Both the position numbers and the translations under genes were made by a program. From contig NIVC01003194.1 in the NCBI GenBank assembly GCA_002269645.1, positions 78,634 through 142,633 of the forward strand: a stretch of DNA of 64,000 nt. Reading direction: 5' to 3'. Of the stretch, positions 1 to 64,000 are shown piece by piece. Numbering within the stretch: position 1 is the stretch's first letter; the number at the start of each line of letters is the position of its first letter. A model generated the notes under the pieces. The model saw nothing but the letters and a program-made list of their open reading frames with translations. It had not been told where the DNA came from and searched no databases. The stretch is from Macrostomum lignano. Its lineage: Eukaryota.

Positions 1-1474
1 GACTCTAGGTCATACATGCTCAACCTCAAAATTTTACCCATCTAGTGCAACTTAGTTTTGTCCAGATTTGTGACTTAGTTCCACCTAATTGCAACTTAAT
101 TTTCACTTTGTATATGATTTTTCTTGCCTTTTTCTCTTTTCTTCTCTTTCTTTCTCCTATTTTCCCTCACTCCCATCTGTTCTCCCTTCATTTATTTTCT
201 TTTTATTTTTTTCTCCTTTCTTTCTTCCCCCAATTTTTCATTTTTGCCATTTTTGATTTTGCAACTTACCTTGGCCAGCGGCCATTTTAACTATCTAGTT
301 TGGATGGGTTGGACATTTCTTGGGCATGTATGCTCTAGGTCAACTATGACTAACAAGTCTATCTTGGTTAAGAAAACCATGTTAATAGATTTTATATCAA
401 ACAAACAATTCTTTATTAATATAACTTTACCAAACATCAAAGTCAATAATCAATATTTTATCAACTTTTGTCCAAAACATTAGAGGTCAAATAGGCTAGT
501 TCCAAATTATGCTAGTTCCAAAAGCTAGAAAAAATATTTATAGCCTATATGAGCATTACCAAAAGGTTATTAATATTAAGGGACATTATGCTATATAATA
601 GCTTATTTAACTACAATTGCAAGCTCTTTTATATTTATATCTATGATATTCATATTACTCATGATACACAATATAATATTGAGTTTAAAAAGGTTTTTTG
701 TCTTTTAAAAATAATTTATAATAAAACATTTATTTATAAAAATAAAAGATTTAGAAAAAGTCAAACAACTTAACTCAAGACTAAGTTAAAAACTCAAATA
801 AGCTAGGCTTAATTAGAATATAAATTTAAATCAGTCAATTAGCAAAACTTTACAAAATATGCAGCAGGTAAAAAAGAAAAAAATGATATAAATCTAAGCA
901 TATTTTTTAATTTTCTAGATTGACATATTGGTGTATGCAACACTAAAATAAAAAATATATCCTACTAAATACTTAATCTTGGTCTCACGACTCTCACACT
1001 CTTACTCTTACTCTCTTCGCTTTTTAGGTTATGTGGACTAATTTGAAATCTTAAGCATTCAGTATAGTGTATAGCAGGATTCGATTAATTATTCTATAAT
1101 AAATATTTAATATAGAACAAGTTTATTACGAAATAAAACAGAAAATTAAAACTTTAATCATGCCCTTAGGTTCTTAGAAGTGTATTTATCTTATTAATTA
1201 TTAAACGTATAGAAAAATAGTAAGGTTTACTATTTTACACTTGGTACCAGGGTAGCGTCACAACTTTAGTGTAAAGGTTGTAGTTTCTTTGTTTAAGCGC
1301 AGCGATAACTAAGTATAGTAACAATTTTCAAATTGCAGACGAGGCAATTGTCAAGGTAAGGATCGAACCGTGAGCCGTTTCTATAAATGACTGTCGGAAG
1401 GCACCAAAATTGCGCGTCGAATTATAAAAGAGAAGTTTTCTTTCTTTCGTAAGCTACTTTCGGTCGACCATATT

Positions 1475-2081
1475 ATGTCTGCCGATAAAGATTGTCAAAC
1501 AAAATCAGAAGTCGATTTGTGTATCTTCAAAGATATTTTTCGCCGGGCAGATAAAAACGGTAAATTCAACATTTCGCTCAGTTGTGATTATAAGTTTAAG
1601 AATCGAGTTTTATGTTTTAGGCAGGTTTTGAGTCTGAGTTTAAGCACCGACGCGCGATTTTGAATTGCAGACGATGGAGCAATTTCCTGGACTGAGTTTG
1701 TGTCATACTTTTCTGATGGGATCGTAACCGACGATGGAATGCGCAACCTGTTCAATGAAATCGATTCTCATAACACAAAGTGAGTAAAAACTAAGTAAAG
1801 CCTTATGGCTACGTGTTAAATGTACATATATGGTGTATTTATTTTAAGTTGGAGGCTAAATGCCACCTTCTCGAAAAAAATTATAGCTAGGCACAGTAAA
1901 AGGCGAGAAATGCGATCTAAATTCGAAAGATTATGTCGATCTAAGAGCCTCAGACTATATAAATTGCTTATAAAACATTAAAAACCTATTTAGGATTCTT
2001 CTAAAGCTTGAAACCGGCATTTCTGTAGAAGAGGCTCGCATTCCACGATCAATTTAAGCCCCAGAATTTCTGACCACTTGA

Positions 2082-2118
<37 letters not shown>

Positions 2119-5100
2119 TGAGAGAGAGAGAGATAGAGAGAGAGAGTGAGAGAGAATTAATTCCCCGCGGGGGATTTGACACAAAACTTCTCTTGAAATC
2201 GAAGCCTAGGAAACTGATCGCCTGAAACCACAAAAAGTGCAATTTTGCCAGAGTCTGCTTCTCGGGCGGCTGCTTCAGTGCGATAAAATAAAAATGATGG
2301 TTATTGAATTCTCTGCCACCCATTTCATCCATTTAATTGCATTTTTACGATATCGATCCAGAGTCCAACGCTCCGGGTTTTTGCTTCGCAGCTGCCTTCT
2401 TAATTCCGGAAAATAGCTATCTAAATCTAAACAGTCTGTGTCCATATGTGTCATAGGCCCCCATCTGTAAATTGGCGCCCTCATCTGTGGCGCCCCATCC
2501 ATCCATACGTGGCGCCACTATCCATCCATAACTGTGGCGCCCCTATCCATCCATCACTGTGGCGCCCCATCCATAGCTGTGGCGCCCCTATCCATTCATC
2601 ACTGTGGCGCCCCATCCATCACTGTGGCGCCCCCATCCATAACTGTGGCGCCCCCATCCATAACTGTGGCGCCCCTATCCATCCATCACTGTGGCGCCCC
2701 ATCCATCACTGTGGCGCCCCCATCCATAACTGTGGCGCCCCCATCCATAACTGTGGCGCCCCTATCCATCCATCACTGTGGCGCCCCTATCCATCCATCA
2801 CTGTGGCGCCCCATCCATCATAACTGTGGTGCCCCCATCCATCCAAAACTGTGGTGCCCCCATCCATCCAAAACTGTGGCGCCCCATCCATCACTGTGGC
2901 GCCCCATCCGTAACTGTGGCGCCCCATCCATCACTGTGGCGCCCCATCCATCACTGTGGCGCCCCATCCATCACTGTGGCGCCCCATCCACCACTGTGGC
3001 ACTCCCATCCATCACTGTGGCGCCCCATCCATCACTGTGGCGCCCCATCCATCACTGTGGCGCCCCCACCCATCATAGCTGCGGCGCCCCTATTAGAAGA
3101 ACTGTAGCGCCCCCATCCATTTCTGAATTCAGAGCCTTCGTCAAGACACAAATTATAAACCTAAAGTCACCCGGCTAACGGAGCAATGAATAACAGTATA
3201 AAAATCACACAAATATTTCAGTCGCTAGAGAAACCATACCCAGTCAAGCGCGAAGCTCCCAAACGAACTGGATTTTTTATAATTCCTTCATTACCCAACT
3301 CTCACCCAATGCTCCCAAGCAAATGGATTTACTAATAATAATAGTAGACTCTAACGATATGACTGCAGGAGAAAGTGCAGATCAAGGAGGGAGAGATACA
3401 AGAGCCAGAGCTCAGCATCTGGGATCATCATCAGTAGCACGTTCTCCTATCATCAGCCTCTTCCCCATGCGGCCCACCGGATCAAGTGTGACAGCTCCCA
3501 ATTAGGGGAGAGAATGGGTTCGGTTGATTCCCCGTAATCCCAATCTGCACCGGGTAGGCTGTTCTCCTTCCCTCTTGGTGAGCACTGGTTCCCAGTTCCT
3601 GTCTTTTATTTGGCTTCTTCAACAATAATGGAGATTTACCTGACCATTTTCTGTTGAATTCGCAGCAACTGAGCTGAAACTTATGGTTTTTAACTGAGGG
3701 AGTTAGAGTTCAGGCTCCTGGGGTGAAGCGTTACACCGCTGAAGCAACCCTGAGGTTGAAGGCAATTATGGTAAACCTGACAACAATGAAGCGACCCCGA
3801 GGTCACGGAAGAAAAATTGTAATCAGGGAAATCCTGAAGCCTTATAAGCAACAATGAGGCCTTTAGAGTGACCCCGAAGTCATTAAGGCGACCCTGAAGG
3901 TCATAAAAGCGACACTGAAGTTATAAGGGCGACCCTAAGGTCATAAAGGCGATCCTGAGGTCATAAAGGCGACCCTGAGGTCATAAAGACGACCCTGAGG
4001 TTATAAAGGCGACCCTGAGGTCATAAAAACGACCCTGAGGTCATGAAGGCGACCCTGAGGTCATGAAGGCGACCCTGATGTCATAAAGGCGACCCTGAGG
4101 TCATAAAGGCGATCCTGAGGTTCAAAAGACGCTATGCGATCATAAAAGTGACCCCTGAGGTCATAAAGACGACCTTGAGGTCATAAAGGCGACCTTGAAG
4201 TCATAAAGACGACCCTGAGGTCATAAAGACGACCCTGAAGTCATAAAGGCAACCCTGAGTTCATAAAGGCGACCCTGAAGTCATAAAGGCAACCCTGAGG
4301 TCATAAAGGCGACCCTGAGGGCATAAAGGCGACCCTGAGGTCATAAAGACGACCCTGAGGTCATAAAGACGACCCTGAGGTCATAAAGGCGACCCTGAGG
4401 TCATAAAGACGACCCTGAGGTCATAAAGGCGACCCTGAGGTCATAAAGGCGACCCTGAGGTCATAAAGGCGACCCTGAGGTCATAAAGGCGACCCTGAGG
4501 TCATTAGGATGCCTCAACTTTCCGCCGCAGCAACATCGACACGCACGAGCTGTGCATCTACTTCACGGAGAGACTGGGCAGTCACGAGCCGGTGTTCGAA
4601 TCGGCGGGTTCGCTCTGCCGGGCCGTGTCGGCCTCCGTCAAGTCGCTGGCCGAGACCCACGCCAGGAAGCCGCCCGCGGCGCAGTTTGTTGACCGGTTTC
4701 TGCTGCGCGAGATGTGCGCCCATCTGGAGGCTCAGCTGCAGGTTGGTAGTCTATTGCTTGATAGTCCATGGCTGACATGATTTGATAGTCCATGGCTGAG
4801 ATGAATTGATAGTCCATAGCTGACATGATTTGGTAGTCCATGGCTGACATGATTTGATAGTCCATGGCTGACATGACTTGATAGTCCATGGCTGACATGA
4901 TTTGATAGTCCATGGCTGACATGATTTGATAGTCCATGGCTGAGATGAATTGATAGTCCATAGCTGACATGATTTGGTAGTCCATGGCTGACATGATTTG
5001 ATAGTCCATGTCTGACATGACTTGATAGTCCATGGCTGACATGATTTGATAGTCCATGGCTGACATGATTTGATAGTCCATGGCTGACATGACTTGATAG

Positions 5101-8100
5101 TCCATGGCTGACATGACTTGATAGTCCATGGCTGACATGACTTGATAGTCCATGGCTGACATGATTTGATAGTCCATGGCTGAGATGATTTGATAGTCCA
5201 TGGCTGACATGATTTGATAGTCCATGGCTGACATGATTTGATAGTCCATGGCTGACATGACTTGATAGTCCATGGCTGAGATGATTTGATAGTCCATGGC
5301 TGACATGATTCGATAGTCCATGGCTGACATGATTTGATAGTCCATGGCTGACATGATTTGATAGTCCATGGCTGAGATGATTTGATAGTCCATGGCTGAC
5401 ATGATTTGATAGTCCATGGCTGACATGATTTGATAGTCCATGGCTGACATGACTTGATAGTCCATGGCTGAGATGACTTGATAGTCCATGGCTGAGATGA
5501 CTTGATAGTCCATGGCTGACATGATTTGATAGTCCATGACTGACAAGATTTGATAGTCCATGGCTGAGATGACTTGATAGTCCATGGCTGAGATGATTTG
5601 ATAGTCCATGACTGACAAGATTTGATAGTCCATGGCTTAGATGACCCTAACCGACCCTCCCAGGTGTTGCGCAACGCTCATGAGAGTCTGTGCCGACGTG
5701 CCCGCGAGTCCGCCTCATCAGCCGCGGGGCAGTCAGCCATGCCAGACGGTGGCCCAGCCGCCTCCTCCGTGATGATGCCGCCAACGCCGCAGTCGCCGCC
5801 ACCACCACCACCGAGGCCGCCACCACCGGCCGGGTCAGAGCATCATCAGCAGCATCAGCAGCATCAAAATCAAGTAAACAAGCACCATCAGTCTCCGTCT
5901 CGAAGTCAGGAGCCGCTGAAGTCGCGTCCTCAGCAGCAGCAGCAGGCGCCGCAGTCGCCAAGAATCGTGGACGGCAGCGTGGACTCGGGTCCCGGAGACC
6001 TGGACCTGGACGGCTGCCTGCACTGGGAGGTGGCGCGGCTGCAGCGGCTGCTGGACCGGCTGGAAAGTCGGACAGCTCTGGTCACCGGGCGGACACGAAT
6101 TGAGGAGGCTGTGCTGGATGAGGATGAAGCCATGGTGAGGCCCAGAAACGAGGTGTACATACAGGCTGCTCATACAGGGTGTAGTCGTTGTAGAGTCAGA
6201 CCGCTGATCTTCTACGTACTTTGGTCTTTGACCAATGTATCGAGAAAGGCGTACAGGTGTAACGTGAGAAGCAGCAGGTGCTGGGGGCGATCTGCTGCAT
6301 CATCCCCCAGTCTGCTCAAATCGATCGAGTCTGCTGAAGCAGCGGCTCACATCCTTTGAGCCAATACAGGGGACATGAGGGAAATATTTCCCAATCATCT
6401 ATTTCCCATTTATTCCCCTGCAACCTGTGCGGGGCACAGTGCCGGGTCACAGACACGGGTATTTAATAATCATATATGCGACATCAAAGCTGCAGAGTGG
6501 ATTTGCAGCAGGGAGTGCAGGGTGGCTGCTGGCAAAGCGCCCGGACTGCAATGGAAAACATTGGGGATCGTAGGTGATGGGGGGTGCAGAAAAGTGCGCC
6601 TCTTGAACCTCCATTGCGCGCGCGCTCTCCCTCTGTCCCTCTCTCTCTGCATCTAGCTGGGTTGGAAAATTCTAACCCAGCGTTGCCTCAGTCTCCCTTG
6701 TGCATTTTCACTGGTGTGACTGTGCTTGTGTGTGTGAGTTCAGCTAGCATGAGCAGTGCATGCGGGGCCGCAAGCAGAGAACTCAGCTCAGAGAAAATTG
6801 AGGAATAAATCTCCCATGAGGCTGGTTAGGGGGAGCATGGGGATTTGAGATTGTGCTGAAAGAAGTATGTGACGCCTCAGTGAATGGTTTCCCTTCTTCT
6901 GCAGTAATCCCGTTAGCTCAAATGGCTCAAGCTCAAAAAGGTTCTCTCCTACATGTTTTAGATAGCCGAATAGCAAATGGGAATTAAGTCAGTCAGTCAG
7001 TCAGTCAGTCAGTCAGTCAGTCAGTCAGTCAGTCAGTCAGTCAGTCAGTCAGTCAGTCAGTCAGTCAGTCAGTCAGTCAGTCAGTCAGTCAGTCAGTCAG
7101 TCAGTCAGTCAGTCAGTCAGTCAGTCAGTCAGTCAGTCAGTCAGTCAGTCAGTCAGTCAGTCAGTCAGTCAGTCAGTCAGTCAGTCAGTCAGTCAGTCAG
7201 TCAGTCAGTCAGTCAGTCAGTCAGTCAGTCAGTCAGTCAGTCAGTCAGTCAGTCAGTCAGTCAGTCAGTCAGTCAGTCAGTCAGTCAGTCAGTCAGTCAG
7301 TCAGTCAGTCAGTCAGTCAGTCAGTCAGTCAGTCAGTCAGTCAGTCAGTCAGTCAGTCAGTCAGTCAGTCAGTCAGTCAGTCAGTCAGTCAGTCAGTCAG
7401 TCAGTCAGTCAGTCAGTCAGTCAGTCAGTCAGTCAGTCAGTCAGTCAGTCAGTCAGTCAGTCAGTCAGTCAGTCAGTCAGTCAGTCAGTCAGTCAGTCAG
7501 TCAGTCAGTCAGTCAGTCAGTCAGTCAGTCAGTCAGTCAGTCAGTCAGTCAGTCAGTCAGTCAGTCAGTCAGTCAGTCAGTCAGTCAGTCAGTCAGTCAG
7601 TCAGTCAGTCAGTCAGTCAGTCAGTCAGTCAGTCAGTCAGTCAGTCAGTCAGTCAGTCAGTCAGTCAGTCAGTCAGTCAGTCAGTCAGTCAGTCAGTCAG
7701 TCAGTCAGTCAGTCAGTCAGTCAGTCAGTCAGTCAGTCAGTCAGTCAGTCAGTCAGTCAGTCAGTCAGTCAGTCAGTCAGTCAGTCAGTCAGTCAGTCAG
7801 TCAGTCAGTCAGTCAGTCAGTCAGTCAGTCAGTCAGTCAGTCAGTCAGTCAGTCAGTCAGTCAGTCAGTCAGTCAGTCAGTCAGTCAGTCAGTCAGTCAG
7901 TCAGTCAGTCAGTCAGTCAGTCAGTCAGTCAGTCAGTCAGTCAGTCAGTCAGTCAGTCAGTCAGTCAGTCAGTCAGTCAGTCAGTCAGTCAGTCAGTCAG
8001 TCAGTCAGTCAGTCAGTCAGTCAGTCAGTCAGTCAGTCAGTCAGTCAGTCAGTCAGTCAGTCAGTCAGTCAGTCAGTCAGTCAGTCAGTCAGTCAGTCAG

Positions 8101-11100
8101 TCAGTCAGTCAGTCAGTCAGTCAGTCAGTCAGTCAGTCAGTCAGTCAGTCAGTCAGTCAGTCAGTCAGTCAGTCAGTCAGTCAGTCAGTCAGTCAGTCAG
8201 TCAGTCAGTCAGTCAGTCAGTCAGTCAGTCAGTCAGTCAGTCAGTCAGTCAGTCAGTCAGTCAGTCAGTCAGTCAGTCAGTCAGTCAGTCAGTCAGTCAG
8301 TCAGTCAGTCAGTCAGTCAGTCAGTCAGTCAGTCAGTCAGTCAGTCAGTCAGTCAGTCAGTCAGTCAGTCAGTCAGTCAGTCAGTCAGTCAGTCAGTCAG
8401 TCAGTCAGTCAGTCAGTCAGTCAGTCAGTCAGTCAGTCAGTCAGTCAGTCAGTCAGTCAGTCAGTCAGTCAGTCAGTCAGTCAGTCAGTCAGTCAGTCAG
8501 TCAGTCAGTCAGTCAGTCAGTCAGTCAGTCAGTCAGTCAGTCAGTCAGTCAGTCAGTCAGTCAGTCAGTCAGTCAGTCAGTCAGTCAGTCAGTCAGTCAG
8601 TCAACTCTCTAGCGTGTCCTCTCCCTCATCACACCCCCTGACTTCATTCGCTTTTGAGCCCAGAAGAAAATTGGACTGCCGCTACACTAATTAGCGCCAG
8701 AGGAGAGGCATGCAGCCAGCATGGATTCCTACCGCCAGCTTTGAGCATTTCGGCTTTTTTCTCAACTCGTCGAGTCGATGATGAGGGAGCGCGTTAGACA
8801 GAACTCTAAGTGTAGCTGGGAAGGGACTTTTAGGGGACTAATGATGGGGGACTTTAGAGCATACACAGTCGCTAGTTTTGCAAGCGATAATGCATGGTCA
8901 AAGAGGAACTTTTCAACCACAGCAGGCGTACACGTGTACGCCTTTCCACATCTCAGAGGGCAGAGCACATTTGCAAATCATTCAATTCACTTTCTTCTCA
9001 CTTAACCTGCTGTAAAAGTTACAGCTGCATTTCCGCGCACTTGTCCTCACCTCAGCCTCCCCCCCCCCTTTCATCGCAGATCCTCATCGTGCGCCGCCGG
9101 CTGGCAGTCCAGGAAGAGCAGCTGGCCTCATTTCTGTCCGCCGTGAGGAAGTACTCGAGCCAGCTTGAAGGTGTCACATCCTGCCTCTTGTAAGTCGCGC
9201 GTGTGGACGCTTCGTTTGACCTGCCATGCCCGCATGTGCATGTATCTGTGTTCTCATCTCCGTGTTCTCCCTCCTCCTTCATCTGCCAGCTCTCATTCTC
9301 TCTTCCCCTAATCCCCTTCATCCGGGTTGTCGATACAATTGAACAAGAAAAACAAGAGCCTATCTGCTACATGTAGCTTGTAATTTTTGTGTCGGGGGGC
9401 TTTTTTGGAGGGTAGAGGGGGTAGGAAGGGAGAGAGCGGAGACGAATCTTGAGCTTAAGATGAGCACTGCAATTTCTACTGCATGCATGTATTCACCGGG
9501 GTTGAAATGTGAGTCAGTTGATTAATGCAGACAAGTCCTGTGCCGTATTGTGCTTACATGTATGCATGCTTTGACAGAAGGGACACATTAGGTACTAAAT
9601 ATTAGAGTTGCCTTTAAGGTGTACATTACGTACTTCAGTAGATAAAGGTTTTAGAAGCGAGTTTTCGGTGGGCTATGAGGTAGATAGCTTGAGTTTGCAG
9701 TGGAGTGTGAGGTAGATAGCTTGAGTTTGCAGTGGAGTGTGAGGTAGATAGCTTGAGTTTGCAGTGGAGTGTGAGGTAGATAGCTTGAGTTTTCAGTGGA
9801 GTGTGAGGTAGATAGCTTGAGTTTGCAGTGGAGTGTGAGGTAGATAGCTTGAGTTTTCAGTGGAGTGTGAGGTAGATAGCTTGAGTTTGCAGTGGAGTGT
9901 GAGGTAGATAGCTTGAGTTTGCAGTGGAGTGTGAGGTAGATAGCTTGAGTTTGCAGTGGAGTGTGAGGTAGATAGCTTGAGTTTGCAGTGGAGTGTGAGG
10001 TAAATAGCTTGAGTTTGCAGTGGAGTGTGAGGTAAATAGCTTGAGTTTGCAGTGGAGTGTGAGGTAGATAGCTTGAGTTTGCAGTGGAGTGTGAGGTAGA
10101 TAGCTTGAGTTTGCAGTGGAGTGTGAGGTAGATAGCTTGAGTTTGCAGTGGAGTGTGAGGTAGATAGCTGGAGTTTGCAGTGGAGTGTGAGGTAGATAGC
10201 TTGAGTTTGCAGTGAGTTGTGAGGTAGATAGCTTGAGTTTGCAGTGAATTGTGGGGTAGATAAATGAGTTTGCAGTGGGTTTAGGGAGATGGTTCTTGTA
10301 TTAGGAGTGAGCTATGCAGAAGCAAATTAACCAGGGGCTTATAGCAGATACGGCCTAACAATGCCAGATGATATCGCACAGCATCAACCCCCCCCCCAGC
10401 ATGATGTATTGATTACTATCCCTGGGCAAAGCTCGCATGCGGAGCAGTTGGGATTAATATACAATCCTGTCAGGATCCTTTATGAAATTTAGAACATACT
10501 GGCACCAAATCTCCCACGTGAACAATAGAAAATCGCAATTACTCATTGACGCGTGCAAAAACATACATTTTATGTATGGCTTTGATGAAGCTTAAGTTAA
10601 CTGGGTTCTGCATGACAGAGTTTTCATGCATCTTAGGCAGTTATAAGGTGTATCCCCAATCGCTATATAACCTGGATAAACAACATTAGCTATAAGTCAG
10701 GTTGGCAGTAGCTAGTCCTGCGCCAGATAACAGGGGCCAACATATTCATATATGCTCGGACTCTTCAAGACCAGAGTCTCTGGCTAAGCTCTCAGCTTCT
10801 GTATTATTCATAGTCTTTTTCTTTGACTTAGCCCTGATGAGGTCGCAGAGAGCCTCCTTGTCTCTGTCAACAGCCGCCCCTGGAGCCAGAAGTTTATTTG
10901 AGTAATTGCCTCAGCCAGGAGGCTCCATTGCTCTCTGTGAAAGAGAAACTTGAAATACAGTAGCCCTATAGCAAACAAAAATAGCACCTAGCCCTGGCAA
11001 TTATCCATTTGAAGCAATAAATACAGCAAATGTAAATACCCATAGCAACCATAAAATAGCCCTAGCAATCATAAATAGCCCTAGCAACCATAAATATCCC

Positions 11101-13766
11101 TAGCAACTGTAAATACCCTTAAACAACCAAAAATTCCCTAGCAACTGTAAATATCCCTATCAACCATAAAAAGCCCTAGCAACCAAAAATTCCCTAGCAA
11201 CTGTAAATATCCCTAGCAACCATAAATAGCCCTATCAACCATAAATAGCCCTAGCAACCATAAATATCCGTAGCAATTGTAAATATCCCTATGACCCATA
11301 AATATCCCTAGCAACTGTAAATACTCTAACAACTACAAATTCCCTAGCAACCATAAATATCCCTAGTAACCAAAAATAGCCCTAGCAACTACTCGTACAA
11401 ATCCCTAGTAACCGTAATTGGGGAAAATGGAAAACCAGGATCATACGTACTAACCATAATTATCTTTTTACACACAAATCCATCCATCACTCCCCAACTC
11501 AGGCTGAGCATTCGGCAATACCGATCCACGGGCTCCGTCACCCTCTACGAATTCTGGGAGTCGCTGGGCAGCTGGAGAAAATTTCTGCCCAGCCCAGTCA
11601 GCCGGGACCTTCGCCGAGCTCTGGTGGACTGCACAGATGCGCCCGAGAGCACCGACACCATGCTCATGCCTTGTGAGTAAAAAGTAACAGAGGCATACCG
11701 TCGTTTTCTTGTGTTCCAGAGGTCCTGGGTTCGATTCCCAGTGTCTCTGAGTTATTGTATTTTCGATTTGAACTCCCACGATTCATGATTCCTTGAATTC
11801 CCCGACGAGATTACCACGCAATATTCTATTTTCTATGGAAAATTCCCCGAATTCTTCAATGGAATCTCCCCAGATTCTCCGACACGATTCCTCAGATTCT
11901 CTTGAATAATTCCCTAGCCTCCTAAAATATTCCCCGGATTCTCAATAAAGATTCCCCAGATTCTCCTAAATAATTTCCCAGATTCTCCTGAATGATTCCT
12001 CAAATTCTCATTAAAAGATTCCCAACATTCTCATAAAAGATTCCCTGGACTCGCATAAAAGATTCCCCGGTTTCTCATAAAAGATTCCTAAGATTCTCAT
12101 AAAAGATTCCCTGGATTCGCATAAAAGATTCCCCGGATTCTCATAAAAGATTCCCTCGATTCTCATAAAGATTCCCCGGATTCTCATAAAAGATTCCCAA
12201 GATTCTCATAAAAGATTCCCAAGATTCTCATAAAAGATTCCCTGGATTCCCAAGATTCTCATTAAAGATTCCCCGGATTCTCATAAAAGATTCCCAAGAT
12301 TCCCATAAAAGATTCCCTGGATTCCTATAAAAGATTCCAAAGATTCTCATAAAAGATTCCCCGGATTCTCATAAAAGATTCCCAAGATTCTCATAAAAGA
12401 TTCCCTGGATTCCTATAAAAGATTCCCAAGATTCTCATAAAAGATTCTCCGGATTCTCATAAAAGATTCCCCTGATTCTCATAAAAGATTCCCAAGATTC
12501 TCATAAAAGATTCCCCGGATTCCCATAAAAGATTCCCAAGATTCTCATAAAAGATTCTCCGGATTCTTATATAGAAGATTCCCTGGATTCCCATAAAAGA
12601 TTCCCAAGATTCTCATAAAAGATTCCTAAGATTCTCATAAAAGATTCCCTGGATTCCCATAAAAGATTCCCAAGATTCTTATAAAAGATTCCCCGGATTC
12701 CCATAAAAGATTCCCAAGATTCTTATAAAAGATTCCCCGGATTCTCATAAAAGATTCCCAAGATTCTCATAAAAGATTCCCTGGATTCCTATAAAAGATT
12801 CCCAAGATTCTCATAAAAGATTCCCCGGATTCTCATAAAAGATTCCCAAGATTCTCATAAAAGATTCCCTGGATTTCTATAAAAGATTCCCAAGATTCTC
12901 AAAAGATTCCCCGGATTCTCATAAAAGATTCCCAAGATTCTCATAAAAGATTCTCCGGATTCTCATAAAAGATTCCCCGGATTCTCATAAAAGATTCCCA
13001 AGATTCTCATAAAAGATTCCCTGGATTCCCATAAAAGATTCCCAAGATTCTCATAAAAGATTCTCCGGATTCTCATAAAAGATTCCCCGGATTCTCATAA
13101 AAGATTCCCAAGATTCTCATAAAAGATTCCCTGGATTCCCATAAAAGATTCCCAAGATTCTCATAAAAGATTCCCCGGATTCTCATAAAAGATTCCCAAG
13201 ATTCTCATAAAAGATTCCCCGGATTCTCATAAAAGATTCCCTGGATTCCTATAAAAGATTCCCAAGATTCTCATAAAAGATTCCCCGGATTCTCATAAAA
13301 GATTCCCAAGATTTTCATAAAATATTCCCCGGATTCTCATAAAAGATTCCCAAGATTCTCATAAAAGATTCCCCGGATTCTCATAAAAGATTCCCCGGAT
13401 TCTCATAAAAGATTCCCCGGATTCTCATAAAAGATTCCCAAGATTCTCATAAAAGATTCTCCGGATTCTTATATAGAAGATTCCCTGGATTCTCATAAAA
13501 GATTCCCCGGATTCTCATAAAAGATTCCCTGGATTCTCATAAAAGATTCCCCGGATTCTCATAAAAGATTCCCAAGATTCTCATAAAAGATTCTCCGGAT
13601 TCTTATATAGAAGATTCCCCAGATTGTCCTGAAATCGCATATGAATTCGGAATCTGCAGAATTCGCAAAACTACCTGAACATTTCCGAAGTAATAAATCA
13701 CTCAAACATGCACCCCCTCGCAATGAATAAATTTCAGCGAGCTGGTGGAAGAACATGGATCACTGA
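1475..13766 (+). CDS. NECAB: N-terminal EF-hand calcium-binding protein (NECAB family), 7 exons, about 394 aa
   Basis: Exons 1475-1559, 1671-1779, 4531-4741, 5664-6134, 9080-9189, 11503-11672 and 13738-13766. All introns are GT-AG with matching phases (1185 nt total). The translation shows an EF-hand IFRRADKNDDGAISWTEFVSYFSDG, then NIDTHELCIYFTERLG, QFVDRFLLRE, the ABM-like domain TLYEFWES and the terminal SSWW, matching the NECAB layout. Confidence 0.9.
2082..2155. repeat. (GA)n microsatellite
   Basis: Imperfect AG dinucleotide run in NECAB intron 2. Confidence 0.95.
2455..3115. repeat. Minisatellite, about 20-24 bp unit (ccatccatcactgtggcgccc)
   Basis: Tandem variant units; boundaries approximate. 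Confidence 0.9.
3885..4505. repeat. Minisatellite, 20 bp unit (tcataaaggcgaccctgagg)
   Basis: Tandem array ending about 25 nt before the NECAB exon 3 acceptor. Confidence 0.95.
4757..5643. repeat. Minisatellite, 24 bp unit (tttgatagtccatggctgacatga)
   Basis: Fills NECAB intron 3 almost completely; source of the spurious MDYQIMSA and PWTIKSCQ ORFs. Confidence 0.95.
6987..8603. repeat. Perfect (AGTC)n tetranucleotide microsatellite, about 404 units
   Basis: No variant unit seen over about 1.6 kb; NECAB intron 4. Confidence 0.97.
9680..10270. repeat. Minisatellite, 32 bp unit (gaggtagatagcttgagtttgcagtggagtgt)
   Basis: Tandem array in NECAB intron 5. Confidence 0.95.
11030..11415. repeat. Degenerate minisatellite, about 19-20 bp unit (ccctagcaaccataaata)
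   Basis: Tandem variant units before NECAB exon 6. Confidence 0.85.
11990..13622. repeat. Minisatellite, 22-23 bp unit (gattctcataaaagattccc-aa/cg)
   Basis: Fills most of NECAB intron 6. Confidence 0.95.
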
Positions 13767-14189
13767 TGGTATTGACAGCCAGCTGTTATAAACGGGGACT
13801 AACAAAGCCACACGCAGTACCGAACACACAAATTCAATTATAACAGTTTTACACATTGCTTGCTGCACAATGTATTGCCGAAATTTATAAACACTGTTGA
13901 AAGTTTAATTCTTTTATTGCTTCATACATGTAGAAGTTCATAGAAGTCAAATTAGTTAGTTTATTATTAAAATTAAATAAACGCTATATTACAACAAATA
14001 GATTATAAAAAAGCGTTCGGTGTTGTAAAACACACACAATAATAACTGAATTTCACTGTAATAACTATCTTTATAGTGAGAATCTCATTTATCAATACCG
14101 AATTTGATCATTTATGGAATAAAACGTCTTAACAATTAATCCCTAATTTTGGCCCTCCAAAGATATTATCCGAATATTTCATCTAGTTT

Positions 14190-14825
14190 CTCCCTGACTC
14201 TCACCCTTCTCTCTCTCCCTTTCGTCTCTCCCTGACTCACACCCTTCTCTCTCTCCCTGACTCTCACCCTTCTATCTCTCCCTGACTCTAACCCTTTCGT
14301 CTCTCCCTGACTCTCACTCTTCCCTACCGACCTGACTCTCACCCTTCTCTCTCTCCCTGACTCTCCCTGACAGGGTCAGTCTCTCCCTGACTCTCACCCT
14401 TCCCTACCGAGCTGACTCTCACCCTTCTCTCTCTCCCTGTCTCTCACCCTTCTCTCTCTCCCTGACTCTCACAGGGTCAGTCTCTCCCTGACTCTCACCC
14501 TTCCCTACCGAGCTGACTCTCACCCTTCTCTCTCTCCCTGTCTCTCACCCTTCTCTCTCTCCCTGATTCTCACCCTTCTCTCTCCCTGACTCTCACTCTT
14601 CTCTCTCTCCCTGACTCTCACCCTTTTCTCTCTCCCTGACTCTCACCCTTCTCTCTCTCCCTGACTCTCGCCCTTTCGTCTCTCCCTGACTCTCACCCTT
14701 CTCTCTCTCCCTGACTCTCACCCTTCTCTCTCTCCCTGACTCTCGCCCTTTCGTCTCTCCCTGACTCTCACCCTTCCCTACCGATCTGACTCTCACCCGG
14801 CCTCTCTCTCTCCCTGACTCTCACT
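14190..14825. repeat. CT-rich minisatellite, about 25 bp unit (ctctcacccttctctctctccctga)
   Basis: Lies between the convergent 3' ends of NECAB and PMVK. Confidence 0.9.
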
Positions 14826-14913
14826 GGGAGTTATAGAGTTAGAAAGTATATAAAAAGGAAAAAATGCACCACTATAGAAAATTCAAAGACAAGATAAGTC
14901 TCCAATCAATGTA

Positions 14914-16293
14914 TCAATCAATCAATCTATCAACAAACAGATCAATCCATCGATCAATCTCACTGTCGCACTCTCCGCCGCTATTATCCAACTCCGAGTC
15001 CCACCGCTCCCAGGAGTCCAGTGCGCACTCGGACTCCGCATCGTCAACCCCGGGAACGAAGGCCCAGCCGCGCCGGGTTCGAGTCTCGTCTGAGGCCCGC
15101 AGGCGGAGCAGGTGAACCCGGCCTGGGTAGGCGGACTGGAGTGACAGATCAGGGAGACTGAGGTCATCCTTCACAAGCTCCAATTATCACTTTAGTAAAG
15201 AAAATGACTTATAGCAATCAAAATATCCTTAGAAACTAGGAATTATCCTAACAACTGGGAATAACCCTAGCAACCAGGAATAGCCCTAGCAACCCCTTAA
15301 TATCCCTAGCAAACCGGAAATACACTAGCAACCGGGAGTAACCCTAGCAACTGGGAATAACCTTAGCAACCGGGAATAACCTTAGCAACCGGGAATAACC
15401 TTAGCAACCGAAAATAACCTTAGCAACCGTGAATAACACAGCAACCGGGAATGACGCTAGCAGTCGGGAATAACCCTAACAAACAATAATAACCCTAGCA
15501 ACAGGAAATAACCTTAGCATAACCTTAGCAACCGAGCATGACCCTAGCAAACGGGTATAACCCTAACATCCGTAAATAGCCATAGCAACCGGGAATAACC
15601 CCAAAAAACCGTGAATAGCCATAGAAACCGGGAATGACCCTAGCAACCGGGAATAGCCATAGAAACCGGGAATGACCCTAGCAACCGGGAATAGTCATAG
15701 AAACCGGGAATGACCGTAGCAACCGGGAATAGCCATAGAAAAACCGGGAATGACCCTAGCAACCGGGAATAGCCATAGCAACCGGGAATAACCCTAGCAA
15801 CCGGGTATAACATTAGCTACAAAGAAAAGAATCGCTACTTTGGAATAAAGCAAATCCTTATCAAACCCTAGAAACCGTAGACACACTCAAAAACAGTCAG
15901 TCAGGACAATACCCTCACCAGAAAGTATTGGATATCGGTAGGCCTGCGTACATCTGACACCACCCAGAGCCCGTCAGGAGGCGGTTGCGCCATCTGCACC
16001 GCCAGCCGGCAGAAGCAGCCAGGATCGGCAGCTCGCAGCCGCTCACCCCAGGCGATCATGTCAGCCCTGAAGGCCTCCTTGTACTCTGTGGAATCCGCCA
16101 GTCGGTCTGCATCGAGTTGGTGCAGCCTGGCGTACTCCGCCTTCAGCGGCTGGCTGACCCGAACGCAAGCGGCTGGAAAGTTGCGCTCAGCCGCGGCGGC
16201 TAATATTCGAGAGGTCACGTGATCTTTACCGGATTTGCGCTTGCCGGAGATCAGCAGCAGCTGGCGAGGCTTGAGACTGCAGTTTGAGGCCGA
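14914..16293 (-). CDS. PMVK: Phosphomevalonate kinase (animal type), 2 exons; no genomic in-frame ATG at the N-terminus
   Basis: Exons 16293-15919 and 15135-14914 (GT-AG, phase 0). Motifs LLISGKRKSGKD, LKAEYA, YKEAFRADMIAWGE, VVSDVRRPTD and RGWAFVPGVDDAESECALD. The frame begins right after the acceptor ctttcatctcaactgcAG (16294-16295). Confidence 0.92.
15235..15815. repeat. Minisatellite, about 19 bp unit (ccctagcaaccgggaataa)
   Basis: Fills the PMVK intron. Confidence 0.9.
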
Positions 16294-16315
16294 CTGCAGT
16301 TGAGATGAAAGCGGT
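16294..16315 (-). promoter_or_regulatory. Candidate trans-splice acceptor of PMVK
   Basis: Pyrimidine-rich tract plus CAG immediately 5' of TCG GCC TCA; phase 0 with the PMVK frame. Confidence 0.6.
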
Positions 16316-16429
16316 GGGGCGAATCCAGTTAATATCCTGTACGCACACTGGGACTTGGAATTGGCATTTGGCGCTGATGCTTAACCTTCTTGAGGATGAT
16401 ATATGTATGAGGGAATAAAAGATTAAGGG

Positions 16430-16985
16430 AGAAATGGGGGATGGGGAGCTGAAGGGAGAAATGGGGAGAGGAGATGGTGGAAATAGGGAGGGAGAGATGA
16501 AGGGAGAGATGAAGGGAGGAAGAGATGAAGGGAGAAATGAGATGGACGAGGGATGATGGGAGAAAATGTTACAGAAAGAGATGAAGGGAGAGATGAAGTA
16601 AGAAATGGGAAAAGGGGAGGAGAGACGAAAAATGGGGAAAGGGGAAGATGCAGGGAGAAATAGGGAGAAATGAGGAGAGGGAGAGATGAAGGGAGAGATG
16701 GGGAGAGGGGGGAGATGAAGGGAGAAATATGGAGAGAAGGAGATGAAGGGAGAGATGAGGAGAGGGATTGAGATAGATGAAGGCAGAAATTGGTAGAGGA
16801 GATGAAGAAAGAAATGAGATAGACGAGGGATGATGGGAGAAAAGGTTAAAGGTAGAGATGAAGGGAGAAATGAGGACAGGGACTGATGAAGGAAGAGATG
16901 ACGGGAGAAATAGGGAAAGGGAAATGAAGGGAGGGATGAGAGAAACCGAAGAGATGAAGGGAGGATAGAAAGGGAGAGTTAGAAG
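16430..16985. repeat. GA-rich low-complexity degenerate repeat (gagatgaagggag)
   Basis: Purine-rich on the + strand. Confidence 0.85.
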
Positions 16986-17504
16986 GCAGACGCATAGATA
17001 AGGAACTCATGTAGGAGAAGCCAACACCCCAACAGAGCCAGAAAGCTCACTAGCCATATAAAAGCTGCCATAAATTCAGGACTTTAAGCATATAACACAT
17101 AGGCCTAGTGCTGTGGCCCCAGTATCTTTTTGTTAGTAAACTTTCAAGTTCCAGCACTATGAATTATTACTATGAATATTAGTAGCCACTGGCAAGTTGA
17201 ACACCAGCACAGTGAGAAAGGCAAACAAAACGCATAAAGTATACAGGCGTTAATGCTATTACTAATGTGGACAGATACTATAATTTATAAAACTTGTGTG
17301 CTCAACGATACGGGGCGTAGCTGAACTGCTGATTAGCAGGTTAATACGATGGATTTTAGATAATTCTCGACCTTCATTGTCCCGCAGAAGCGTTGTAACA
17401 TTTCTGGATAGCACACGGACATTGCAGTAGGAATTTTGAAACATTTTCTAAGTGGGGCGCTTTATATTCCCGAAGTTTTACAATCTCAAAGTTTTTTAAT
17501 ATCC

Positions 17505-18520
17505 TCAATAGTTCACAACCACAATGTTCACAATCCCCAATAGTTCACAACCACAATGTTCACAATCCCCAATAGTTCACAATCACGAATAGTTCACAAT
17601 CCCCAATATTTCACAATCCCCAATAGTTCACAAAAATCCAATAGTTCACAATCCCCAATAGTTGACAATCCCCAATAGTTGACAATCCCCAATAGTTCAC
17701 AATCCCCAATAGTTGACAATCCCCAATAGTTCACCATCCCCAATAGTTCACAATCCCCAATAGTTGACAATCCCCAATAGTTGACAATCCCCAATAGTTC
17801 ACAATCCCCAATAGTTCACCATCCCCAATAGTTCACAATCCCCAATAGTTCACAATCCCCAATAGTTGACAATCCCCAATAGTTCACAATCCCCAATAGT
17901 TCACCATCCCCAATAGTTCACAATCCCCAATAGTTGACAATCCCCAATAGTTCACAATCCCCAATAGTTCACCATCCCCAATAGTTCACAATCCCCAATA
18001 GTTCACAATCCCCAATAGTTGACAATCCCCAATAGTTCACAAACCCAAATAGTTCACAATCCCCAATAGTTCACAATCCCTAATAATTCACAACCACAAT
18101 GTTCACAATTCCAACAGTTCACAATCCTTAATAGTTCGAAATCCACAATAGTTCACAATCCCAAATAGTTCACAATCCCAAATAGTTCACAATCCCAAAT
18201 AGTTCACAATCCCAAATAGTTCACAATCCCCAATAGTTCACAATCCCTAATAGTTTACAATCCCCAATAGTTCACAATCCCCAATAATTCACAACCACAA
18301 TGTTCACAATTCCAACAGTTCACAATCCTTAATAGTTCGAAATCCACAATAGTTCACAATCCCTAATAGTTCACAATCCCAAATAGTTCACAACCACAAT
18401 GTTCACAATTCCAACAGTTCACAATCCTTAATAGTTCGAAATCCACAATAGTTCACAATCCCCAATAGTTCACAATCCCTAATAGTTCACAATCCAGAAT
18501 AGTTCACAATCCCTAATAGA
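17505..18520. repeat. Minisatellite, 17 bp unit (ttcacaatccccaatag)
   Basis: Tandem array between SMYD4 and PMVK. Confidence 0.95.
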
Positions 18521-19780
18521 TCACAAAAGGTTTCATAAACGTGACTAATATTCCGAATTATAGTCTGTGAACTAACTCCATAAAAATTGGTAAAGTTTAA
18601 GCAGCCCATATTCTGTGTTTGAGGTGTCGAAAAATTGAATTTTATTTGATTATAATGTCAACCTTATCAACTATATTTAGGCTAACGCAAGGAATGAAAA
18701 CGAACACCCTAGCGGACTGCAAGCCGAAACAAAACTAAGTGCTTCTCCAACAAAAACAACAATTTTACAAGATGAAAAACCTGCTAAAAACGCCCTGTTC
18801 ATCAATTAGACTAATTGGATATTTTCCCTACACAAAAGAAGCAAAAGTCTGGCATGCATTCTACTTAATGAGCTGGTTTTGTTGGCCAAGAATTGCCAAG
18901 AGCCTGGCTCAAAGGTTGCATAGAAATGATCAAGGTTGTTTTCTTAAAACTGTGTATGAGTGCTGTGCCTTCAGTGAATTTCCGTCAGTAGCTGGCTGTG
19001 AGCTTGAAGAAAAGCTACAGAATTACACAATTTTTTAATCATACTGCCAGTTTTTTAAATAAAATTTAATGAATGAATTCGCCAACAAGTTGCACAACTC
19101 GGAAGCTTTTGTTAGCTTCGGGACAATCTGCGAAAATTTATATTATTTAGCATAGCAAATATTAATTAACAAATTAATACACACGGTAAAATTTATCCAT
19201 AAAAACTGCTTGCAAAACAACTGATGCTAAAACTCTCCCTTAGTGATTTTTAAAAAAATTCGATATGTTTGCATTCATGCTTAAACCAGATTAAAGAGAA
19301 GGCACAAATTCTTTTGGAGCCAAATATTTGTAGCATAACAGGTAGAAAAAGCTGAAAAAGTGATGGTAAAACAGGGGTAAAATGCTTACTAAATAAATAA
19401 TGATGTACAATATTAGTAGCAATATATAATAAGTAATAAAGGTGAATAATCAGTTGTCGGTGTCAAAATTTCGCAACTAAGTATTAATAAGTCATGAATC
19501 ATGCAATTAAAAAATCTGGCCAAAAAACGGAGCACACAATATTGATTTTATTGACTTATTCCAAAGCTAAAATATAGAAAAAGAGCGTCATAAAAAATTC
19601 GATGCACATACACCTGTTGTTTCACTGCAAACAATAATACTGATATGATAGGATAAAGACTTCATGCAAATACCAGAACAAGGACTACTGACATTGCAAA
19701 TAACAATTCTTTTAGCTGAGATGGCATTAAAAACGCACAGATGGCATAGAAGTTGATTGTCAATCCATCACAACCAGCAT

Positions 19781-21724
19781 TCAGTCTGTCCCGCCGGTGT
19801 CCAAGCAGCCCCGCGCGCTCCACACCATCTTGACGCACTCTTCGGCGTCGTTAAACCACCGATGCGGCCGTCTGACACGACGCTGCAGCAGGCGGATTAG
19901 CGACAACAGTCGGGCCTCGAAACGCGAGTTCAGCTCGTTAGCTAAGAGTGGCGCGGAAGTGGAGAATGAGGACACGAACTCGGCTACAACCCCGACAGTT
20001 GATTCCACCTCTGCTTTGATTGCTGGATCGACAACAAAATTGGCAACATCGTATAAATTGTTTTTATCGGCACCCTCGACTTCGCTCTTATCGTCCTTAG
20101 CAATCGCATCAATCCATCTAGGCTGCAACGCCAACAAGCCATCATACAGTGGCCAATCATTCTCGCAAGCAACACAGTCGCAGTCGAACAAATACTGAGC
20201 TGCAAGACTTTCTTGACGCTGCTGTTTCGGATGCACAGCCCAATGCAAACCGTAGTTGTCAAGGAGCTCCTCGCCTTTAGCAATCGGTCGGAGAGCTCGA
20301 ATCTCCAGTCTCAAACCGGGACAAGTGACTCGCGATACATTCGGATCGCAAGAATGATTAATTAAACTAGCCGTTGGATACACAGCCGACCCAATGTCTC
20401 TGATAGTCAGTGCAGAAATATCCACTGAGCTGCCATTGTCAGTACTACTACTAGTAGTCAGCCTACTCGGCGGAGTGGACAATGCAGTTACATCGTGAGC
20501 ATTGCACGGCACCAGCATCAGATGGCGCAGCAGTGCTGCAACAAGTGGGGCGGCTACATCTAGCTGAGAATTTGCCTCAGACTCAACACTGAGCAGCAGA
20601 GCCATCTGGCAGGCAACGGCGACTCGCTGAGCCAAATCGCGACTCTCTCGCTGTCGTTCTCCAGCTACCAAAGCCAGCACCGATTGATAATCGCCAGCAG
20701 ATCCGAATACCGATTCGAAATCTTTGAAATTCTTTGCCTTAGCAACAGCTTGAGCAACGGAAACCGGACCGCCAGCAGCGATCACGGTGGCGAAAGCGAG
20801 CCGACCAATGCTCGCATTGAATGCGGAGTCCAACCAGCCAGCCAGCCAGCCGCATTCCACCCTGTGGACCGGGTCGTTATCCCGACAATTCTCCGAGCAG
20901 AAGCCAACAACTGAGCAGTCGCTACAGGGCAGCAACCGTTGGCAAGGTGCCAAGCAGGCTGAGCAGTGACTATCGCGAAGATTTGACAGCAGAATGGCGC
21001 TAAAAGCCGGCTCAGAGACCAACAGGTCTCCAACATCGACGTCTTCAAGAGTAAGAAGACAGCGACCGCGACTTTCGTCTGCCAGAGCGAGCTGCACCTT
21101 GGCGCTGGCGTGCGGCAGCTGTTGATTAAAATCCCGCAACAACGATTGAGATGCTGCTGCTGGCTGGGAAACACTTGAGGATTTCGACACTGACATTCTC
21201 TTCTGACAGTCAGCGATGCGACCTGTCAGCTTACCGGCCCGCTCGTCGCCATACGGCAACCGTAGAGCCGCTTCAGCATCGGCTATGGCTTCCGCATAGC
21301 AACCGAGACGTTTGAACACCAGCGAACGGTTGGCGAAAGCCACGGCAAGATCCGAGCTACCTGGCTGGGCGTGCCGGATGCATTCAGAAAATCGCAGCGC
21401 CGCTAAACGCAGCAGGCCGCAGTCGAGGGCTTCCAGACCGGCCGAACGAGCTTCCGCTAGGCGAGCTGGACTCTTGGCGTCGCTAGGCAACGGACGCTGA
21501 TGCTTTGTCCAGACGGTGGCACTTCTGGCAGCATAGTTAGACCAATCAATCGAGGCAAGCACTCGTTCGGCAAGGCGAAGTTCGAATTCCATGGATGCCG
21601 TGGAATCGTTGAGAATATTGGTTGCTTCGTTTGAGCCTAGCCAGTCAAGAGCTGCGGCTGCGGCTTTAGTACCGAGCGACTTCATGGACTGCAGCATGCT
21701 GCTGCTCTTGACTGGGGATGCCAT
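19781..21724 (-). CDS. SMYD4: SET and MYND domain lysine methyltransferase with N-terminal TPR (SMYD4-like), intronless, 647 aa
   Basis: TPR segment AVAFANRSLVF. MYND finger CSACLAPC-CSDC-FCSENC-HRVEC. SET motifs AVYPTASLINHSCDPN and ELLDNYG. Post-SET YLFDCDCVAC. Confidence 0.88.
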   Translation of the reverse strand: MASPVKSSSMLQSMKSLGTKAAAAALDWLGSNEATNILNDSTASMEFELRLAERVLASIDWSNYAARSATVWTKHQRPLPSDAKSPARLAEARSAGLEALDCGLLRLAALRFSECIRHAQPGSSDLAVAFANRSLVFKRLGCYAEAIADAEAALRLPYGDERAGKLTGRIADCQKRMSVSKSSSVSQPAAASQSLLRDFNQQLPHASAKVQLALADESRGRCLLTLEDVDVGDLLVSEPAFSAILLSNLRDSHCSACLAPCQRLLPCSDCSVVGFCSENCRDNDPVHRVECGWLAGWLDSAFNASIGRLAFATVIAAGGPVSVAQAVAKAKNFKDFESVFGSAGDYQSVLALVAGERQRESRDLAQRVAVACQMALLLSVESEANSQLDVAAPLVAALLRHLMLVPCNAHDVTALSTPPSRLTTSSSTDNGSSVDISALTIRDIGSAVYPTASLINHSCDPNVSRVTCPGLRLEIRALRPIAKGEELLDNYGLHWAVHPKQQRQESLAAQYLFDCDCVACENDWPLYDGLLALQPRWIDAIAKDDKSEVEGADKNNLYDVANFVVDPAIKAEVESTVGVVAEFVSSFSTSAPLLANELNSRFEARLLSLIRLLQRRVRRPHRWFNDAEECVKMVWSARGCLDTGGTD

Positions 21725-21914
21725 TTGTCTGTTGGAGCTGCTTGACTGGCATGAGATAATGGGTTGGATGGGTTACAGGTGAATAAGGCGTGCTCTGTAC
21801 GACGAGAGTAGAAGCACGAGTACCTAAGAAGTACCTAAGACGTACGATATTCTTACATCTGCGAGTCTGTGACGCATAGGGTTTTAGGTTCGTGTTGCAT
21901 CTATGGGGTGGTGG

Positions 21915-24030
21915 TGTATTTATGGCGTGGTGTTGTATCTAGATGGTGATGCTGTATCTATGGCGTAGTGTGGTGTTGTATCTAGATGGTGATGCTGTAT
22001 CTATGGTGTGGTGTTGTATCTAGATGGTGATGCTGTATCTATGGTGTGGTATTGTATTTAGATGGTGATGCTGTATCTATGGCGTAGTGTTATATTGTAT
22101 CTAGATGGTGATGCTGTATCTATGGCGTGGTGTTGTATCTAGATGGTGATGCTGTATCTATGGCGTGGTGTTGTATTGTATCTAGATGGTGATGCTGTAT
22201 CTATGGCGTGGTGTTGTATCTAGATGGTGATGCTGTATCTATGGCGTGGTGTTGTATCTAGATGGTGATGCTGTATCTATGGCGTAGTGTTATATTGTAT
22301 CTAGATGATGATGCTGTATCTATGGCGTAGTGTTGTATTGTATCTAGATGGTGATGCTGTATCTATGGCGTAGTGTTATATTGTATCTAGATGGTGATGC
22401 TGTATCTATGGCGTAGTGTTGTATTGTATCTAGATGGTGATGCTGTATCTATGGCGTAGTGTTATATTGTATCTAGATGGTGATGCTGTATCTATGGCGT
22501 GGTGTTGTATCTAGATGGTGATGCTGTATCTATGGCGTAGTGTTATATTGTATCTAGATGGTGATGCTGTATCTATGGCGTGGTGTTGTATCTAGATGGT
22601 GATGCTGTATCTATGGCGTGGTGTTGTATCTAGATGGTGATGCTGTATCTATGGCGTGGTGTTGTATTGTATCTAGATGGTGATGCTGTATCTATGGCGT
22701 GGTGTTGTATCTAGATGGTGATGCTGTATCTATGGCGTGGTGTTGTATCTAGATGGTGATGCTGTATCTATGGCGTAGTGTTATATTGTATCTAGATGAT
22801 GATGCTGTATCTATGGCGTAGTGTTGTATTGTATCTAGATGGTGATGCTGTATCTATGGCGTAGTGTTATATTGTATCTAGATGGTGATGCTGTATCTAT
22901 GGCGTAGTGTTGTATTGTATCTAGATGGTGATGCTGTATCTATGGCGTAGTGTTATATTGTATCTAGATGGTGATGCTGTATCTATGGCGTGGTGTTGTA
23001 TCTAGATGGTGATGCTGTATCTATGGCGTAGTGTTATATTGTATCTAGATGGTGATGCTGTATCTATGGCGTAGTGTTGTATTGTATCTAGATGGTGATG
23101 CTGTATCTATGGCGTAGTGTTATATTGTATCTAGATGGTGATGCTGTATCTATGGCGTAGTGTTATATTGTATCTAGATGGTGATGCTGTATCTATGGCG
23201 TGGTGTTGTATCTAGATGGTGATGCTGTATCTATGGCGTAGTGTGGTATTGTATCTAGATGGTGATGCTGTATCTATGGCGTAGTGTTGTGTTGTATCTA
23301 GATGGTGATGCTGTATCTATGGCGTAGTGTTGTATTGTATCTAGATGGTGATGCTGTATCTATGGCGTAGTGTTATATTGTATCTAGATGGTGATGCTGT
23401 ATCTATGGCGTGGTGTTGTATCTAGATGGTGATGCTGTATCTATGGCGTAGTGTGGTATTGTATCTAGATGGTGATGCTATATCTATGGCGTAGTGTTGT
23501 GTTGTATCTAGATGGTGATGCTGTATCTATGGCGTGGTGTTATATTGTATCTAGATGGTGATGCTGTATCTATGGCGTGGTGTTGTATCTAGATGGTGAT
23601 GCTGTATCTATGGCGTGGTGTTATATTGTATCTAGATGGTGATGCTGTATCTATGGCGTGGTGTTGTATCTAGATGGTGATGCTGTATCTATGGCGTAGT
23701 GTTATATTGTATCTAGATGGTGATGCTGTATCTATGGCGTAGTGTTATATTGTATCTAGATGGTGATGCTGTATCTATGGCGTAATGTTATATTGTATCT
23801 AGATGGTGATGCTGTATCTATGGCGTGGTGTTGTATCTAGATGGTGATGCTGTATCTATGGCGTAGTGTGGTATTGTATCTAGATGGTGATGCTATATCT
23901 ATGGCGTAGTGTTGTGTTGTATCTAGATGGTGATGCTGTATCTATGGCGTAGTGTTGTATTGTATCTAGATGGTGATGCTGTATCTATGGCGTAGTGTTG
24001 TATTGTATCTAGATGATGTGATGTATCTAT
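21915..24030. repeat. Minisatellite, 38/43 bp units (gtatctagatggtgatgctgtatctatggcgtggtgtt)
   Basis: About 2.1 kb array between SIRT6 and SMYD4. Confidence 0.95.
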
Positions 24031-24565
24031 ATTAGTATGTTGTATCTATGTTTGTACCCTACATGTATCTGTGTGTTGTATATGTAGGGTAGTGGGGCCT
24101 AGAGTCCTATCTGTATTGATTTCGACGTTGTGAGTCTGTTTCACTGAGCTGCAATAAATCATATCATGGCATAAAATGAAAATAATGTAGCAATGTATCA
24201 AATTATTCCTACTTAAGCTACTTAAAGTAGGATAGTAGGCATTTTATTTTATACTTTAAAATATAATAAAACTAGGAAAAATAATAACCGAAACAGCTTA
24301 AAACTATCGGAGATTTTATACGTATAACACAACAATTTTTTATAGAGAAAACTGATAATTGCATAGATTTGTATAACACTATTGACATGCACGAAAAGCT
24401 AAAAACACACGCATTTGGTAACTGATTAACAGACTACTTGGTTTGTAAGTTAAATACTGGTACGAACGTATTTGTACAAGACATAAATAAACCAAAACCA
24501 AGCGATATTTATAAATGCGAAAATGTCTATGTTTGAACGTTCAAACGGTACAAGAGAAATGTAAG

Positions 24566-25936
24566 CTAAGCAAGCTTTGAACGTTTAGTCGCGGTGGCAG
24601 AGTTAGACTCATCTGCGCTCGAATGTTCAAGTTTCTTTTTCATATCGGTGACAACTTCATCTTTGATTTTGATACTTTGATTTGAACTCTCCGACGAGGT
24701 GCGTTGAGCACTTTCCAAAGTGCGCTCTGTACTTTCAGAAATGCGTTCCAAAGTGCGCTCTGTACTTTCCGAAGTACAATGTGCACTTTCCGAAGTGCAT
24801 TTTGAACTTTCCAAAGTGCGTTCTGTACTTTCAGAAATGCGTTCCAAAGTGCGTTCTGTACTTTTCGAAGTACAATGTGCACTTTCCGAAGTGCATTTTG
24901 AACTTTCCAAAGTGCGTTCTGTACTTGGAATCTCGCATTTAGCTTCTTTTTGAGCTTCTCTATCGATTTTTTGATTCTGATCAGACTCGGCGAATCGCCA
25001 TGGAAACCGTTCACTCTTTCGCGTATGCTTAGAAAACAGTCTCAACGGTTGCAGGCGAAGCAACGGCCTCAGCATCTCTTCGGCATCAATGCCGAGCAGT
25101 TCTCTACAGACCAACGCCATGACAAGATCGCAACGAGCATTTATACGCAGATAACTCTGAGCATCTTTCTTTGTAGGCTGCAGATTAATAATGACTAATT
25201 TGCCGCCCATTGTGGGCAGATCGGCGGCCGGAACAATCTGCAAACTGGTGCCCAGAGTCAGATTAACGGTAGCCCGACTGGAATGCTCGCGAGCTCGACG
25301 AAGATCTACCTGAGGCAGCTGATGCTCCCAGTCTAGCACCGTGTCCAGCATCTGGCCGCCGCAGATGCCGTCAACACTGTCACCAGCATCGCCACCGGCT
25401 TTGACGGATTTCTTTCTGCCTCGCCTAGCCGGAGCTCCGCACCGCCTCCCGGTGGCTTTCTGACCGACCGTCTCCACCGGTTGGTCTCTCGCCCGGTGCA
25501 AGCCGCACCGGGCGCACCGCTCAACAAACATATCGCCATGCAAAATCGACAACCGATTGCGAGGAAATCCAGACCGAAGGTGCAAACCGTCAACATTCTG
25601 CGTCACCAGGTAGTGAACGAATCCGGCCGTTTCCAAGGCAACCAGAGCGGCGTGAGTAAGTGTTGGCTGAGCCTCTTCAAACTTGGCCCCGGCTTCAACT
25701 GTTCGACCTTCGCGTTCTAGAGTCCAGACGCCGTTGGGGCCGCGGAAATCCGGGATTCCGGCCGAGGTGCTGACGCCGGCTCCCGTGTGGACAACGACTC
25801 GAGCTCCGGGCTGTCGAATCAGGTCCACCAGCTGACGAGCTTTCAACTCCCAATCGGCTTGGGACTCGTGAGTTTCGGGCAGGCCCAGAGTGCCTTTGTC
25901 CGAGTATTCGGACAGCCCGGCCGAGTAGTTAGCCGA
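24566..25936 (-). CDS. SIRT6: NAD-dependent deacylase sirtuin 6, intronless coding region, about 457 aa including a supplied Met
   Basis: N-terminus SANYSAGLSEYSDKG matches the SIRT6 start (M)SVNYAAGLSPYADKG. Also HTGAGVSTSAGIPDFRGPNGVW, QNVDGLHLRSG, the catalytic His in ILHGDMF, zinc-binding Cys residues and DTVLDWE. The frame begins after the acceptor ccttcctcccacctccAG (25937-25938). Confidence 0.92.
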   Translation of the reverse strand, partial: SANYSAGLSEYSDKGTLGLPETHESQADWELKARQLVDLIRQPGARVVVHTGAGVSTSAGIPDFRGPNGVWTLEREGRTVEAGAKFEEAQPTLTHAALVALETAGFVHYLVTQNVDGLHLRSGFPRNRLSILHGDMFVERCARCGLHRARDQPVETVGQKATGRRCGAPARRGRKKSVKAGGDAGDSVDGICGGQMLDTVLDWEHQLPQVDLRRAREHSSRATVNLTLGTSLQIVPAADLPTMGGKLVIINLQPTKKDAQSYLRINARCDLVMALVCRELLGIDAEEMLRPLLRLQPLRLFSKHTRKSERFPWRFAESDQNQKIDREAQKEAKCEIPSTERTLESSKCTSESAHCTSKSTERTLERISESTERTLESSKCTSESAHCTSESTERTLERISESTERTLESAQRTSSESSNQSIKIKDEVVTDMKKKLEHSSADESNSATATKRSKLA

Positions 25937-25956
25937 CTGGAGGTGGGAGGAAGGAG
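25937..25956 (-). promoter_or_regulatory. Candidate trans-splice acceptor of SIRT6
   Basis: Strong pyrimidine tract plus CAG exactly where the conserved initiator Met would lie. Confidence 0.7.
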
Positions 25957-26039
25957 ATGAACTGTTGGTGTGTTGCCGTACCGACTGTTTTTCTATAACG
26001 TTATGGACCCTAATCATCTCTATTCTCTCTAAAAAATCC

Positions 26040-27475
26040 CTGCCATCTCTAAACCCCCTTAATCTCATTTATCTGTTCTCTCCCCCAATCACAGCCATCT
26101 CTAATCCCCCTCAATCCCATTTATCTCTGTTCTCTCCCCCAATCACAGCCATCTCTAATCCCCCTCAATCCCATTTATCTCTGTTCTCTGCCCCAATCAC
26201 AGCCATCTCTAATCCCCCTCAATCCCATTTATCTCTGTTCTCTCCCCCAACCACAGCCATCTCTAATCCCCCTCAATCTCATATATCTCTGTTCTCTCCC
26301 CCAATCACAGCCATCTCTAATCCCCCTCAATCCCATTTATCTCTGTTCTCTGCCCCAATCACAGCCATCTCTAATCCCCTCAATCCTATTTATCTCTGTT
26401 CTCTCCCCCAATCACAGCCATCTCTAATCTCATTTATCTCTGTTCTCTCCCCAATCACAGCCACCTCTAATCCCCTTTAATCTCATTTATCTCTGTTCTC
26501 TACCCCAACCACAGCCATCTCTAATCCCCTTTAATCTCATTTATCTCTGTTCTCTACCCCAATCACAGCCATCTCTAATCCCCCTCAATCTCATTTATCT
26601 CTGTTCTCTACCCCAACCACAGCCATCTCTAATCCCCTTTAATCTCATTTATCTCTGTTCTCTACCCCAACCACAGCCATCTCTAATCCCCTTTAATCTC
26701 ATTTATCTCTGTTCTCTACCCCAATCACAGCCATCTCTAATCCCCTTTAATCTCATTTATCTCTGTTCTCTACCCCAATCCCAGCCATCTCTAATCCCCT
26801 TTAATCTCATTTATCTCTGTTCTCTACCCCAATCACAGCCATCTCTAATCCCCTTTAATCTCATTTAGCTATGTTCTCTACCCCAATCCCAGCCATCTCT
26901 AATCCCCTTTAATCTCATTTATCTCTGTTCTCTACCCCAACCACAGCCATCTCTAATCCCCTTTAATCTCATTTATCTCTGTTCTCTCCCCCAATCACAG
27001 CCATCTCTAATCTCATTTATCTCTGTTCTCTCCCCCAATCACAGCCACCTCTAATCCCCTTTAATCTCATTTATCTCTGTTCTCTACCCCAATCACAGCC
27101 ATCTCTAATCCCCCTTAATCTCATTTATCTCTGTTCTACCCCAATCCCAGCCATCTCTAATCCCCTTTAATCTCATTTATCTCTGTTCTACCCCAATCCC
27201 AGCCATCTCTAATCCCCTTTAATCTCATTTATCTCTGTTCTACCCCAATCCCAGCCATCTCTAATCCCCTTTAATCTCATTTATCTCTGTTCTACCCCAA
27301 TCCCAGCCATCTCTAATCCCCTTTAATCTCATTTATCTCTGTTCTACCCCAATCCCAGCCATCTCTAATCCCCTTTAATCTTATTTAACTCTGTTCTCTC
27401 CCCCAATCACAGCCATCTCTAATCCCCTTTAATCTTATTTAACTCTGTTCTCTCCCCCAATCACAGCCATCTCTA
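26040..27475. repeat. Minisatellite, about 52-54 bp unit (cagccatctctaatcccctttaatctcatttatctctgttctctaccccaatca)
   Basis: Array between the DGAT1-like gene and SIRT6. Confidence 0.95.
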
Positions 27476-27847
27476 GCTTTTAATCTTAATTAATCTCAAT
27501 TCTCTCAGAATCCCAGCCATTTCTAATCTCCAACTCAGTCTCAATTCATTTCTATTACCTTCCCTAATCACAGTCATCTCTAGACTCACTCAATCTCCCT
27601 CAAATCTATTCTCTCCTGAAATCTAACATGGACTTTCATTTTAGAATCCAAGACATAATAATAGTACAAAAAAGTATACAGAAAGTCTATATGGATAGGA
27701 AAACAAAATAAATGTTTATTGCCCCAACAGAATTGTTTATTTATAGAATTTTAATCAACAAAAATTAAAGAGTTAACAACAGAAAATTATATTGCTAATA
27801 TAATGTCAATCGTTGCAAATATCTACACAGAAAACGTCAGTTTAATG

Positions 27848-30800
27848 TCAAAGATAGTACTGACAGTAGTCAGCATAGCCCAGTCTAGCTAGCACTGGCA
27901 GGCCAAGCACAAGGCAGAGCCAAACGAAGGCATTGTTGCCGAATCTGACGCAGGCGGCATCCAGAATGGGCAGCACGATGGCCACAGTGAGCAGAGGCCA
28001 CGGCTGGGGCGATCGAAGCACTGCGGACACAACCAGCTGGGCCAGGAGAGCCCAGGCTAGACTAGGCAGATTGAATTCCGCTGCGGATGGCCACACAGAC
28101 TTCAGCAGGTTGGTCAGGCTTGAAGCATTCCACCAGAGTCGCTTGGTTTGAGTTAGTTTGCTACTGATAGTAGTGTCCTCAGCTGAGGGTTTCTGCTGCT
28201 GAAAATATTTTTTTGGTGAAAAATGATTTCTTATGTTTCTTTTTGTGGAATTCTTGCGTTACAATGATTGGCATGGAAAGGCATTTCCCAAGCAACTTTT
28301 AAAGACGATTCCTAAATAACTTCAAAGGGCGATTCCTAAATAACTTCAAAGGGTGATTCCTAAAAATCTTAAAAGCTTACACTAAACTTAGAAACGAACA
28401 ATGAAAAGCTAAAAATAAAGAAATAGCACTTACAAAGTCACTGCCAGACTGAAAGCAGCAATCCATCAGTTTCAGAATCCGATCCATTGCCGCTCCTGCA
28501 GCCAAGCAGACGGCAATAACAGGAGGCGACAGGCGCAGTTGCCTCTCAACCATTACCAGCCAGTAGGACGCATTGTACTCGTAGCTATTAGCAGCTGGAT
28601 CAGATGAGGCGGCAGCTAGAGAAGGCATTAACCACTGTTGAGTCAGAGCCACTATAGCAACTAATAGTCCTGCTAGTTGAGCAAAGCTAATTAGTAGCAT
28701 TCTGTTGACACTGACAACCCGAAGTTCAACGAGTTGCCTAGCAATGCGCTGACGCTGCAGGTGCAAATTGGTCAGCTTGAGGAACAGAGCCACACTGATT
28801 GACATTCCTGCGAAGCCGACAACTGTTGAAGCGGGAATAGCGAGACGGAGGGTTATATTACACCTGAGTTTATGGAGTGCATTAACACACCTGGGTTTTA
28901 TATGGGGTACATTAACACACCAGGGTTTTAAGGGTACAGAGAAGTATTTCAAAAAAGCTTTAATAAATCAAGGTATTCAAGGCTGCTCATAACACACTAC
29001 TCAACCCAAGTTTAAAGATAATAGGAAATACTCACTGGGCGAAGGCCTAGACCACAGCACAATGCAAGCGGGAGCCACCAGAAGCAGACAGGCACTGCTG
29101 GCCACTCCGAGCCTCCGATAGCCAGAAGAAGCGGCAAAAGCAGACGCATTCAGAGCGGCAAAAGCAACGCAGACCAGGCCGGCAATGCAGGCTGGACCGC
29201 CTCCAACAGCCAGGCAGCTAAGAGGATTTCCAGCCAGAGGGCCGTATCTTAGATGGGACTCTAACAGACAGCGAGCGATGCACATCGATAGAAGGATTAG
29301 CAATGGGCTTAGTAGGCCTCTGAAAGCGCCTCTGCTTTGGCCTAATTGGCCTGGCCGACTTAGCAGACTGTCTGCTGGACTGTGGATCTGCCGACGCCTG
29401 GAAGCATTTCCAGCAGGGAAGAGATGCGTCAGGTGAACTATTGAGTATGTTGATATTCAATTAATGGGATTTAATTTAAGATTTCATTTAAGGTTGTTTA
29501 AACATGTAAATTAAAAGCAAGCCCAGGTCTTTGGATTTTTTGTACAGATTGTAAAATCGAATTATAATTTTAAGATAAGTAAATGAAATTAGAGCATTAT
29601 CTAAATTAGCCTGTAACCTAGGTCCTAGATTTGATACTTGAGACAGAAGATACCACCTGAGAGAGTAGATACCACCTGAGACAGTAGATACCACCTAAGA
29701 GACTGTAGATACCACCTGAGAGACAGTAGATACCACCTGAGAGACAGTAGATACCACCTGAGAGAGTAGATACCACCTGAGAAACAGTAGATACCACCTG
29801 AGAGACTGTAGATACCACCTGAGAGACAGTAGATACCACCTGAGAGACTGTAGATACCACCTGAGAGACAGTAGATACCACCTGAGACAGTAGATACCAC
29901 CTGAGAGACAGTAGATACCACCTGAGAGACAGTAGATACCAACTGAGACAGTAGATACCACCTGAGACTGTAGATACCACCTGAGAGACTGTAGAGTGTA
30001 GATGCCACCTAAGAGACAGTAGATTCCACCTGAGAGACAGTAGATACCACCTGAGACAGTAGATACCACCTGAGACTGTAGATACCACCTGAGAGACTGT
30101 AGAGTGTAGATGCCACCTAAGAGACAGTAGATACCACCTGAGAGACTGTAGATACCACCTGAGAGACAGTAGATACCACCTGAGAGACAGTAGATACCAC
30201 CTGAGAGACTGTAGATACCACCTGAGAGACAGTAGATACCACCTGAGAGACAGTAGATACCACCTGAGAAACAGTAGATACCACCTGAGAGACAGTAGAT
30301 ACCACCTGAGACTGTAGATACCATCTGAGAGACTGTAGAGTGTAGATGCCACCTAAGAGACAGTAGATACCACCTGAGAGACTGTAGATACCACCTGAGA
30401 GACTGTAGATACCACCTGAAGAGACAGTAGATACCACCTGAGAAACAGTAGATACCACCTGAGAGACAGTAGATACCACCTGAGACTTTAGATACCACCT
30501 GAAAGACTGTAGAGTGTAGATGCCACCTAAGAGACAGTAGATACCACCTGAGAGACTGTAGATACCACCTGAGAGACAGTAGACACCACCTGAGAAACAG
30601 TAGATACCACCTGAGAGACTGTAGAGTGTAGATGCCACCTAAGAGACAGTAGCTACCATCTGAGAGACAGTAGATTATGTAGATACCATCTAAGAGACAG
30701 TAGATGCCACCTAAGAGACAGTAGATACCACCTGAGAGACTGTAGATACCACCTGAGAGACAGTAGATACCACCTGAGAAACAGTAGATACCACCTGAGA

Positions 30801-31600
30801 GACTGTAGAGTGTAGATGCCACCTAAGAGACAGTAGCTACCATCTGAGAGACAGTAGATTATGTAGATACCATCTGAGAGACAGTAGATGCCACCTAAGA
30901 GACAGTAGCTACCATCTGAGAGACAGTAGATTATGTAGCTACCATCTAAGAGACAGTAGCTACCATCTGAGAGACAGTAGCTACCACCTAAGATGAGACA
31001 GTAGATACCTCTGGCACCCTGGTTTTAAATTTGGCATCCTGAATTCGGACACAGGTAACTAGTGATTTGTCCTAGGTTTTAAAAGATGTAATACAGCAAT
31101 GCTGATTGCTGGGTAGGACTTGCTTCATTAGCAACAACAGACTACATTTTAATTAGGCCAACTAACCCATCTTGATCTTCCGGTACGCTTTGCTGCTCCC
31201 AGTCGCATTTCAGCCACGCTAGCAACTGCCTACCAACTATACCAACAGCATTGGCTAGGGCAGACGATTTCACAATCGATTTTGCACGACTCCTCAAATC
31301 GATGTTTAGATAGGACCGACGACTCAAAGTAGACACCGAATCGAACGAATTTGAACGCCTATGACGACGCTTCGGTCGAGAACGTTCAATAACGGTTGAC
31401 GCAGCGGCGCTACTTGATGTAGAATTCGAAGGCTTAGAAGATTTTTCCGGTGTTTTATCAAGGACATTCTTCTTTGGCTGAGCAAGTTTAGTAGAGCTCA
31501 GAAGGCGATAATGCGAAGGCGACGGAGCAACAGCAGTCGATCCTTCATCATTAGCGTGAACCAAAGGCGCCACGGCTATAATACCGCTAGTGAGATGCAT
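27848..31600 (-). CDS. Divergent DGAT1-like MBOAT membrane protein lacking the catalytic His, 4 exons, about 511 aa
   Basis: Exons 31600-31167, 29397-29036, 28822-28434 and 28198-27848; GT-AG with matching phases (1536 nt). Collinear DGAT1-like blocks: HSPADSLLS, FRGLLSPLLILLSMCIARCLLESHLRYG, ALFLKL, LTQQWLMPSL, MVERQLRLSPP, WWNASSLT and GNNAFVWLCLVLGLPV. The start codon is less certain. Confidence 0.72.
29640..31010. repeat. Minisatellite, about 21 bp unit (gagacagtagataccacctga)
   Basis: Fills intron 1 of the DGAT1-like gene. Confidence 0.95.
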
Positions 31601-32964
31601 CGAAATGATGTGTTTCTATATTTTACTGACAAACTGACGACAGACCTGACTTCGCTTGATCTATTTGGAAGGAACGCAAGGGTCTCAAGTGTGATTTATA
31701 TACTCCTTTTACTGTGCCCAATCCAAGGGGAGTAGGCAGACGCTAACCAAGGCCAATACCTACAGACTGACTGACTTGGCTTAAGGAAACAAGCACGCAG
31801 CAGAGGGTGGCCGGCGGCGTGGCTGTGCGTGGCATCGTGTGCTATATTTAGAAACAGACTAAAAACGGGAATCCCCCTACAAGTAGACAGGGGTTTTGAA
31901 ATGACCTAGAAATAGAAACCCGTCCAGTCGCGCACGCGTGAAGGTCACGCTATGGCTGCGTGGCACATGCTATCCTAGTGTAAAATTCTGGGAATTTCGT
32001 CATTCTTGCGTTTAGGCTCGGTTGCGTGTTTTGGCGGCAATGGGTTTTTCACTTGTTTATGTACACATCAATCATTCCTATTCTGCGTGGCTTGGCTTCA
32101 ACCCTCGGGACTGGCGTGCTAACTGCGTGATTTTAAATCGATTACATAAAACGAGTACGACCAGATCTTATTTTCTCTTATCTACTTAGCTTAGCTAGCT
32201 AGCTTATACCATTCATGTTCACGTCTCGCTCACGCATCAAATGCATGCGGAGACCAAAATATTAAGTTATAAACCCAGTCAGTGGGACAGAGTTATATGA
32301 TTTACCGATACTGTACATAAAAACTTTCAAACTTGTAAAAGTCCACTAGATATAGAAAACTAGTTTTGTACTTTTTTCTCTCTTTTACTAAGTTAACCTT
32401 AACCGCGAGGACCTGTTTTGATTTGAAACACAGCTGCGAGTGGCACCGAGGTGATAACAGCCTCAAATTAAAATTGCAATGGCACCCCCACCCCTCAAGT
32501 GACACGCGTGTGTAGCTCGTAATAAACAGATAACAACTAGACTGGAGATTAAAATCGCTCCTTAAGTGAAGTGACTGACTGACTGCCCTTCTTGCTAGTG
32601 AAAGACTAATTGTCACCGCACTGAGTTGACAACATAAAGCTAACGCTGATGGAAAATTTCCTTACTAGATTAGATAATACCCTGTTTGATTATAAAGACT
32701 ATTTAGTAGGCTAGGTAGATAGTCCTTGGCCAGATACAAAAAAACTTTATTAGCTTTGGCCGTCTGTAGCTACCCAATCAATTCAAAAAAGTACTTCTAT
32801 TTTGCTTGACTGGAAAAAAAACCTGACGCGTAGGAAAAATAAGATAAGGCCAGGTCCTAACTGCTGATTAGGTTAGGTGGAGAGATAAAAACATAATGAC
32901 ACGGACAGACAGAATTGAGACAATAAATTTAGAAACAAGCAATAACAACTCACATTAAACGTGA

Positions 32965-34305
32965 GGAGGAGGAGGAGACAAGAGGAGGGAGACATGAGAT
33001 AAGAGAGGAGACAGGGGACAAGAGATGGAGGCAGAAGACCAGGGAAGGCAGGAGACTAGTGAGGGAGACAGGAGATAAGAAATGGAGACAGGAGACAAGA
33101 GAGAAGGCTGGGACAAGAGAGCAAGGCAGGAGACAAGAGAGGGAACAGGAGACAAGAGAGCAAGGCAGGAGACAAGAGAGGGAGACAGGAGACAAGAGAG
33201 GGAGACAGGGGACAAGAGAGGGAGACAGGGGACAAGAGAGGGAGACAGGAGACAAGAGAGCAAGGCAGGAGACAAGAGAGGGAGACAGGAGGACAAGAGG
33301 GAGACAGGGACAAGAGAGGGAGACAGGGGACAAGAGAGGGAGACAGGGGACAAGAGAGGGAGGCAGGGGACAAGAGAGCGAGACATGGGACAAGAGAGGA
33401 AGACAGGGGACAAGAGAGGAGACAGGGGACAGGAGGGGAGACAGGGACAAGAGAGGGAGACAGGGACAAGAGAGGGAGACAGGAGACAAGAGAGGGAGAC
33501 AGGGACAAGAGAGGGAGACAGGGACAAGAGAGGGAGACAGGGACAAGAGAGGGAGACAGGGGACAAGAGAGGGAGACAGGGGACAAGAGAGGGAGACAGG
33601 GGACAAGAGAGGAGACAGGGGACAAGAGAGGAGACAGGAGACAGAGAGGGAGACAGGGGACAAAGAGAGGGAGACAGGGACAAGAGAGGGACCAGGGACA
33701 AGAGAGGGAGACAGGGGACAAAGAGGGGAGACAGGGACAAGAGATGGGAGACAGGGGACAAGAGAGCGGAGACAGGGACAAGAGAGGAGAACAGGGGACA
33801 AGAGAGGAGACAGGGGACAAGAGAGGGAGACAGGGAAGAGAGGGAGCAGGGGACAAGAGGGAGACAGGGACAAGAGAGGAGACAGGGACAAGAGAGGGAG
33901 ACAGGGACAAGAGAGGGAGACAGGGGACAAGAGAGGGAGCAGGGGACAAGAGAGGGAGACAGGGACAAGAGAGGGAGACAGGAGACAGAAGGAGACAGGG
34001 ACAAGAGAGGGAGACAGGGACAAGAGAGGGAGACAGGGGACAAGAGAGGGAGACAGGGACGAAGAGAGGGAGACAGATGCGGACTAAGAGAAGGAGACAG
34101 GGGACAAAGAGGGAGACAGGGGACAAGAGAGGGAGACAGGGGACAAGAGAGGGAGACATGGGACAGAGAGGAAGACAGGGGACAAGAGAGGGAGACAGGG
34201 GACAAGAGAGGGAGACAGGGGACAAGAGAGGGAGACAGGGGACAAGAGAGGGAGACAGGGGACAAGAGAGGGAGACAGGAGACAGAGAGGGAGACAGGAG
34301 ATAAG
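32965..34305. repeat. GA-rich minisatellite, 20-21 bp unit (gacaagagagggagacagg)
   Basis: Between MICU1 and the DGAT1-like gene; source of the spurious LSCPLSPS and RETGDKRG ORFs. Confidence 0.95.
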
Positions 34306-34818
34306 CGGGGAGACAGTATCAATGTTTAGCACTATTTTGTAGCCAGGATAGTAACTACCTAGCAAGGAATACAAATAAAAGTACAATAAGAACTACAATG
34401 TCAGTATCAACTACAGGGACATTATCGTAAATTGTTTCTGTGTATTTTGTTTTACAAATTGAAAACAAAAACAAAATAGTAATAAAATGGGTAAGAACTT
34501 AGAAGCAAAAAGCCGCCATCAGATTTTAAGAAAAGCGCTGACTAAACAGCGAATTGAAAAATAACTATATTGGCCAGTAGTGAGGAGGACTCAAAAAAAC
34601 TCACAGACAATGAATGGGAAGATACCTATGATAAAATTAGCCGATTATGTAAAAATATAAATATAAATACTTGTTTGCATATAACAGTATTAATACCAAT
34701 GGATTCATTGCACAGTATTTCAGTTTACTAGCTATGCAGCTGTCTGGTTAAAATCAAAGCTTAAAAATAAATAATTAAATGAGTCTATAATAAGCGGCCT
34801 ATAATTCAAAATCATAAA

Positions 34819-37800
34819 TCAACGATTGCCACCTCTGATCCAATCGAACAGCTGCTCCTGAGCACAGCTGCTCAGGGCGGACAGCATTCGAATAGCTCCG
34901 GTGTCCATCGATTTATCCAGACCGCGAGACAGCCGGTGCTTCATCACCGATACGAATTCTTTGTTGCTGAGGTACCCGTCGCCGTCTTCGTCAAACAGGA
35001 CAAAGACGACGTCCAGTAGGTGACTGTCCAGCTCGATGCTCGCCACGGTAACAGCCATGTGCCGAAATGTGGCCTTGTCGATGGAGGCGCCAGCTGTCCA
35101 TTTAGAGTTGAAAAAATGAGAATAAATTTAATCAAAATGTCTGTTTAAAATTGCTTATTGAAGTTACTGAGGATCTGGGAGGCTGGCCCAGCAGCTGAGG
35201 ATCTGGGAGGCCGGCCCAGCAACTGACACTCTGGAAGGCTGGCCCAGCAGCTGAGGATCTGGGAGGCTGGCCCAGCAGCTGAGGATCTGGGAGCTGGCCC
35301 AGCAACTGAGGATCTGGAGGCTGGCCCAGCAGCTGAGGATCTGGGAGGCTGGCCCAGCAGCTGAGGATCTGGAGGCTGGCCCAGCAGCAACTAAGGATCT
35401 GGGAGGCTGGCCCAGCAACTGAGGATCTGGGAGGCTGGCCCAGCAGCAACTGAGGATCTGGGAGGCTGGCCCAGCAACTACTGAGGATCTGGGAGGCTGG
35501 CCCAGCAACTACTGAGGATCTGGGAGGCTGGCCCAGCAACTACTGAGGATCTGGGAGGCCGGCTCAGCAGCAACTGAGGAATCTGGGAGGCTGGCCCAGC
35601 AGCTGAGGATCTGGGAGGCTGGCCAGCAGCTGAGGATCTGGGAGGCCGGCTCAGCAGCAACTGAGGAATCTGGGAGGCTGGCCCAGCAGCTGAGGATCTG
35701 GGAGGCCGGCTCAGCAGTAACTGAGGATCTGGGAGGCTGGCCCAGCAGCAACTGAGGATCTGGGAGGCTGGCCCAGTAACTGGGGATCTGGGAGGCTGGC
35801 CCAGCAGCTGAGGATCTGGGAGGGCAGCTGAGGATCTGGGAGGGCAGCTGAGGATCTGGGAGGGCAGCAGAGAAGCTCAAGGAGACGCTGAGGCGAGCTC
35901 ACAGATGTGGTGAAACGTGAGCGCGGTGTCCACGTCAGCGATGGACTTCAGCAGGCGGGAGAACTCGGCGTACTGCTTGAACGAGATGCCCTGGCGCCGC
36001 CAGAGCCGAATGCCTCTCGAACGCGGCGCAGCATTCTGCGCTTTTTAATGTCCGGGAAACCGGCGTAAGCGATGAGGAGGCGAGCGAAGCTGAGCTCGGT
36101 GATGCAGTCGCGCTGATCTGGCCGGTAGCGATCGAACTCGATTCGATTCAGTTCGCGTTGTAGTCGGGCCTGGACGAGAAATAAAATCGATTGGTTGATT
36201 TATGCAATATGATTTTAATAATGACTGATCATTCTTTGACAGCTATAGTCGCATCGGAGTCATAATTCTCGACATCATTCTTGGGACCGAAACAATGCAT
36301 TGCACTGCATCAGATATGATTCAATAATGACTCAGATCCGTCAGATGTGACTCACTACTGACCCAGGTGTGACTCACTACTGACCCAGATGTGACTCACT
36401 ACTGACCCAGGTGTGACTCACTACTGACCCAGATGTGACTCACTACTGACCCAGATGTGACTCACTACTGACCCAGGTGTGACTCACTACTGACCCAGAT
36501 GTGACTCACTACTGACCCAGGTGTGACTAACTACTGAACCAGGTGACTCACCACTGAAGAGTTAATTGTGGCTCATCAATGACTCACTGAGATGTGACTC
36601 ATGACTCAACTGATTCCGTAGCAATCAAAAAATGCTTGTAGATACACGGGATCAGAGGTGCAATTCTAGCTGCATTAAAGCCAGTTAGATTTCAACTATC
36701 TAACAGAACTGCACACTGAACACCAACCTGAAAGTCCAGCATCCGAGCAATGCTCAGTAATCCATGACCAGATTGGCCAAAAAAGTAACACGCCAAGGCG
36801 GAGTTCAATTCGGGTTTCAGCGTACTGCCAGTCACGCTGTGATCCCGGTGACGCTTGCCAACATTGGTCTGGTCGCGAAGGATTGTCTGAAGATTAAGAC
36901 AAGGGTTATGGGTGTGCGCAGGGCTCCTTTAGGCCCTAACAGAGATTCAATCTTAAACCTGTTTAATTACCAACACATTTTTGGTTATTAGTGACACCTC
37001 AAGTTAATCCTTGGTAATACATGAAGCCTATTACTGGTAATATTTGAAGCCTATTACTGGTAATATTTGAAGCCTATTACTGGTAATATTTGAAGCCTAT
37101 TACTGGTAATATTTGAAGCCTATTACTGGTAATACATGAAGCCTATTACTGGTAATACCTGAAGCCTATTACTGGTAATACCTGAAGTCTGTTGCTGGTA
37201 ATACCTGAAGCTCATTACTAGTAATACCTGAAGTCTATTACTGGTAATACCTGAAGCTCATTACTGGTAATACCTGAAGCTCATTACTGGTAATACCTGA
37301 AGTCTATTACTGGTAATACCTGAAGTCTATTACTGGTAATACCTGAAGTCTGTTGCTGGTAATACCTGAAGCTCATTACTGGTAATACCTGAAGTCTATT
37401 ACTGGTAATACCTGAAGTCTATTGCTGGTAATACCGCAAGCTACGAGTACATACATAGGCTACCTGAAGTTTATTTTATGCGCCATCTGAAGCCAAGTTT
37501 GACACTTCAAAGACTTCTATTCTCGTAATTATCTCAGCAAAAAATAGCAAAATTTACTAGTTATACTACTGATAAGAAAGAAAGTTTTCTCAGAGACAAA
37601 CCTGCACGTGCATAAAGTCGTCAATATCCAAATTCCCGTCCGCATTGGAGTCGAACATGCGAAAAGCAATCTCAAATTGCCTGGGCGGAGTGCTAAGCAC
37701 GGTGAGTAGGAATATGTAGTCACTAAACGAGATTAAAGCTTCGTTGCCGAGAGTTCGAAATACCGAATCTCGAGGTCGAAGTTCGAACAGGCGAGCCGGC

Positions 37801-38966
37801 TTCTCAATTGCCGGGTCGTAGCGTTCGAAGGAATCGAGCCCGAGACCTTCGGGTTGACGAACACCCGGAGTCAGGCTGCGAACAAAATCTGCCGGAGTCA
37901 TGAATATCTGAGGGGACGGATTGTGAGAGCATGAGGGACTTGAAGTCTTAGTTTGGGGATTCGGGAACCCCTAAAACCTGGGGATCTGGGAAATCCCAAA
38001 ACATGAAGGTCTGGAAAACCCAAAAAACCTGAGGATCTGGGAAATCCCAAAACCTGAGGATCTGGGAAATCCCCAAACCTGAGGATCTGGGAAATCCCAA
38101 AACTTGAGAATCTGGGAAATCCCAAAGCCTGAGAATCTGGGAAACTCCAAAGCCTGAGGATCTGGGAAATCCCAAAACTTGAGAATCTGGGAAATCCGAA
38201 AACCTGAGAATCTGGGAAATCCCAAAGCCTGAGAATCTGGGAAACTCCCAAAACCTAAGGATCTGGGAAATCCCCAGAAGACCTGAGGATCTGGGAAAAC
38301 CCAAACCCGAGATCTGGGAAATCCTAAAACCTGAGAATCTGGGAAACCCCAAAACCTGAGAATCTGGAAAATCCCAAAACCTAAAATCTGGGAAATCCCA
38401 AAACCTAAAATCTGGGAAATCCTAAAACCTAAAATCTGGGTAATCCTAAAACATGAAGGTCTGGGAAACCCCAAAAACCTGAGAATCTGGGAAATCCCAA
38501 AATCTGAGAATCTGGCAAATCCAGAGCCTGAGAATCTGGGAAACTCCAAAGCCTTAGGATCTGGGAAATCCCAAAACCTGAGGATCTGGGAAACCCCAAA
38601 ACCTGAGAATCTGGAAAATCCCAAAACCTGAGAGTCCGAGAAACGCAAAATAACCCGAGGATGTGGGATTTTCAAACAGAAGCAAAAGAAATCCCAATCA
38701 CTAACAGTGGTGTTGCCATCAGAATCAACAGTCTGCAGCGTGGCAAAGTAGCGAAATATTTTGTCTGGCGTGCTGTAAGCTCGGATTCGGTCCTCGTAAG
38801 CAATTATTCGACGCTCGCGAAAGCCCAGCCTCTTTCGCTTCGAAGCGGCAGCCTCATTATTGGTTACATTTTCGTCCTCTTTAGACAGTTCCTTGGCCTG
38901 AACAACTCGACGAAAAGCGAGGACAAGACCGCCAAAAGTTACAGCTGCAACAGTGGCGGCGGCCAA
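34819..38966 (-). CDS. MICU1: Mitochondrial calcium uptake protein 1 (EF-hand); 5' end unresolved; one internal 1-nt frameshift
   Basis: Exons from at least 38966 to 38706, then 37907-37602, 36886-36728, 36169-35903 and 35093-34819. Motifs [61 protein letters not shown] and [15 protein letters not shown]. Exon 4 is 267 nt where its phases require 3n+1. Confidence 0.88.
35167..35870. repeat. Minisatellite, about 28 bp unit (ctgaggatctgggaggctggcccagcag)
   Basis: MICU1 intron 4. Confidence 0.95.
36345..36545. repeat. Minisatellite, 23 bp unit (gtgtgactcactactgacccaga)
   Basis: MICU1 intron 3. Confidence 0.9.
37010..37435. repeat. Minisatellite, 23 bp unit (taatacctgaagtctattactgg)
   Basis: MICU1 intron 2. 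Confidence 0.9.
37975..38640. repeat. Minisatellite, about 25 bp unit (ctgaggatctgggaaatcccaaaac)
   Basis: MICU1 intron 1. Confidence 0.9.
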
Positions 38967-39334
38967 CCCCAGACCCGTTCGCCTTGGCCTTTGATCTTCG
39001 CCGCCGCAGTAATTGGCAGTGTCCTCAGTCCCGCCACTATCGCATTGGCATATTGACTCCTAATTGGCGATGAGTGGCAAAGTTTAATCGGCTGCCTATT
39101 GATTATCGAGATAATTGCGCCTATTTGATTAAATAATTTATTCTGACCGCGTGCAGAGGCAGCCGTAGCCGCTGTAACTTTTATGAGGCCGCGCATGCAA
39201 TAATAAATAGGCCGCAATATTATTATTACGGTTTATGAGCATTATAATATTGAGGAGTAAGGCACGGTTCTCTTATCGCCCTGTACAAATTGAAGTCGAT
39301 TACCTGATTCCTACCCATCCAGAGCCTGTACAGT

Positions 39335-40150
39335 TACTTTCTTATTCATCTAGAGCCTCTACAGTCTCTTTCTCATCCATCTAGAGCCTCTACTGTCAGT
39401 TTCTCATCCATCTAGAGCCTTTGTAGTCCCTTTCTCATCCATCTAGAGCCTCTACTGTCAGTTTCTCATCCATCTAGAGCCTCTACTGTCAGTTTCTCAT
39501 CCATCTAGAGCCTCTACTGTCAGTTTCTCATCCATCTAGAGCCTCTACTGTCAGTTTCTCATCCATCTAGAGCCTCTACTGTCAGTTTCTCATCCATCTA
39601 GAGCCTCTACTGTCAGTTTCTCATCCATCTAGAGCCTCTACTGTCAGTTTCTCATCCATCTAGAGCCTCTACTGTCAGTTGCTCATCGTTCAAAAGCCTC
39701 TACAGTCTCTTGCTTATCCATCTAGAGCCTCTACTGTCATTTTCTCATCCATCTAGAGCCTCTACTGTCATTTTCTCATCCATCTAGAGCCTCTACTGTC
39801 ATTTTCTCATCCATCTAGAGCCTCTACTGTCATTTTCTCATCCATCTAGAGCCTCTACTGTCATTTTCTCATCCATCTAGAGCCTCTACTGTCATTTTCT
39901 CATCCATCTAGAGCCTCTACTGTCAGTTTCTCATCGTTCAAAAGCCTCTACAGTCTCTTGCTTATCCATCTAGAGCCTCTACTGTCATTTTCTCATCCAT
40001 CTAGAGCCTCTACTGTCATTTTCTCATCCATCTAGAGCCTCTACTGTCAGTTTCTCATCGTTCAAAAGCCTCTACAGTCTCTTTCTTATCCATCTAGAGC
40101 CTCTATTGTCAGTTTCTCATCCATCTAAAGCCTCTATAGTCCCTTTCTCA
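39335..40150. repeat. Minisatellite, 31 bp unit (tttctcatccatctagagcctctactgtcag)
   Basis: Between the zinc-finger gene and MICU1. Confidence 0.95.
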
Positions 40151-40599
40151 TTTATCATCAATCTTCCCTCTCCATAGTCCCTTTCTCATTTATCTAGAGT
40201 CTCTATAGTCGGGATCTCATTCATCTTAACTGTAATACTTCATGCCCCTTTGCGTCCGTTTCTTATGTCTTATGAGAAGTAAAAAATTCGCATTATCCTA
40301 TAAAACTTTTCTTAATTAATTTTCCTGCTAGTTAATATCAAGCCCTTATAATAATAAATGCGATATTGATCTCAACAGCGAAAATCAAGAAAGCCGTCAT
40401 CAATATTAAAGCGAGGAACATACATACCTGTACACTAGACTGTGTGCTTGCTATATGTTTATTTTTAAAAACATACAAATATACAAATTACTTGACAATG
40501 ACACCAACAAAAGCGTAGATGAGGTAAGCTTTACCTATTTTTGTTCACTGACTATTAAGTATAGAAATCTTCGATTGGTTTGAGTGCCTAGGCAGCAAT

Positions 40600-43025
40600 C
40601 TAGGTGGGACAATAGGTTTTCACGGTAACCTTAGCAACAGGCGACGCCGTTAAAACCGGTGCTTCACCAATCGAGACGGACACAGGTAAACCAGCAGGTA
40701 AACTAGGATTAATATCCTCTTCTTCATCAACAATACTATCGGCATCTTCTAAATCGTCCATGTCAATTTCGTGATGGTCACCTGTGAGCAGTAGTGCTCC
40801 AGTCTGCTGCTCCTGCTGCCGCTGTTGCTCCTGCTGCGACAGCATGTGCTGCCTAATATGCCAGGTGCAAGAATACTTACAGGTGAATGGCTTAGCGCAA
40901 ATAGTGCACTTGTACCGAACGCCCAGGTGACTATTCATATGCCGTTTCACCTGGTAGGAGGTGAAAAATGATTTGCCGCAAATTTCGCAACGAAAAAATC
41001 GACCGCCAGTGTGCGTGTGAAAGTGCCGGGTCAGGTTGCCGATCCATTTGAACGGCTTGGAGCAGGCTGGGCACAGGTAATACCGGATGCCGTTCACCTC
41101 CTGCTGTTGCACCTGCACCGGGCGAATGGGGATTGCTATTCCGACTGATTTAACTGGTTAATTTAACATTCTGCTTTAGGGACTGGGATCTTGGGTTTAT
41201 AGGGACTGGGATCTTGTGTTTATAGGGACTGGGATCTTGGGTTTATAGGGACTGGGATTTTGGGTTTATAGGGACTGGGATCTTGGGTTTATAGGGACTG
41301 GGATCTTGGGTTTATAGGGACTGGGATCTTGGGTTTATAGGGACTGGGATCTTGGGTTTATAGGGACTGGGATCTTGGGTTTATAGGGACTGGGATTTGG
41401 GTTTATAGGGACTGGGATCTTGGGTTTATAGGGACTGGGATCTTGGGTTTATAGGGACTGGGATCTTGGGTTTATAGGGACTGGGATCTTGGGTTTATAG
41501 GGACTGGGATTTGGGATTTATAGGGACTGGGATCTTGGGTTTATAGGGACTGGGATCTTGGGTTAATAGGGACTGGGATCTGGGGTTTATAGGGACTGGG
41601 ATCTTTGATTCATAGGAACTGGGATCTTGGGTTTATAGGGACTGGGATCCTGGGTTTATAGGAACTGGGATCTTGGGTTTATAGGGACTGGGATCTTGGG
41701 TTTATAGGAACTGGGATCTTGGGTTTATAGGAACTGGGATCTTGGGTTTATAGGGACTGGGATCTTGGGTTTATAGGAACTGGGATCTTGGGTTTATAGG
41801 GACTGGATACTCCTTATCTATTAATAAGGAGTTAGAGATAACAAGATCTTGGGTTTATAGGAACTGGGATCTTGGGTTTATAGGGACTGGGATCTTGGGT
41901 TTATAGGAACTGGGATCTTGGGTTTATAGGGACTGGGATCTTGGGTTTATAGGGAATGGGATCTTAGGTTGATAGGGAATGGGATCTTAGGTTTATAGGG
42001 AATGGGATCTTAGGTTTATAGGGACTGGGAGCTTGGGATTATAACTACTGGGATCTTGGGTTTATAGGGACTGGGAGCTTGGGATTATAACTACTGGGAT
42101 CTTGGGTTTATAGGGACTGGGAGCTTGGGATTATAACTACTGGGATCTTAGGTTTATAGGGACTGGGAGCTTGGGATTATAACTACTGGGATCTTGGGTT
42201 TATAGGGATTGGGATCTTGGGATTATAGGGGCTGGGATTTTGGGTTTATAGGGACTGGAATTTTGGGTTTATAGGGACTGGAATTGCGGGTTTATAAGGA
42301 CAGGGATTTTGAGTTTATATGGAATGGAATTTCAGGTTTATCCAGACAGGGATTTTGTGTTTATAAGGTTTATATACCTGCTGCCTGCTCAGCTGTTTCC
42401 GCCTAGGCGCACAGATATGATGCTCCAACGAATACAGATTGCGAAAATGCTTGCCACACTTGGAGCACTGCAGCATCTTTGGCGGCACCTTAGTCGAGCT
42501 GAACTGATCCGATGACGCGGCGAGTTTCGGAGAGATTGGCGTAGGCAGCGGAGTCATTGTTGTACTACCTGACGAGACCCCTTCCGGACCGAGACTGTAC
42601 CGGAGCAAGCGACTCTGCCTACCAGACGATGCTGACAAGCCTTGGCCAACTCTGCCGCTGTCAATGACTAGATGAGTGAATGACTGCGACGCTGCAGATG
42701 TGCCAGCCTGTAGCTGCCTGCCAGACCCAGGAGCCACGTCCATGACTGGATCGCAGCCCATATCGTCAATCCAGAAAGACTCGCCATAGATGTCAGCGCC
42801 GCTGTTTGAGTCTTCTTGAGCACCGGCGCTAGACAATGATGACAATGTAGCAGTAGCAGTAGTCGATGGTTGAGAAGCTTCAGGAGCGGCAGCAGTAGCG
42901 GAACTGGATACTGATGGTTTCCGTACAATAGTAAACACTGGACGAGAGGAGCCGTCAGGATTGGCAGTTCGTCTAACCACTAGCATGTCGCTAGTGGGAA
43001 CCGGCATCTGCTGCTGTTCAGTCAT
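40600..43025 (-). CDS. C2H2 zinc-finger protein, 2 exons, about 386 aa
   Basis: Exons 43025-42378 and 41112-40600 (GT-AG, phase 0). Three tandem C2H2 fingers (CPACSKPF..LTRHFHTH, TGGRF linker, CEICGKSF..KRHMNSH, CTICAKPF..WHIRQH) plus a C2HC-like finger at the end of exon 1. Confidence 0.85.
41178..42310. repeat. Minisatellite, 23 bp unit (gggactgggatcttgggtttata)
   Basis: Fills the zinc-finger gene intron. Confidence 0.95.
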
Positions 43026-43194
43026 CGATTTCCTTAACTCTGCTGTTTACTGTAGGTAATAGATAAGGAGTATCCTTTAAAAATTTACAAATTGACAAAT
43101 TTTAAAACGCATGTATAATATTCAGAGCTCTTCTAAATGGTGGGTGCACGTTGGAGTAGTGGGGCTTTACTAATTGAAACGAGTGTACATTGGC

Positions 43195-43700
43195 GGCTTG
43201 CTAATTAGAGAGCGATTGGACATTGGGAGATGACTAATTGGAGAGCGAGTGTACATTGGGGGAGGGGGTTGACTAATTGGAGAGCGAGTGTATATTGGGG
43301 GAGGGGGTTGATTAATTGGAGAGCGAATGTACATTGGGGGAGGGGGTTGACTAATTGGAGAGCGAGTGTACATTGGGGGAGGGGTTGACTAATTGGAGAG
43401 CGAGTGTACATTGGGGAGGGGGTTGACTAACTGGAGAGCGAGTGTACATTGGGGGAGGGGGTTGACTAATTGGAGAGCGAGTGTACATTGGGGGAGGTGG
43501 TTGACTAATTGCCGTAATTGGAGAGCAAATGTACATTGGGGGAAGGGGTTGACTAATTGGAGAGCAAATGTACATTGGGGGAATGGGTTGACTAATTGGA
43601 GAGCAAATGTACATTGGGGGAAGGGGTTGACTAATTAGAGAGAAAATGTACATTGGCGGAAGGGGTTGACTAATTGGAGAGCAAGAGCAAGTGTACATTT
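43195..43700. repeat. Minisatellite, about 39 bp unit (ttgactaattggagagcgagtgtacattgggggagggg)
   Basis: Upstream of the zinc-finger gene. Confidence 0.9.
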
Positions 43701-44439
43701 AGAGTGTACATTACGAGTGTAGTGACTAATTGGAAAGCGAGTGCACATAAGATACTTAAATAATAGTTCACGAAATTTAAGAAGCATAAAAATGAATTCA
43801 ACACGGAAGGCAATGATTTGACAGGCAAGATTTGCCTAATTTAACAAAAAAACTATTTGAATACTAAAAGAACCCTTATACTGATACTAAACACCACGTA
43901 GGAGCTTTAATAAATTAGTGAAAATAATAAAATTTATGCAATACTACGAGTAAGAATACTATCGATTTTTAAGCAATAAAATATCGCAAATAGTGCATGG
44001 CTTAGTAGAAAGTGCAGCAAAATAACTATTGCTGAATATATTAGTAAAATACAATACTATGTTTACTGACAAAAGTCAGTCTAAAGTGTAAGATTATTGT
44101 TCTTAGAAGTTCTTAGAAGTTACATAGAAATACTATATGTAAACTTTAAACAGACTCATTGTGTTGTAAGCTTAGCACGATCAAATGCATCGCGAAAGCA
44201 TAACGATTGAAAAAAATGTTAAAGTAAATATTCTCACGAATGATTATAAAGTTTGTGAAAATGTCACTGCGAGTGATCTTTTGGAAAAAAAAACAAAATC
44301 ATTCAAAGGTGAGTGCAGGAGGTCGGTCAGTAAATTGAGTTGACAATTTATTTCCTGACCTTTAGCATGTCTTAACCCTACTCCGAAATAAAGAATAACA
44401 AAATAATTAGTATAGCAGTTTATGAAATGCTACAAAATA

Positions 44440-45626
44440 CATCACTCAGCCTCAAAGCTACTAATCACTCAGCCTCAAAGCTACTAATCACTCAGCCTCA
44501 AAGCTACTAATCACTCAGCCCCAAAGCTACTAATCACTCAGCCAAAGCTACTTATCACTCAACCAAAGCTACTAATCACTCAGCCAAAGCTACTAATCAC
44601 TCAGCCAAAGCTACTAATCACTCAGCCAAAGCTACTAATCACTCAGCCAAAGCTACTTATCACTCAACCAAAGCTACTAATCACTCAGCCAAAGCTACTT
44701 ATCACTCAGCCAAAGCTACTTATCACTCAACCAAAGCTACTTATCACTCAACCAAAGCTACTAATCACTCAGCCCCAAAGCTACAAATAACTCAGCCAAA
44801 GCTACTAATCACTCAGCCAAAGCTACTAATCACTCAGCCCCAAAGCTACTAATCACTCAGCCATAAGCTACAAATAACTCAGCCAAAGCTACAAATAACT
44901 CAGCCAAAGCTACTAATCACTCAGCCCCAAAGCTACTAATCACTCAGCCCCAAAGCTACTAATCACTCAGCCCCAAAGCTACTAATCACTCAGCCCCAAA
45001 GCTACTAATCACTCAGCCCCAAAGCTACTAATCACTCAGCCCCAAAGCTACTAATCACTCAGCCCCAAAGCTACTAATCACTCAGCCCCAAAGCTACTAA
45101 TCACTCAGCCAAAGCTACTTATCACTCAGCCAAAGCTACTTATCACTCAACCAAAGCTACTTATCACTCAACCAAAGCTACTAATCACTCAGCCCCAAAG
45201 CTACAAATAACTCAGCCAAAGCTACTAATCACTCAGCCAAAGCTACTAATCACTCAGCCCCCCAAAGCTACTAATCACTCAGCCATAAGCTACAAATAAC
45301 TCAGCCAAAGCTACAAATAACTCAGCCAAAGCTACAAATAACTCAGCCAAAGCTACAAATAACTCAGCCAAAGCTACAAATAACTCAGCCAAAGCTACTA
45401 ATCACTCAGCCCCAAAGCTACTAATCACTCAGCCCCAAAGCTACTAATCACTCAGCCCCAAAGCTACTAATCACTCAGCCCCAAAGCTACTAATCACTCA
45501 GCCCCAAAGCTACAAATAACTCAGCCAAAGCTACTAATCACTCAGCCAAAGCTACTAATCACTCAGCCAAAGCTACTAATCACTCAGCCAAAGCTACTAA
45601 TCACTCAGCCAAAGCCAATAACTCAG
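44440..45626. repeat. Minisatellite, 21/23 bp units (ccaaagctactaatcactcag)
   Basis: Abuts and overlaps the PRELID3 stop codon. Confidence 0.95.
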
Positions 45627-46192
45627 GACGAAGCATCAGCAGTGGTATCTGCTATTCGATTAGCAATGACCCACTCAATAGCCCTGGGACCTTTGGCAGC
45701 CATTCTGTCGTACACAAAATCTTCTAAAATAGTTTCCACTAGGCCACCAATAGGCCACCAAGGACAGCAGATTCTGGCAGACTGCTGCAGAACTGTCCTT
45801 TCTGTGGGATTGTCTGGATGAGGTTTATACTCCAAGCGTTCCTCAAGTGTGATGCCTCTGCTAAATGTAATATTCTTACTGTGCAATAGGTAACTCCTAG
45901 CTCTAGGATCTACCATAGTGTGCTCGCTACCGTACCAGACGTCAACATCCAGATCAATCAAGGAGTTAAACAGTCTGTAAAATCCTAGATTAGTCAACCG
46001 GTGTACCACACCTGTAAACAGCAGGCCGAATAATCTGTGAGTTCGAAGAATGCCGTCCTTACTGACTGACCGAGACACCACATCTTGGCTTAAAACGCCA
46101 TTAAACATTGGATTAGGATATTTATTCATAGCCGCTTCAACCACAGTCTCCCAGCTGTGCTCGAACACGTGGCTACGCTCCCACACTCGCAT
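45623..46192 (-). CDS. PRELID3: PRELI/MSF1 domain lipid-transfer protein (PRELID3/Slowmo-like), 189 aa, intronless
   Basis: MRVWERSHVFEHSWETVVEAAMNKYPNP, ERLEYKPHPDNPERTVLQQ and KGPRAIEWVI match the PRELI family. The true ATG is at 46192; the ORF track start at 46201 is a TTG. Confidence 0.88.
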   Translation of the reverse strand: MRVWERSHVFEHSWETVVEAAMNKYPNPMFNGVLSQDVVSRSVSKDGILRTHRLFGLLFTGVVHRLTNLGFYRLFNSLIDLDVDVWYGSEHTMVDPRARSYLLHSKNITFSRGITLEERLEYKPHPDNPTERTVLQQSARICCPWWPIGGLVETILEDFVYDRMAAKGPRAIEWVIANRIADTTADASS

Positions 46193-46699
46193 GGCTGCCA
46201 AATTAACATGAGATTTCTGAAAAGTAAGTAATAAAGTTGGTTTTGTTTATTTGTACCGTAGGATTAAAAAAATTATTTAACACCTAGCACCTTGCATTTT
46301 TTAATCGTCAGGGCATGTACCCTCTCAGTACCTTGGGGTTGGCCCAAATGGGTGTGACTGTGAATTACACAACCCACTGGCAAATTTTCGTACAGAAACT
46401 TTTCGTACCAGTCCACAAACTACAGATTTTTTGTCAACTAATGCTTTAAACCCCTATCTTAGCACTTTTACTTCTCATCTGAAGACAGAAAAAAATTAAT
46501 AAAAAAACAAAACATAATCAGAAGTCATTAGAAACTAAACAATAACAGCTAGCAGATTTAATAGAACCTAACAGTTCATATTTTATTGAAAAGTGACTAC
46601 ACAAGAATGCAAGCGATCCTGCAGTATCATTAACTTAAACTTAATTCGAAAAAAATCTAAAATCCTAGAATGGTAAAGTGTGTTTAGGATGCTGTTCAA

Positions 46700-47880
46700 G
46701 TTAAGGTTCAGGTGCAGTTTAGGTTAGAGTGTAGTTTAGGGTTTAGGTTACGGTTCAGATCAGGGTCTAGGTTAGGGTCCAGTTTAGGGTTTAGGTTACG
46801 GTTCAGATCAGGGTCTAGGTTAGGGTCCAGTTTAGGGTTTAGGTTACGGTTCAGATCAGGGTCTAGGTTAGGGTCCAGTTTAGGGTTTAGGTTACGGTTC
46901 AGATCAGGGTCTAGGTTAGGGTCCAGTTTAGGGTTTAGGTTACGGTTCAGATCAGGGTCTAGGTTAGGGTCCAGTTTAGGGTTTAGGTTACGGTTCAGAT
47001 CAGGGTCTAGGTTAGGGTCCAGTTTAGGGTTTAGGTTACGGTTCAAATCAGGGTCTAGGTTAGGGTCCAGTTTAGGGTTTAGGTTACGGTTCAGATCAGG
47101 GTCTAGGTTAGGGTCCAGTTTAGGGTTTAGGTTACGGTTCAGATCAGGGTCTAGGTTAGGGTCCAGTTTAGGGTTTAGGTTACGGTTCAGATCAGGGTCT
47201 AGGTTAGGGTCCAGTTTAGGGTTTAGGTTACGGTTCAGATCAGGGTCTAGGTTAGGGTCCAGTTTAGGGTTTAGGTTACGGTTCAAATCAGGGTCTAGGT
47301 TAGGGTCCAGTTTAGGGTTTAGGTTGCGGTTCAGATTAGGGTCTAGGTTAGGGTCCAGTTTAGGGTTTAGGTTACGGTTCAGATCAGGGTCTAGGTTAGG
47401 GTCCAGTTTAGGGTTTAGGTTACGGTTCAAATCAGGGTCTAGGTTAGGGTCCAGTTTAGGGTTTAGGTTGCGGTTCAGATTAGGGTCTAGGTTAGGGTCC
47501 AGTTTAGGGTTTAGGTTACGGTTCAGATCAGGGTCTAGGTTAGGGTCCAGTTTAGGGTTTAGGTTACGGTTCAAATCAGGGTCTAGGTTAGGGTCCAGTT
47601 TAGGGTTTAGGTTACGGTTCAGATCAGGGTCTAGGTTAGGGTCCAGTTTAGGGTTTAGGTTACGGTTCAGATCAGGGTCTAGGTTAGGGTCCAGTTTAGG
47701 GTTTAGGTTACGGTTCAGATCAGGGTCTAGGTTAGGGTCCAGTTTAGGGTTTAGGTTACGGTCCAGATCAGGGTCTAGGTTAGGGTCCAGTTTAGGGTTT
47801 AGGTTACGGTTCAGATCAGGGTCTAGGTTAGGGTCCAGTTTAGGGTTCAGGTTAGGATTTAGGTCAGGGTTTAGGCTAAA
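46700..47880. repeat. 48 bp higher-order repeat built from eight telomere-like hexamers (ggttagggtccagtttagggtttaggttacggttcagatcagggtcta)
   Basis: About 24 near-identical units, each containing TTAGGG twice. Confidence 0.95.
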
Positions 47881-47952
47881 ATTTGAAGGTAGAGATTAGG
47901 ATCTGATTTTTTTATTGTCTGTTTTCTTATTCCTTCATCAAACATATAAGCC

Positions 47953-50305
47953 TCACATGGCAGTCACCCGCTCAATACCAATTAACCGACTCAACAAATC
48001 AATCCACTGAGCAGTTTTATTAACCAACATAATCTTGTTAGTCATCAGTTGGCTGCCCGGCTCTGACACATCAGCAGCATCAGCAGCCGGCAGCACTCGA
48101 ACTCGGTGATAAAATCTGGCAAATTCTCGACAGAGCTGCTCCAATCGGTGCACCAGCTGGTTTAAATCGCGATAGCAACAACAATCAGCAGAATTACTGA
48201 GCAGCAGATCAGTTTGGCACTGAGCCAATAAATCAGCCAGGGTGTCCAGCTGACCCCAGGCCAACGCCCAGACTGAATCTCCATCAGCAGCTCTGCCTGT
48301 TGCAGCAGACTCATCGAGTTTTTCTACCGCTGATACGCCAGCAGCTCGCTGCATCAGGGACTCAGCTCGGGCCCTGTTGTACAGGGCGAACAGCAGAGAC
48401 CGCCGACGTTCCTGCGAGAACTTAGCCGTCTCCTGAGGCCGAGACCAGAGCAACTCAGCGATCAAAACCGACTGTGCTAACCGACTTGACAGACTCACAC
48501 CAGAATCGCTGTCCTCAATGCAGCGATCTGAGATTGATGAAGACACTTTGGCGATGTAGTCGGCGAGGCTGCAGTAGGAGGCTGGATCGACCTGGGAAGA
48601 GATGAAGAACAATATGCCAATTTTGCTAAGACATAATCAGCAACATTGAAAAGTCGCAACTCTAAGTGCCAGTGAGCGATTTCTCTTGGACTATTCTGAA
48701 ATAAAAGATGCGGGAAAACTGATCGGGTTAGCTTTGATCCGTCCAACCCTCGCACACCGCTCCCCCCAGTTCATTCATCAACTCAAGTCTGCCGCGACGT
48801 AGCTGAGCTGCGTCACTCGCAAAGATTGAGAGACTTTACCTGCACTCTCAAAAGCGGTGATCACAGACAGAATCTTCTGTGATGGCGACTTGATTCCGAC
48901 TCAAGTCCCGAAATTTTCCCGGATCAGCTTTGCCCGGAATTTGGCTGAAATTCGGGTCAAGGGAGCTGATCCGGGTGAATTTTCCGGATTATTTGGTCCG
49001 GATCACTGGGGAATTCCGACTCAAGTCCCGAAATTTTCCCGGATCAGCTTCGCCCGGAATTTGGCTGAAATTCGGGTCAAGGGAGCTGATCCGGGTGAAT
49101 TTTCCGGATTATTTGGTCCGGATCACTGGGGAATTCCGACTCAAGTCCCGAAATTTTCCCGGATCAGCTTCGCCCGGAATTTGGCTGAAATTCGGGTCAA
49201 GGGAGCTGATCCGGGTGAATTTTCCGGATTATTTGGTCCGGATCACTGGAGAATTCCGACTCAAGTCCCGAAATCTCACCCGGAACATTTTCACCCGGAA
49301 CACTACTGAAATTCGGGCCTACACCCAGAATTCCATAGTGTTCCGGGTGAAAAATTCCGGAAAATCAGACCGGAACAGCTTTCCTTTTCCCGAAAATTTT
49401 CCGGATCATATTTCCGGATCTTTTTCCGGAACAGGGGGCTGTTCCGGGCCAAAAAAGCTGATCCGGGCCTTCACCCGGAAATCAATTAAAAATTGGGCCC
49501 GGATCACAAAATTCCGGAAAAAATTCCGGGTGAAACGTTCGATGGGTACACAAGTAAAATTTTCATTTTGTCTATAAATTATTGAATCAATCATTCACTG
49601 ACCTTCATATACTACTTACTACTATATTAGGTACTTTTAAGAAAAAATATCGCCAGCTCAAATTCTTACCGGACCAACAATCAAGTCGCGCTGGGCCCTC
49701 GAGTCATCTCTATGAGTAAAATTTAGCAAATCAGACGCAGAAGACACTACTAATGAAATGTGTCTGTCAGTAGTAAGCCAGTCACGATATCTCGAGTCAA
49801 ACTCAATCACACCGCGGTTCAAAGTAGCAGTGTTTGCACTACTGTTAGTAGTAGGCAAACCTTCCAAATCCAATAGTCGATGAGCCAAACAGCCCCACAG
49901 CAGGGCACGCAGAGACCGGAACTCGCAATCGGGATAATAGCGAACAAACAGCACTGGACTGACAGATGATGACTTTGCCGAATAATCCTGCCGCAATTGA
50001 GGCACTTTGGCATTCAAAATTCGATCAAGGCACACTGCTCGATTTAATATCAAACGCAGAGCGATAATTGGTGCTGCTGACGAGTAGGTCGCGAGTTCGC
50101 GTCGGGCAATAATCAATTTCAATTGTGGATGATTGTCAATGCTAGCTATTAAATCTGTAGTTGATCTGGTAGAAGACTGTGATTTTAAAATTAGTAGAAG
50201 GTCACACGGTTCAGATCGATAGGTGAGCTGGTGGCACCGTTGAATGCTAGAGATTGCAGCAGTGCCCGTGCAGCTGAGAAGCAGGTGGAGACGAATGACT
50301 GACAT
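47953..50305 (-). CDS. DALRD3: DALR anticodon-binding domain-containing protein 3-like, 2 exons, about 424 aa
   Basis: Exons 50305-49670 and 48591-47953 (GT-AG, phase 0, giving IVGP|VDP). C-terminal DALR-like region LLFALYNRARAESL and LCREFARFYHRVRVL, ending LIGIERVTAM. No synthetase catalytic motifs seen. Confidence 0.7.
48890..49272. repeat. 120 bp unit repeated about 3.1 times, followed by a CCGG(A)-rich region to about 49540
   Basis: tcaagtcccgaaat recurs at 48901, 49021, 49141 and 49261; lies in the DALRD3 intron. Confidence 0.9.
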
Positions 50306-51029
50306 CAGGGACTGGGATTGGCTGCGGGCATGAGGTTGACAGGTGAGTCATTTAGATTATTCAGACTCAAATAGCATTAGCAACTCCCTCACGGGGGATT
50401 TCTCAAGTACTAAAAATGACCACTCACCAAACATCTACGATAAATGTGTGAACATTTAGAACAATATAAAACATCCATCTAGTAGTACACAGCTCTGTTA
50501 CATTGTATCTACAATTGTCAACAGAATAGGATTGTAAATAACTAGATGGGCTACTCTGTAGTTTTATATACTCAGTAAAACAGCTTTCTACTTTCAGTTC
50601 AGTAGCAAAGAAGAATACATGAGCTATTTTATAAAAATAGAGGCAGCTGAAATCACTTTGATAAGTTTAGAAGCCCAAGCTTGCAGGCGTAAAACAACTT
50701 GCTAATTGGTTCAGCAATAATGTACATTGGCCAGTCCACTGAAGTGTACATGGCAGCTTTGGGCTGGAATTCCAAGAAAGGCAATAAAAATTGGGGTGGG
50801 GGGGGTAATGTGGGACGGCGCGGTTGGAGGGTTTAAGATCTGGGGGGGGTAAGAGCCATTAAAAAAGCCTTGGCTTTAAAAATACATCAAAATGCTTCTG
50901 TTTAAATTACTACTGAACTTAAAGTAGCTTACACGCAAATGTCCATCTAGTTGCTCTAGTACGAGTATCAGTGGATTAGTGATGCATTTATAATGAACCA
51001 AAAAAACAAAACACTTCAACAGCAATTAC

Positions 51030-54000
51030 TCACCAAACTTGACAATCAACAAACAGGTCTTTGAGTTGTTCAGCTGGCGGCAACTTCTGTCCAATGAACA
51101 CGATTCGTTGCAGCTGTTGCTGGGCGGAACAACCATCAGTATCGTTAGAAACTGGAGCCGGCCGCAATTCGAACAGCTCGTACACCCCCTGCACGGAGTA
51201 AAGAGCTGGGGACGAAGCTTCACAGCTTTCGTCTATGAGGCGGAGCAGGCCCTGGTTGAGTAGATGAGTAGATTAATTAGTCTGCAAGAATCTAACTTAT
51301 ATCATGACAAACTAATTGCAATTAACTGATTGCTGTGTACAGTGAGCCTGTAAGGTTTTTTGGAGACATCTTAACACGCACTGCAATTAAGAGAGTCAAC
51401 CAAAAATACAGCCTTAGACAGATGAGTCCACTGAATAGACAGGTGAGAGTCCACTGAATAGACAGATGAGTCCACTGAATAGGCAGATGAGTCCACTGAA
51501 TAGGCAGGTGAGAGTCCACTGAATAGGCAGATGAGTCCACTGAATAGACAGGTGAGAGTCCACTGAATAGACAGGTGAGAGTCCACTGAATAGACAGGTG
51601 AGAGTCCACTGAATAGACAGGTGGGAGTCCACTGAATAGACAGGTGAGATTTTCTCACATTTCACACAATGAGACACATGATGAGTTCACACAATGAACA
51701 CAATGAGACACATGATGAGTTCACACAATGAACAATGAGACACATGATGAGTTCACACAATGAACAATGAGACACATGATAAGTTCACATAATAAGACAC
51801 ACGAGTTCACATAATAAGACACACGAGTTCACACAATAAGACACATGAGTTCACACAAAAAGACACATGAGTTCACACAAAAAGACACATGAGTTCACAC
51901 AAAAAGACACATATTTTGTCACCTTAGTCCTCAGAAACACAGCTTCGGGAAACATTGGTTTATCGCTTTGCCACAACAGGTCGCCGAGCAGTCGTTCAAC
52001 TCGATCTTGCTCGAACACGGCGTCAGGCTCGAAGTCGATAGCCAGAGTGCCGACATCAGCTCGCAGTTTGGTTCGATGCGACTCGCTACTCGCGCCAGTG
52101 TCGTGCAGTCGGTCAGCCAAGTCGGTAGCATTGCGATAGGCCCCCAGGCCTAGGATGGCATCCAGCGGGCGATGCCTCGCTCACTTTTAGCGATTCTACA
52201 AGCGGAGTTGACGCCTCTGACCAGAGCTTCCACACTGTCCAATGAGGTCAACTCCGCAGCTGAAGATGATGCTGACTGATTCGATAGCAGGTCGGTTTTG
52301 CTTAGCAGCACGGTGTCAGCGCAGGCTACCTGGCGTTGCCATTCGACTTCTGAGAACTGGCGGCTGGCATTCAGGCTGTCCACCTGATTGGCGTTCGGGG
52401 ATCGGATCGGTAAACAAATCCCATTACCAATCCTGATCCCATTACCAATCCTGAATCCCTGATCCCATCATCTGAATCCCTGATCCCATTATCCGAATCC
52501 CTGATCCCATCATCTGAATCCGTGATCCCATTATCCGAATCCCTGATCCCATCATCTGAATCCCTGATCCCATTAGCTGAATCCTTGATCTCATTACCTG
52601 AATCCCTGATTCCATTACCTGAATAATTGATCTCATTACGTGAATCCCTGATCCCATTACCTGAAACCCTGATCCGATTACCTGAATCCCTGATCCGATT
52701 ACCCGAATCTCTGATCTCATTACCTGAATCCCTGATCCCATTATCTGAATCCCTGATCCCATCATATGAATCCCTGATCCCATAATCTGAATCTCTGATC
52801 CCGTTACCTGAATCCCTGATCCCATCATCTGAATCTCTGATCCCGTTACCTGAATCCCTGATCCCATCATCTGAATCCCTGATCCCATCATCTGAATCCC
52901 TGATCCCATTACGTGAATCCCTGATCCCATCATCTGAATCCCTGATCCCATTACGTGAATCCCTGATCCCATTATAGACTCTGATCCCACATCTCACAGC
53001 TTAAACCCAGACCCACTCCAAACCAGCTCACCACAGTGACAAAGCCGTCCAGACAGACCAAACTCTCGAGCTGCTCATCCAACCAAAACAGAGCTGCAAT
53101 GGGCCCCGGCTCAGCCAATCCAGTTGTCTCCAGCAGCACGTGATCAAATCGACCTCGAAGCTCCATCAGCCGTTCAATCGCGGCAACACCAGCATGTTTC
53201 AACGAGCAGCAGAGGCAGCCATTGCCCAGCTCCAGCCATTCTTCGTAGCGCTTCTGACCATCGCTAGAGTTCTTGCTGTCGCCTGAGCGGATTGTGAGTG
53301 AGTAGCTAGTTGATAATTATTGACTTTAGATCACACCCCAGGTCTCACCTCATCGATCTAGTGGCTCAGTCACAGTCACAACGCTAAACAAAGCAGCACT
53401 GTAGATGGGATTTTTGGGAGAATATAGGCAAAAGATCCCTTCAGATGGGATTTGGGGGGATTTTAGGCAAAAGATCCCTTCAGATGGTATTTTAAGAAAT
53501 TTTAGGCAAAAGATCCCTTCAGGTTGGATTTGGGGGAATTTTAGGCAAAAGATCCCTTCAGATGGGATTTATAGGAATTTTAGGCAAAAGATCCCTTTAG
53601 ATGGGATTTTGGGGATTTTTAGGCAAAAGATCCCTTCAGATGGGATTATGGGGATTTTAGGCAAAAGATCCCTTCAGATGGGGTTTTGGTGAACTTAGGC
53701 AAAAGATCCCTTCAGATGGGGTTTTGGTGAACTTAGGCAAAAGATCCCTTCAGATGGGGTTTTGGTGAATTTTAGGCAAAAGATCCCTTCAAATGGGATT
53801 TTAAGGAATTTTAGGCAAAAGATCCCTTCTGATGGGATTTTGGGGAATTTTAGGGAAGATATTCACTCCGTTGGGATTTTACGGTTTTACGATTCTAAAG
53901 AGTCGTATCTGTAGAATCACTGAGTTGCGTCTAAAGCGCATCTGCGTCACGTCACTTTATGAATTATAATCGCCTTTCACATTTATAACAACTCTATTTT

Positions 54001-54678
54001 GCCTACTTGAGTTAGTAGTTTTTTTCGCAACTCACGCGAAAAATCCTGCAACTCACGTGATGCGCTCGTAACTCAACAGTCGCCTCTCAGTTGCATTACA
54101 GTCGTTTGAGTTGTTAAAAAGTCACTAGAGTAGTCACTATTTAAGTAATTCTAGTGGTATGGCGCTCTAATGCGCCAGCGGCCCAGGCTCAATTCCAAGT
54201 GCAGTCAGATTAATTTGAGGCTAAATTGAAATCTTTGCCTCTGATCGTGCAATTAACGGCTAATAAAGTTAGGGAAGCTGTAAACTCCTGTGTCAGCGTG
54301 TGCCTGTGCGTATGACTGCGTAAATATCTGCATAGTACTTAAGCCTCTACGCTAAGCCTCTCAAAAATTACCTGTCTGATTGTCCTCAGCAACAGTGAGA
54401 GCCGCCTCAACAGCGGCAGAGTCGCCAAATTCGTTCATAATTACAGCAATCCGTCTGCCGTGCTGCTCAGTGAGAATGTAGTTCAACAAAGTAGTCTTTC
54501 CAGCGCCCAGATAACCAGTGATCACTGTGACAGGCACTGGAGGCAGATCAGTGACTGCAGGCTCAGCATTGGCTAAGCTACTACTGGGGATTTCATCCAG
54601 ACTCACCAGATCTGGACAATCTTCATCATCATCTTGAGCAGCTTTAGTGGCACTGTTAAGATTCTCTGGCTGATTCAT
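51030..54678 (-). CDS. ZNG1: Zinc-regulated GTPase metalloprotein activator (COG0523; ZNG1/CBWD), 4 exons, about 413 aa, one 1-nt frameshift
   Basis: Exons 54678-54372, 53282-53032, 52383-51923 and 51251-51030. N-terminal CPDLV motif, Walker A GYLGAGKT, NEFG, ELGNGCLCCS, ETTGLAEP, KTDL and CobW_C-like RTKGLL/QGVYELF. Exon 3 is 461 nt and changes frame at about 52167-52169. Confidence 0.9.
51415..51655. repeat. Minisatellite, 21/23 bp units (gagtccactgaatagacaggtga)
   Basis: ZNG1 intron 3. Confidence 0.9.
51665..51910. repeat. Degenerate minisatellite (gagttcacacaa-agacacat)
   Basis: ZNG1 intron 3, next to the donor site. Confidence 0.85.
52425..52990. repeat. Minisatellite, 21 bp unit (tgaatccctgatcccatcatc)
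   Basis: ZNG1 intron 2. Confidence 0.95.
53405..53860. repeat. Minisatellite, 39 bp unit (aggcaaaagatcccttcagatgggattttggggaatttt)
   Basis: ZNG1 intron 1. Confidence 0.9.
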
Positions 54679-56748
54679 TTCTCTGTCACTGTCCCCCAGC
54701 TGAAAGAAATAGTTTGGGGGGATTGAGAAATTAGAAGTATATAATCTCAGAAAACTTTTATATGTACCCGATACCGAACATCGAAGAAGCATTCGCCAGC
54801 CTCGAAGGAAGCCAGCTATTCAGCACGTTTGACTTGAACAGCGGCTACTACCAAATTCCTCTGCGTCCAGAAGATCAAGATCTAACTGCTTTCGCTACGC
54901 TGCACCGCGGACAATTCACCTAAAATGTTATGCCTATGGGATTAAGTTCAGCACCAGCTAGCTTCATGCGCCTCATGAACGCTGTGCTTAACGGGATTGC
55001 CTAAAAAAGTGCAATAGCCTACCTGGATGACGTAATCGTCTATTCTAAGAAATTTAACGACCATCTACGGCATATGGAAGAAGTACTCAAGCGAGTCCAA
55101 GACGCTAATCTCAAGTTTAAAGGCAAGAAGTGCCATCTATTTCGGGCAAGTCTAAACTATCTGGGACATGTTGTAACGAAGGATGGAATCAAGACCGACC
55201 CAGCTAAGATCGAGGCAATTCAAACCTGGCCAAGACCAAGAACAGCGCGACAACTTAAAAGTTTTGTCTGCACGTGCGCTTACTATGCAAAATTTGTACC
55301 TGGCTACTTGCTGCTCCGCTCCACGATTTAATTAAAGAGAAGAAAATCCGCAATTTCAATTGTCTATGGGGAAAAGCCCAGCAAGGCGCGTTCGACCAGC
55401 TCAAGGCAGCCTTGACTTCAACATCAGTGCTCGCGTATCCGCAGTTCAGCGAGGATCCTAATGTTATGTTTATCCTGGACACGGATGCCTCTGCGACCAG
55501 AATCGGAGCCTGCCTGAGCCAACGCCAAGCTGATGGAGTTGAGCGACCAATTGACTATTTCTCCCGGCGACTCAAACCGGCCGAAGCCCGATATCCGATT
55601 ACGAAACAAGAACTATTGGCAGTCGTAGATGGGATGTGACACTTCCGATTCTACCTGCTGGCCAAGAAGTTCATCTGCCGAACTGACCATGCCGCATTGA
55701 CTTGGATCTTAAGGCGAACTCAACAAGTAGGAATCTTTGGACGATGGCTACAGCGCCTCAGTGAATTCGAGTTCAAGATCAGCATCAAAAATCAAGTCAG
55801 CATCAAAACGCCGACGGTCTCTCGAGACGGCCCGAGAACGGCGCTAAATGCATGGAGGAGGCTCAGCGCGAGACAGCTGATGAGGACCAAAGTAAGCATG
55901 CAGCCAGTCGCGATAACGGGCGCAGTGGCGCCGAAGGTCCACGACAGCAGCCACCGTAGCCCTCCACCAAGCAAGAAGCAACCGACCCGCCGGAATCGAC
56001 GAAAACCGCCGACGAAGCCGAAAGAGTCCAACGGCGAGGCTACGCCGCCAGCAACATCGACAGCCGACAGCGAGCCGCTGACAGCGCTGCACCCGCCGGC
56101 GACGAAGCCGAGGCCATCAGCCAGCCGTTTTCGAGACTCACAGAGGTCGCCCACCAGCTTTAGCAGCACGACATGTTGCCCTTCAAGGAGCCGCCGTCTA
56201 CTAGCTGAAGGCGACGAGGACAGCGACCACAGCGCAGCCAGCGACGACCGCTGCCAACCCGCTCGCAGTCCGGTGTTCGAGAAAAGAGTGAGATTCAGCA
56301 GTGACGCGGACAGCTCTGCTGCCTCACCCTCGGCCTCATCTGCTGACAAATCTAATTCTGCCGACAATGACGCCGAAATGACCGACGAGGATCGGCCTTC
56401 AAATGCAACAGCCCGGCAATCGGTCAGAGTAGCGATCATGCGGAGGGAGCTCCAGACCCAGAACCATGCCGCCACAGCCGAAGCCGCGCCGCCTAATTCG
56501 ACTAACCGACGCCAAACATTGAATCTAACTGATCACATCCCGAGGCCAGTCACCCGCGAGGAGCTCCAGACCCATCAGCGTGCTGACTCTGCCATCGCGA
56601 TGATGATCAACTTAATCGAAAGTCGACAACCGAAACCGCCGCTAAATCAGCGCTTGAATCTGACGAGAGACAGAGACGAGAGGAATCTCCTAGCGTTCTA
56701 TGAGCAATTGACTATTGCGAGTCCGAGACGACGGACTATTAGTCATCC

Positions 56749-57469
56749 GGGTAGTGTAGCTAGCTTGGCTAGTAAAAGGAAAATGAATCCGAAAATCAAC
56801 ATAATGTAAGTAACGACGCGTTTCGCAGTTGTTTTTCGGACTGCCATCTGCCAAAGTCGGTGATTTCGTTGGCCGGTTAAAATAGCGTGTCCCCCGTGCT
56901 CTGCGTGCTGGTGTCGTCTATCAATTCAACTGCTCTGTTGACCAGAGCGTCTCCTACGTGGGGAAAACTAAAAGACACCTACACACTAGAACCAGGGAGC
57001 ACTGGCTCAAACCGTCTGCTATACAAGATCCCTTACTGCATTGTAGTAGCTGCTCTAACTGCAACCCAAACGAGCACTTTAAACCGTAAAACCATTGACC
57101 AATGTCAGTCGGACTTCAAACTTAGAATTCTTGAGGCCATGCACATAAAAGCCCAGTCACCCAGCCTAAACACACAACTCCAACATAGTGGCGCCGTCAC
57201 CTACTCCGTGTCTTTTGATGAGAGAGAGTACTGGGTGTACATTCTTTCCGCCCCCGGACTTCACTCTGCCGTACGGACTAACTCATGTGTTCTCCAATAT
57301 CGATTTGTTCAATAATTTTTCTAATTTTTCTTGTTTACCTACAACCAACTCCACATATTTATTCGCAAAACCTGTTTAATTTCGTTGTTGAAAAATAAAC
57401 CTGAAGATGCACCTAGGAGTGCGAAACGCGTCGTTACTTACATTATGTTGATTTTCGGATTCATACGAG
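56749..57469 (+). mobile_element. 5'-truncated Penelope-like retroelement inserted in Gypsy pol
   Basis: 12 bp direct repeat TATTAGTCATCC at 56737-56748 and 57470-57481. Perfect 45 bp inverted repeat at 56783-56827 and 57420-57464. GIY-YIG remnants GVVYQFNC..SYVGKTKRHLHTRTREH and FKLRILEAMHIKAQSPSLN. Removing the insert restores the pol frame (TISHP|SRRC..RIVLP). Confidence 0.85.
57393..57440 (+). ncRNA. Minimal type I hammerhead ribozyme motif in the Penelope pseudo-LTR
   Basis: CTGAAGA (57401-57407), stem II GCAC/GTGC with loop CTAGGA, GAAA (57423-57426) and palindromic CGCGTC ending in a GTC cleavage triplet. There is one extra T before stem II, and stem I pairing is short (AAC/GTT). Confidence 0.65.
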
Positions 57470-58994
57470 TATTAGTCATCCATCTAGACGATGTAGCGAA
57501 GAAGACACAGCGAGGATCGTCCTGCCGAAGAGTCTCGACGCCACGGTGTTCGCGGACCTGCATGGTTCGCTTTACTGCGGACACATGGGTCGAGATCTCA
57601 CCATCGCGAAGGTGCGCGAGAGGTTCTGGCCACCTGCCTTGGCCAAGGCAGTGTCCGACTATGTCGCTTCCTGCCAGACCTGCACTCAGAGCAAAGGACG
57701 GCGACGAATTCCGGCGCATGTACAATCGTTCCGGTCTGCGAACTCTATGGGCGATGCGCAATCGACATCCTGGGCCCCACTGGAGACCCGACGGACCGAG
57801 GCAATAAGTAAATCCTACGTCGATACTACGTCGAAATATCCCTTCGCCTTCGCCATGAAGAATCAGCGGGCCGAGACGATCATAACTCTCCTGCAAGAAC
57901 AAGTCTTCCCGATTACCGGAAACCCCGGCGTGGATCCATTTGGACCAATGCAAGCAGTTTACAGGGCATGAGTTTCGACATTTCTGCGAAGTCTATGGCA
58001 TTCGACAAACACGACGCCGCCATACTCGCCCTGGGCTAACGGACAAGCTGAATCGTGCAACAAGAGCATTAAGAAGGTGCTCACTTGTCTCCTCGAGGAC
58101 CATAAACAGTGGGACAAGATGCTGCCAGCCGCTCTGACAGCCCTGAGATCAGCTGTCAACCGTACGACGGGTTTCTCGTCGCATTACGTCGTCTACGGAG
58201 TGCCCTATCAGTGCCCGATCGATAACACCCTAGACCGCTTGGACGTATCGCCTGACCTCCCCGAGTACATCGCGAAGCATCAGCGCAGACTGGCCGAGAC
58301 CGAAAGGATTGTGCGACAGCGATTGCGAGCCGAGATCCAACGTCGCGAAGAGTACTACGAGAACCGACCCAAGCCCGTGGAACTGCAGCCCGGAGACCTG
58401 GTCTGCCTGGCCAATCCGAAGCTCGAATTGGGAGAGCTGCCCAAGTTCCACCGGCCGTACAAAAGCATGTACAAGGTCAACAGAAAGGTCGGCGAAGTAG
58501 CCTACTGGATCCAGCCTGCAACAGCCCGACGTGGACGCCCAGCCGAAATGCTAGTACATCGCAATAACGTCATCAAGGTGCCGCAGATGATGGCAGATCG
58601 ACCGCAGGAGCCGCCGCGCCAGACAGAGCGGCCAATGCTGCCCTACGAGTCGAGCGACGAAAGCGAAGTTGACCCAGCCGATCAGCCCGCTCCTGAACAG
58701 CCAGCCGCAGCTCAGCCTGACCTGCGCGGCAGTCAATTGTTCGAGCCGAGCTTGCGCCATCCAGAAGTGCTGCCCGAAGGCGACCCGGATCTGCCCGATA
58801 TTGGCATGGAGATCGAAGTCTGAAAAGGTATTTACCTATGAATTTTCTGTTGTACAAAGTTGCTAACTTTTATGCGCATTACTGTTAGTAGTTAATTTGC
58901 AAACGCGCTCTAACTTTAATTTTGCCGTAAGCTTTTTCTGCACCTGCTCTGTGCTGAAAGCCAATTTAATTGTCCGTTCAATTTTCCTTTCTCT

Positions 58995-59540
58995 TCCTTA
59001 TGCTTTTGGGATAAAAGCAAGTGTTTAATTTTGCCATAATTTCTGTTCTCCTTATGCTTTCTGGATAAAAGCAGGCATCAAATTTTAATTTCAATGTACT
59101 TTTCCTTATGCTTCAGAGATAAAAGCTATTTCTGTCTCCTTATGCTTTCCGAATAAAAGCAGGCGTCAAATTTTAACTTCAATGTACTTTTCCTTATGCT
59201 TTTGGGATAAAAGCAAGTGTTTAATTTTGCCGTAATTTCTGTCTCCTTATGCTTTCGGGATAAAAGCAGGTGTCAATTTTGCTATACTTTCCTGTACTTT
59301 TCCTTTGCTTGAGGGAAAAAAAAGCAGCCAATTTTGTACTTTTCCTTATGCTTGAGGGATAAAAGCAGCTGTCAATTTTTTTTGCCGTTTCCTTATGCTT
59401 TCTGGCTAAAAGCAGTGTATTTGAACCATTTTCCATGCTCATGTATAGTGTGCGATTCTGCTATTCCTTCGATGCGATTTAGTAATCAGCACCATGCGCT
59501 TTGTATTGATCTTTATGCTTTGCGGTAAAAGCACACACTA
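58995..59540. repeat. Array of about 10 short hairpin units (TGCTTT-N5-9-AAAGCA) in the Gypsy 3' region
   Basis: Copies near 59001, 59055, 59109, 59143, 59197, 59250, 59306, 59349, 59396 and 59516. Confidence 0.8.
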
Positions 59541-59851
59541 ATGCAACAATAGTCAATATTTAATCAATGCGTCCTTATTTAATCAATGCGATACAGTTAC
59601 ATCATTGCGTTTTTTTGCGTTTTCATCTGATTTTGCGCATCCCCGTTTGCTGTACACTTCTTCGCACGCAATCAAAGTGCAGAAGTATCCCCTTTCCTTT
59701 CCATATGATTTCAGGAGAAAAGCTACAAGTTTGTAAACCTTCCAGTTTGATTAAAACTGAATATTTCTCTCTCTGCTATTTTGTGAGCTGTCCGTCAATC
59801 AGCGCAGATCAATGATCTCCGGAACCACGACGGAACCAACCAAGCTGTAGG

Positions 59852-60064
59852 GTGCAATGCACCGCCCGGGCTGAAGTCCCGGAGGTCATCGACCTGACGA
59901 TCGACTCTCCACTGGACAACGCGCGTGTTCGGCACCTCATGGCTCAACGTTTGGCAGCTGCTCTTGCCTACGCTCAGTTAGAGCAGGAGTTGAGCCGCGG
60001 CCTGCGTGAGGTCCGTCGCCACATCAGGAGTTCTTTTCCAGATCCCGGTCCGGAACCTCCGTGA
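59852..60064 (+). CDS. Small hypothetical ORF in the Gypsy 3' region (GTG start, uncertain)
   Basis: GC-rich, non-repetitive 70-codon frame containing EVIDLT and a helical-looking segment; start not established. Confidence 0.3.
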   Translation: MQCTARAEVPEVIDLTIDSPLDNARVRHLMAQRLAAALAYAQLEQELSRGLREVRRHIRSSFPDPGPEPP

Positions 60065-60094
60065 GTCGTTCGCCAGGCCGACCGCGGCAAGGCC

Positions 60095-60670
60095 ATGGAC
60101 GGAGACCCCCAGCCTCCGCCCCAGTTCGGGGCCCACAACGACCTGGCCGGATCGCCCATGTTGTTGACCCAGGGCCTCCCACCGCCAGAGGTCGGCCAGG
60201 AGGAATCAGCCGAGCCCGCAGGTCTCTGGGATGGCCTGGCGGCAGCACTGCGCCGCAAGCTGCCCCGCGCGCTGCCGTCAACGCCAGAGAGCCCGCCACA
60301 GCTGGTGGATGCTAGCACGCAAACGACCGGCCCGGGGCCAGCTCTACCCACCGATGAGGGACGAGCGGCGCTGCTGACCGCCGCTGCCTGCCTAGCGCGT
60401 AACATCTTGGTCGATGCGACTCGACACGGCCACTGGCCCCAGGCGCTCGCTGGTCCGGTATGGAGCAGCCTGCGCTGGACGACGGTTGAAGAACGCTCGG
60501 CCCTGCTCGAAGAGGCCGTTCGTCTGGGCGGTCCAGACTTGCAGCAACTGTACTGCCAGTACGCTGTACACCCGGCGGCGATCGAGATCGCCCGGCATCT
60601 TGGCGGCAGCGAAGCAGATCTGCCGGCAGCCCTAGCCCGGCCACGAAACAATGAAGGGGCCGCATTTTAA
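60095..60670 (+). CDS. Hypothetical 191 aa accessory ORF of the Gypsy element
   Basis: ATG start, GC-rich and non-repetitive, sense to pol and upstream of the PPT; no recognised domain. Confidence 0.45.
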   Translation: MDGDPQPPPQFGAHNDLAGSPMLLTQGLPPPEVGQEESAEPAGLWDGLAAALRRKLPRALPSTPESPPQLVDASTQTTGPGPALPTDEGRAALLTAAACLARNILVDATRHGHWPQALAGPVWSSLRWTTVEERSALLEEAVRLGGPDLQQLYCQYAVHPAAIEIARHLGGSEADLPAALARPRNNEGAAF

Positions 60671-61046
60671 CCATTGTTCATTCAGGTTGAGGTGTTCTCG
60701 CCAACCCAGAGCTCACTCCCGGTTGGGGATGCAGATGCCTCCACGCGTGCTTAGGCGCCCTTTTTTCTCTAGTGGGCTGGCGCCCCCACATCGTATTTAG
60801 GCACCATCACTCCTGTGGGCTGGCGCCACCATGTGCTATTTAGGTGCTTGCTAATAGCAGGCCGGCGCCCTTGCAGTACCGGGCAACAATCTTTATGGCC
60901 TGCCCAGCCAAGCAGTTTTAAGACCGCATTTTCAGCCTTTTACGCTCAAGTTTGTTTCCTTTTGTATGGTCATTAAATCCACAGTTACCTTGTTTTAAAT
61001 AAAGCGCGCGCCGCTTCACTCCGCCTCTTTATTTGAATGGGGAGAG

Positions 61047-61930
61047 TGTAATGAGTCGCTAGTTTAGTTAGGCGCCGCACTAGTCAGCTGCTGCCCTCGC
61101 CCTCGCGCTAGGCTTCTGTCTGCCGCTGGGCAGTTTCCTGTCCCTCCCGCCTGTCCTCTGGCCTGTCCCTCACCCATTTGCCTGTCTGCTTGTTTGTCCT
61201 CGTTTGCCCTCGTTTGCCTCGTGTTCTTGTTTTGCAGTGTCCAGACAGCTTGGTCTGGCCTGCCTCTGTTTCGTTCCTTGTTTGGCATCTCCAAATTTGG
61301 AGTGCTGTCCTAATTTTCCGGTCCAACGGTCACGAGTGCCTTCACTTGTGGGCCTTTTCCCCTTGTCATGTGAGCCAGTCACATGACAAGGCCTTATTCC
61401 TTCTTTAGTCCAAAGTGCAATGATTTCATTATTGTACGCTAGACTCGTGTTTATGGGGAGATCACATGCGCCCGGACCCCTTTGCTTCCTCTGAGGCAGG
61501 GCCCGCTTGTTTGTTTCTAAACAAAGCAACAGTCACTTATGACTCTTAGCGGGGGTCTTTCGTGCTATGGTGCAATTGATCCTCTCTATAAATGCAGCCC
61601 CTCTCATGGATTGGCTCAGACAAGCGTTTTCAGCCTTTCAGCCTTTCTGCCAACCCGCTTTCTCTCCCGTTTTCCCGAGTAACCGTTCTCTGCGTCCAGC
61701 GAATACTCTAAGTTTGTGTGCTGAGTTTGCATCTGAGTCTGAACTCCCAAGACTCCCAACTTTGCGCGTGACTGCCTCTGATTGCTCCTGCTATCAATTA
61801 GCCGGCCAGCTCGGATCGCCTGAAGCTAGCACTTTCGCTCTCACCCAGCTCTCTTGTAGCAATATAAGTTCCAGGTGTTATCATGCCAGAATAAATATAT
61901 ATATTTATATGTATCCAAAGCATCATTAAT
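61047..61930 (+). repeat. 3' LTR of the Gypsy element
   Basis: Starts TGTAATGA right after the PPT. TATA-like TATAAA at about 61585 and AATAAA at 61890-61895. The end is either TGTTATCA (about 61883) or TCATTAA (about 61929). Confidence 0.6.
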
Positions 61931-62717
61931 AACTATCTATATTCTTAAGTAAATAATAACCAAAAGGCAATGTCAATACCTATTAATTATTACTTTATAG
62001 AACTTAGGCTAAGCCTTTGAATCAACTCCAGTTACTAAAAATGACTAGGCCCTCAATGTTGGGCACCATTGTAATTGAAAATCTTAAATTCCATAAAATG
62101 GCAAAAGCATTAGTGTTAAAACAAAAAATCTTAACTTAAAAACTCTAACTATATAAAAATATAAATGATGTTCTATCAGTAGCTGCCTAACAATGCTATT
62201 GTCAATCATTGATTGAACTTTGTATACCTAATAGACCCAATTGTCCATACTCATATATAGGCCTATTATTATCCATTTTAATATTAATAATGAATTCTGT
62301 AAATCTTACTTAGCTTAAAGCAGTCACTATAGGAAACTACAGGATAGGCCTAGCCAATTGTTTTGTATAGAGCAATAATTTTTTGTAATTTTTCAAGCAA
62401 ATCTAAATAGTTATACCTAATTTACAGACTCAGACTCAGACCTAGACTAAAATAATTTTTATATTTGCTATTTTATGAACCCAGACTAGGCCTATCTATT
62501 TTACAGACTTTAATCAAACTTTCTTTTAGGGTTTTTATTAACTTTTTTATATCTAAAGCTGTTTATTTAAAATTTTAGGGTGCATTCAATTTAATATAGT
62601 TTAATAAATGTTTTAAAATCAATAAAAATCTTAAATTAATTAGATATTGGTCTAGGTCTAGGTCTATATACAATAATCTATAAATTAGTTTGGCCTATAA
62701 CCAATCTGAGCTGTGCA

Positions 62718-63365
62718 TAGTGATGGATTAAAATTATTTTTCATATTGAAATTGAAATTAGAAATTTTAGGGTCTTTTGAATTTAAATTGAAAATGAAAT
62801 TGAAATTTTTAGCTTGACAAATTTTTATATTTTTATTAGGCCTTATCATGCAAAAAAGTTTAACACCTTAAATCTGTAGACTGCATGTTATAGGCCCTAT
62901 GTATTTAGCTTGCCTTACATTTTTTGTTTAGGCCTACACCTGGAGATCTATACATCAATTTCATTCAGCTTTATAAGTCTTTAGCCAATTAAAATCCACA
63001 CCAATGCATTCAGGTAGTGGGCTTCTGTGGACTGTGGAGGTTGAGGTGGGTGCAAGACAAGGCCTGGATCAAAATGTGTGTGCCCCGCACAATCTTTTCT
63101 TATAGAAAAGGCAATTCTTGCCTCCACCGCTGAGTCTTTGAACTGCACTTCTTTTCACTTCCTATAGATTTTTTTACTTGTATAGCATGATCACGATCAG
63201 GTCTAATTGCCGAAATAACCAAATTTCGAAATGATTTTTGAAGAATGGTGTCGAAATTTGAAATTGAAATCGAAATTATTTTGATCCAAAATTGGGTTCG
63301 AAATTCGGAATAGGCCCCCTATTGACATGAAATCGAAATCGAAATCGAAATTCGTTCCATCACTA
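62718..63365. mobile_element. hAT-like non-autonomous element (MITE), 648 bp
   Basis: Terminal inverted repeats TAGTGATGGA (62718-62727) and TCCATCACTA (63356-63365). Flanking 8-mers GCTGTGCA and GCTGTACA match at 7 of 8 positions, as expected for a TSD. Subterminal GAAAT(C/T) repeats at both ends. Confidence 0.75.
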
Positions 63366-64000
63366 GCTGTACAAGTGCTACAAACTAGGCATACATACTC
63401 TGGGCCTAATAGGCCTAAATACTCTGAGCATATAGCTAGCTAATGCATTTCTAATACGAACACCATTAAAATTAAAAACCCTTGCTGTTCAGCCTTGCCT
63501 TGCGACTTGCGTGGCGTGGCTTTATGGATTTGAAATTTCACACAGACGCTTGTTGTGTATGCAAATAATTTAGGCCCTAATTTATCTGTAAATTTTAATA
63601 TGCAAATCTGAGCTGAACAAGATATAGCTTATTTTGTTGCAGTGGTTACAAATGGAACATCAATACGAATAGGCCCTAATAATAAATATAACTTGGGGAA
63701 ACGGACAGACAATTATTTTAAACACTACCTGTTTTTCGAAGAAAACCATTTCTCCCTTTTGAGTAATAAAACAGCCAAAACTATACCTTCACTAAATTTG
63801 GCCTTAGTTTGTTCTAATTTTCTAGTTTTTTCGATTTTTTACTTAATAAATTACATTAACAGTATCACAGCTATCACAATGTTCTATCGGACTTGCGACG
63901 GTTTTTTTGTTAGAGGGATGCAAATATGGTTTTTACCAGAAGCTTGCACTACTCTGCTCTAATTTAAAAACAAAAATCGCCCCCTTAATCCACGTGGGTA

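Follow-up and report, generated by a model that had tools for sequence, protein, structure and literature searches.

Nine co-oriented genes of Macrostomum lignano with the layout of spliced-leader-resolved polycistronic units

Gene content of the cluster and its upstream flank

The window, that is, the whole stretch of DNA analysed here, comes from the Macrostomum lignano assembly Mlig_3_7, in which it forms the final 64 kb of contig NIVC01003194.1. Between positions 14914 and 54701 it contains nine protein-coding genes, all on the minus strand and placed head to tail, which from 54701 downwards are ZNG1, DALRD3, PRELID3, a C2H2 zinc-finger gene (ZNF), MICU1, a membrane-protein gene, SIRT6, SMYD4 and PMVK. 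The initial annotation had described nine co-oriented minus-strand genes, and indeed we found no other coding sequence among them. The cluster is not interrupted by any opposite-strand gene, long plus-strand ORFs occur only inside tandem arrays, and the GenBank coding sequences at loci L001 and L004 keep a single orientation throughout. GenBank accessions run consecutively across eight of the nine genes (PAA52719-PAA52726), DALRD3 being without a coding sequence of its own on NIVC01003194.1. The nine genes are unrelated to one another, and most are conserved housekeeping genes. For one set of nine genes, co-orientation by chance has a probability of ~0.004; since a genome with ~35,000 non-redundant genes would contain many such runs, co-orientation alone is little proof.

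ZNG1 (51030-54701) encodes a CobW-type GTPase with cobW Pfam matches. The end coordinate 54701 falls on the A of the preceding AG acceptor (54701-54700); the exon starts at 54699, the gene's own ATG lies at 54678 and the stop codon, TGA, at 51032-51030. A GT donor overlaps this stop (TG/GTGAGT, exon end 51034). DALRD3 (47953-50322; DALR_1 Pfam match, E=1.6e-7) follows an acceptor CCCGCAG, with the exon start at 50321, the ATG at 50305 and two exons (50305-~49667 and ~48606-47953). In one paralog the stop-overlapping donor of ZNG1 is spliced across the 0.7-kb gap to the DALRD3 acceptor, yielding a model (P0137) whose 806-aa product carries ZNG1 fused in frame to DALRD3. The ZNG1 3′ exon begins ~200 nt before the DALRD3 ATG.

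PRELID3 (45623-46218) is a single-exon gene with a PRELI Pfam match. The zinc-finger gene (40600-43051; C2H2 Pfam match) has two exons (43025-42378 and 41112-40600) separated by an intron with a 1.2-kb array; this single-intron model gives the 386-aa GenBank product, whose start is the gene's own ATG at 43025. MICU1 (34819-39196), with homologs named calcium uptake protein 1 and EF-hand Pfam matches, extends over at least six exons from an ATG at 39196-39194 to a stop at 34821-34819. Two single-G deletions in this copy, one near 39040 and one near 35990, shorten the GenBank coding sequence of the gene to 323 aa (38990-35948); the G missing near 39040, by comparison with UniRef and paralog models, makes the gene appear ATG-less.

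The sixth gene (27848-31600, stop at 27850-27848) encodes a lineage-restricted multi-pass membrane protein. Neither its exons nor the rebuilt 363-aa protein matched any Pfam family up to E=1, and among 5.8 billion proteins its relatives amounted to two matches, both from M. lignano. An identity as DGAT1 or another MBOAT acyltransferase is therefore not supported, and the label DGAT1-like was the only one of the nine proposed gene names to fail; the other eight agree with domain or homolog matches. UniRef names the longer model of this protein ‘GPI ethanolamine phosphate transferase 3’. The remaining genes are SIRT6 (24566-25938; single exon, SIR2 Pfam match and homologs), SMYD4 (19781-21724; single exon, with a SET domain in Pfam and a match to the MYND finger below threshold) and PMVK (14914-16295; P-mevalo_kinase Pfam match), the latter with exons at 16293-15919 and 15135-14914 and an intron that holds a 19-bp-unit array.

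Upstream of ZNG1, alignment with the homeologous locus jumps from 54763 to 61856, and the plus-strand stretch 54763-61856 is absent from that locus. This insertion opens with a 5′-truncated Ty3/gypsy-like element (~54762-58823) containing reverse transcriptase, RNase H and integrase ORFs (RT_RNaseH_2, 2.4e-26; Integrase_H2C2, 1.3e-13; weak RVT_1). Since the start of the element and the ZNG1 acceptor are 64 nt apart, a simple promoter directly upstream of ZNG1 is unlikely to exist in this copy. In the homeolog, no coding sequence was found in the 10 kb upstream of ZNG1, which makes ZNG1 a plausible first gene.

Splice acceptors and start codons

Both spliced leader (SL) trans-splicing and operons have been published for M. 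lignano, in line with the initial statement that SL operons are established in flatworms. The single SL, CGGTCTCTTACTGCGAAGACTCAATTTATTGCATG, has 35 nt and ends in ATG (Wudarski et al. 2017, PMC5730564; Ustyantsev & Berezikov 2021, PMC8629364). About 30% of the genes are SL-spliced and 15% have been assigned to operons; among the SL-spliced genes, ~40% lie in operons and ~60% are unassigned (PMC5730564; PMC8629364). As a consequence, an SL acceptor alone does not imply co-transcription. No SL RNA gene was found within the 64-kb window.

In the mechanism that we propose, this single SL would be trans-spliced onto an AG acceptor just 5′ of each coding region. On this contig, the 5′-partial GenBank coding sequences of PRELID3, SIRT6 and PMVK start exactly after a YNCAG motif. 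In paralogous copies, those of ZNG1 and the membrane protein start directly after a CAG acceptor: the ZNG1 paralog (P0136) opens with LGDSDREMNQ after tttctttcag, and the membrane-protein paralogs follow cggcag. For most gaps, an AG acceptor had initially been noted close to the next coding sequence; in the RNA-seq-based GenBank annotation the acceptor does serve as 5′ end for five of the nine genes at the least, while those of DALRD3, ZNF, MICU1 and SMYD4 are candidates. DALRD3 is without a coding sequence of its own, ZNF starts at its own ATG, and the GenBank 5′ ends of SMYD4 (21721), MICU1 (38990) and ZNG1 of this contig (54684) do not come after an AG. Judged by this annotation, PRELID3, the membrane-protein gene, SIRT6 and PMVK are SL trans-spliced downstream genes.

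The observation that two genes lack an ATG held for SIRT6 and PMVK, neither of which has one at its conserved N-terminus. The SIRT6 exon starts at 25936, after an AG at 25938-25937, and begins SANYSAGLSEY, in a place where orthologs elsewhere begin MSVNY(S/A)(D/E)GLS; its GenBank product (P0001) starts at the acceptor. PMVK follows an AG at 16295-16294, its GenBank coding sequence also starts at the acceptor, and the rebuilt 198-aa product corresponds to PAA52719. Having no start codon of their own at the N-terminus, both genes need the terminal AUG of the SL, and from sequence and annotation together we infer that translation begins there. The same AUG would act as the start codon for the SL form of the membrane protein. 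This gene shows two alternative 5′ structures, one using SL acceptors with exon starts at 29387 (in frame; the GenBank form) and 29374, and another in which an upstream exon (31600-31167), carried by the UniRef models P0122 and P0143, is spliced to ~29247. A candidate acceptor, ATATAG (exon start 31615), precedes the upstream exon in frame with the SL AUG.

The SL AUG would precede the genes' own ATG by a few codons in ZNG1 and PRELID3, in the same reading frame. For PRELID3 (AG at 46218-46217, exon start 46216) the distance to its ATG at 46192 is eight codons; the start had been predicted from the acceptor beforehand, and the acceptor-start product does exist in GenBank, the ATG-start version not being on record. 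In ZNF, use of the candidate acceptor CCTACAG (exon start 43049) would place the SL AUG immediately before a TAA, so that this reading frame would stop at once. SMYD4, with its own ATG at 21724, has two candidate acceptors, of which TGCCAG (exon start 21745) is in frame and CAACAG (21728) is not.

Spacers, tandem arrays and annotated transcriptional units

The stop-to-next-start gaps, from ZNG1 to PMVK, measure 0.71, 1.7, 2.6, 1.4, 3.2, 1.9, 2.8 and 3.5 kb, and all of them except the ZNG1-DALRD3 gap hold at least one minisatellite; the initial description of the gaps (about 0.7-3.5 kb, the shortest one array-free) was accurate. Arrays occupy 46699-47875 between DALRD3 and PRELID3 (48-bp unit, ~24 copies), 43169-45615 between PRELID3 and ZNF (two of them, one with a 21-bp unit at 44441-45615 that begins 8 nt past the PRELID3 stop, the other with a 39-bp unit at 43169-43721), 39315-40151 between ZNF and MICU1 (31-bp unit, 27 copies) and 32973-34316 past the MICU1 stop (20-bp unit, ~69 copies). 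An array of a 21-bp unit at 29640-31009 lies in the intron of the long membrane-protein isoform or 5′ of its SL acceptor, depending on the form. Further down they are found at 26035-27475 between the membrane-protein gene and SIRT6 (54-bp unit, 27 copies, ending 98 nt before the SIRT6 acceptor), at 21930-24049 between SIRT6 and SMYD4 (43-bp unit, ~51 copies) and at 16485-18526 between SMYD4 and PMVK, where a 17-bp unit occupies 17501-18526 and a degenerate 28-bp unit occupies 16485-16901. Spacers inflated by repeats had been proposed, and arrays detected by Tandem Repeats Finder do make up 56% of gap bases; however, they are not peculiar to spacers, covering 65% of intron bases, 48% of the flank downstream and 3% of exon bases. 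In our reading the minisatellites fill all the non-coding sequence of the region, introns no less than spacers, and lengthen the latter without taking part in the mechanism.

Repeats are known to inflate M. lignano operon spacers (Ustyantsev & Berezikov 2021, PMC8629364), and the published operon criterion for this species is a repeat-adjusted intergenic distance below 1 kb. Taking the stop-to-acceptor distance minus tandem-repeat bases, we obtained, in the same order, 708, 559, 874, ~566, 1859-2717, 470, 721 and 2044 nt; six of the eight adjusted gaps are therefore shorter than 1 kb despite being counted from the stop codon. The two longer values, MICU1 to membrane protein (1.9-2.7 kb) and SMYD4 to PMVK (2.0 kb), are upper bounds that still count 3′ UTRs and transposon-derived repeats. 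With the SL-acceptor form of the membrane-protein gene (start 29387), the unadjusted MICU1 gap reaches 5.4 kb. Each of these two gaps is roomy enough for a promoter.

Annotated transcriptional units offer a second view of the locus. Unit Mlig030697.1 was reported to contain the genes.g1 and.g2 (Wudarski et al. 2017, PMC5730564), and following this naming we read a shared GenBank locus-tag prefix as a shared RNA-seq transcriptional unit. On this contig ZNG1, ZNF and MICU1 are Mlig009362g4, g6 and g8, members of one unit family. ZNF and MICU1 have a common prefix on each of the three contigs examined. The same is true of ZNG1 and PRELID3 on two paralogous contigs, and SMYD4 and PMVK share unit Mlig029511 on two paralogous contigs; the membrane-protein gene forms a separate unit of its own. 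For SIRT6, SMYD4 and PRELID3, the unit on this contig was deduced from the paralogs and the numbering. Altogether the nine genes fall into three unit families, with breaks at MICU1/membrane protein and membrane protein/SIRT6. These units are short-read StringTie/TACO assemblies, which may merge same-strand neighbours by read-through or break inside repeats, so neither links nor breaks are proof. The proposal that all nine genes form one unit was borne out in part: ZNG1, ZNF and MICU1 share a unit family on this contig, and SMYD4 and PMVK a unit on the two paralogous contigs, but there are three families in all and two adjusted gaps above 1 kb. Taken together, these data support operon-type transcription within blocks, but not across the entire nine-gene cluster.

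Transcription of the cluster and comparison with known trans-spliced operons

Gene order, acceptors, ATG-less reading frames and the unit family tagged to each gene are direct observations; that genes are co-transcribed from common promoters, and how many promoters there are, has to be inferred from them. We consider the chances about even that the cluster comprises two to four adjacent SL-resolved polycistronic units. One block would run from ZNG1 through DALRD3, PRELID3 and ZNF to MICU1, the membrane-protein gene might stand alone, and a further block would join SMYD4 and PMVK, possibly with SIRT6 ahead of them. A single operon, with one promoter upstream of ZNG1 and a primary transcript of 40 kb or more from which SL trans-splicing and polyadenylation would produce nine mRNAs, is a possible but somewhat doubtful alternative. 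The annotated breaks would then be assembly failures inside arrays, and units do tend to split in repeat-rich intergenic regions (PMC8629364). The uninterrupted co-orientation, the plausible position of ZNG1 as first gene, the in-frame ATATAG acceptor and the short array-subtracted distances on both sides of SIRT6 (470 and 721 nt) all fit such a transcript, and two nine-gene operons have been published for this genome (PMC8629364). Against it stand the three unit families and the adjusted gap between MICU1 and the membrane-protein gene, which exceeds the published cut-off, as well as the extreme rarity of this size, with two such operons in the genome, whereas 75% of operons have two genes (PMC8629364). 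In addition, the promoter in this copy would have to act across or within the ~7-kb insertion. That all nine genes depend on one promoter located beyond or inside this retroelement-bearing insertion is unlikely. If true, the primary transcript would span at least 40 kb, and possibly more than 47 kb, nearly half of it minisatellite; the cluster would then be one of the two largest M. lignano operons, probably among the physically longest animal SL operons, and a natural test of how much repeat and transposon load a polycistron tolerates.

At the other extreme, each gene could have its own promoter in the preceding gap, with a short 5′ segment removed by trans-splicing; the shared orientation would then be accidental or left over from an ancient operon, and read-through together with short-read assembly would have produced the multi-gene units as artefacts. 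The gaps (0.7-3.5 kb raw, 0.5-2.7 kb adjusted) leave promoter-sized room, 2 kb of upstream sequence suffices as promoter in M. lignano transgenic reporters, and the majority of the SL-spliced genes of this species are unassigned to operons. Nevertheless, three or four paralogous contigs independently show multi-gene units, and the spliced ZNG1-DALRD3 fusion model needs one pre-mRNA over both genes. The start of the ZNG1 3′ exon so near to the DALRD3 ATG, and arrays that reach almost to the PRELID3 stop and the SIRT6 acceptor, also argue against nine independent promoters, and we regard this explanation as very improbable.

The reading as several adjacent polycistronic units places the cluster within a layout that is already known, since it has been published for M. 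lignano and the genes at this locus bear unit-based locus tags in GenBank. The published examples (PMC5730564, PMC8629364) come from the same organism and assembly, with the same single ATG-ending SL, and the cluster resembles them in its same-strand run, SL acceptors on downstream genes, repeat-enlarged spacers and housekeeping genes. There is no difference in kind; two gaps here, as measured from the stop, are above the 1-kb adjusted cut-off. The largest predicted M. lignano operons likewise contain nine genes (Ustyantsev & Berezikov 2021, PMC8629364).

The likeness to the SL2-type operons of C. elegans lies in the co-oriented, unrelated genes and in a polycistron resolved by 3′-end formation and SL trans-splicing. 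In C. elegans, operon spacers measure ~100 nt and downstream genes receive a dedicated SL2, whereas raw spacers here extend over 0.7-3.5 kb and M. lignano has a single SL and no specialised SL2; an operon of the C. elegans SL2 type was rejected on these grounds. Unlike in such operons, the first gene, ZNG1, would receive the same SL as the downstream genes.

Among parasitic flatworms, the 3′-terminal AUG of the SL has been described as an initiator methionine (Cheng et al. 2006, as cited in PMC12582326), and the SIRT6 and PMVK frames, which open from the acceptor without an AUG of their own, are similar, here judging from sequence and annotation. Calvelo et al. 2025 (PMC12582326) treated chimeric gene models as indicating polycistronic pre-mRNA in parasitic flatworms and listed candidate operons of up to nine genes, mostly two, under a spacer cut-off of ≤300 bp. 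The present cluster shares with those polycistrons the acceptors common to cis- and trans-splicing and the fused gene models, and its spacers are far longer owing to the minisatellites.

Gene content and copies of the locus

The nine co-oriented genes in which the initial annotation had seen a candidate trans-spliced operon are all present in the window, on the minus strand between 14914 and 54701, and the observation itself is real. In the order of transcription, ZNG1 carries a cobW domain, DALRD3 a DALR_1 domain (E=1.6e-7), PRELID3 a PRELI domain, the ZNF gene C2H2 zinc fingers and MICU1 EF-hands, the homologs of the latter being named calcium uptake protein 1. The sixth gene had been labelled DGAT1-like, a name that we abandoned because the product matched no Pfam family and a search of 5.8 billion proteins returned only M. 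lignano relatives; it is called here the membrane protein. It is followed by SIRT6, recognised by a SIR2 domain and by its homologs, SMYD4 (a SET domain and a MYND finger match below threshold) and PMVK (a P-mevalo_kinase domain). GenBank accessions PAA52719-PAA52726 run consecutively over PMVK, SMYD4, SIRT6, the membrane protein, MICU1, ZNF, PRELID3 and ZNG1, and therefore no further coding sequence is annotated among these eight genes. DALRD3 has no GenBank coding sequence of its own on this contig. Scans of the window against Rfam and for tRNAs gave no match.

The window is the terminal 64 kb of the 142,633-bp contig NIVC01003194.1 (contig coordinate = window + 78,633), so that the window end is also the contig end; NIVC00000000 is the accession of the M. 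lignano Mlig_3_7 assembly (Wudarski et al. 2017, PMC5730564). The locus of this contig (L001) was 100% identical to window 35936-14566, and GCA_002269645.1 has three contigs that encode the SIRT6 product found in the window. Duplication of a large chromosome in the sequenced line (PMC8629364) accounts for the near-identical paralogous contigs. On a more divergent homeolog, the 282,874-bp contig NIVC01001474.1, accessions PAA67566-67572 follow the order PMVK, SMYD4, membrane protein, MICU1, ZNF, PRELID3 and ZNG1, so that SMYD4 and the membrane protein follow one another without a coding sequence for SIRT6, a gene that may have been lost there or may be unannotated.

Several features of individual genes were also recorded. 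The C-terminal tail of SIRT6 is encoded by a tandem repeat (24710-24926, minus strand; 96-nt unit, 2.3 copies, 97% identical) with the peptide motif STERTLE...SKCTSESAHCTS, the sole sizeable array within an exon. The GenBank coding sequence of MICU1 reaches merely 323 aa on this contig because two single-G deletions within short G runs, at ~39040 and ~35990 on the minus strand, disrupt the frame. The deletion near 35990 is evident against the 549-kb paralog and that near 39040 was deduced from protein models of UniRef and of the 282-kb homeolog; both could be PacBio homopolymer errors or reflect genuine decay of one duplicate. Downstream of PMVK lies a 15-kb array-rich stretch with no clear gene, including an (AGTC)n microsatellite with 404 perfect copies (6987-8603; 100% identity). 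Outside the arrays, the plus strand at 4509-6359 contains ORFs of 88 aa and 245 aa, Pro/Gln-rich and with a possible coiled coil, that had no Pfam match and might be part of a gene converging on PMVK, so that the co-oriented run would end there.

Shared transcriptional units and the ZNG1-DALRD3 junction

GenBank locus tags of M. lignano preserve the RNA-seq transcriptional unit from which each gene derives. Unit Mlig030697.1, for example, contains genes Mlig030697.g1 and.g2 (Wudarski et al. 2017 Supplementary Fig. 5a legend, PMC5730564), and a common prefix therefore denotes genes cut from one unit family; when the genes are non-homologous neighbours, they must have been cut from one assembled precursor. 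On this contig, ZNG1, ZNF and MICU1 are Mlig009362g4, g6 and g8, the membrane protein is Mlig015824g2 and PMVK is Mlig002561g5. In the 549,844-bp paralog, ZNG1 and PRELID3 are Mlig027886 g1 and g2, and ZNF and MICU1 are Mlig009362 g2 and g1; in the 282,874-bp homeolog, the same pairs are Mlig025027 g1 and g2, and Mlig005864 g1 and g2. SMYD4 and PMVK are Mlig029511 g1 and g2 in that homeolog, and g3 and g4 in a 27,802-bp paralog. On the basis of these prefixes, the annotation joins ZNG1 through MICU1 on this contig, that is, five genes over 20 kb, and joins SMYD4 with PMVK in the paralogs, while the membrane protein stands separate from the other unit families. Since the units are short-read assemblies, both their links and their breaks constitute soft evidence.

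The ZNG1-DALRD3 junction provides a further link. The TGA stop codon of ZNG1 is overlapped by a splice donor (TG/GTGAGT, 51034/51033, minus strand), whose acceptors map to ~50512 and 50322/50321 (minus strand) in window coordinates. In the 282-kb homeolog, this donor is joined to an acceptor located ~200 nt before the DALRD3 ATG, recreating the TGA stop, and in the 549-kb copy it is joined to CCCGCAG/ (window 50321), generating an in-frame 806-aa ZNG1-DALRD3 product. Because the donor is spliced across the gap in these paralog models, the 0.7-kb gap is mostly intron and ZNG1 and DALRD3 lie on one pre-mRNA. The stop-codon donor illustrates in compact form how cis- and trans-splicing compete for a single acceptor.

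Spliced-leader acceptors and start codons

M. lignano has a single 35-nt spliced leader (SL), CGGTCTCTTACTGCGAAGACTCAATTTATTGCATG (Ustyantsev & Berezikov 2021, PMC8629364). According to Cheng et al. 2006, as cited in PMC12582326, AUG is the 3′ end of all reported flatworm SLs and is usable as a start codon. GenBank coding sequences of this species are RNA-seq-based and trimmed at SL-read peaks (Wudarski et al. 2017, PMC5730564). On this contig, those of PRELID3 (ttttcag/AAA, exon start 46216), SIRT6 (ctccag/TCG, 25936) and PMVK (ctgcag/TCG, 16293), all on the minus strand, begin exactly after CAG. The PRELID3 start predicted from its acceptor matched the GenBank product on look-up, and an ATG-start version is not on record. 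Coding sequence starts in paralogs placed two additional minus-strand acceptors, that of ZNG1 at window 54699 (tttctttcag/CTG) and that of the membrane protein at window 29387 (cggcag/ATC); for the latter, the acceptor annotated on this contig lies 13 nt downstream. The acceptors of ZNG1, PRELID3, the membrane protein (29387), SIRT6 and PMVK each place the SL AUG in the reading frame of the ORF that follows. Use of the candidate ZNF acceptor would put a TAA directly behind the SL AUG.

Two genes had been noted to lack an ATG, and we found these to be SIRT6 and PMVK. SIRT6 begins at its acceptor with SANYSAGLSEY and orthologs of other animals with MSVNYSDGLSPY and MSVNYAEGLSEY, which argues that the methionine missing from the M. 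lignano gene is supplied by the SL AUG. Among the Logan transcript contigs related to SIRT6 and MICU1, L005 and L006, which were used to show the ortholog N-terminus, have their own ATG and no SL, and the 5′ end of L007, a contig encoding a relative of the second M. lignano MICU1 paralog, lacks an SL as well.

The annotated 5′ ends of SMYD4 (21721, immediately 3′ of a genomic ATG), MICU1 (38990) and ZNG1 (54684) on this contig are not preceded by AG, and may reflect imprecise peak calling by the annotation pipeline. The annotated 5′ end of PRELID3 is offset by 6 nt in a paralog, so that annotated boundaries are apparently imprecise in some cases. The 10 nt ending with the MICU1 start codon (39203-39194, minus strand) are identical to the SL 3′ end (TTATTGCATG), the only exact match in the window, and in the 282-kb homeolog the annotated MICU1 coding sequence begins 6 nt after the ATG of this match. 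The match may have arisen by chance or be left over from an SL-bearing cDNA. A degenerate SL copy at this ATG was discarded, as its local alignment score of 20 was equalled at several other window sites. The 18-nt SL tail had no match in the window at ≤3 mismatches, and the window contained neither an SL RNA gene nor an SL copy of at least 12 nt.

Spacers, boundaries and extent of co-transcription

Stop-to-next-start gaps measured, from ZNG1 to PMVK, 0.71, 1.7, 2.6, 1.4, 3.2 (or 5.4), 1.9, 2.8 and 3.5 kb, in agreement with the 0.7-3.5 kb range first described, apart from the alternative MICU1-membrane protein value of 5.4; the ZNG1-DALRD3 gap, already reported to have no array, is the sole one of this kind. 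Tandem Repeats Finder covered 65% of bases in introns, 56% in gaps, 48% in the downstream flank and 3% in exons, and tandem repeats make up 13% of the whole M. lignano genome (PMC5730564). The arrays are not spacer-specific, introns being covered too. Array lengths differ up to ~18-fold between homeologous copies; in the last intron of ZNG1, an array of 23-bp units spans 0.23 kb at window 51415-51651 and ~4.2 kb at 13700-17950 of L008, the homeologous locus on the 282-kb contig. Within the DALRD3 intron, the stretch 48891-49547, which includes an array of 120-bp units, is without counterpart in L008. The unique sequence of the spacers was ~98-100% identical to that of paralogs L002 and L003 (93% for a 184-nt stretch upstream of PMVK), a divergence too small to be informative about constraint.

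Homology to L008 is interrupted between window 54763 and 61856, these 7.1 kb being absent from L008. This insertion begins with a 5′-truncated Ty3/gypsy-like element on the plus strand, with reverse transcriptase, RNase H and integrase ORFs (~54762-58823), and also holds an 88/54-bp tandem repeat (58993-59415) and GC-rich ORFs on both strands (~59.9-60.7 kb). Only 64 nt separate its start from the SL acceptor of ZNG1 downstream, and hence the ZNG1 promoter is not adjacent to the gene in this copy. In the 282-kb homeolog, no coding sequence was found within 10 kb upstream of ZNG1.

Co-transcription of sub-blocks of the cluster is supported, and the SL-operon reading was right in kind. That all nine genes form a single transcription unit appears rather unlikely to us, and existing annotation does not suggest such a unit. 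RNA-seq transcriptional units are prone to splitting within repeat-rich spacers, a spacer mode of ~100 bp emerges once repeats are subtracted, and the published operon criterion is a 1-kb repeat-adjusted cut-off (Ustyantsev & Berezikov 2021, PMC8629364). After repeat adjustment, two gaps exceeded 1 kb from the stop codon: MICU1-membrane protein (1.9 kb if measured to the upstream exon and 2.7 kb if measured to 29387) and SMYD4-PMVK (2.0 kb). The latter is bridged by one unit in two paralogs despite its adjusted length. At the former, UniRef models of the membrane protein show a second 5′ form, with an exon at 31600-31167 that has its own ATG and is joined by GT-AG splicing to ~29247. For this isoform to be made, transcripts must extend from upstream of 31600; they could come from an internal promoter or from the polycistron via an in-frame candidate acceptor at 31615.

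Co-oriented genes, AG acceptors near coding regions and ATG-less reading frames can thus flag an SL operon from sequence alone. The homeologs, with their differing arrays and an upstream retroelement insertion in one of them, allow the spacer and upstream load tolerated by polycistronic transcription to be compared. The operon idea is a model already published for M. lignano and is not novel, and the genes at the locus already bear transcriptional-unit-based names in GenBank. By estimate, 30% of M. lignano genes are SL-spliced and 15% reside in operons, the largest of which (n=2) comprise nine genes (Ustyantsev & Berezikov 2021, PMC8629364). The locus adds no new biology to this framework: SL trans-splicing, nine-gene operons, repeat-inflated spacers and the terminal AUG of the SL have all been published for M. 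lignano or flatworms.

What the first reader, a model, noticed from the sequence alone, without database searches (positions are those of the whole stretch)
16218..16340. PMVK has no start codon: the N-terminus begins directly at a 3' splice acceptor
The PMVK frame contains no ATG for at least about 150 nt upstream of the conserved LLISGKRKSGK motif. The acceptor ctttcatctcaactgcAG joins in phase 0 to TCG GCC TCA. Adding a leader ending in AUG gives MSASNCSLKPRQLLLISGKRKSGKD (about 199 aa), which matches the length and start of animal PMVK. Flatworm spliced leaders are known to end in AUG, and that AUG can act as the initiator. No matching upstream coding exon was found before SMYD4.
Basis: partly seen in the sequence, partly recalled or inferred. 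Interest (0 to 1): 0.72.

Follow-up and report, generated by a model that had tools for sequence, protein, structure and literature searches.

The report
Flatworm PMVK start codon from spliced leader
In the flatworm Macrostomum lignano, the phosphomevalonate kinase gene has no start codon of its own and almost certainly receives its AUG from the trans-spliced leader RNA, a mechanism already known in flatworms, so this is a clean but ordinary example.

Summary
The window is Macrostomum lignano contig NIVC01003194.1. On the minus strand, a two-exon phosphomevalonate kinase (PMVK) gene starts at 16293, directly after the acceptor CTGCAG (AG at 16295-16294). The frame is closed by TAA at 16383-16381. 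It has no in-frame ATG upstream, and none downstream until codon 79, which lies past the essential P-loop.

The published M. lignano spliced leader is 35 nt and ends in ATG. Joined at this acceptor it is in phase 0 and gives a 199-aa protein. Its P-loop glycine falls at residue 18, against a median of 16 in 113 orthologues.

All four genomic copies in GenBank, and the independent WormBase models, start the coding sequence at this same base and lack a methionine. The GenBank annotation cuts transcripts at peaks of leader-containing reads.

The neighbouring SIRT6-like gene does the same. Its first residue aligns with residue 2 of human SIRT6.

The mechanism has been known in flatworms since Cheng et al. 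2006, so this is a new member of a known kind. I did not see leader-junction reads or the protein N-terminus directly. Interest is low to moderate.

The parts
16294..16295 (-). 3' splice acceptor AG of the PMVK first coding exon, the proposed spliced-leader trans-splice site
   Evidence: Sequence aactgcAG|TCGGCC. It matches [T/C]TNCAG and has 70% pyrimidines in the 20 nt upstream. The AG is kept in all 4 genomic copies. The annotated CDS starts at the next base in all 4 copies.
15919..16293 (-). PMVK exon 1: 125 codons, SASNCSLKPRQLLLISGKRKSGKD...DIQYFL, with no ATG before codon 79
   Evidence: The donor CTG|GTGAGG follows at 15918.
16225..16245 (-). P-loop motif GKRKSGK (residues 17-23 of the genomic ORF, 18-24 once the leader Met is added)
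   Evidence: It aligns with the human PMVK P-loop (3ch4).
15136..15918 (-). The single cis intron (783 nt, gtgagg...ccag), mostly a 19-nt tandem repeat
   Evidence: Intron length differs between copies (618-1811 nt).
14914..15135 (-). PMVK exon 2: 73 codons plus the TGA stop
   Evidence: The spliced product is identical to PAA52719.1 (P0001).
16381..16383 (-). In-frame TAA that closes the PMVK frame 90 nt upstream of the acceptor
   Evidence: It is conserved in all four copies.
16296..19780 (-). Outron / intergenic stretch between the SMYD4 stop and the PMVK acceptor (3485 nt). It is pyrimidine-rich on the transcribed strand and contains two tandem-repeat arrays.
   Evidence: No gene is called here in any copy.
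19781..21724 (-). SMYD4-like single-exon gene (SET and MYND domains) immediately upstream on the same strand. It probably belongs to the same transcription unit as PMVK.
   Evidence: It shares the name prefix Mlig029511 with PMVK (g1/g2 and g3/g4) on two other contigs.
24566..25936 (-). SIRT6-like single-exon gene whose annotated CDS also begins directly after an acceptor (ctcccacctccAG|TCGGCTAAC), without a Met. This is a second case of the same arrangement.
   Evidence: Its residue 1 aligns with residue 2 of full-length human SIRT6 chains.
27848..29372 (-). Three-exon membrane-protein gene (PAA52722.1), also annotated without a Met. In two other copies its CDS starts 15 nt further upstream, right after cggcAG|.

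Best explanation
The PMVK pre-mRNA of Macrostomum lignano is probably transcribed together with the upstream SMYD4-like gene. It is trans-spliced at the acceptor AG at 16295-16294 to the 35-nt spliced leader. The upstream outron carries an in-frame stop and no usable AUG, and it is discarded. The mature mRNA then starts with the capped leader. The leader's last three bases, AUG, sit in phase 0 directly in front of UCG GCC UCA. Ribosomes start at this first AUG, 32 nt from the cap, and make a 199-aa kinase, MSASNCSLKPRQLLLISGKRKSGKD... Shown here: the gene anatomy, the lack of any genomic start codon, the phase and quality of the acceptor, the organism's identity, and public gene models that start at exactly this base. 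Inferred: that the leader is joined here (from an annotation built on leader-containing reads), and that translation starts at the leader AUG (by necessity, and by analogy with schistosome and tapeworm data).
For: (1) The organism is M. lignano and the window is identical to NIVC01003194.1.
(2) Its leader ends in ATG and is followed by the donor GTAAG (PMC8629364).
(3) There is no in-frame ATG between the TAA at 16383 and codon 79, so no genomic AUG can yield a protein with the P-loop.
(4) The acceptor CTGCAG| matches the published trans-acceptor motif and is the only motif-matching AG in phase 0. The other two motif matches give 40-aa and 17-aa dead-end ORFs.
(5) GenBank CDSs of four copies start at this base and are flagged 'partial'. 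TBONE cuts transcripts at peaks of leader-containing reads. WormBase models from a different assembly also start with SASNCS.
(6) With the leader Met, the P-loop glycine is at residue 18. In 113 Met-initiated orthologues the median is 16 and the range is 9-61. The Pfam domain starts at residue 16, and the protein aligns with human PMVK from residue 8 onward.
(7) The SIRT6-like gene 9.6 kb upstream is built the same way, and its first genomic residue aligns with human SIRT6 residue 2.
(8) The leader AUG works as an initiator in vivo in Schistosoma and is needed for conserved N-termini in Echinococcus (PMC9851317, PMC3510090). The Macrostomum genome paper calls the final ATG a likely start codon (PMC10468722).
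Against: I saw no read or cDNA that carries the leader-PMVK junction. The 199-aa Met-initiated protein is not in the protein collection. The annotation start is indirect evidence. It also shows at least one oddity nearby: the SMYD4 CDS starts just after a genomic ATG, where there is no AG. The four copies are too similar (11 or fewer differing codons) to show selection on the acceptor phase. Four other in-phase AGs (16355, 16349, 16271, 16262) could in principle accept the leader, though none matches the motif.
Confidence: 0.87

Rival explanations
1. An unannotated upstream exon with its own ATG is cis-spliced to this acceptor, or to the phase-2 acceptor at 16338-16337, and the leader plays no part in initiation.
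For: The 3.5-kb upstream stretch is repeat-rich, which hampers transcript assembly. I inspected no reads.
Against: Two independent annotations and four copies all stop at the acceptor. The N-terminus already has normal length with a single added Met. No gene or exon is called in the interval. The neighbouring SIRT6-like gene, built the same way, has no room for anything but a Met.
Confidence: 0.04
2. Translation starts at a non-AUG codon in the genomic sequence: either the CTG two codons upstream of the acceptor on an unspliced transcript, or the CTG codons for L12-L14.
For: In-frame CTG codons exist. Near-cognate starts are used in other trans-splicing organisms (PMC9851317).
Against: The upstream CTG is CCG in the other three copies, and its context is poor (C at -3, C at +4). 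Starting at L12 would put the P-loop glycine at residue 6, shorter than any of the 113 orthologues, whose minimum is 9. On a trans-spliced mRNA the leader AUG comes first.
Confidence: 0.03
3. The leader is added at a different in-phase AG (16355, 16349, 16271 or 16262), or at several sites, so the real N-terminus differs by a few residues from MSASNCS.
For: Four other AGs are in phase 0 with open frames of 188-219 aa. A neighbouring gene shows different annotated starts between copies.
Against: None of these AGs matches [T/C]TNCAG, and their pyrimidine content is lower. All annotated copies use 16293.
Confidence: 0.04
4. The locus is a decaying or misassembled gene copy, and the missing ATG is damage or an artefact.
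For: M. lignano is a hidden polyploid with redundant copies (PMC8629364). One copy (L004, PAA65931.1) is frameshifted near codon 108.
Against: Three copies keep an intact 198-codon frame, canonical splice sites and every conserved PMVK motif. No copy has an ATG, so there is no intact 'parent' with its own start.
Confidence: 0.02

Closest known systems
Flatworm mRNAs that use the spliced leader's 3'-terminal AUG as initiator methionine (Cheng, Cohen, Ndegwa and Davis 2006, J Biol Chem 281:733; called 'slORFs' in PMC9851317)
   Same: The leader ends in AUG. The acceptor sits in phase 0 at the first codon after the Met. There is no genomic AUG before conserved N-terminal residues. The target is a conserved housekeeping enzyme.
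   Different: Those cases were described in Schistosoma, and extended to Echinococcus (PMC3510090). This one is in the free-living, early-branching Macrostomum lignano. In the papers I could search, I found no systematic statement on leader-AUG use for that species, only a remark that the ATG is a likely start codon (PMC10468722). I did not see PMVK named among the published cases.
Animal-type phosphomevalonate kinase (Pfam PF04275; human PMVK, PDB 3ch4)
   Same: Pfam score of 124.5 bits against a cut-off of 33.8. Match to human PMVK at E = 1.4e-47. The P-loop GKRKSGK and the GVDDAESEC motif are both present.
   Different: The initiator codon is not encoded in the gene. The C-terminal tail diverges.
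Downstream genes of spliced-leader-resolved polycistronic units (nematode operons; M. lignano operons in PMC8629364)
   Same: The upstream gene is on the same strand. SMYD4 and PMVK share a transcription-unit name prefix. The 5' end is set by a leader acceptor.
   Different: The intergenic distance is 3.5 kb, or about 2.0 kb after removing tandem-repeat arrays. That exceeds the 1-kb repeat-adjusted threshold used to call M. lignano operons. Nematode leaders do not donate the start codon in this way.

Membership tests
Spliced-leader-AUG-initiated flatworm mRNA | The organism has an SL RNA whose exon ends in AUG, directly followed by a GU donor | tested here: met
   The organism was identified as M. 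lignano. The published leader ends in ATG and is followed by GTAAG (PMC8629364). The SL RNA gene itself is not in the window.
Spliced-leader-AUG-initiated flatworm mRNA | A canonical 3' acceptor lies at the 5' edge of the first coding exon | tested here: met
   CTGCAG| at 16295-16294 matches [T/C]TNCAG, with 70% pyrimidines upstream. The AG is kept in 4 copies.
Spliced-leader-AUG-initiated flatworm mRNA | Leader-containing transcripts join at that acceptor | not testable with these tools
   No read data were available. Indirect support: the GenBank and WormBase models start at exactly this base, and the GenBank pipeline uses leader-read peaks.
Spliced-leader-AUG-initiated flatworm mRNA | The leader AUG is in frame with the main ORF, with no intervening stop | tested here: met
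   ATG plus the exons gives a 199-aa ORF ending at the native stop.
Spliced-leader-AUG-initiated flatworm mRNA | No genomic in-frame AUG could give a protein with the conserved N-terminal region | tested here: met
   There is a stop 30 codons upstream, no ATG in between, and the next ATG is at codon 79, after the P-loop.
Spliced-leader-AUG-initiated flatworm mRNA | The protein actually starts at the leader-encoded Met | not testable with these tools
   This needs proteomics, initiation-site profiling or a reporter. Support is by necessity and by the N-terminal length matching orthologues.
Phosphomevalonate kinase, animal type (PF04275) | Profile match above the curated cut-off, with the P-loop present | tested here: met
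   124.5 bits against 33.8. Human PMVK 3ch4 matches at E = 1.4e-47. About 50% identity to many animal PMVKs.
M. lignano operon (PMC8629364 definition) | Repeat-adjusted distance to the upstream same-strand gene of at most 1 kb | tested here: inconclusive
   The raw distance is 3487 nt. Tandem Repeats Finder arrays cover about 1443 nt, leaving about 2.0 kb. I could not annotate transposable elements. The shared name prefix Mlig029511 for SMYD4 and PMVK suggests one transcription unit.

The most novel reading that the evidence does not exclude
Dependence on the leader AUG may be pervasive in Macrostomum lignano rather than occasional. In this one window, three of four consecutive same-strand genes (a membrane protein, SIRT6-like and PMVK) have no start codon of their own and begin at a leader acceptor. 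If that holds genome-wide, many of the roughly 20,000 trans-spliced genes would be obligately tied to trans-splicing for translation. Many GenBank proteins of this species marked 'partial' would then be complete apart from Met1. Obligate leader-AUG initiation would also date back to the base of the rhabditophoran flatworms, not only to the parasitic lineages.
Probability: 0.4. Interest if true: 0.45.

Novelty: new member of a known kind. Interest (0 to 1): 0.25.

Why it matters
It explains why the GenBank and WormBase PMVK, SIRT6-like and neighbouring proteins of this model flatworm are listed as 'partial': they lack only the methionine that the leader supplies. It gives a clear, testable case of a conserved housekeeping enzyme (mevalonate pathway) whose translation depends wholly on trans-splicing, in a species where transgenesis is available. 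It also shows that gene finders and homology pipelines which require a genomic ATG will mis-annotate such genes. It does not reveal a new mechanism.

Tried and rejected
- I searched the window for the SL RNA gene or any 12-35-nt suffix of the leader and found none.
- I looked up the Met-initiated 199-aa protein, in three allelic variants, in the 15-billion-protein collection, hoping for a transcript-derived entry. None was present.
- I tried to use the PRELI-like gene (46192..45626) as a control for how the annotation treats genes with their own ATG. Neither the Met nor the Met-less version is on record.
- I tried to explain why the SMYD4 CDS is annotated from the codon after its genomic ATG. 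I checked all six fetched copies for an allele lacking the 7-nt ACAAATG and found none. The methods sections of the annotation papers give no rule that accounts for it. It stays unexplained.
- I compared synonymous and non-synonymous changes among the copies. There are too few differences to say anything.
- I considered scanning the public DNA collections for the leader-PMVK junction. I rejected this because those collections hold viral, metagenomic and prokaryotic contigs only.

Full report
**What is in the sequence.** The feature lies on the minus strand. Read in that direction, the frame is ...EG*ASAPNANSKSQCAYRILTGFAPPLSSQLQ|SASNCSLKPRQLLLISGKRKSGKDHV....
- The in-frame stop is TAA at 16383-16381. 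The 29 codons between it and the acceptor contain no ATG, and there is no in-frame ATG further upstream as far as 16419.
- The first in-frame ATG downstream is codon 79 (16059), well past the P-loop GKRKSGK at 16245-16225.
- The acceptor is aactgcAG| with AG at 16295-16294, and the exon starts with TCG at 16293.
- Exon 1 runs 16293..15919 and ends CTG|GTGAGG. A 783-nt intron full of a 19-nt tandem repeat follows. Exon 2 runs 15135..14914 and ends in TGA.
- The spliced product is 198 aa. It is a clear animal-type phosphomevalonate kinase: Pfam PF04275 at 124.5 bits against a cut-off of 33.8, human PMVK 3ch4 at E = 1.4e-47, and about 50% identity to many animal PMVKs.

**Whose genome it is.** The 198-aa product is 100% identical to GenBank PAA52719.1, 'hypothetical protein BOX15_Mlig002561g5, partial [Macrostomum lignano]'. 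The window is identical to contig NIVC01003194.1 of assembly GCA_002269645.1 over the 4.4 kb that I compared.

**The leader.**
- M. lignano has one 35-nt spliced leader, CGGTCTCTTACTGCGAAGACTCAATTTATTGCATG. It is followed in the SL RNA gene by the donor GTAAG.
- About 30% of genes are trans-spliced, and the top motif at trans-acceptors is [T/C]TNCAG (PMC8629364).
- The PMVK acceptor CTGCAG fits this motif.
- I listed the 13 AG dinucleotides in the 250 nt around the start. Three match the motif, and only this one is in phase 0. The other two would give 40-aa and 17-aa dead-end ORFs from the leader AUG.
- Leader ATG plus the exons gives a 199-aa ORF ending at the native stop.

**Evidence that the leader is really joined here.** I could not inspect reads. 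The indirect evidence is as follows.
- The GenBank annotation was built with TBONE. That pipeline extracts leader-containing reads, trims the leader, maps the rest and cuts transcription units at the resulting peaks (PMC5730564).
- In all four genomic copies of the locus (L001-L004), the annotated CDS starts at the T of TCG, right after CAG, and is flagged 'partial'.
- UniRef/WormBase models from the older ML2 assembly also start with SASNCS.
- A 5'-partial ORF would have been extended to the upstream stop if the transcript reached further. So the annotated transcripts begin at or within two bases of the acceptor.

**Evidence that the leader AUG is the initiator.**
- Necessity: no genomic AUG can give a protein with the P-loop.
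- Length: with the leader Met, the first P-loop glycine is at residue 18. In 113 Met-initiated orthologues from the search it lies at residue 9-61, with a median of 16.
- Precedent: the flatworm leader AUG serves as initiator in vivo in Schistosoma (Cheng et al. 2006, cited in PMC9851317). It is required for conserved N-termini in Echinococcus (PMC3510090). It is conserved across parasitic flatworm SL RNAs (PMC12582326). The Macrostomum genome paper calls the final ATG a likely translation start (PMC10468722).

**An internal control in the same window.**
- The SIRT6-like gene upstream on the same strand (25936..24566) is annotated in the same way. Its CDS starts right after ctcccacctccAG| with SANYSAGLSEYSDKG and has no Met.
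- Against full-length human SIRT6 chains, its residue 1 aligns with human residue 2. The only residue missing is Met1.
- A third gene further upstream encodes a membrane protein (29372..27848). In two other copies it also starts directly after cggcAG|.
- So the PMVK case is not isolated. Three of four consecutive genes here lack a start codon of their own.

**Likely transcription context.**
- SMYD4-like (21724..19781) and PMVK lie on the same strand, 3487 nt apart. About 1443 nt of that are tandem-repeat arrays.
- On two other contigs the two genes carry the same name prefix: Mlig029511 g1/g2 and g3/g4. Under the naming rule of PMC5730564, this means they were cut from one transcription unit.
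- This is an inference from names. The repeat-adjusted distance of about 2 kb exceeds the 1-kb operon threshold of PMC8629364, so I leave operon membership open.

**Rivals.**
- A hidden upstream coding exon is unlikely. Two annotations and four copies show none, and the N-terminus has no room for more than a few residues.
- Non-AUG initiation at the CTG two codons upstream is unlikely. That codon is CCG in the other three copies and has a poor context.
- CTG codons at L12-L14 would leave too short an N-terminus.
- A decayed gene is unlikely. Three copies keep intact frames and splice sites. One copy (L004) is frameshifted.
- Use of a neighbouring in-phase AG cannot be excluded without reads.

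**Comparison and novelty.** The arrangement works exactly like the leader-AUG-initiated mRNAs of schistosomes and tapeworms, and it meets every defining feature I could test. Two features need wet-lab or read data: junction reads and the protein N-terminus. In the papers available to me, I found no systematic treatment of leader-AUG use in M. lignano and no mention of PMVK. I therefore rate it a new member of a known kind. It is useful for annotation, because the 'partial' proteins are complete but for Met1, and it is a convenient test case in a transgenic model. It would not surprise a specialist.

**Open oddity.** The SMYD4-like CDS is annotated as 646 aa, 'partial', starting at GCA (21721) immediately after a genomic ATG (21724-21722). 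The nearest AG lies four bases upstream of that ATG (caacAG|ACAAATG|GCATCC). All six fetched copies are the same. A leader joined at that AG would put its AUG out of frame. I could not explain the annotated start.

Noticed in passing
window 21700-21740 (minus strand); also L002, L003, L005-L007: The SMYD4-like CDS is annotated in GenBank as 'partial', 646 aa, starting at the codon right after a genomic ATG (21724-21722), although no AG precedes that point. The nearest acceptor-like AG is 4 nt upstream of the ATG, and a leader AUG joined there would be out of frame (about a 20-codon upstream ORF overlapping the real start). It may be an annotation quirk or something about leader handling. It is unexplained.
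   Followed up: partly
window 24566-25938 (minus strand): The SIRT6-like gene starts directly at a trans-acceptor without a Met, and its residue 1 aligns with human SIRT6 residue 2. This is a second, even cleaner, leader-AUG-dependent gene. The outron contains in-frame ATGs that splicing would remove.
   Followed up: yes
window 27848-29389 (minus strand); L006 5247, L007 6606: A three-exon membrane-protein gene has no Pfam hit on record. One UniRef relative is named GPI ethanolamine phosphate transferase 3. Its annotated start differs between copies. Two copies start in phase after cggcAG|ATCCAC. The window copy starts 15 nt later, consistent with a different, out-of-phase acceptor (tccAG|CA GAC). 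This may reflect alternative trans-splice sites.
   Followed up: partly
L004 (NIVC01001605.1), about codon 108 of PMVK: One of the four PMVK copies (PAA65931.1, 139 aa) is frameshifted after ...QPPADG. It is either a decaying duplicate in this hidden polyploid or a long-read indel error.
   Followed up: partly
window 14198-14824, 15239-15826, 16485-16901, 17501-18526, 21930-24030, 26035-26500: Dense tandem-repeat arrays with periods of 13-167 nt fill the intron, the outron and the intergenic spaces. The largest is a 2.1-kb array with a 43/81-nt period between SIRT6 and SMYD4. The PMVK intron length varies from 618 to 1811 nt between copies because of such repeats.
   Followed up: partly
window 16400-16980 (minus strand): The roughly 600 nt just upstream of the PMVK acceptor region are an almost pure pyrimidine (C/T) low-complexity repeat on the transcribed strand. 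Such a tract might favour acceptor recognition in the outron.
   Followed up: no
window 45626-46192 (minus strand): A PRELI/SLMO-like ORF (Pfam PF04707, E = 1.3e-28) has its own ATG (MRVWERSHVFEHSWETV). Neither the Met nor the Met-less single-exon product is on record in the collection, so the annotated model probably differs or is absent.
   Followed up: partly
window 55640-58820 (plus strand): Remnants of an LTR-retrotransposon pol gene are present (RNase H, integrase zinc-binding domain and integrase core), split over several frames.
   Followed up: no
window 40603-41157 and 42318-43046 (minus strand): Two ORFs contain C2H2 zinc-finger motifs, probably exons of one or two zinc-finger genes.
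   Followed up: no

What the first reader, a model, noticed from the sequence alone, without database searches (positions are those of the whole stretch)
25880..26070. The SIRT6 initiator Met is replaced by a splice acceptor at the exact conserved position
The genomic sequence reads ccttcctcccacctccAG|TCG GCT AAC TAC TCG GCC GGG CTG TCC, encoding SANYSAGLSEYSDKG. SIRT6 proteins start MSVNYAAGLSPYADKG, so precisely one ATG is missing at the junction. An SL-donated AUG would restore the canonical N-terminus. The upstream in-frame ATGs (26017, 26068) lie at the edge of or inside the 54-bp minisatellite and would add a non-conserved extension.
Basis: partly seen in the sequence, partly recalled or inferred. 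Interest (0 to 1): 0.78.

Follow-up and report, generated by a model that had tools for sequence, protein, structure and literature searches.

The report
SIRT6 start codon supplied by trans-splicing
In the flatworm Macrostomum lignano the SIRT6 gene has no start codon of its own at the conserved position; it almost certainly takes the AUG from the spliced leader added to its mRNA, which has been known in flatworms since 2006, so this is a tidy example and not a discovery.

Summary
On the minus strand, a 23-base tract that is 91% pyrimidine ends in CAG at 25939-25937. It runs straight into TCG GCT AAC TAC..., a single 456-codon exon (25936-24566) encoding an intact SIRT6. Exon residue 1 aligns with residue 2 of human SIRT6, and all 118 homologues carrying the motif have Met immediately before that Ser.

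The window is Macrostomum lignano (GCA_002269645.1, contig NIVC01003194.1). Its 35-nt spliced leader ends ...TTGCATG, directly followed by the GTAAG donor. The site CTCCAG matches the published trans-splice acceptor motif [T/C]TNCAG. The deposited gene model starts exactly at 25936 with no Met, and that annotation cut transcripts at positions where leader-bearing reads mapped.

A second gene in the window, phosphomevalonate kinase (PMVK), shows the same thing more cleanly: it has no usable genomic ATG at all.

I could not retrieve any leader-bearing read or cDNA for this gene.

The mechanism is established in flatworms (Cheng et al. 2006), and Schistosoma mansoni Sirt7 is a sirtuin precedent. 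This is a new member of a known kind, and interest is low to moderate.

The parts
25937..25961 (-). 3' splice (trans-splice) acceptor: pyrimidine tract TTCATCTCCTTCCTCCCACCTCC followed by AG. The last six bases, CTCCAG, match the M. lignano SL acceptor motif [T/C]TNCAG.
   Evidence: 21 of 23 pyrimidines. The motif is from PMC8629364.
24566..25936 (-). Single coding exon of a SIRT6 orthologue: 456 codons plus TAG, beginning at codon 2 (TCG = Ser2). The catalytic QNVDGLH motif and all four Zn-binding cysteines are present. The first internal in-frame ATG is codon 136 (25531), downstream of the NAD-binding motif and the catalytic His.
   Evidence: P0001, the gene model on record, has exactly these coordinates in three contigs.
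25937..26071 (-). Upstream stretch that happens to stay open in frame (44 codons). It holds ATG 26068-26066, an out-of-frame ATG at 26046, ATG 26017-26015, and TAA 26071-26069. I read it as the 3' end of the outron, removed by trans-splicing.
   Evidence: It encodes the non-conserved MRLRGFRDGRDFLERIEMIRVHNVIEKQSVRQHTNSSSPSSHLQ. The S/P-rich end of that peptide is simply the pyrimidine tract read as codons.
26035..27475 (-). 54-bp minisatellite (27.3 copies), G-rich on the transcribed strand, with two ATGs per unit. It fills most of the space between the upstream gene and the acceptor and lies within the presumed outron or operon spacer.
   Evidence: (GC skew -0.665 on the + strand).
27848..29372 (-). 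Upstream same-strand gene (357-aa membrane-protein-like model with no Pfam hit). Its stop is at 27848, and AATAAA signals lie at 27741-27736 and 27720-27715. It is the likely first gene of an operon-like unit with SIRT6.
   Evidence: The operon criterion (repeat-adjusted spacing under 1 kb, downstream gene trans-spliced) is from PMC8629364.
14914..16299 (-). Second case in the window: the phosphomevalonate kinase (PMVK) gene. Its model starts at TCG 16293, directly after CTGCAG. An in-frame TAA lies 30 codons upstream (16383) with no ATG between, and the next in-frame ATG is codon 79. The Pfam domain begins at residue 15.
   Evidence: The same holds in the diverged copy L005, where the upstream 100 nt are 90% identical and exon 1 is 98.4% identical.
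24710..24926 (-). Coding 96-bp tandem repeat (2.3 copies) in the non-conserved C-terminal tail of the SIRT6 protein (STERTLE.../SKCTSESAHCTS...).

Best explanation
This is the SIRT6 orthologue of the flatworm Macrostomum lignano, encoded by a single exon that begins at codon 2.

Proposed mechanism:
- The primary transcript probably reads through from the upstream same-strand gene, across a 1.4-kb minisatellite.
- It is trans-spliced at the CAG acceptor (25939-25937) to the 35-nt spliced leader.
- The leader's last three bases are AUG, so the mature mRNA reads ...UUAUUGC AUG UCG GCU AAC UAC.
- The leader-derived AUG is the initiator, giving the canonical MSANYSAGLS... N-terminus.
- Trans-splicing also discards an outron carrying dozens of upstream AUGs.

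Shown here: the genomic anatomy, the organism, the leader sequence and its donor, the motif match, the exact alignment to residue 2 of SIRT6, and a gene model on record that starts at the acceptor.

Inferred: that leader-bearing reads map to this site in vivo, that ribosomes start at the leader's AUG on this mRNA, and that the gene forms an operon with its upstream neighbour.
For: 1. Organism. The window is an exact substring of NIVC01003194.1 from GCA_002269645.1. This is the accession prefix and assembly I recall as M. lignano Mlig_3_7, and the flatworm-specific motifs SILHGD and KHT.KSERFPW are shared with Echinococcus SIRT6.

2. Leader. The spliced leader ends in ATG and is followed by a GTAAG donor, according to the literature and to an SL RNA gene I fetched, L012:625-664. 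Five metatranscriptome contigs carry this leader at their 5' ends.

3. Acceptor. CTCCAG matches [T/C]TNCAG and is preceded by 21 of 23 pyrimidines.

4. Frame and homology. Residue 1 aligns to residue 2 of human SIRT6, and 118 of 118 homologues have Met directly before the Ser.

5. Gene models. The model on record, P0001, starts exactly at 25936 with Ser in all three copies. The deposited annotation cut transcripts where SL-bearing reads mapped and then ran TransDecoder (PMC5730564). Eight of the ten model starts I inspected lie 0-2 nt after an AG.

6. No cis alternative. There is no ATG|GT donor between 25937 and 27848.

7. No downstream alternative. The first in-frame ATG is codon 136, past the NAD-binding motif and the catalytic His.

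8. Second example. PMVK in the same window has no genomic in-frame ATG at all before codon 79.

9. Precedent. Cheng et al. 2006 reported the leader AUG in frame in 28% of S. mansoni trans-spliced mRNAs and required by more than 40 cDNAs (as summarised in PMC9851317). SmSirt7 takes its ATG from the leader (PMC3772001). The Macrostomum leader's 'final ATG (translation start codon)' is noted in PMC10468722.
Against: - I saw no leader-bearing read, cDNA or peptide for this gene. Protein searches found no transcript-derived M. lignano SIRT6, and an exact junction 26-mer was absent from JGI metagenome contigs.
- The frame stays open upstream to ATG 26017 and ATG 26068, so an unspliced mRNA could in principle encode a 27- or 44-residue extension.
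- The leader AUG has a weak context (U at -3, U at +4). In all five leader-bearing transcripts I retrieved, the main ORF starts at a downstream AUG. Use of the leader AUG is therefore gene-specific, not general.
- One neighbouring gene model (SET) does not start behind an AG. Model starts are thus not an infallible proxy for trans-splice sites.
- The three gene copies are identical in the coding sequence, so there is no comparative evidence on the upstream stretch for SIRT6 itself.
Confidence: 0.85

Rival explanations
1. The mRNA is not trans-spliced, or not always. Translation then starts at the genomic ATG at 26017 (or 26068), giving SIRT6 a 27- or 44-residue lineage-specific N-terminal extension.
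For: The frame is open from TAA 26071 to the exon and holds two in-frame ATGs. ATG 26017 has a purine at -3.
Against: - The extension is not conserved. Its C-terminal part is the pyrimidine tract read as Ser/Pro codons.
- No stop in 44 codons is expected by chance about 12% of the time ((61/64)^44, my calculation), so the open frame says little.
- None of 118 homologues lacks the Met directly before Ser. The few with extensions still have it, which suggests over-extended ORF calls.
- The gene model on record stops at the acceptor instead of extending to these ATGs.
- Any transcript starting further upstream carries two AUGs per 54-bp repeat plus an out-of-frame AUG at 26046.
- PMVK shows that the leader-AUG solution is used in this same locus.
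Confidence: 0.08
2. A small upstream exon spliced in cis supplies the 5' UTR and the ATG, ending ...ATG|GT, and joins to the acceptor at 25937.
For: The acceptor is a normal 3' splice site and cannot by itself tell cis- from trans-splicing. Sharing of acceptors between cis- and trans-splicing is reported in parasitic flatworms (PMC12582326).
Against: - There is no ATGGT anywhere between the acceptor and the upstream gene's stop. The only one within 3.4 kb lies inside the upstream gene's coding sequence at 28553.
- The repeat's ATG|GCTGTG would be a very poor GC donor.
- The gene model on record has no upstream exon.
Confidence: 0.04
3. The missing ATG reflects a dead or dying gene copy, an assembly error, or non-AUG initiation.
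For: The gene is intronless in a genome that averages about five introns per gene (PMC5730564). M. lignano also has another locus called SIRT6, Mlig005493, whose qPCR primers do not match this window.
Against: - The ORF is intact for 456 codons, with the catalytic His, four Zn cysteines and the NAD motif all aligned to human SIRT6 (E = 3.5e-78).
- Three contigs carry the identical sequence.
- ATG to CAG needs two substitutions, which is not a typical long-read indel error.
- A strong splice acceptor at exactly this spot is not expected from decay.
Confidence: 0.03

Closest known systems
Schistosoma mansoni mRNAs that use the spliced leader's 3'-terminal AUG as initiator Met (Cheng, Cohen, Ndegwa and Davis 2006, J Biol Chem 281:733; paper not held, cited through PMC9851317, PMC12582326 and PMC3772001)
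   Same: A flatworm spliced leader ending in AUG is joined in frame to an exon that starts at codon 2, and the genome lacks the start codon.
   Different: The species is different: a free-living, early-branching macrostomorph instead of a trematode. Here nothing has been shown at the RNA or protein level.
SmSirt7 of S. mansoni (Lancelot et al. 2013, PMC3772001)
   Same: A class IV sirtuin whose initiating ATG was shown by RACE to come from the spliced leader.
   Different: It is the paralogue Sirt7, not Sirt6. In that study SmSirt6 was not reported as trans-spliced. Echinococcus SIRT6 has a genomic ATG. The Sirt6 case therefore looks independent, not inherited.
slORFs: open reading frames created by spliced-leader addition (slORFfinder, PMC9851317)
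   Same: The start codon comes from the leader and not from the gene.
   Different: slORFs in nematodes, Oikopleura and trypanosomes mostly use near-cognate codons and often create new or altered ORFs. Here a true AUG restores a deeply conserved N-terminus.
Downstream genes of M. lignano operons resolved by SL trans-splicing (Ustyantsev and Berezikov 2021, PMC8629364)
   Same: Four same-strand genes lie in a row. The spacer is mostly repeat, the downstream gene has a [T/C]TNCAG acceptor, and the repeat-adjusted spacing is under 1 kb.
   Different: That paper does not discuss the leader AUG as a start codon. Operon membership is inferred here from spacing only.

Membership tests
Flatworm mRNAs initiated at the spliced-leader AUG (Cheng et al. 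2006 class) | The organism's SL exon ends in AUG immediately before the GU donor. | tested here: met
   The M. lignano SL is CGGTCTCTTACTGCGAAGACTCAATTTATTGCATG. The SL RNA gene L012 shows ...TTGCATG|GTAAGA, a U-rich Sm-like site and a 3' hairpin.
Flatworm mRNAs initiated at the spliced-leader AUG (Cheng et al. 2006 class) | [quoted passage not shown] | tested here: met
   CTCCAG fits [T/C]TNCAG, with 21 of 23 pyrimidines upstream. There is no ATG|GT donor in the 1.9-kb spacer. Other donor types were not scored exhaustively.
Flatworm mRNAs initiated at the spliced-leader AUG (Cheng et al. 2006 class) | The leader AUG is in frame with the main ORF, and no other AUG can give the full-length conserved protein from the spliced mRNA. 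| tested here: met
   ATG|TCG GCT AAC TAC gives MSANY. The next in-frame ATG is codon 136. Residue 1 aligns to residue 2 of human SIRT6.
Flatworm mRNAs initiated at the spliced-leader AUG (Cheng et al. 2006 class) | SL-bearing transcripts are joined at this acceptor. | tested here: inconclusive
   The evidence is indirect only. The gene model on record starts exactly at 25936, and the annotation pipeline cut transcripts at SL-read peaks. No SL-junction sequence was found.
Flatworm mRNAs initiated at the spliced-leader AUG (Cheng et al. 2006 class) | Translation actually initiates at the leader AUG. | not testable with these tools
   This needs ribosome profiling, N-terminal proteomics or reporter assays.
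SIRT6 (class IV sirtuin) | Sir2 catalytic domain with the catalytic His and a four-Cys zinc module. | tested here: met
   Pfam SIR2, E = 1.1e-20. QNVDGLH and all four Cys align to human SIRT6. There is a 15-residue insertion in the Zn module.
SIRT6 (class IV sirtuin) | Closest to SIRT6 rather than SIRT7, with the SIRT6-type N-terminus S-V/A-N-Y-A/S-x-G-L-S. | tested here: met
   All named proteins among the 119 best hits are named SIRT6 or are unnamed 'hypothetical' entries; none is named SIRT7. In the PDB search, SIRT6 scores E = 3.5e-78 and SIRT7 E = 3.5e-42. The N-terminal motif was compared.
M. lignano operon (Ustyantsev and Berezikov 2021 definition) | Adjacent same-strand genes, the downstream one SL trans-spliced, with repeat-adjusted spacing under 1 kb. 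| tested here: inconclusive
   The genes are on the same strand. The stop-to-acceptor distance is 1911 nt, of which 1441 nt is minisatellite, leaving about 470 nt. The trans-splicing status is inferred, and co-transcription has not been shown.

The most novel reading that the evidence does not exclude
SIRT6 and PMVK in M. lignano may depend entirely on trans-splicing for translation, having lost their genomic start codons. The canonical protein would then be made only from leader-bearing mRNA. The efficiency of trans-splicing, or leaky scanning past the weak-context leader AUG, could act as a regulatory valve for a longevity and genome-maintenance gene in a long-lived, regenerating animal. An unspliced form starting at ATG 26017 could add a second, N-terminally extended isoform.
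Probability: 0.1. Interest if true: 0.45.

Novelty: new member of a known kind. Interest (0 to 1): 0.25.

Why it matters
- Annotation. Gene models in Macrostomum and other flatworms that start at a trans-splice site are deposited as 5'-partial proteins without Met, as this one is. Anyone using them for orthology, expression constructs or N-terminal analysis must add the leader-derived Met. A naive ORF caller would instead pick the spurious upstream ATG (the 500-aa or 483-aa ORF).
- Evolution. SIRT6 has one of the most rigidly conserved N-termini in the family. This case shows that once the leader supplies an AUG, even such a gene can lose its own start codon.
- Scope. None of this changes what is known about the mechanism.

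Tried and rejected
- Transcript-derived SIRT6 proteins from M. lignano or other Macrostomum species. Two searches of the large protein collection, one with the full ORF and one with the N-terminal 107 aa, returned only the genomic model P0001. No relative above 53% identity to the full ORF turned up.
- The exact SL-exon junction 26-mer in JGI metagenome contigs: no hit.
- The SL sequence in the window itself: absent.
- Supplementary tables of four M. lignano papers and the 2025 MBE paper, searched for a SIRT6 entry with a trans-splicing flag. There was either no entry or the table was truncated. The only SIRT6 entry, qPCR primers for Mlig005493, does not match this locus.
- Comparison of the three genomic copies, to see whether the upstream stretch evolves like coding sequence. 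They are identical in the coding sequence and differ at one base in the 100 nt upstream, so this is uninformative.
- Look-ups of arbitrary long ORFs to obtain more gene models. These failed, and one ORF was only a microsatellite read as protein.
- A Logan transcript, P0015, that shares the SILHGD motif. It has an ordinary genomic-looking 5' UTR and its own ATG, so it gave no information.
- Cheng et al. 2006 is not in the held library. It is cited only through papers that summarise it.
- Rfam found no family for the SL RNA gene in L012.
Full report
**1. What is in the sequence**

The feature lies on the minus strand. Reading 5' to 3', a 54-bp minisatellite (26035-27475, 27.3 copies) is followed by about 100 nt of unique sequence. 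That sequence ends in the pyrimidine-rich tract TTCATCTCCTTCCTCCCACCTCC and then AG (25938-25937). The next base opens TCG GCT AAC TAC TCG GCC GGG CTG TCC.

From 25936 the frame runs for 456 codons to TAG at 24566 without an intron. The codon before TCG is CAG. The frame is also open upstream for 44 codons, back to TAA at 26071, and holds ATGs at 26068 and 26017. An out-of-frame ATG sits at 26046.

**2. What the gene is**

The product has a Sir2 domain (Pfam E = 1.1e-20). Among the best 119 hits in the large protein collection, every named protein is SIRT6, with up to 53% identity. Against PDB sequences it matches human SIRT6 at E = 3.5e-78 and SIRT7 at only 3.5e-42. QNVDGLH and all four zinc cysteines are aligned, and there is a 15-residue insertion in the zinc module.

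Residue 1 of the exon aligns with residue 2 of the human chains. Of the 119 homologues, 118 carry the S-x-N/D-Y motif, and all 118 have Met directly before the Ser. In 111 of them that Met is residue 1. Exactly one codon, the ATG, is therefore missing from the genome, and a splice acceptor occupies its place.

The next in-frame ATG inside the exon is codon 136. It lies beyond the GAGVSTSAGIPDFRG NAD-binding motif and the catalytic histidine, so it cannot serve as the start.

**3. Which organism**

The protein collection holds a gene model, P0001, with exactly this product on three contigs of GCA_002269645.1 (NIVC01000305.1, NIVC01003194.1 and NIVC01005049.1). The 21-kb locus from NIVC01003194.1 is an exact substring of the reverse complement of the window.

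From my own knowledge, this accession is the Mlig_3_7 assembly of the flatworm Macrostomum lignano (Wudarski et al. 2017). The three near-identical copies fit that line's known partial genome duplication (PMC8629364). The motifs SILHGD and KHT.KSERFPW are shared with Echinococcus SIRT6, which independently points to a flatworm.

**4. The spliced leader**

M. lignano has one 35-nt leader, CGGTCTCTTACTGCGAAGACTCAATTTATTGCATG. It is followed in the SL RNA gene by a GTAAG donor, and about 30% of genes are trans-spliced to it. The top motif at trans-splice acceptors is [T/C]TNCAG (PMC8629364).

The leader is not in the window. Scanning JGI metagenome contigs with its last 21 bases returned six contigs:
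- Five carry the leader at their 5' ends, so they are trans-spliced mRNAs.
- One, L012, is an SL RNA gene reading ...CGGTCTCTTACTGCGAAGACTCAATTTATTGCATG|GTAAGACACC..., followed by a U-rich Sm-like site and a terminal hairpin.

The leader exon therefore ends in ATG. Joining it to 25936 gives ...UUGC AUG UCG GCU AAC UAC, which translates as M-S-A-N-Y.

**5. Is this acceptor a trans-splice site?**

- The six bases CTCCAG fit the published motif, and 21 of the 23 preceding bases are pyrimidines.
- The motif occurs at 0.0023 per position in this window, so its ending exactly at the codon 1/2 boundary is not expected by chance.
- The nearest upstream AG (25963-25962) lies before the pyrimidine tract. 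It would put the leader AUG out of frame, with a stop after 11 codons (my reading).
- No ATG|GT donor that could supply the ATG from a cis exon exists between the acceptor and the stop of the upstream gene.
- The gene model on record starts at exactly 25936, with Ser. It extends neither to the open upstream ATGs nor to some arbitrary position.

The deposited annotation was built by cutting transcriptional units at peaks of trimmed SL-bearing reads and then running TransDecoder (PMC5730564). That procedure yields a 5'-partial CDS beginning at the first exon base whenever the leader AUG is the real start.

I inspected ten model starts in the three copies of this neighbourhood. Eight lie 0-2 nt after an AG: the membrane-protein gene in three copies, SIRT6 in three and PMVK in two. 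The two copies of the SET gene are the exception. I take this as good but indirect evidence that SL reads map to 25936.

**6. A second case in the same window**

The phosphomevalonate kinase gene (16293-14914, two exons, 198 aa) has a model that starts at TCG directly after CTGCAG. An in-frame TAA lies 30 codons upstream with no ATG between, and the next in-frame ATG is codon 79. The Pfam P-mevalo_kinase profile starts at residue 15, and the GKRKSGKD P-loop lies at residues 17-24.

No genomic AUG can give a functional protein here, so the leader AUG, or an unseen exon, is required. A diverged second copy (L005) keeps the same acceptor and the same lack of an ATG. Identity jumps from 90% in the 100 nt upstream to 98.4% in exon 1, which marks the acceptor as the true start of constrained sequence. 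This shows the phenomenon is systematic in this genome and not a peculiarity of SIRT6.

**7. Context**

Four genes lie head to tail on the minus strand: the membrane-protein gene, SIRT6, a SET/MYND gene and PMVK. The upstream gene ends at 27848 and has AATAAA signals at 27741-27736 and 27720-27715.

Almost everything between there and the SIRT6 acceptor is minisatellite. The stop-to-acceptor distance is 1911 nt, or about 470 nt after subtracting the repeat. By the published criterion of under 1 kb repeat-adjusted spacing, the pair would count as an operon. This is inference, because co-transcription was not shown.

The repeat carries two ATGs per unit. Any untrimmed 5' leader would therefore be a minefield of upstream AUGs, and removing it by trans-splicing makes functional sense.

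**8. Caveats**

- I could not obtain a single leader-bearing read, cDNA or peptide for this gene.
- In the five leader-bearing transcripts recovered, the leader AUG is never the main start. It opens ORFs of 2, 3, 3, 5 and 41 codons, and the main ORF starts 20-110 nt downstream. The leader AUG also has a weak context (U at -3).
[quoted passage not shown] 2006 as summarised in PMC9851317).
- Four of the five leader AUGs are stopped within five codons. That is more than the roughly 21% expected by chance (my estimate, n = 5) and hints that ribosomes do see this AUG.
- An unspliced isoform starting at ATG 26017 cannot be excluded.

**9. Comparison with what is known**

Use of the flatworm leader's 3'-terminal AUG as initiator Met was described in 2006 and is cited as a general property of flatworm leaders (PMC12582326). 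In S. mansoni, RACE showed that Sirt7 takes its ATG from the leader (PMC3772001).

For Macrostomum, Wiberg et al. [quoted passage not shown]

Echinococcus SIRT6 has its own genomic ATG, with a TTCCAG four bases upstream. Loss of the ATG in M. lignano SIRT6 therefore looks lineage-specific. I found no paper that mentions this particular gene. The 'SIRT6' studied in M. lignano ageing work (Mlig005493; PMC5946080) is a different locus, because its primers do not match the window.

**10. Verdict**

This is a new member of a well-known kind. Its value is mainly for annotation: the deposited protein lacks its Met, and naive ORF calling picks a spurious upstream ATG. Interest is about 0.25.

Noticed in passing
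window 14914-16383 (- strand); L005:17915: The phosphomevalonate kinase gene has no genomic in-frame ATG between an upstream TAA and codon 79, and its model starts right after CTGCAG. This is a cleaner case of a leader-AUG-dependent gene than SIRT6. It is conserved in a diverged second copy.
   Followed up: yes
window 29372-29390 (- strand); L005:5247; L006:6606: Copies of the upstream membrane-protein gene have model starts at two AG acceptors 13 nt apart. The upstream one (ggcag|ATC) puts the leader AUG in frame with the long ORF. The other (tccag|CA) gives a 5-codon mini-ORF, ATG CAG ACA GTC TGC TAA. There is no genomic in-frame ATG before codon 30/35.
   Followed up: partly
window 21721-21724 (- strand): The SET/MYND gene model (646 aa, single exon) begins at GCA immediately after a genomic ATG, with no AG in front (acaaatg|GCATCC). 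It is the only exception among the model starts inspected. It may be an artefact of trimming leader reads through their terminal ATG. Unexplained.
   Followed up: partly
L008-L011, L013 (JGI Ga0316592) and L012:625-735 (JGI Ga0302322): Environmental or metatranscriptome contigs carry a leader identical to M. lignano's, and one contig holds an SL RNA gene. In four of five transcripts the leader AUG is followed by a stop within 2-5 codons. Rfam has no family matching this SL RNA.
   Followed up: partly
window 26035-27475: The 54-bp minisatellite is strongly G-rich on the transcribed strand (GC skew -0.67 on the + strand), with two G4-5 runs per unit. It could form G-quadruplexes in the outron. 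Repeat number and a few bases differ between the three genomic copies.
   Followed up: no
window 24710-24926 and about 25390-25440 (- strand): The SIRT6 protein has a coding 96-bp tandem repeat in its C-terminal tail and a 15-residue insertion (KSVKAGGDAGDSVDG) inside the zinc-binding module, relative to human SIRT6.
   Followed up: no
PMC5946080 supplementary file 6 versus the window: The qPCR primers for the 'SIRT6' reported as up-regulated with age in M. lignano (Mlig005493.g1-g3) do not match this gene at up to 3 mismatches. The species therefore has another locus annotated as SIRT6.
   Followed up: partly
L007:1491-1503 (Echinococcus granulosus SIRT6): The tapeworm orthologue has a genomic ATG with an acceptor-like TTCCAG four bases upstream. 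A 7-nt deletion of that kind of arrangement would produce the M. lignano configuration. This is speculative.
   Followed up: no
window 6977-8641 and 29640-30993: A long perfect 12-bp microsatellite translates as (SVSQ)n and forms a spurious 554-aa ORF. A 21-bp minisatellite (about 49-64 copies) lies upstream of the membrane-protein gene. The window is unusually rich in tandem arrays.
   Followed up: no
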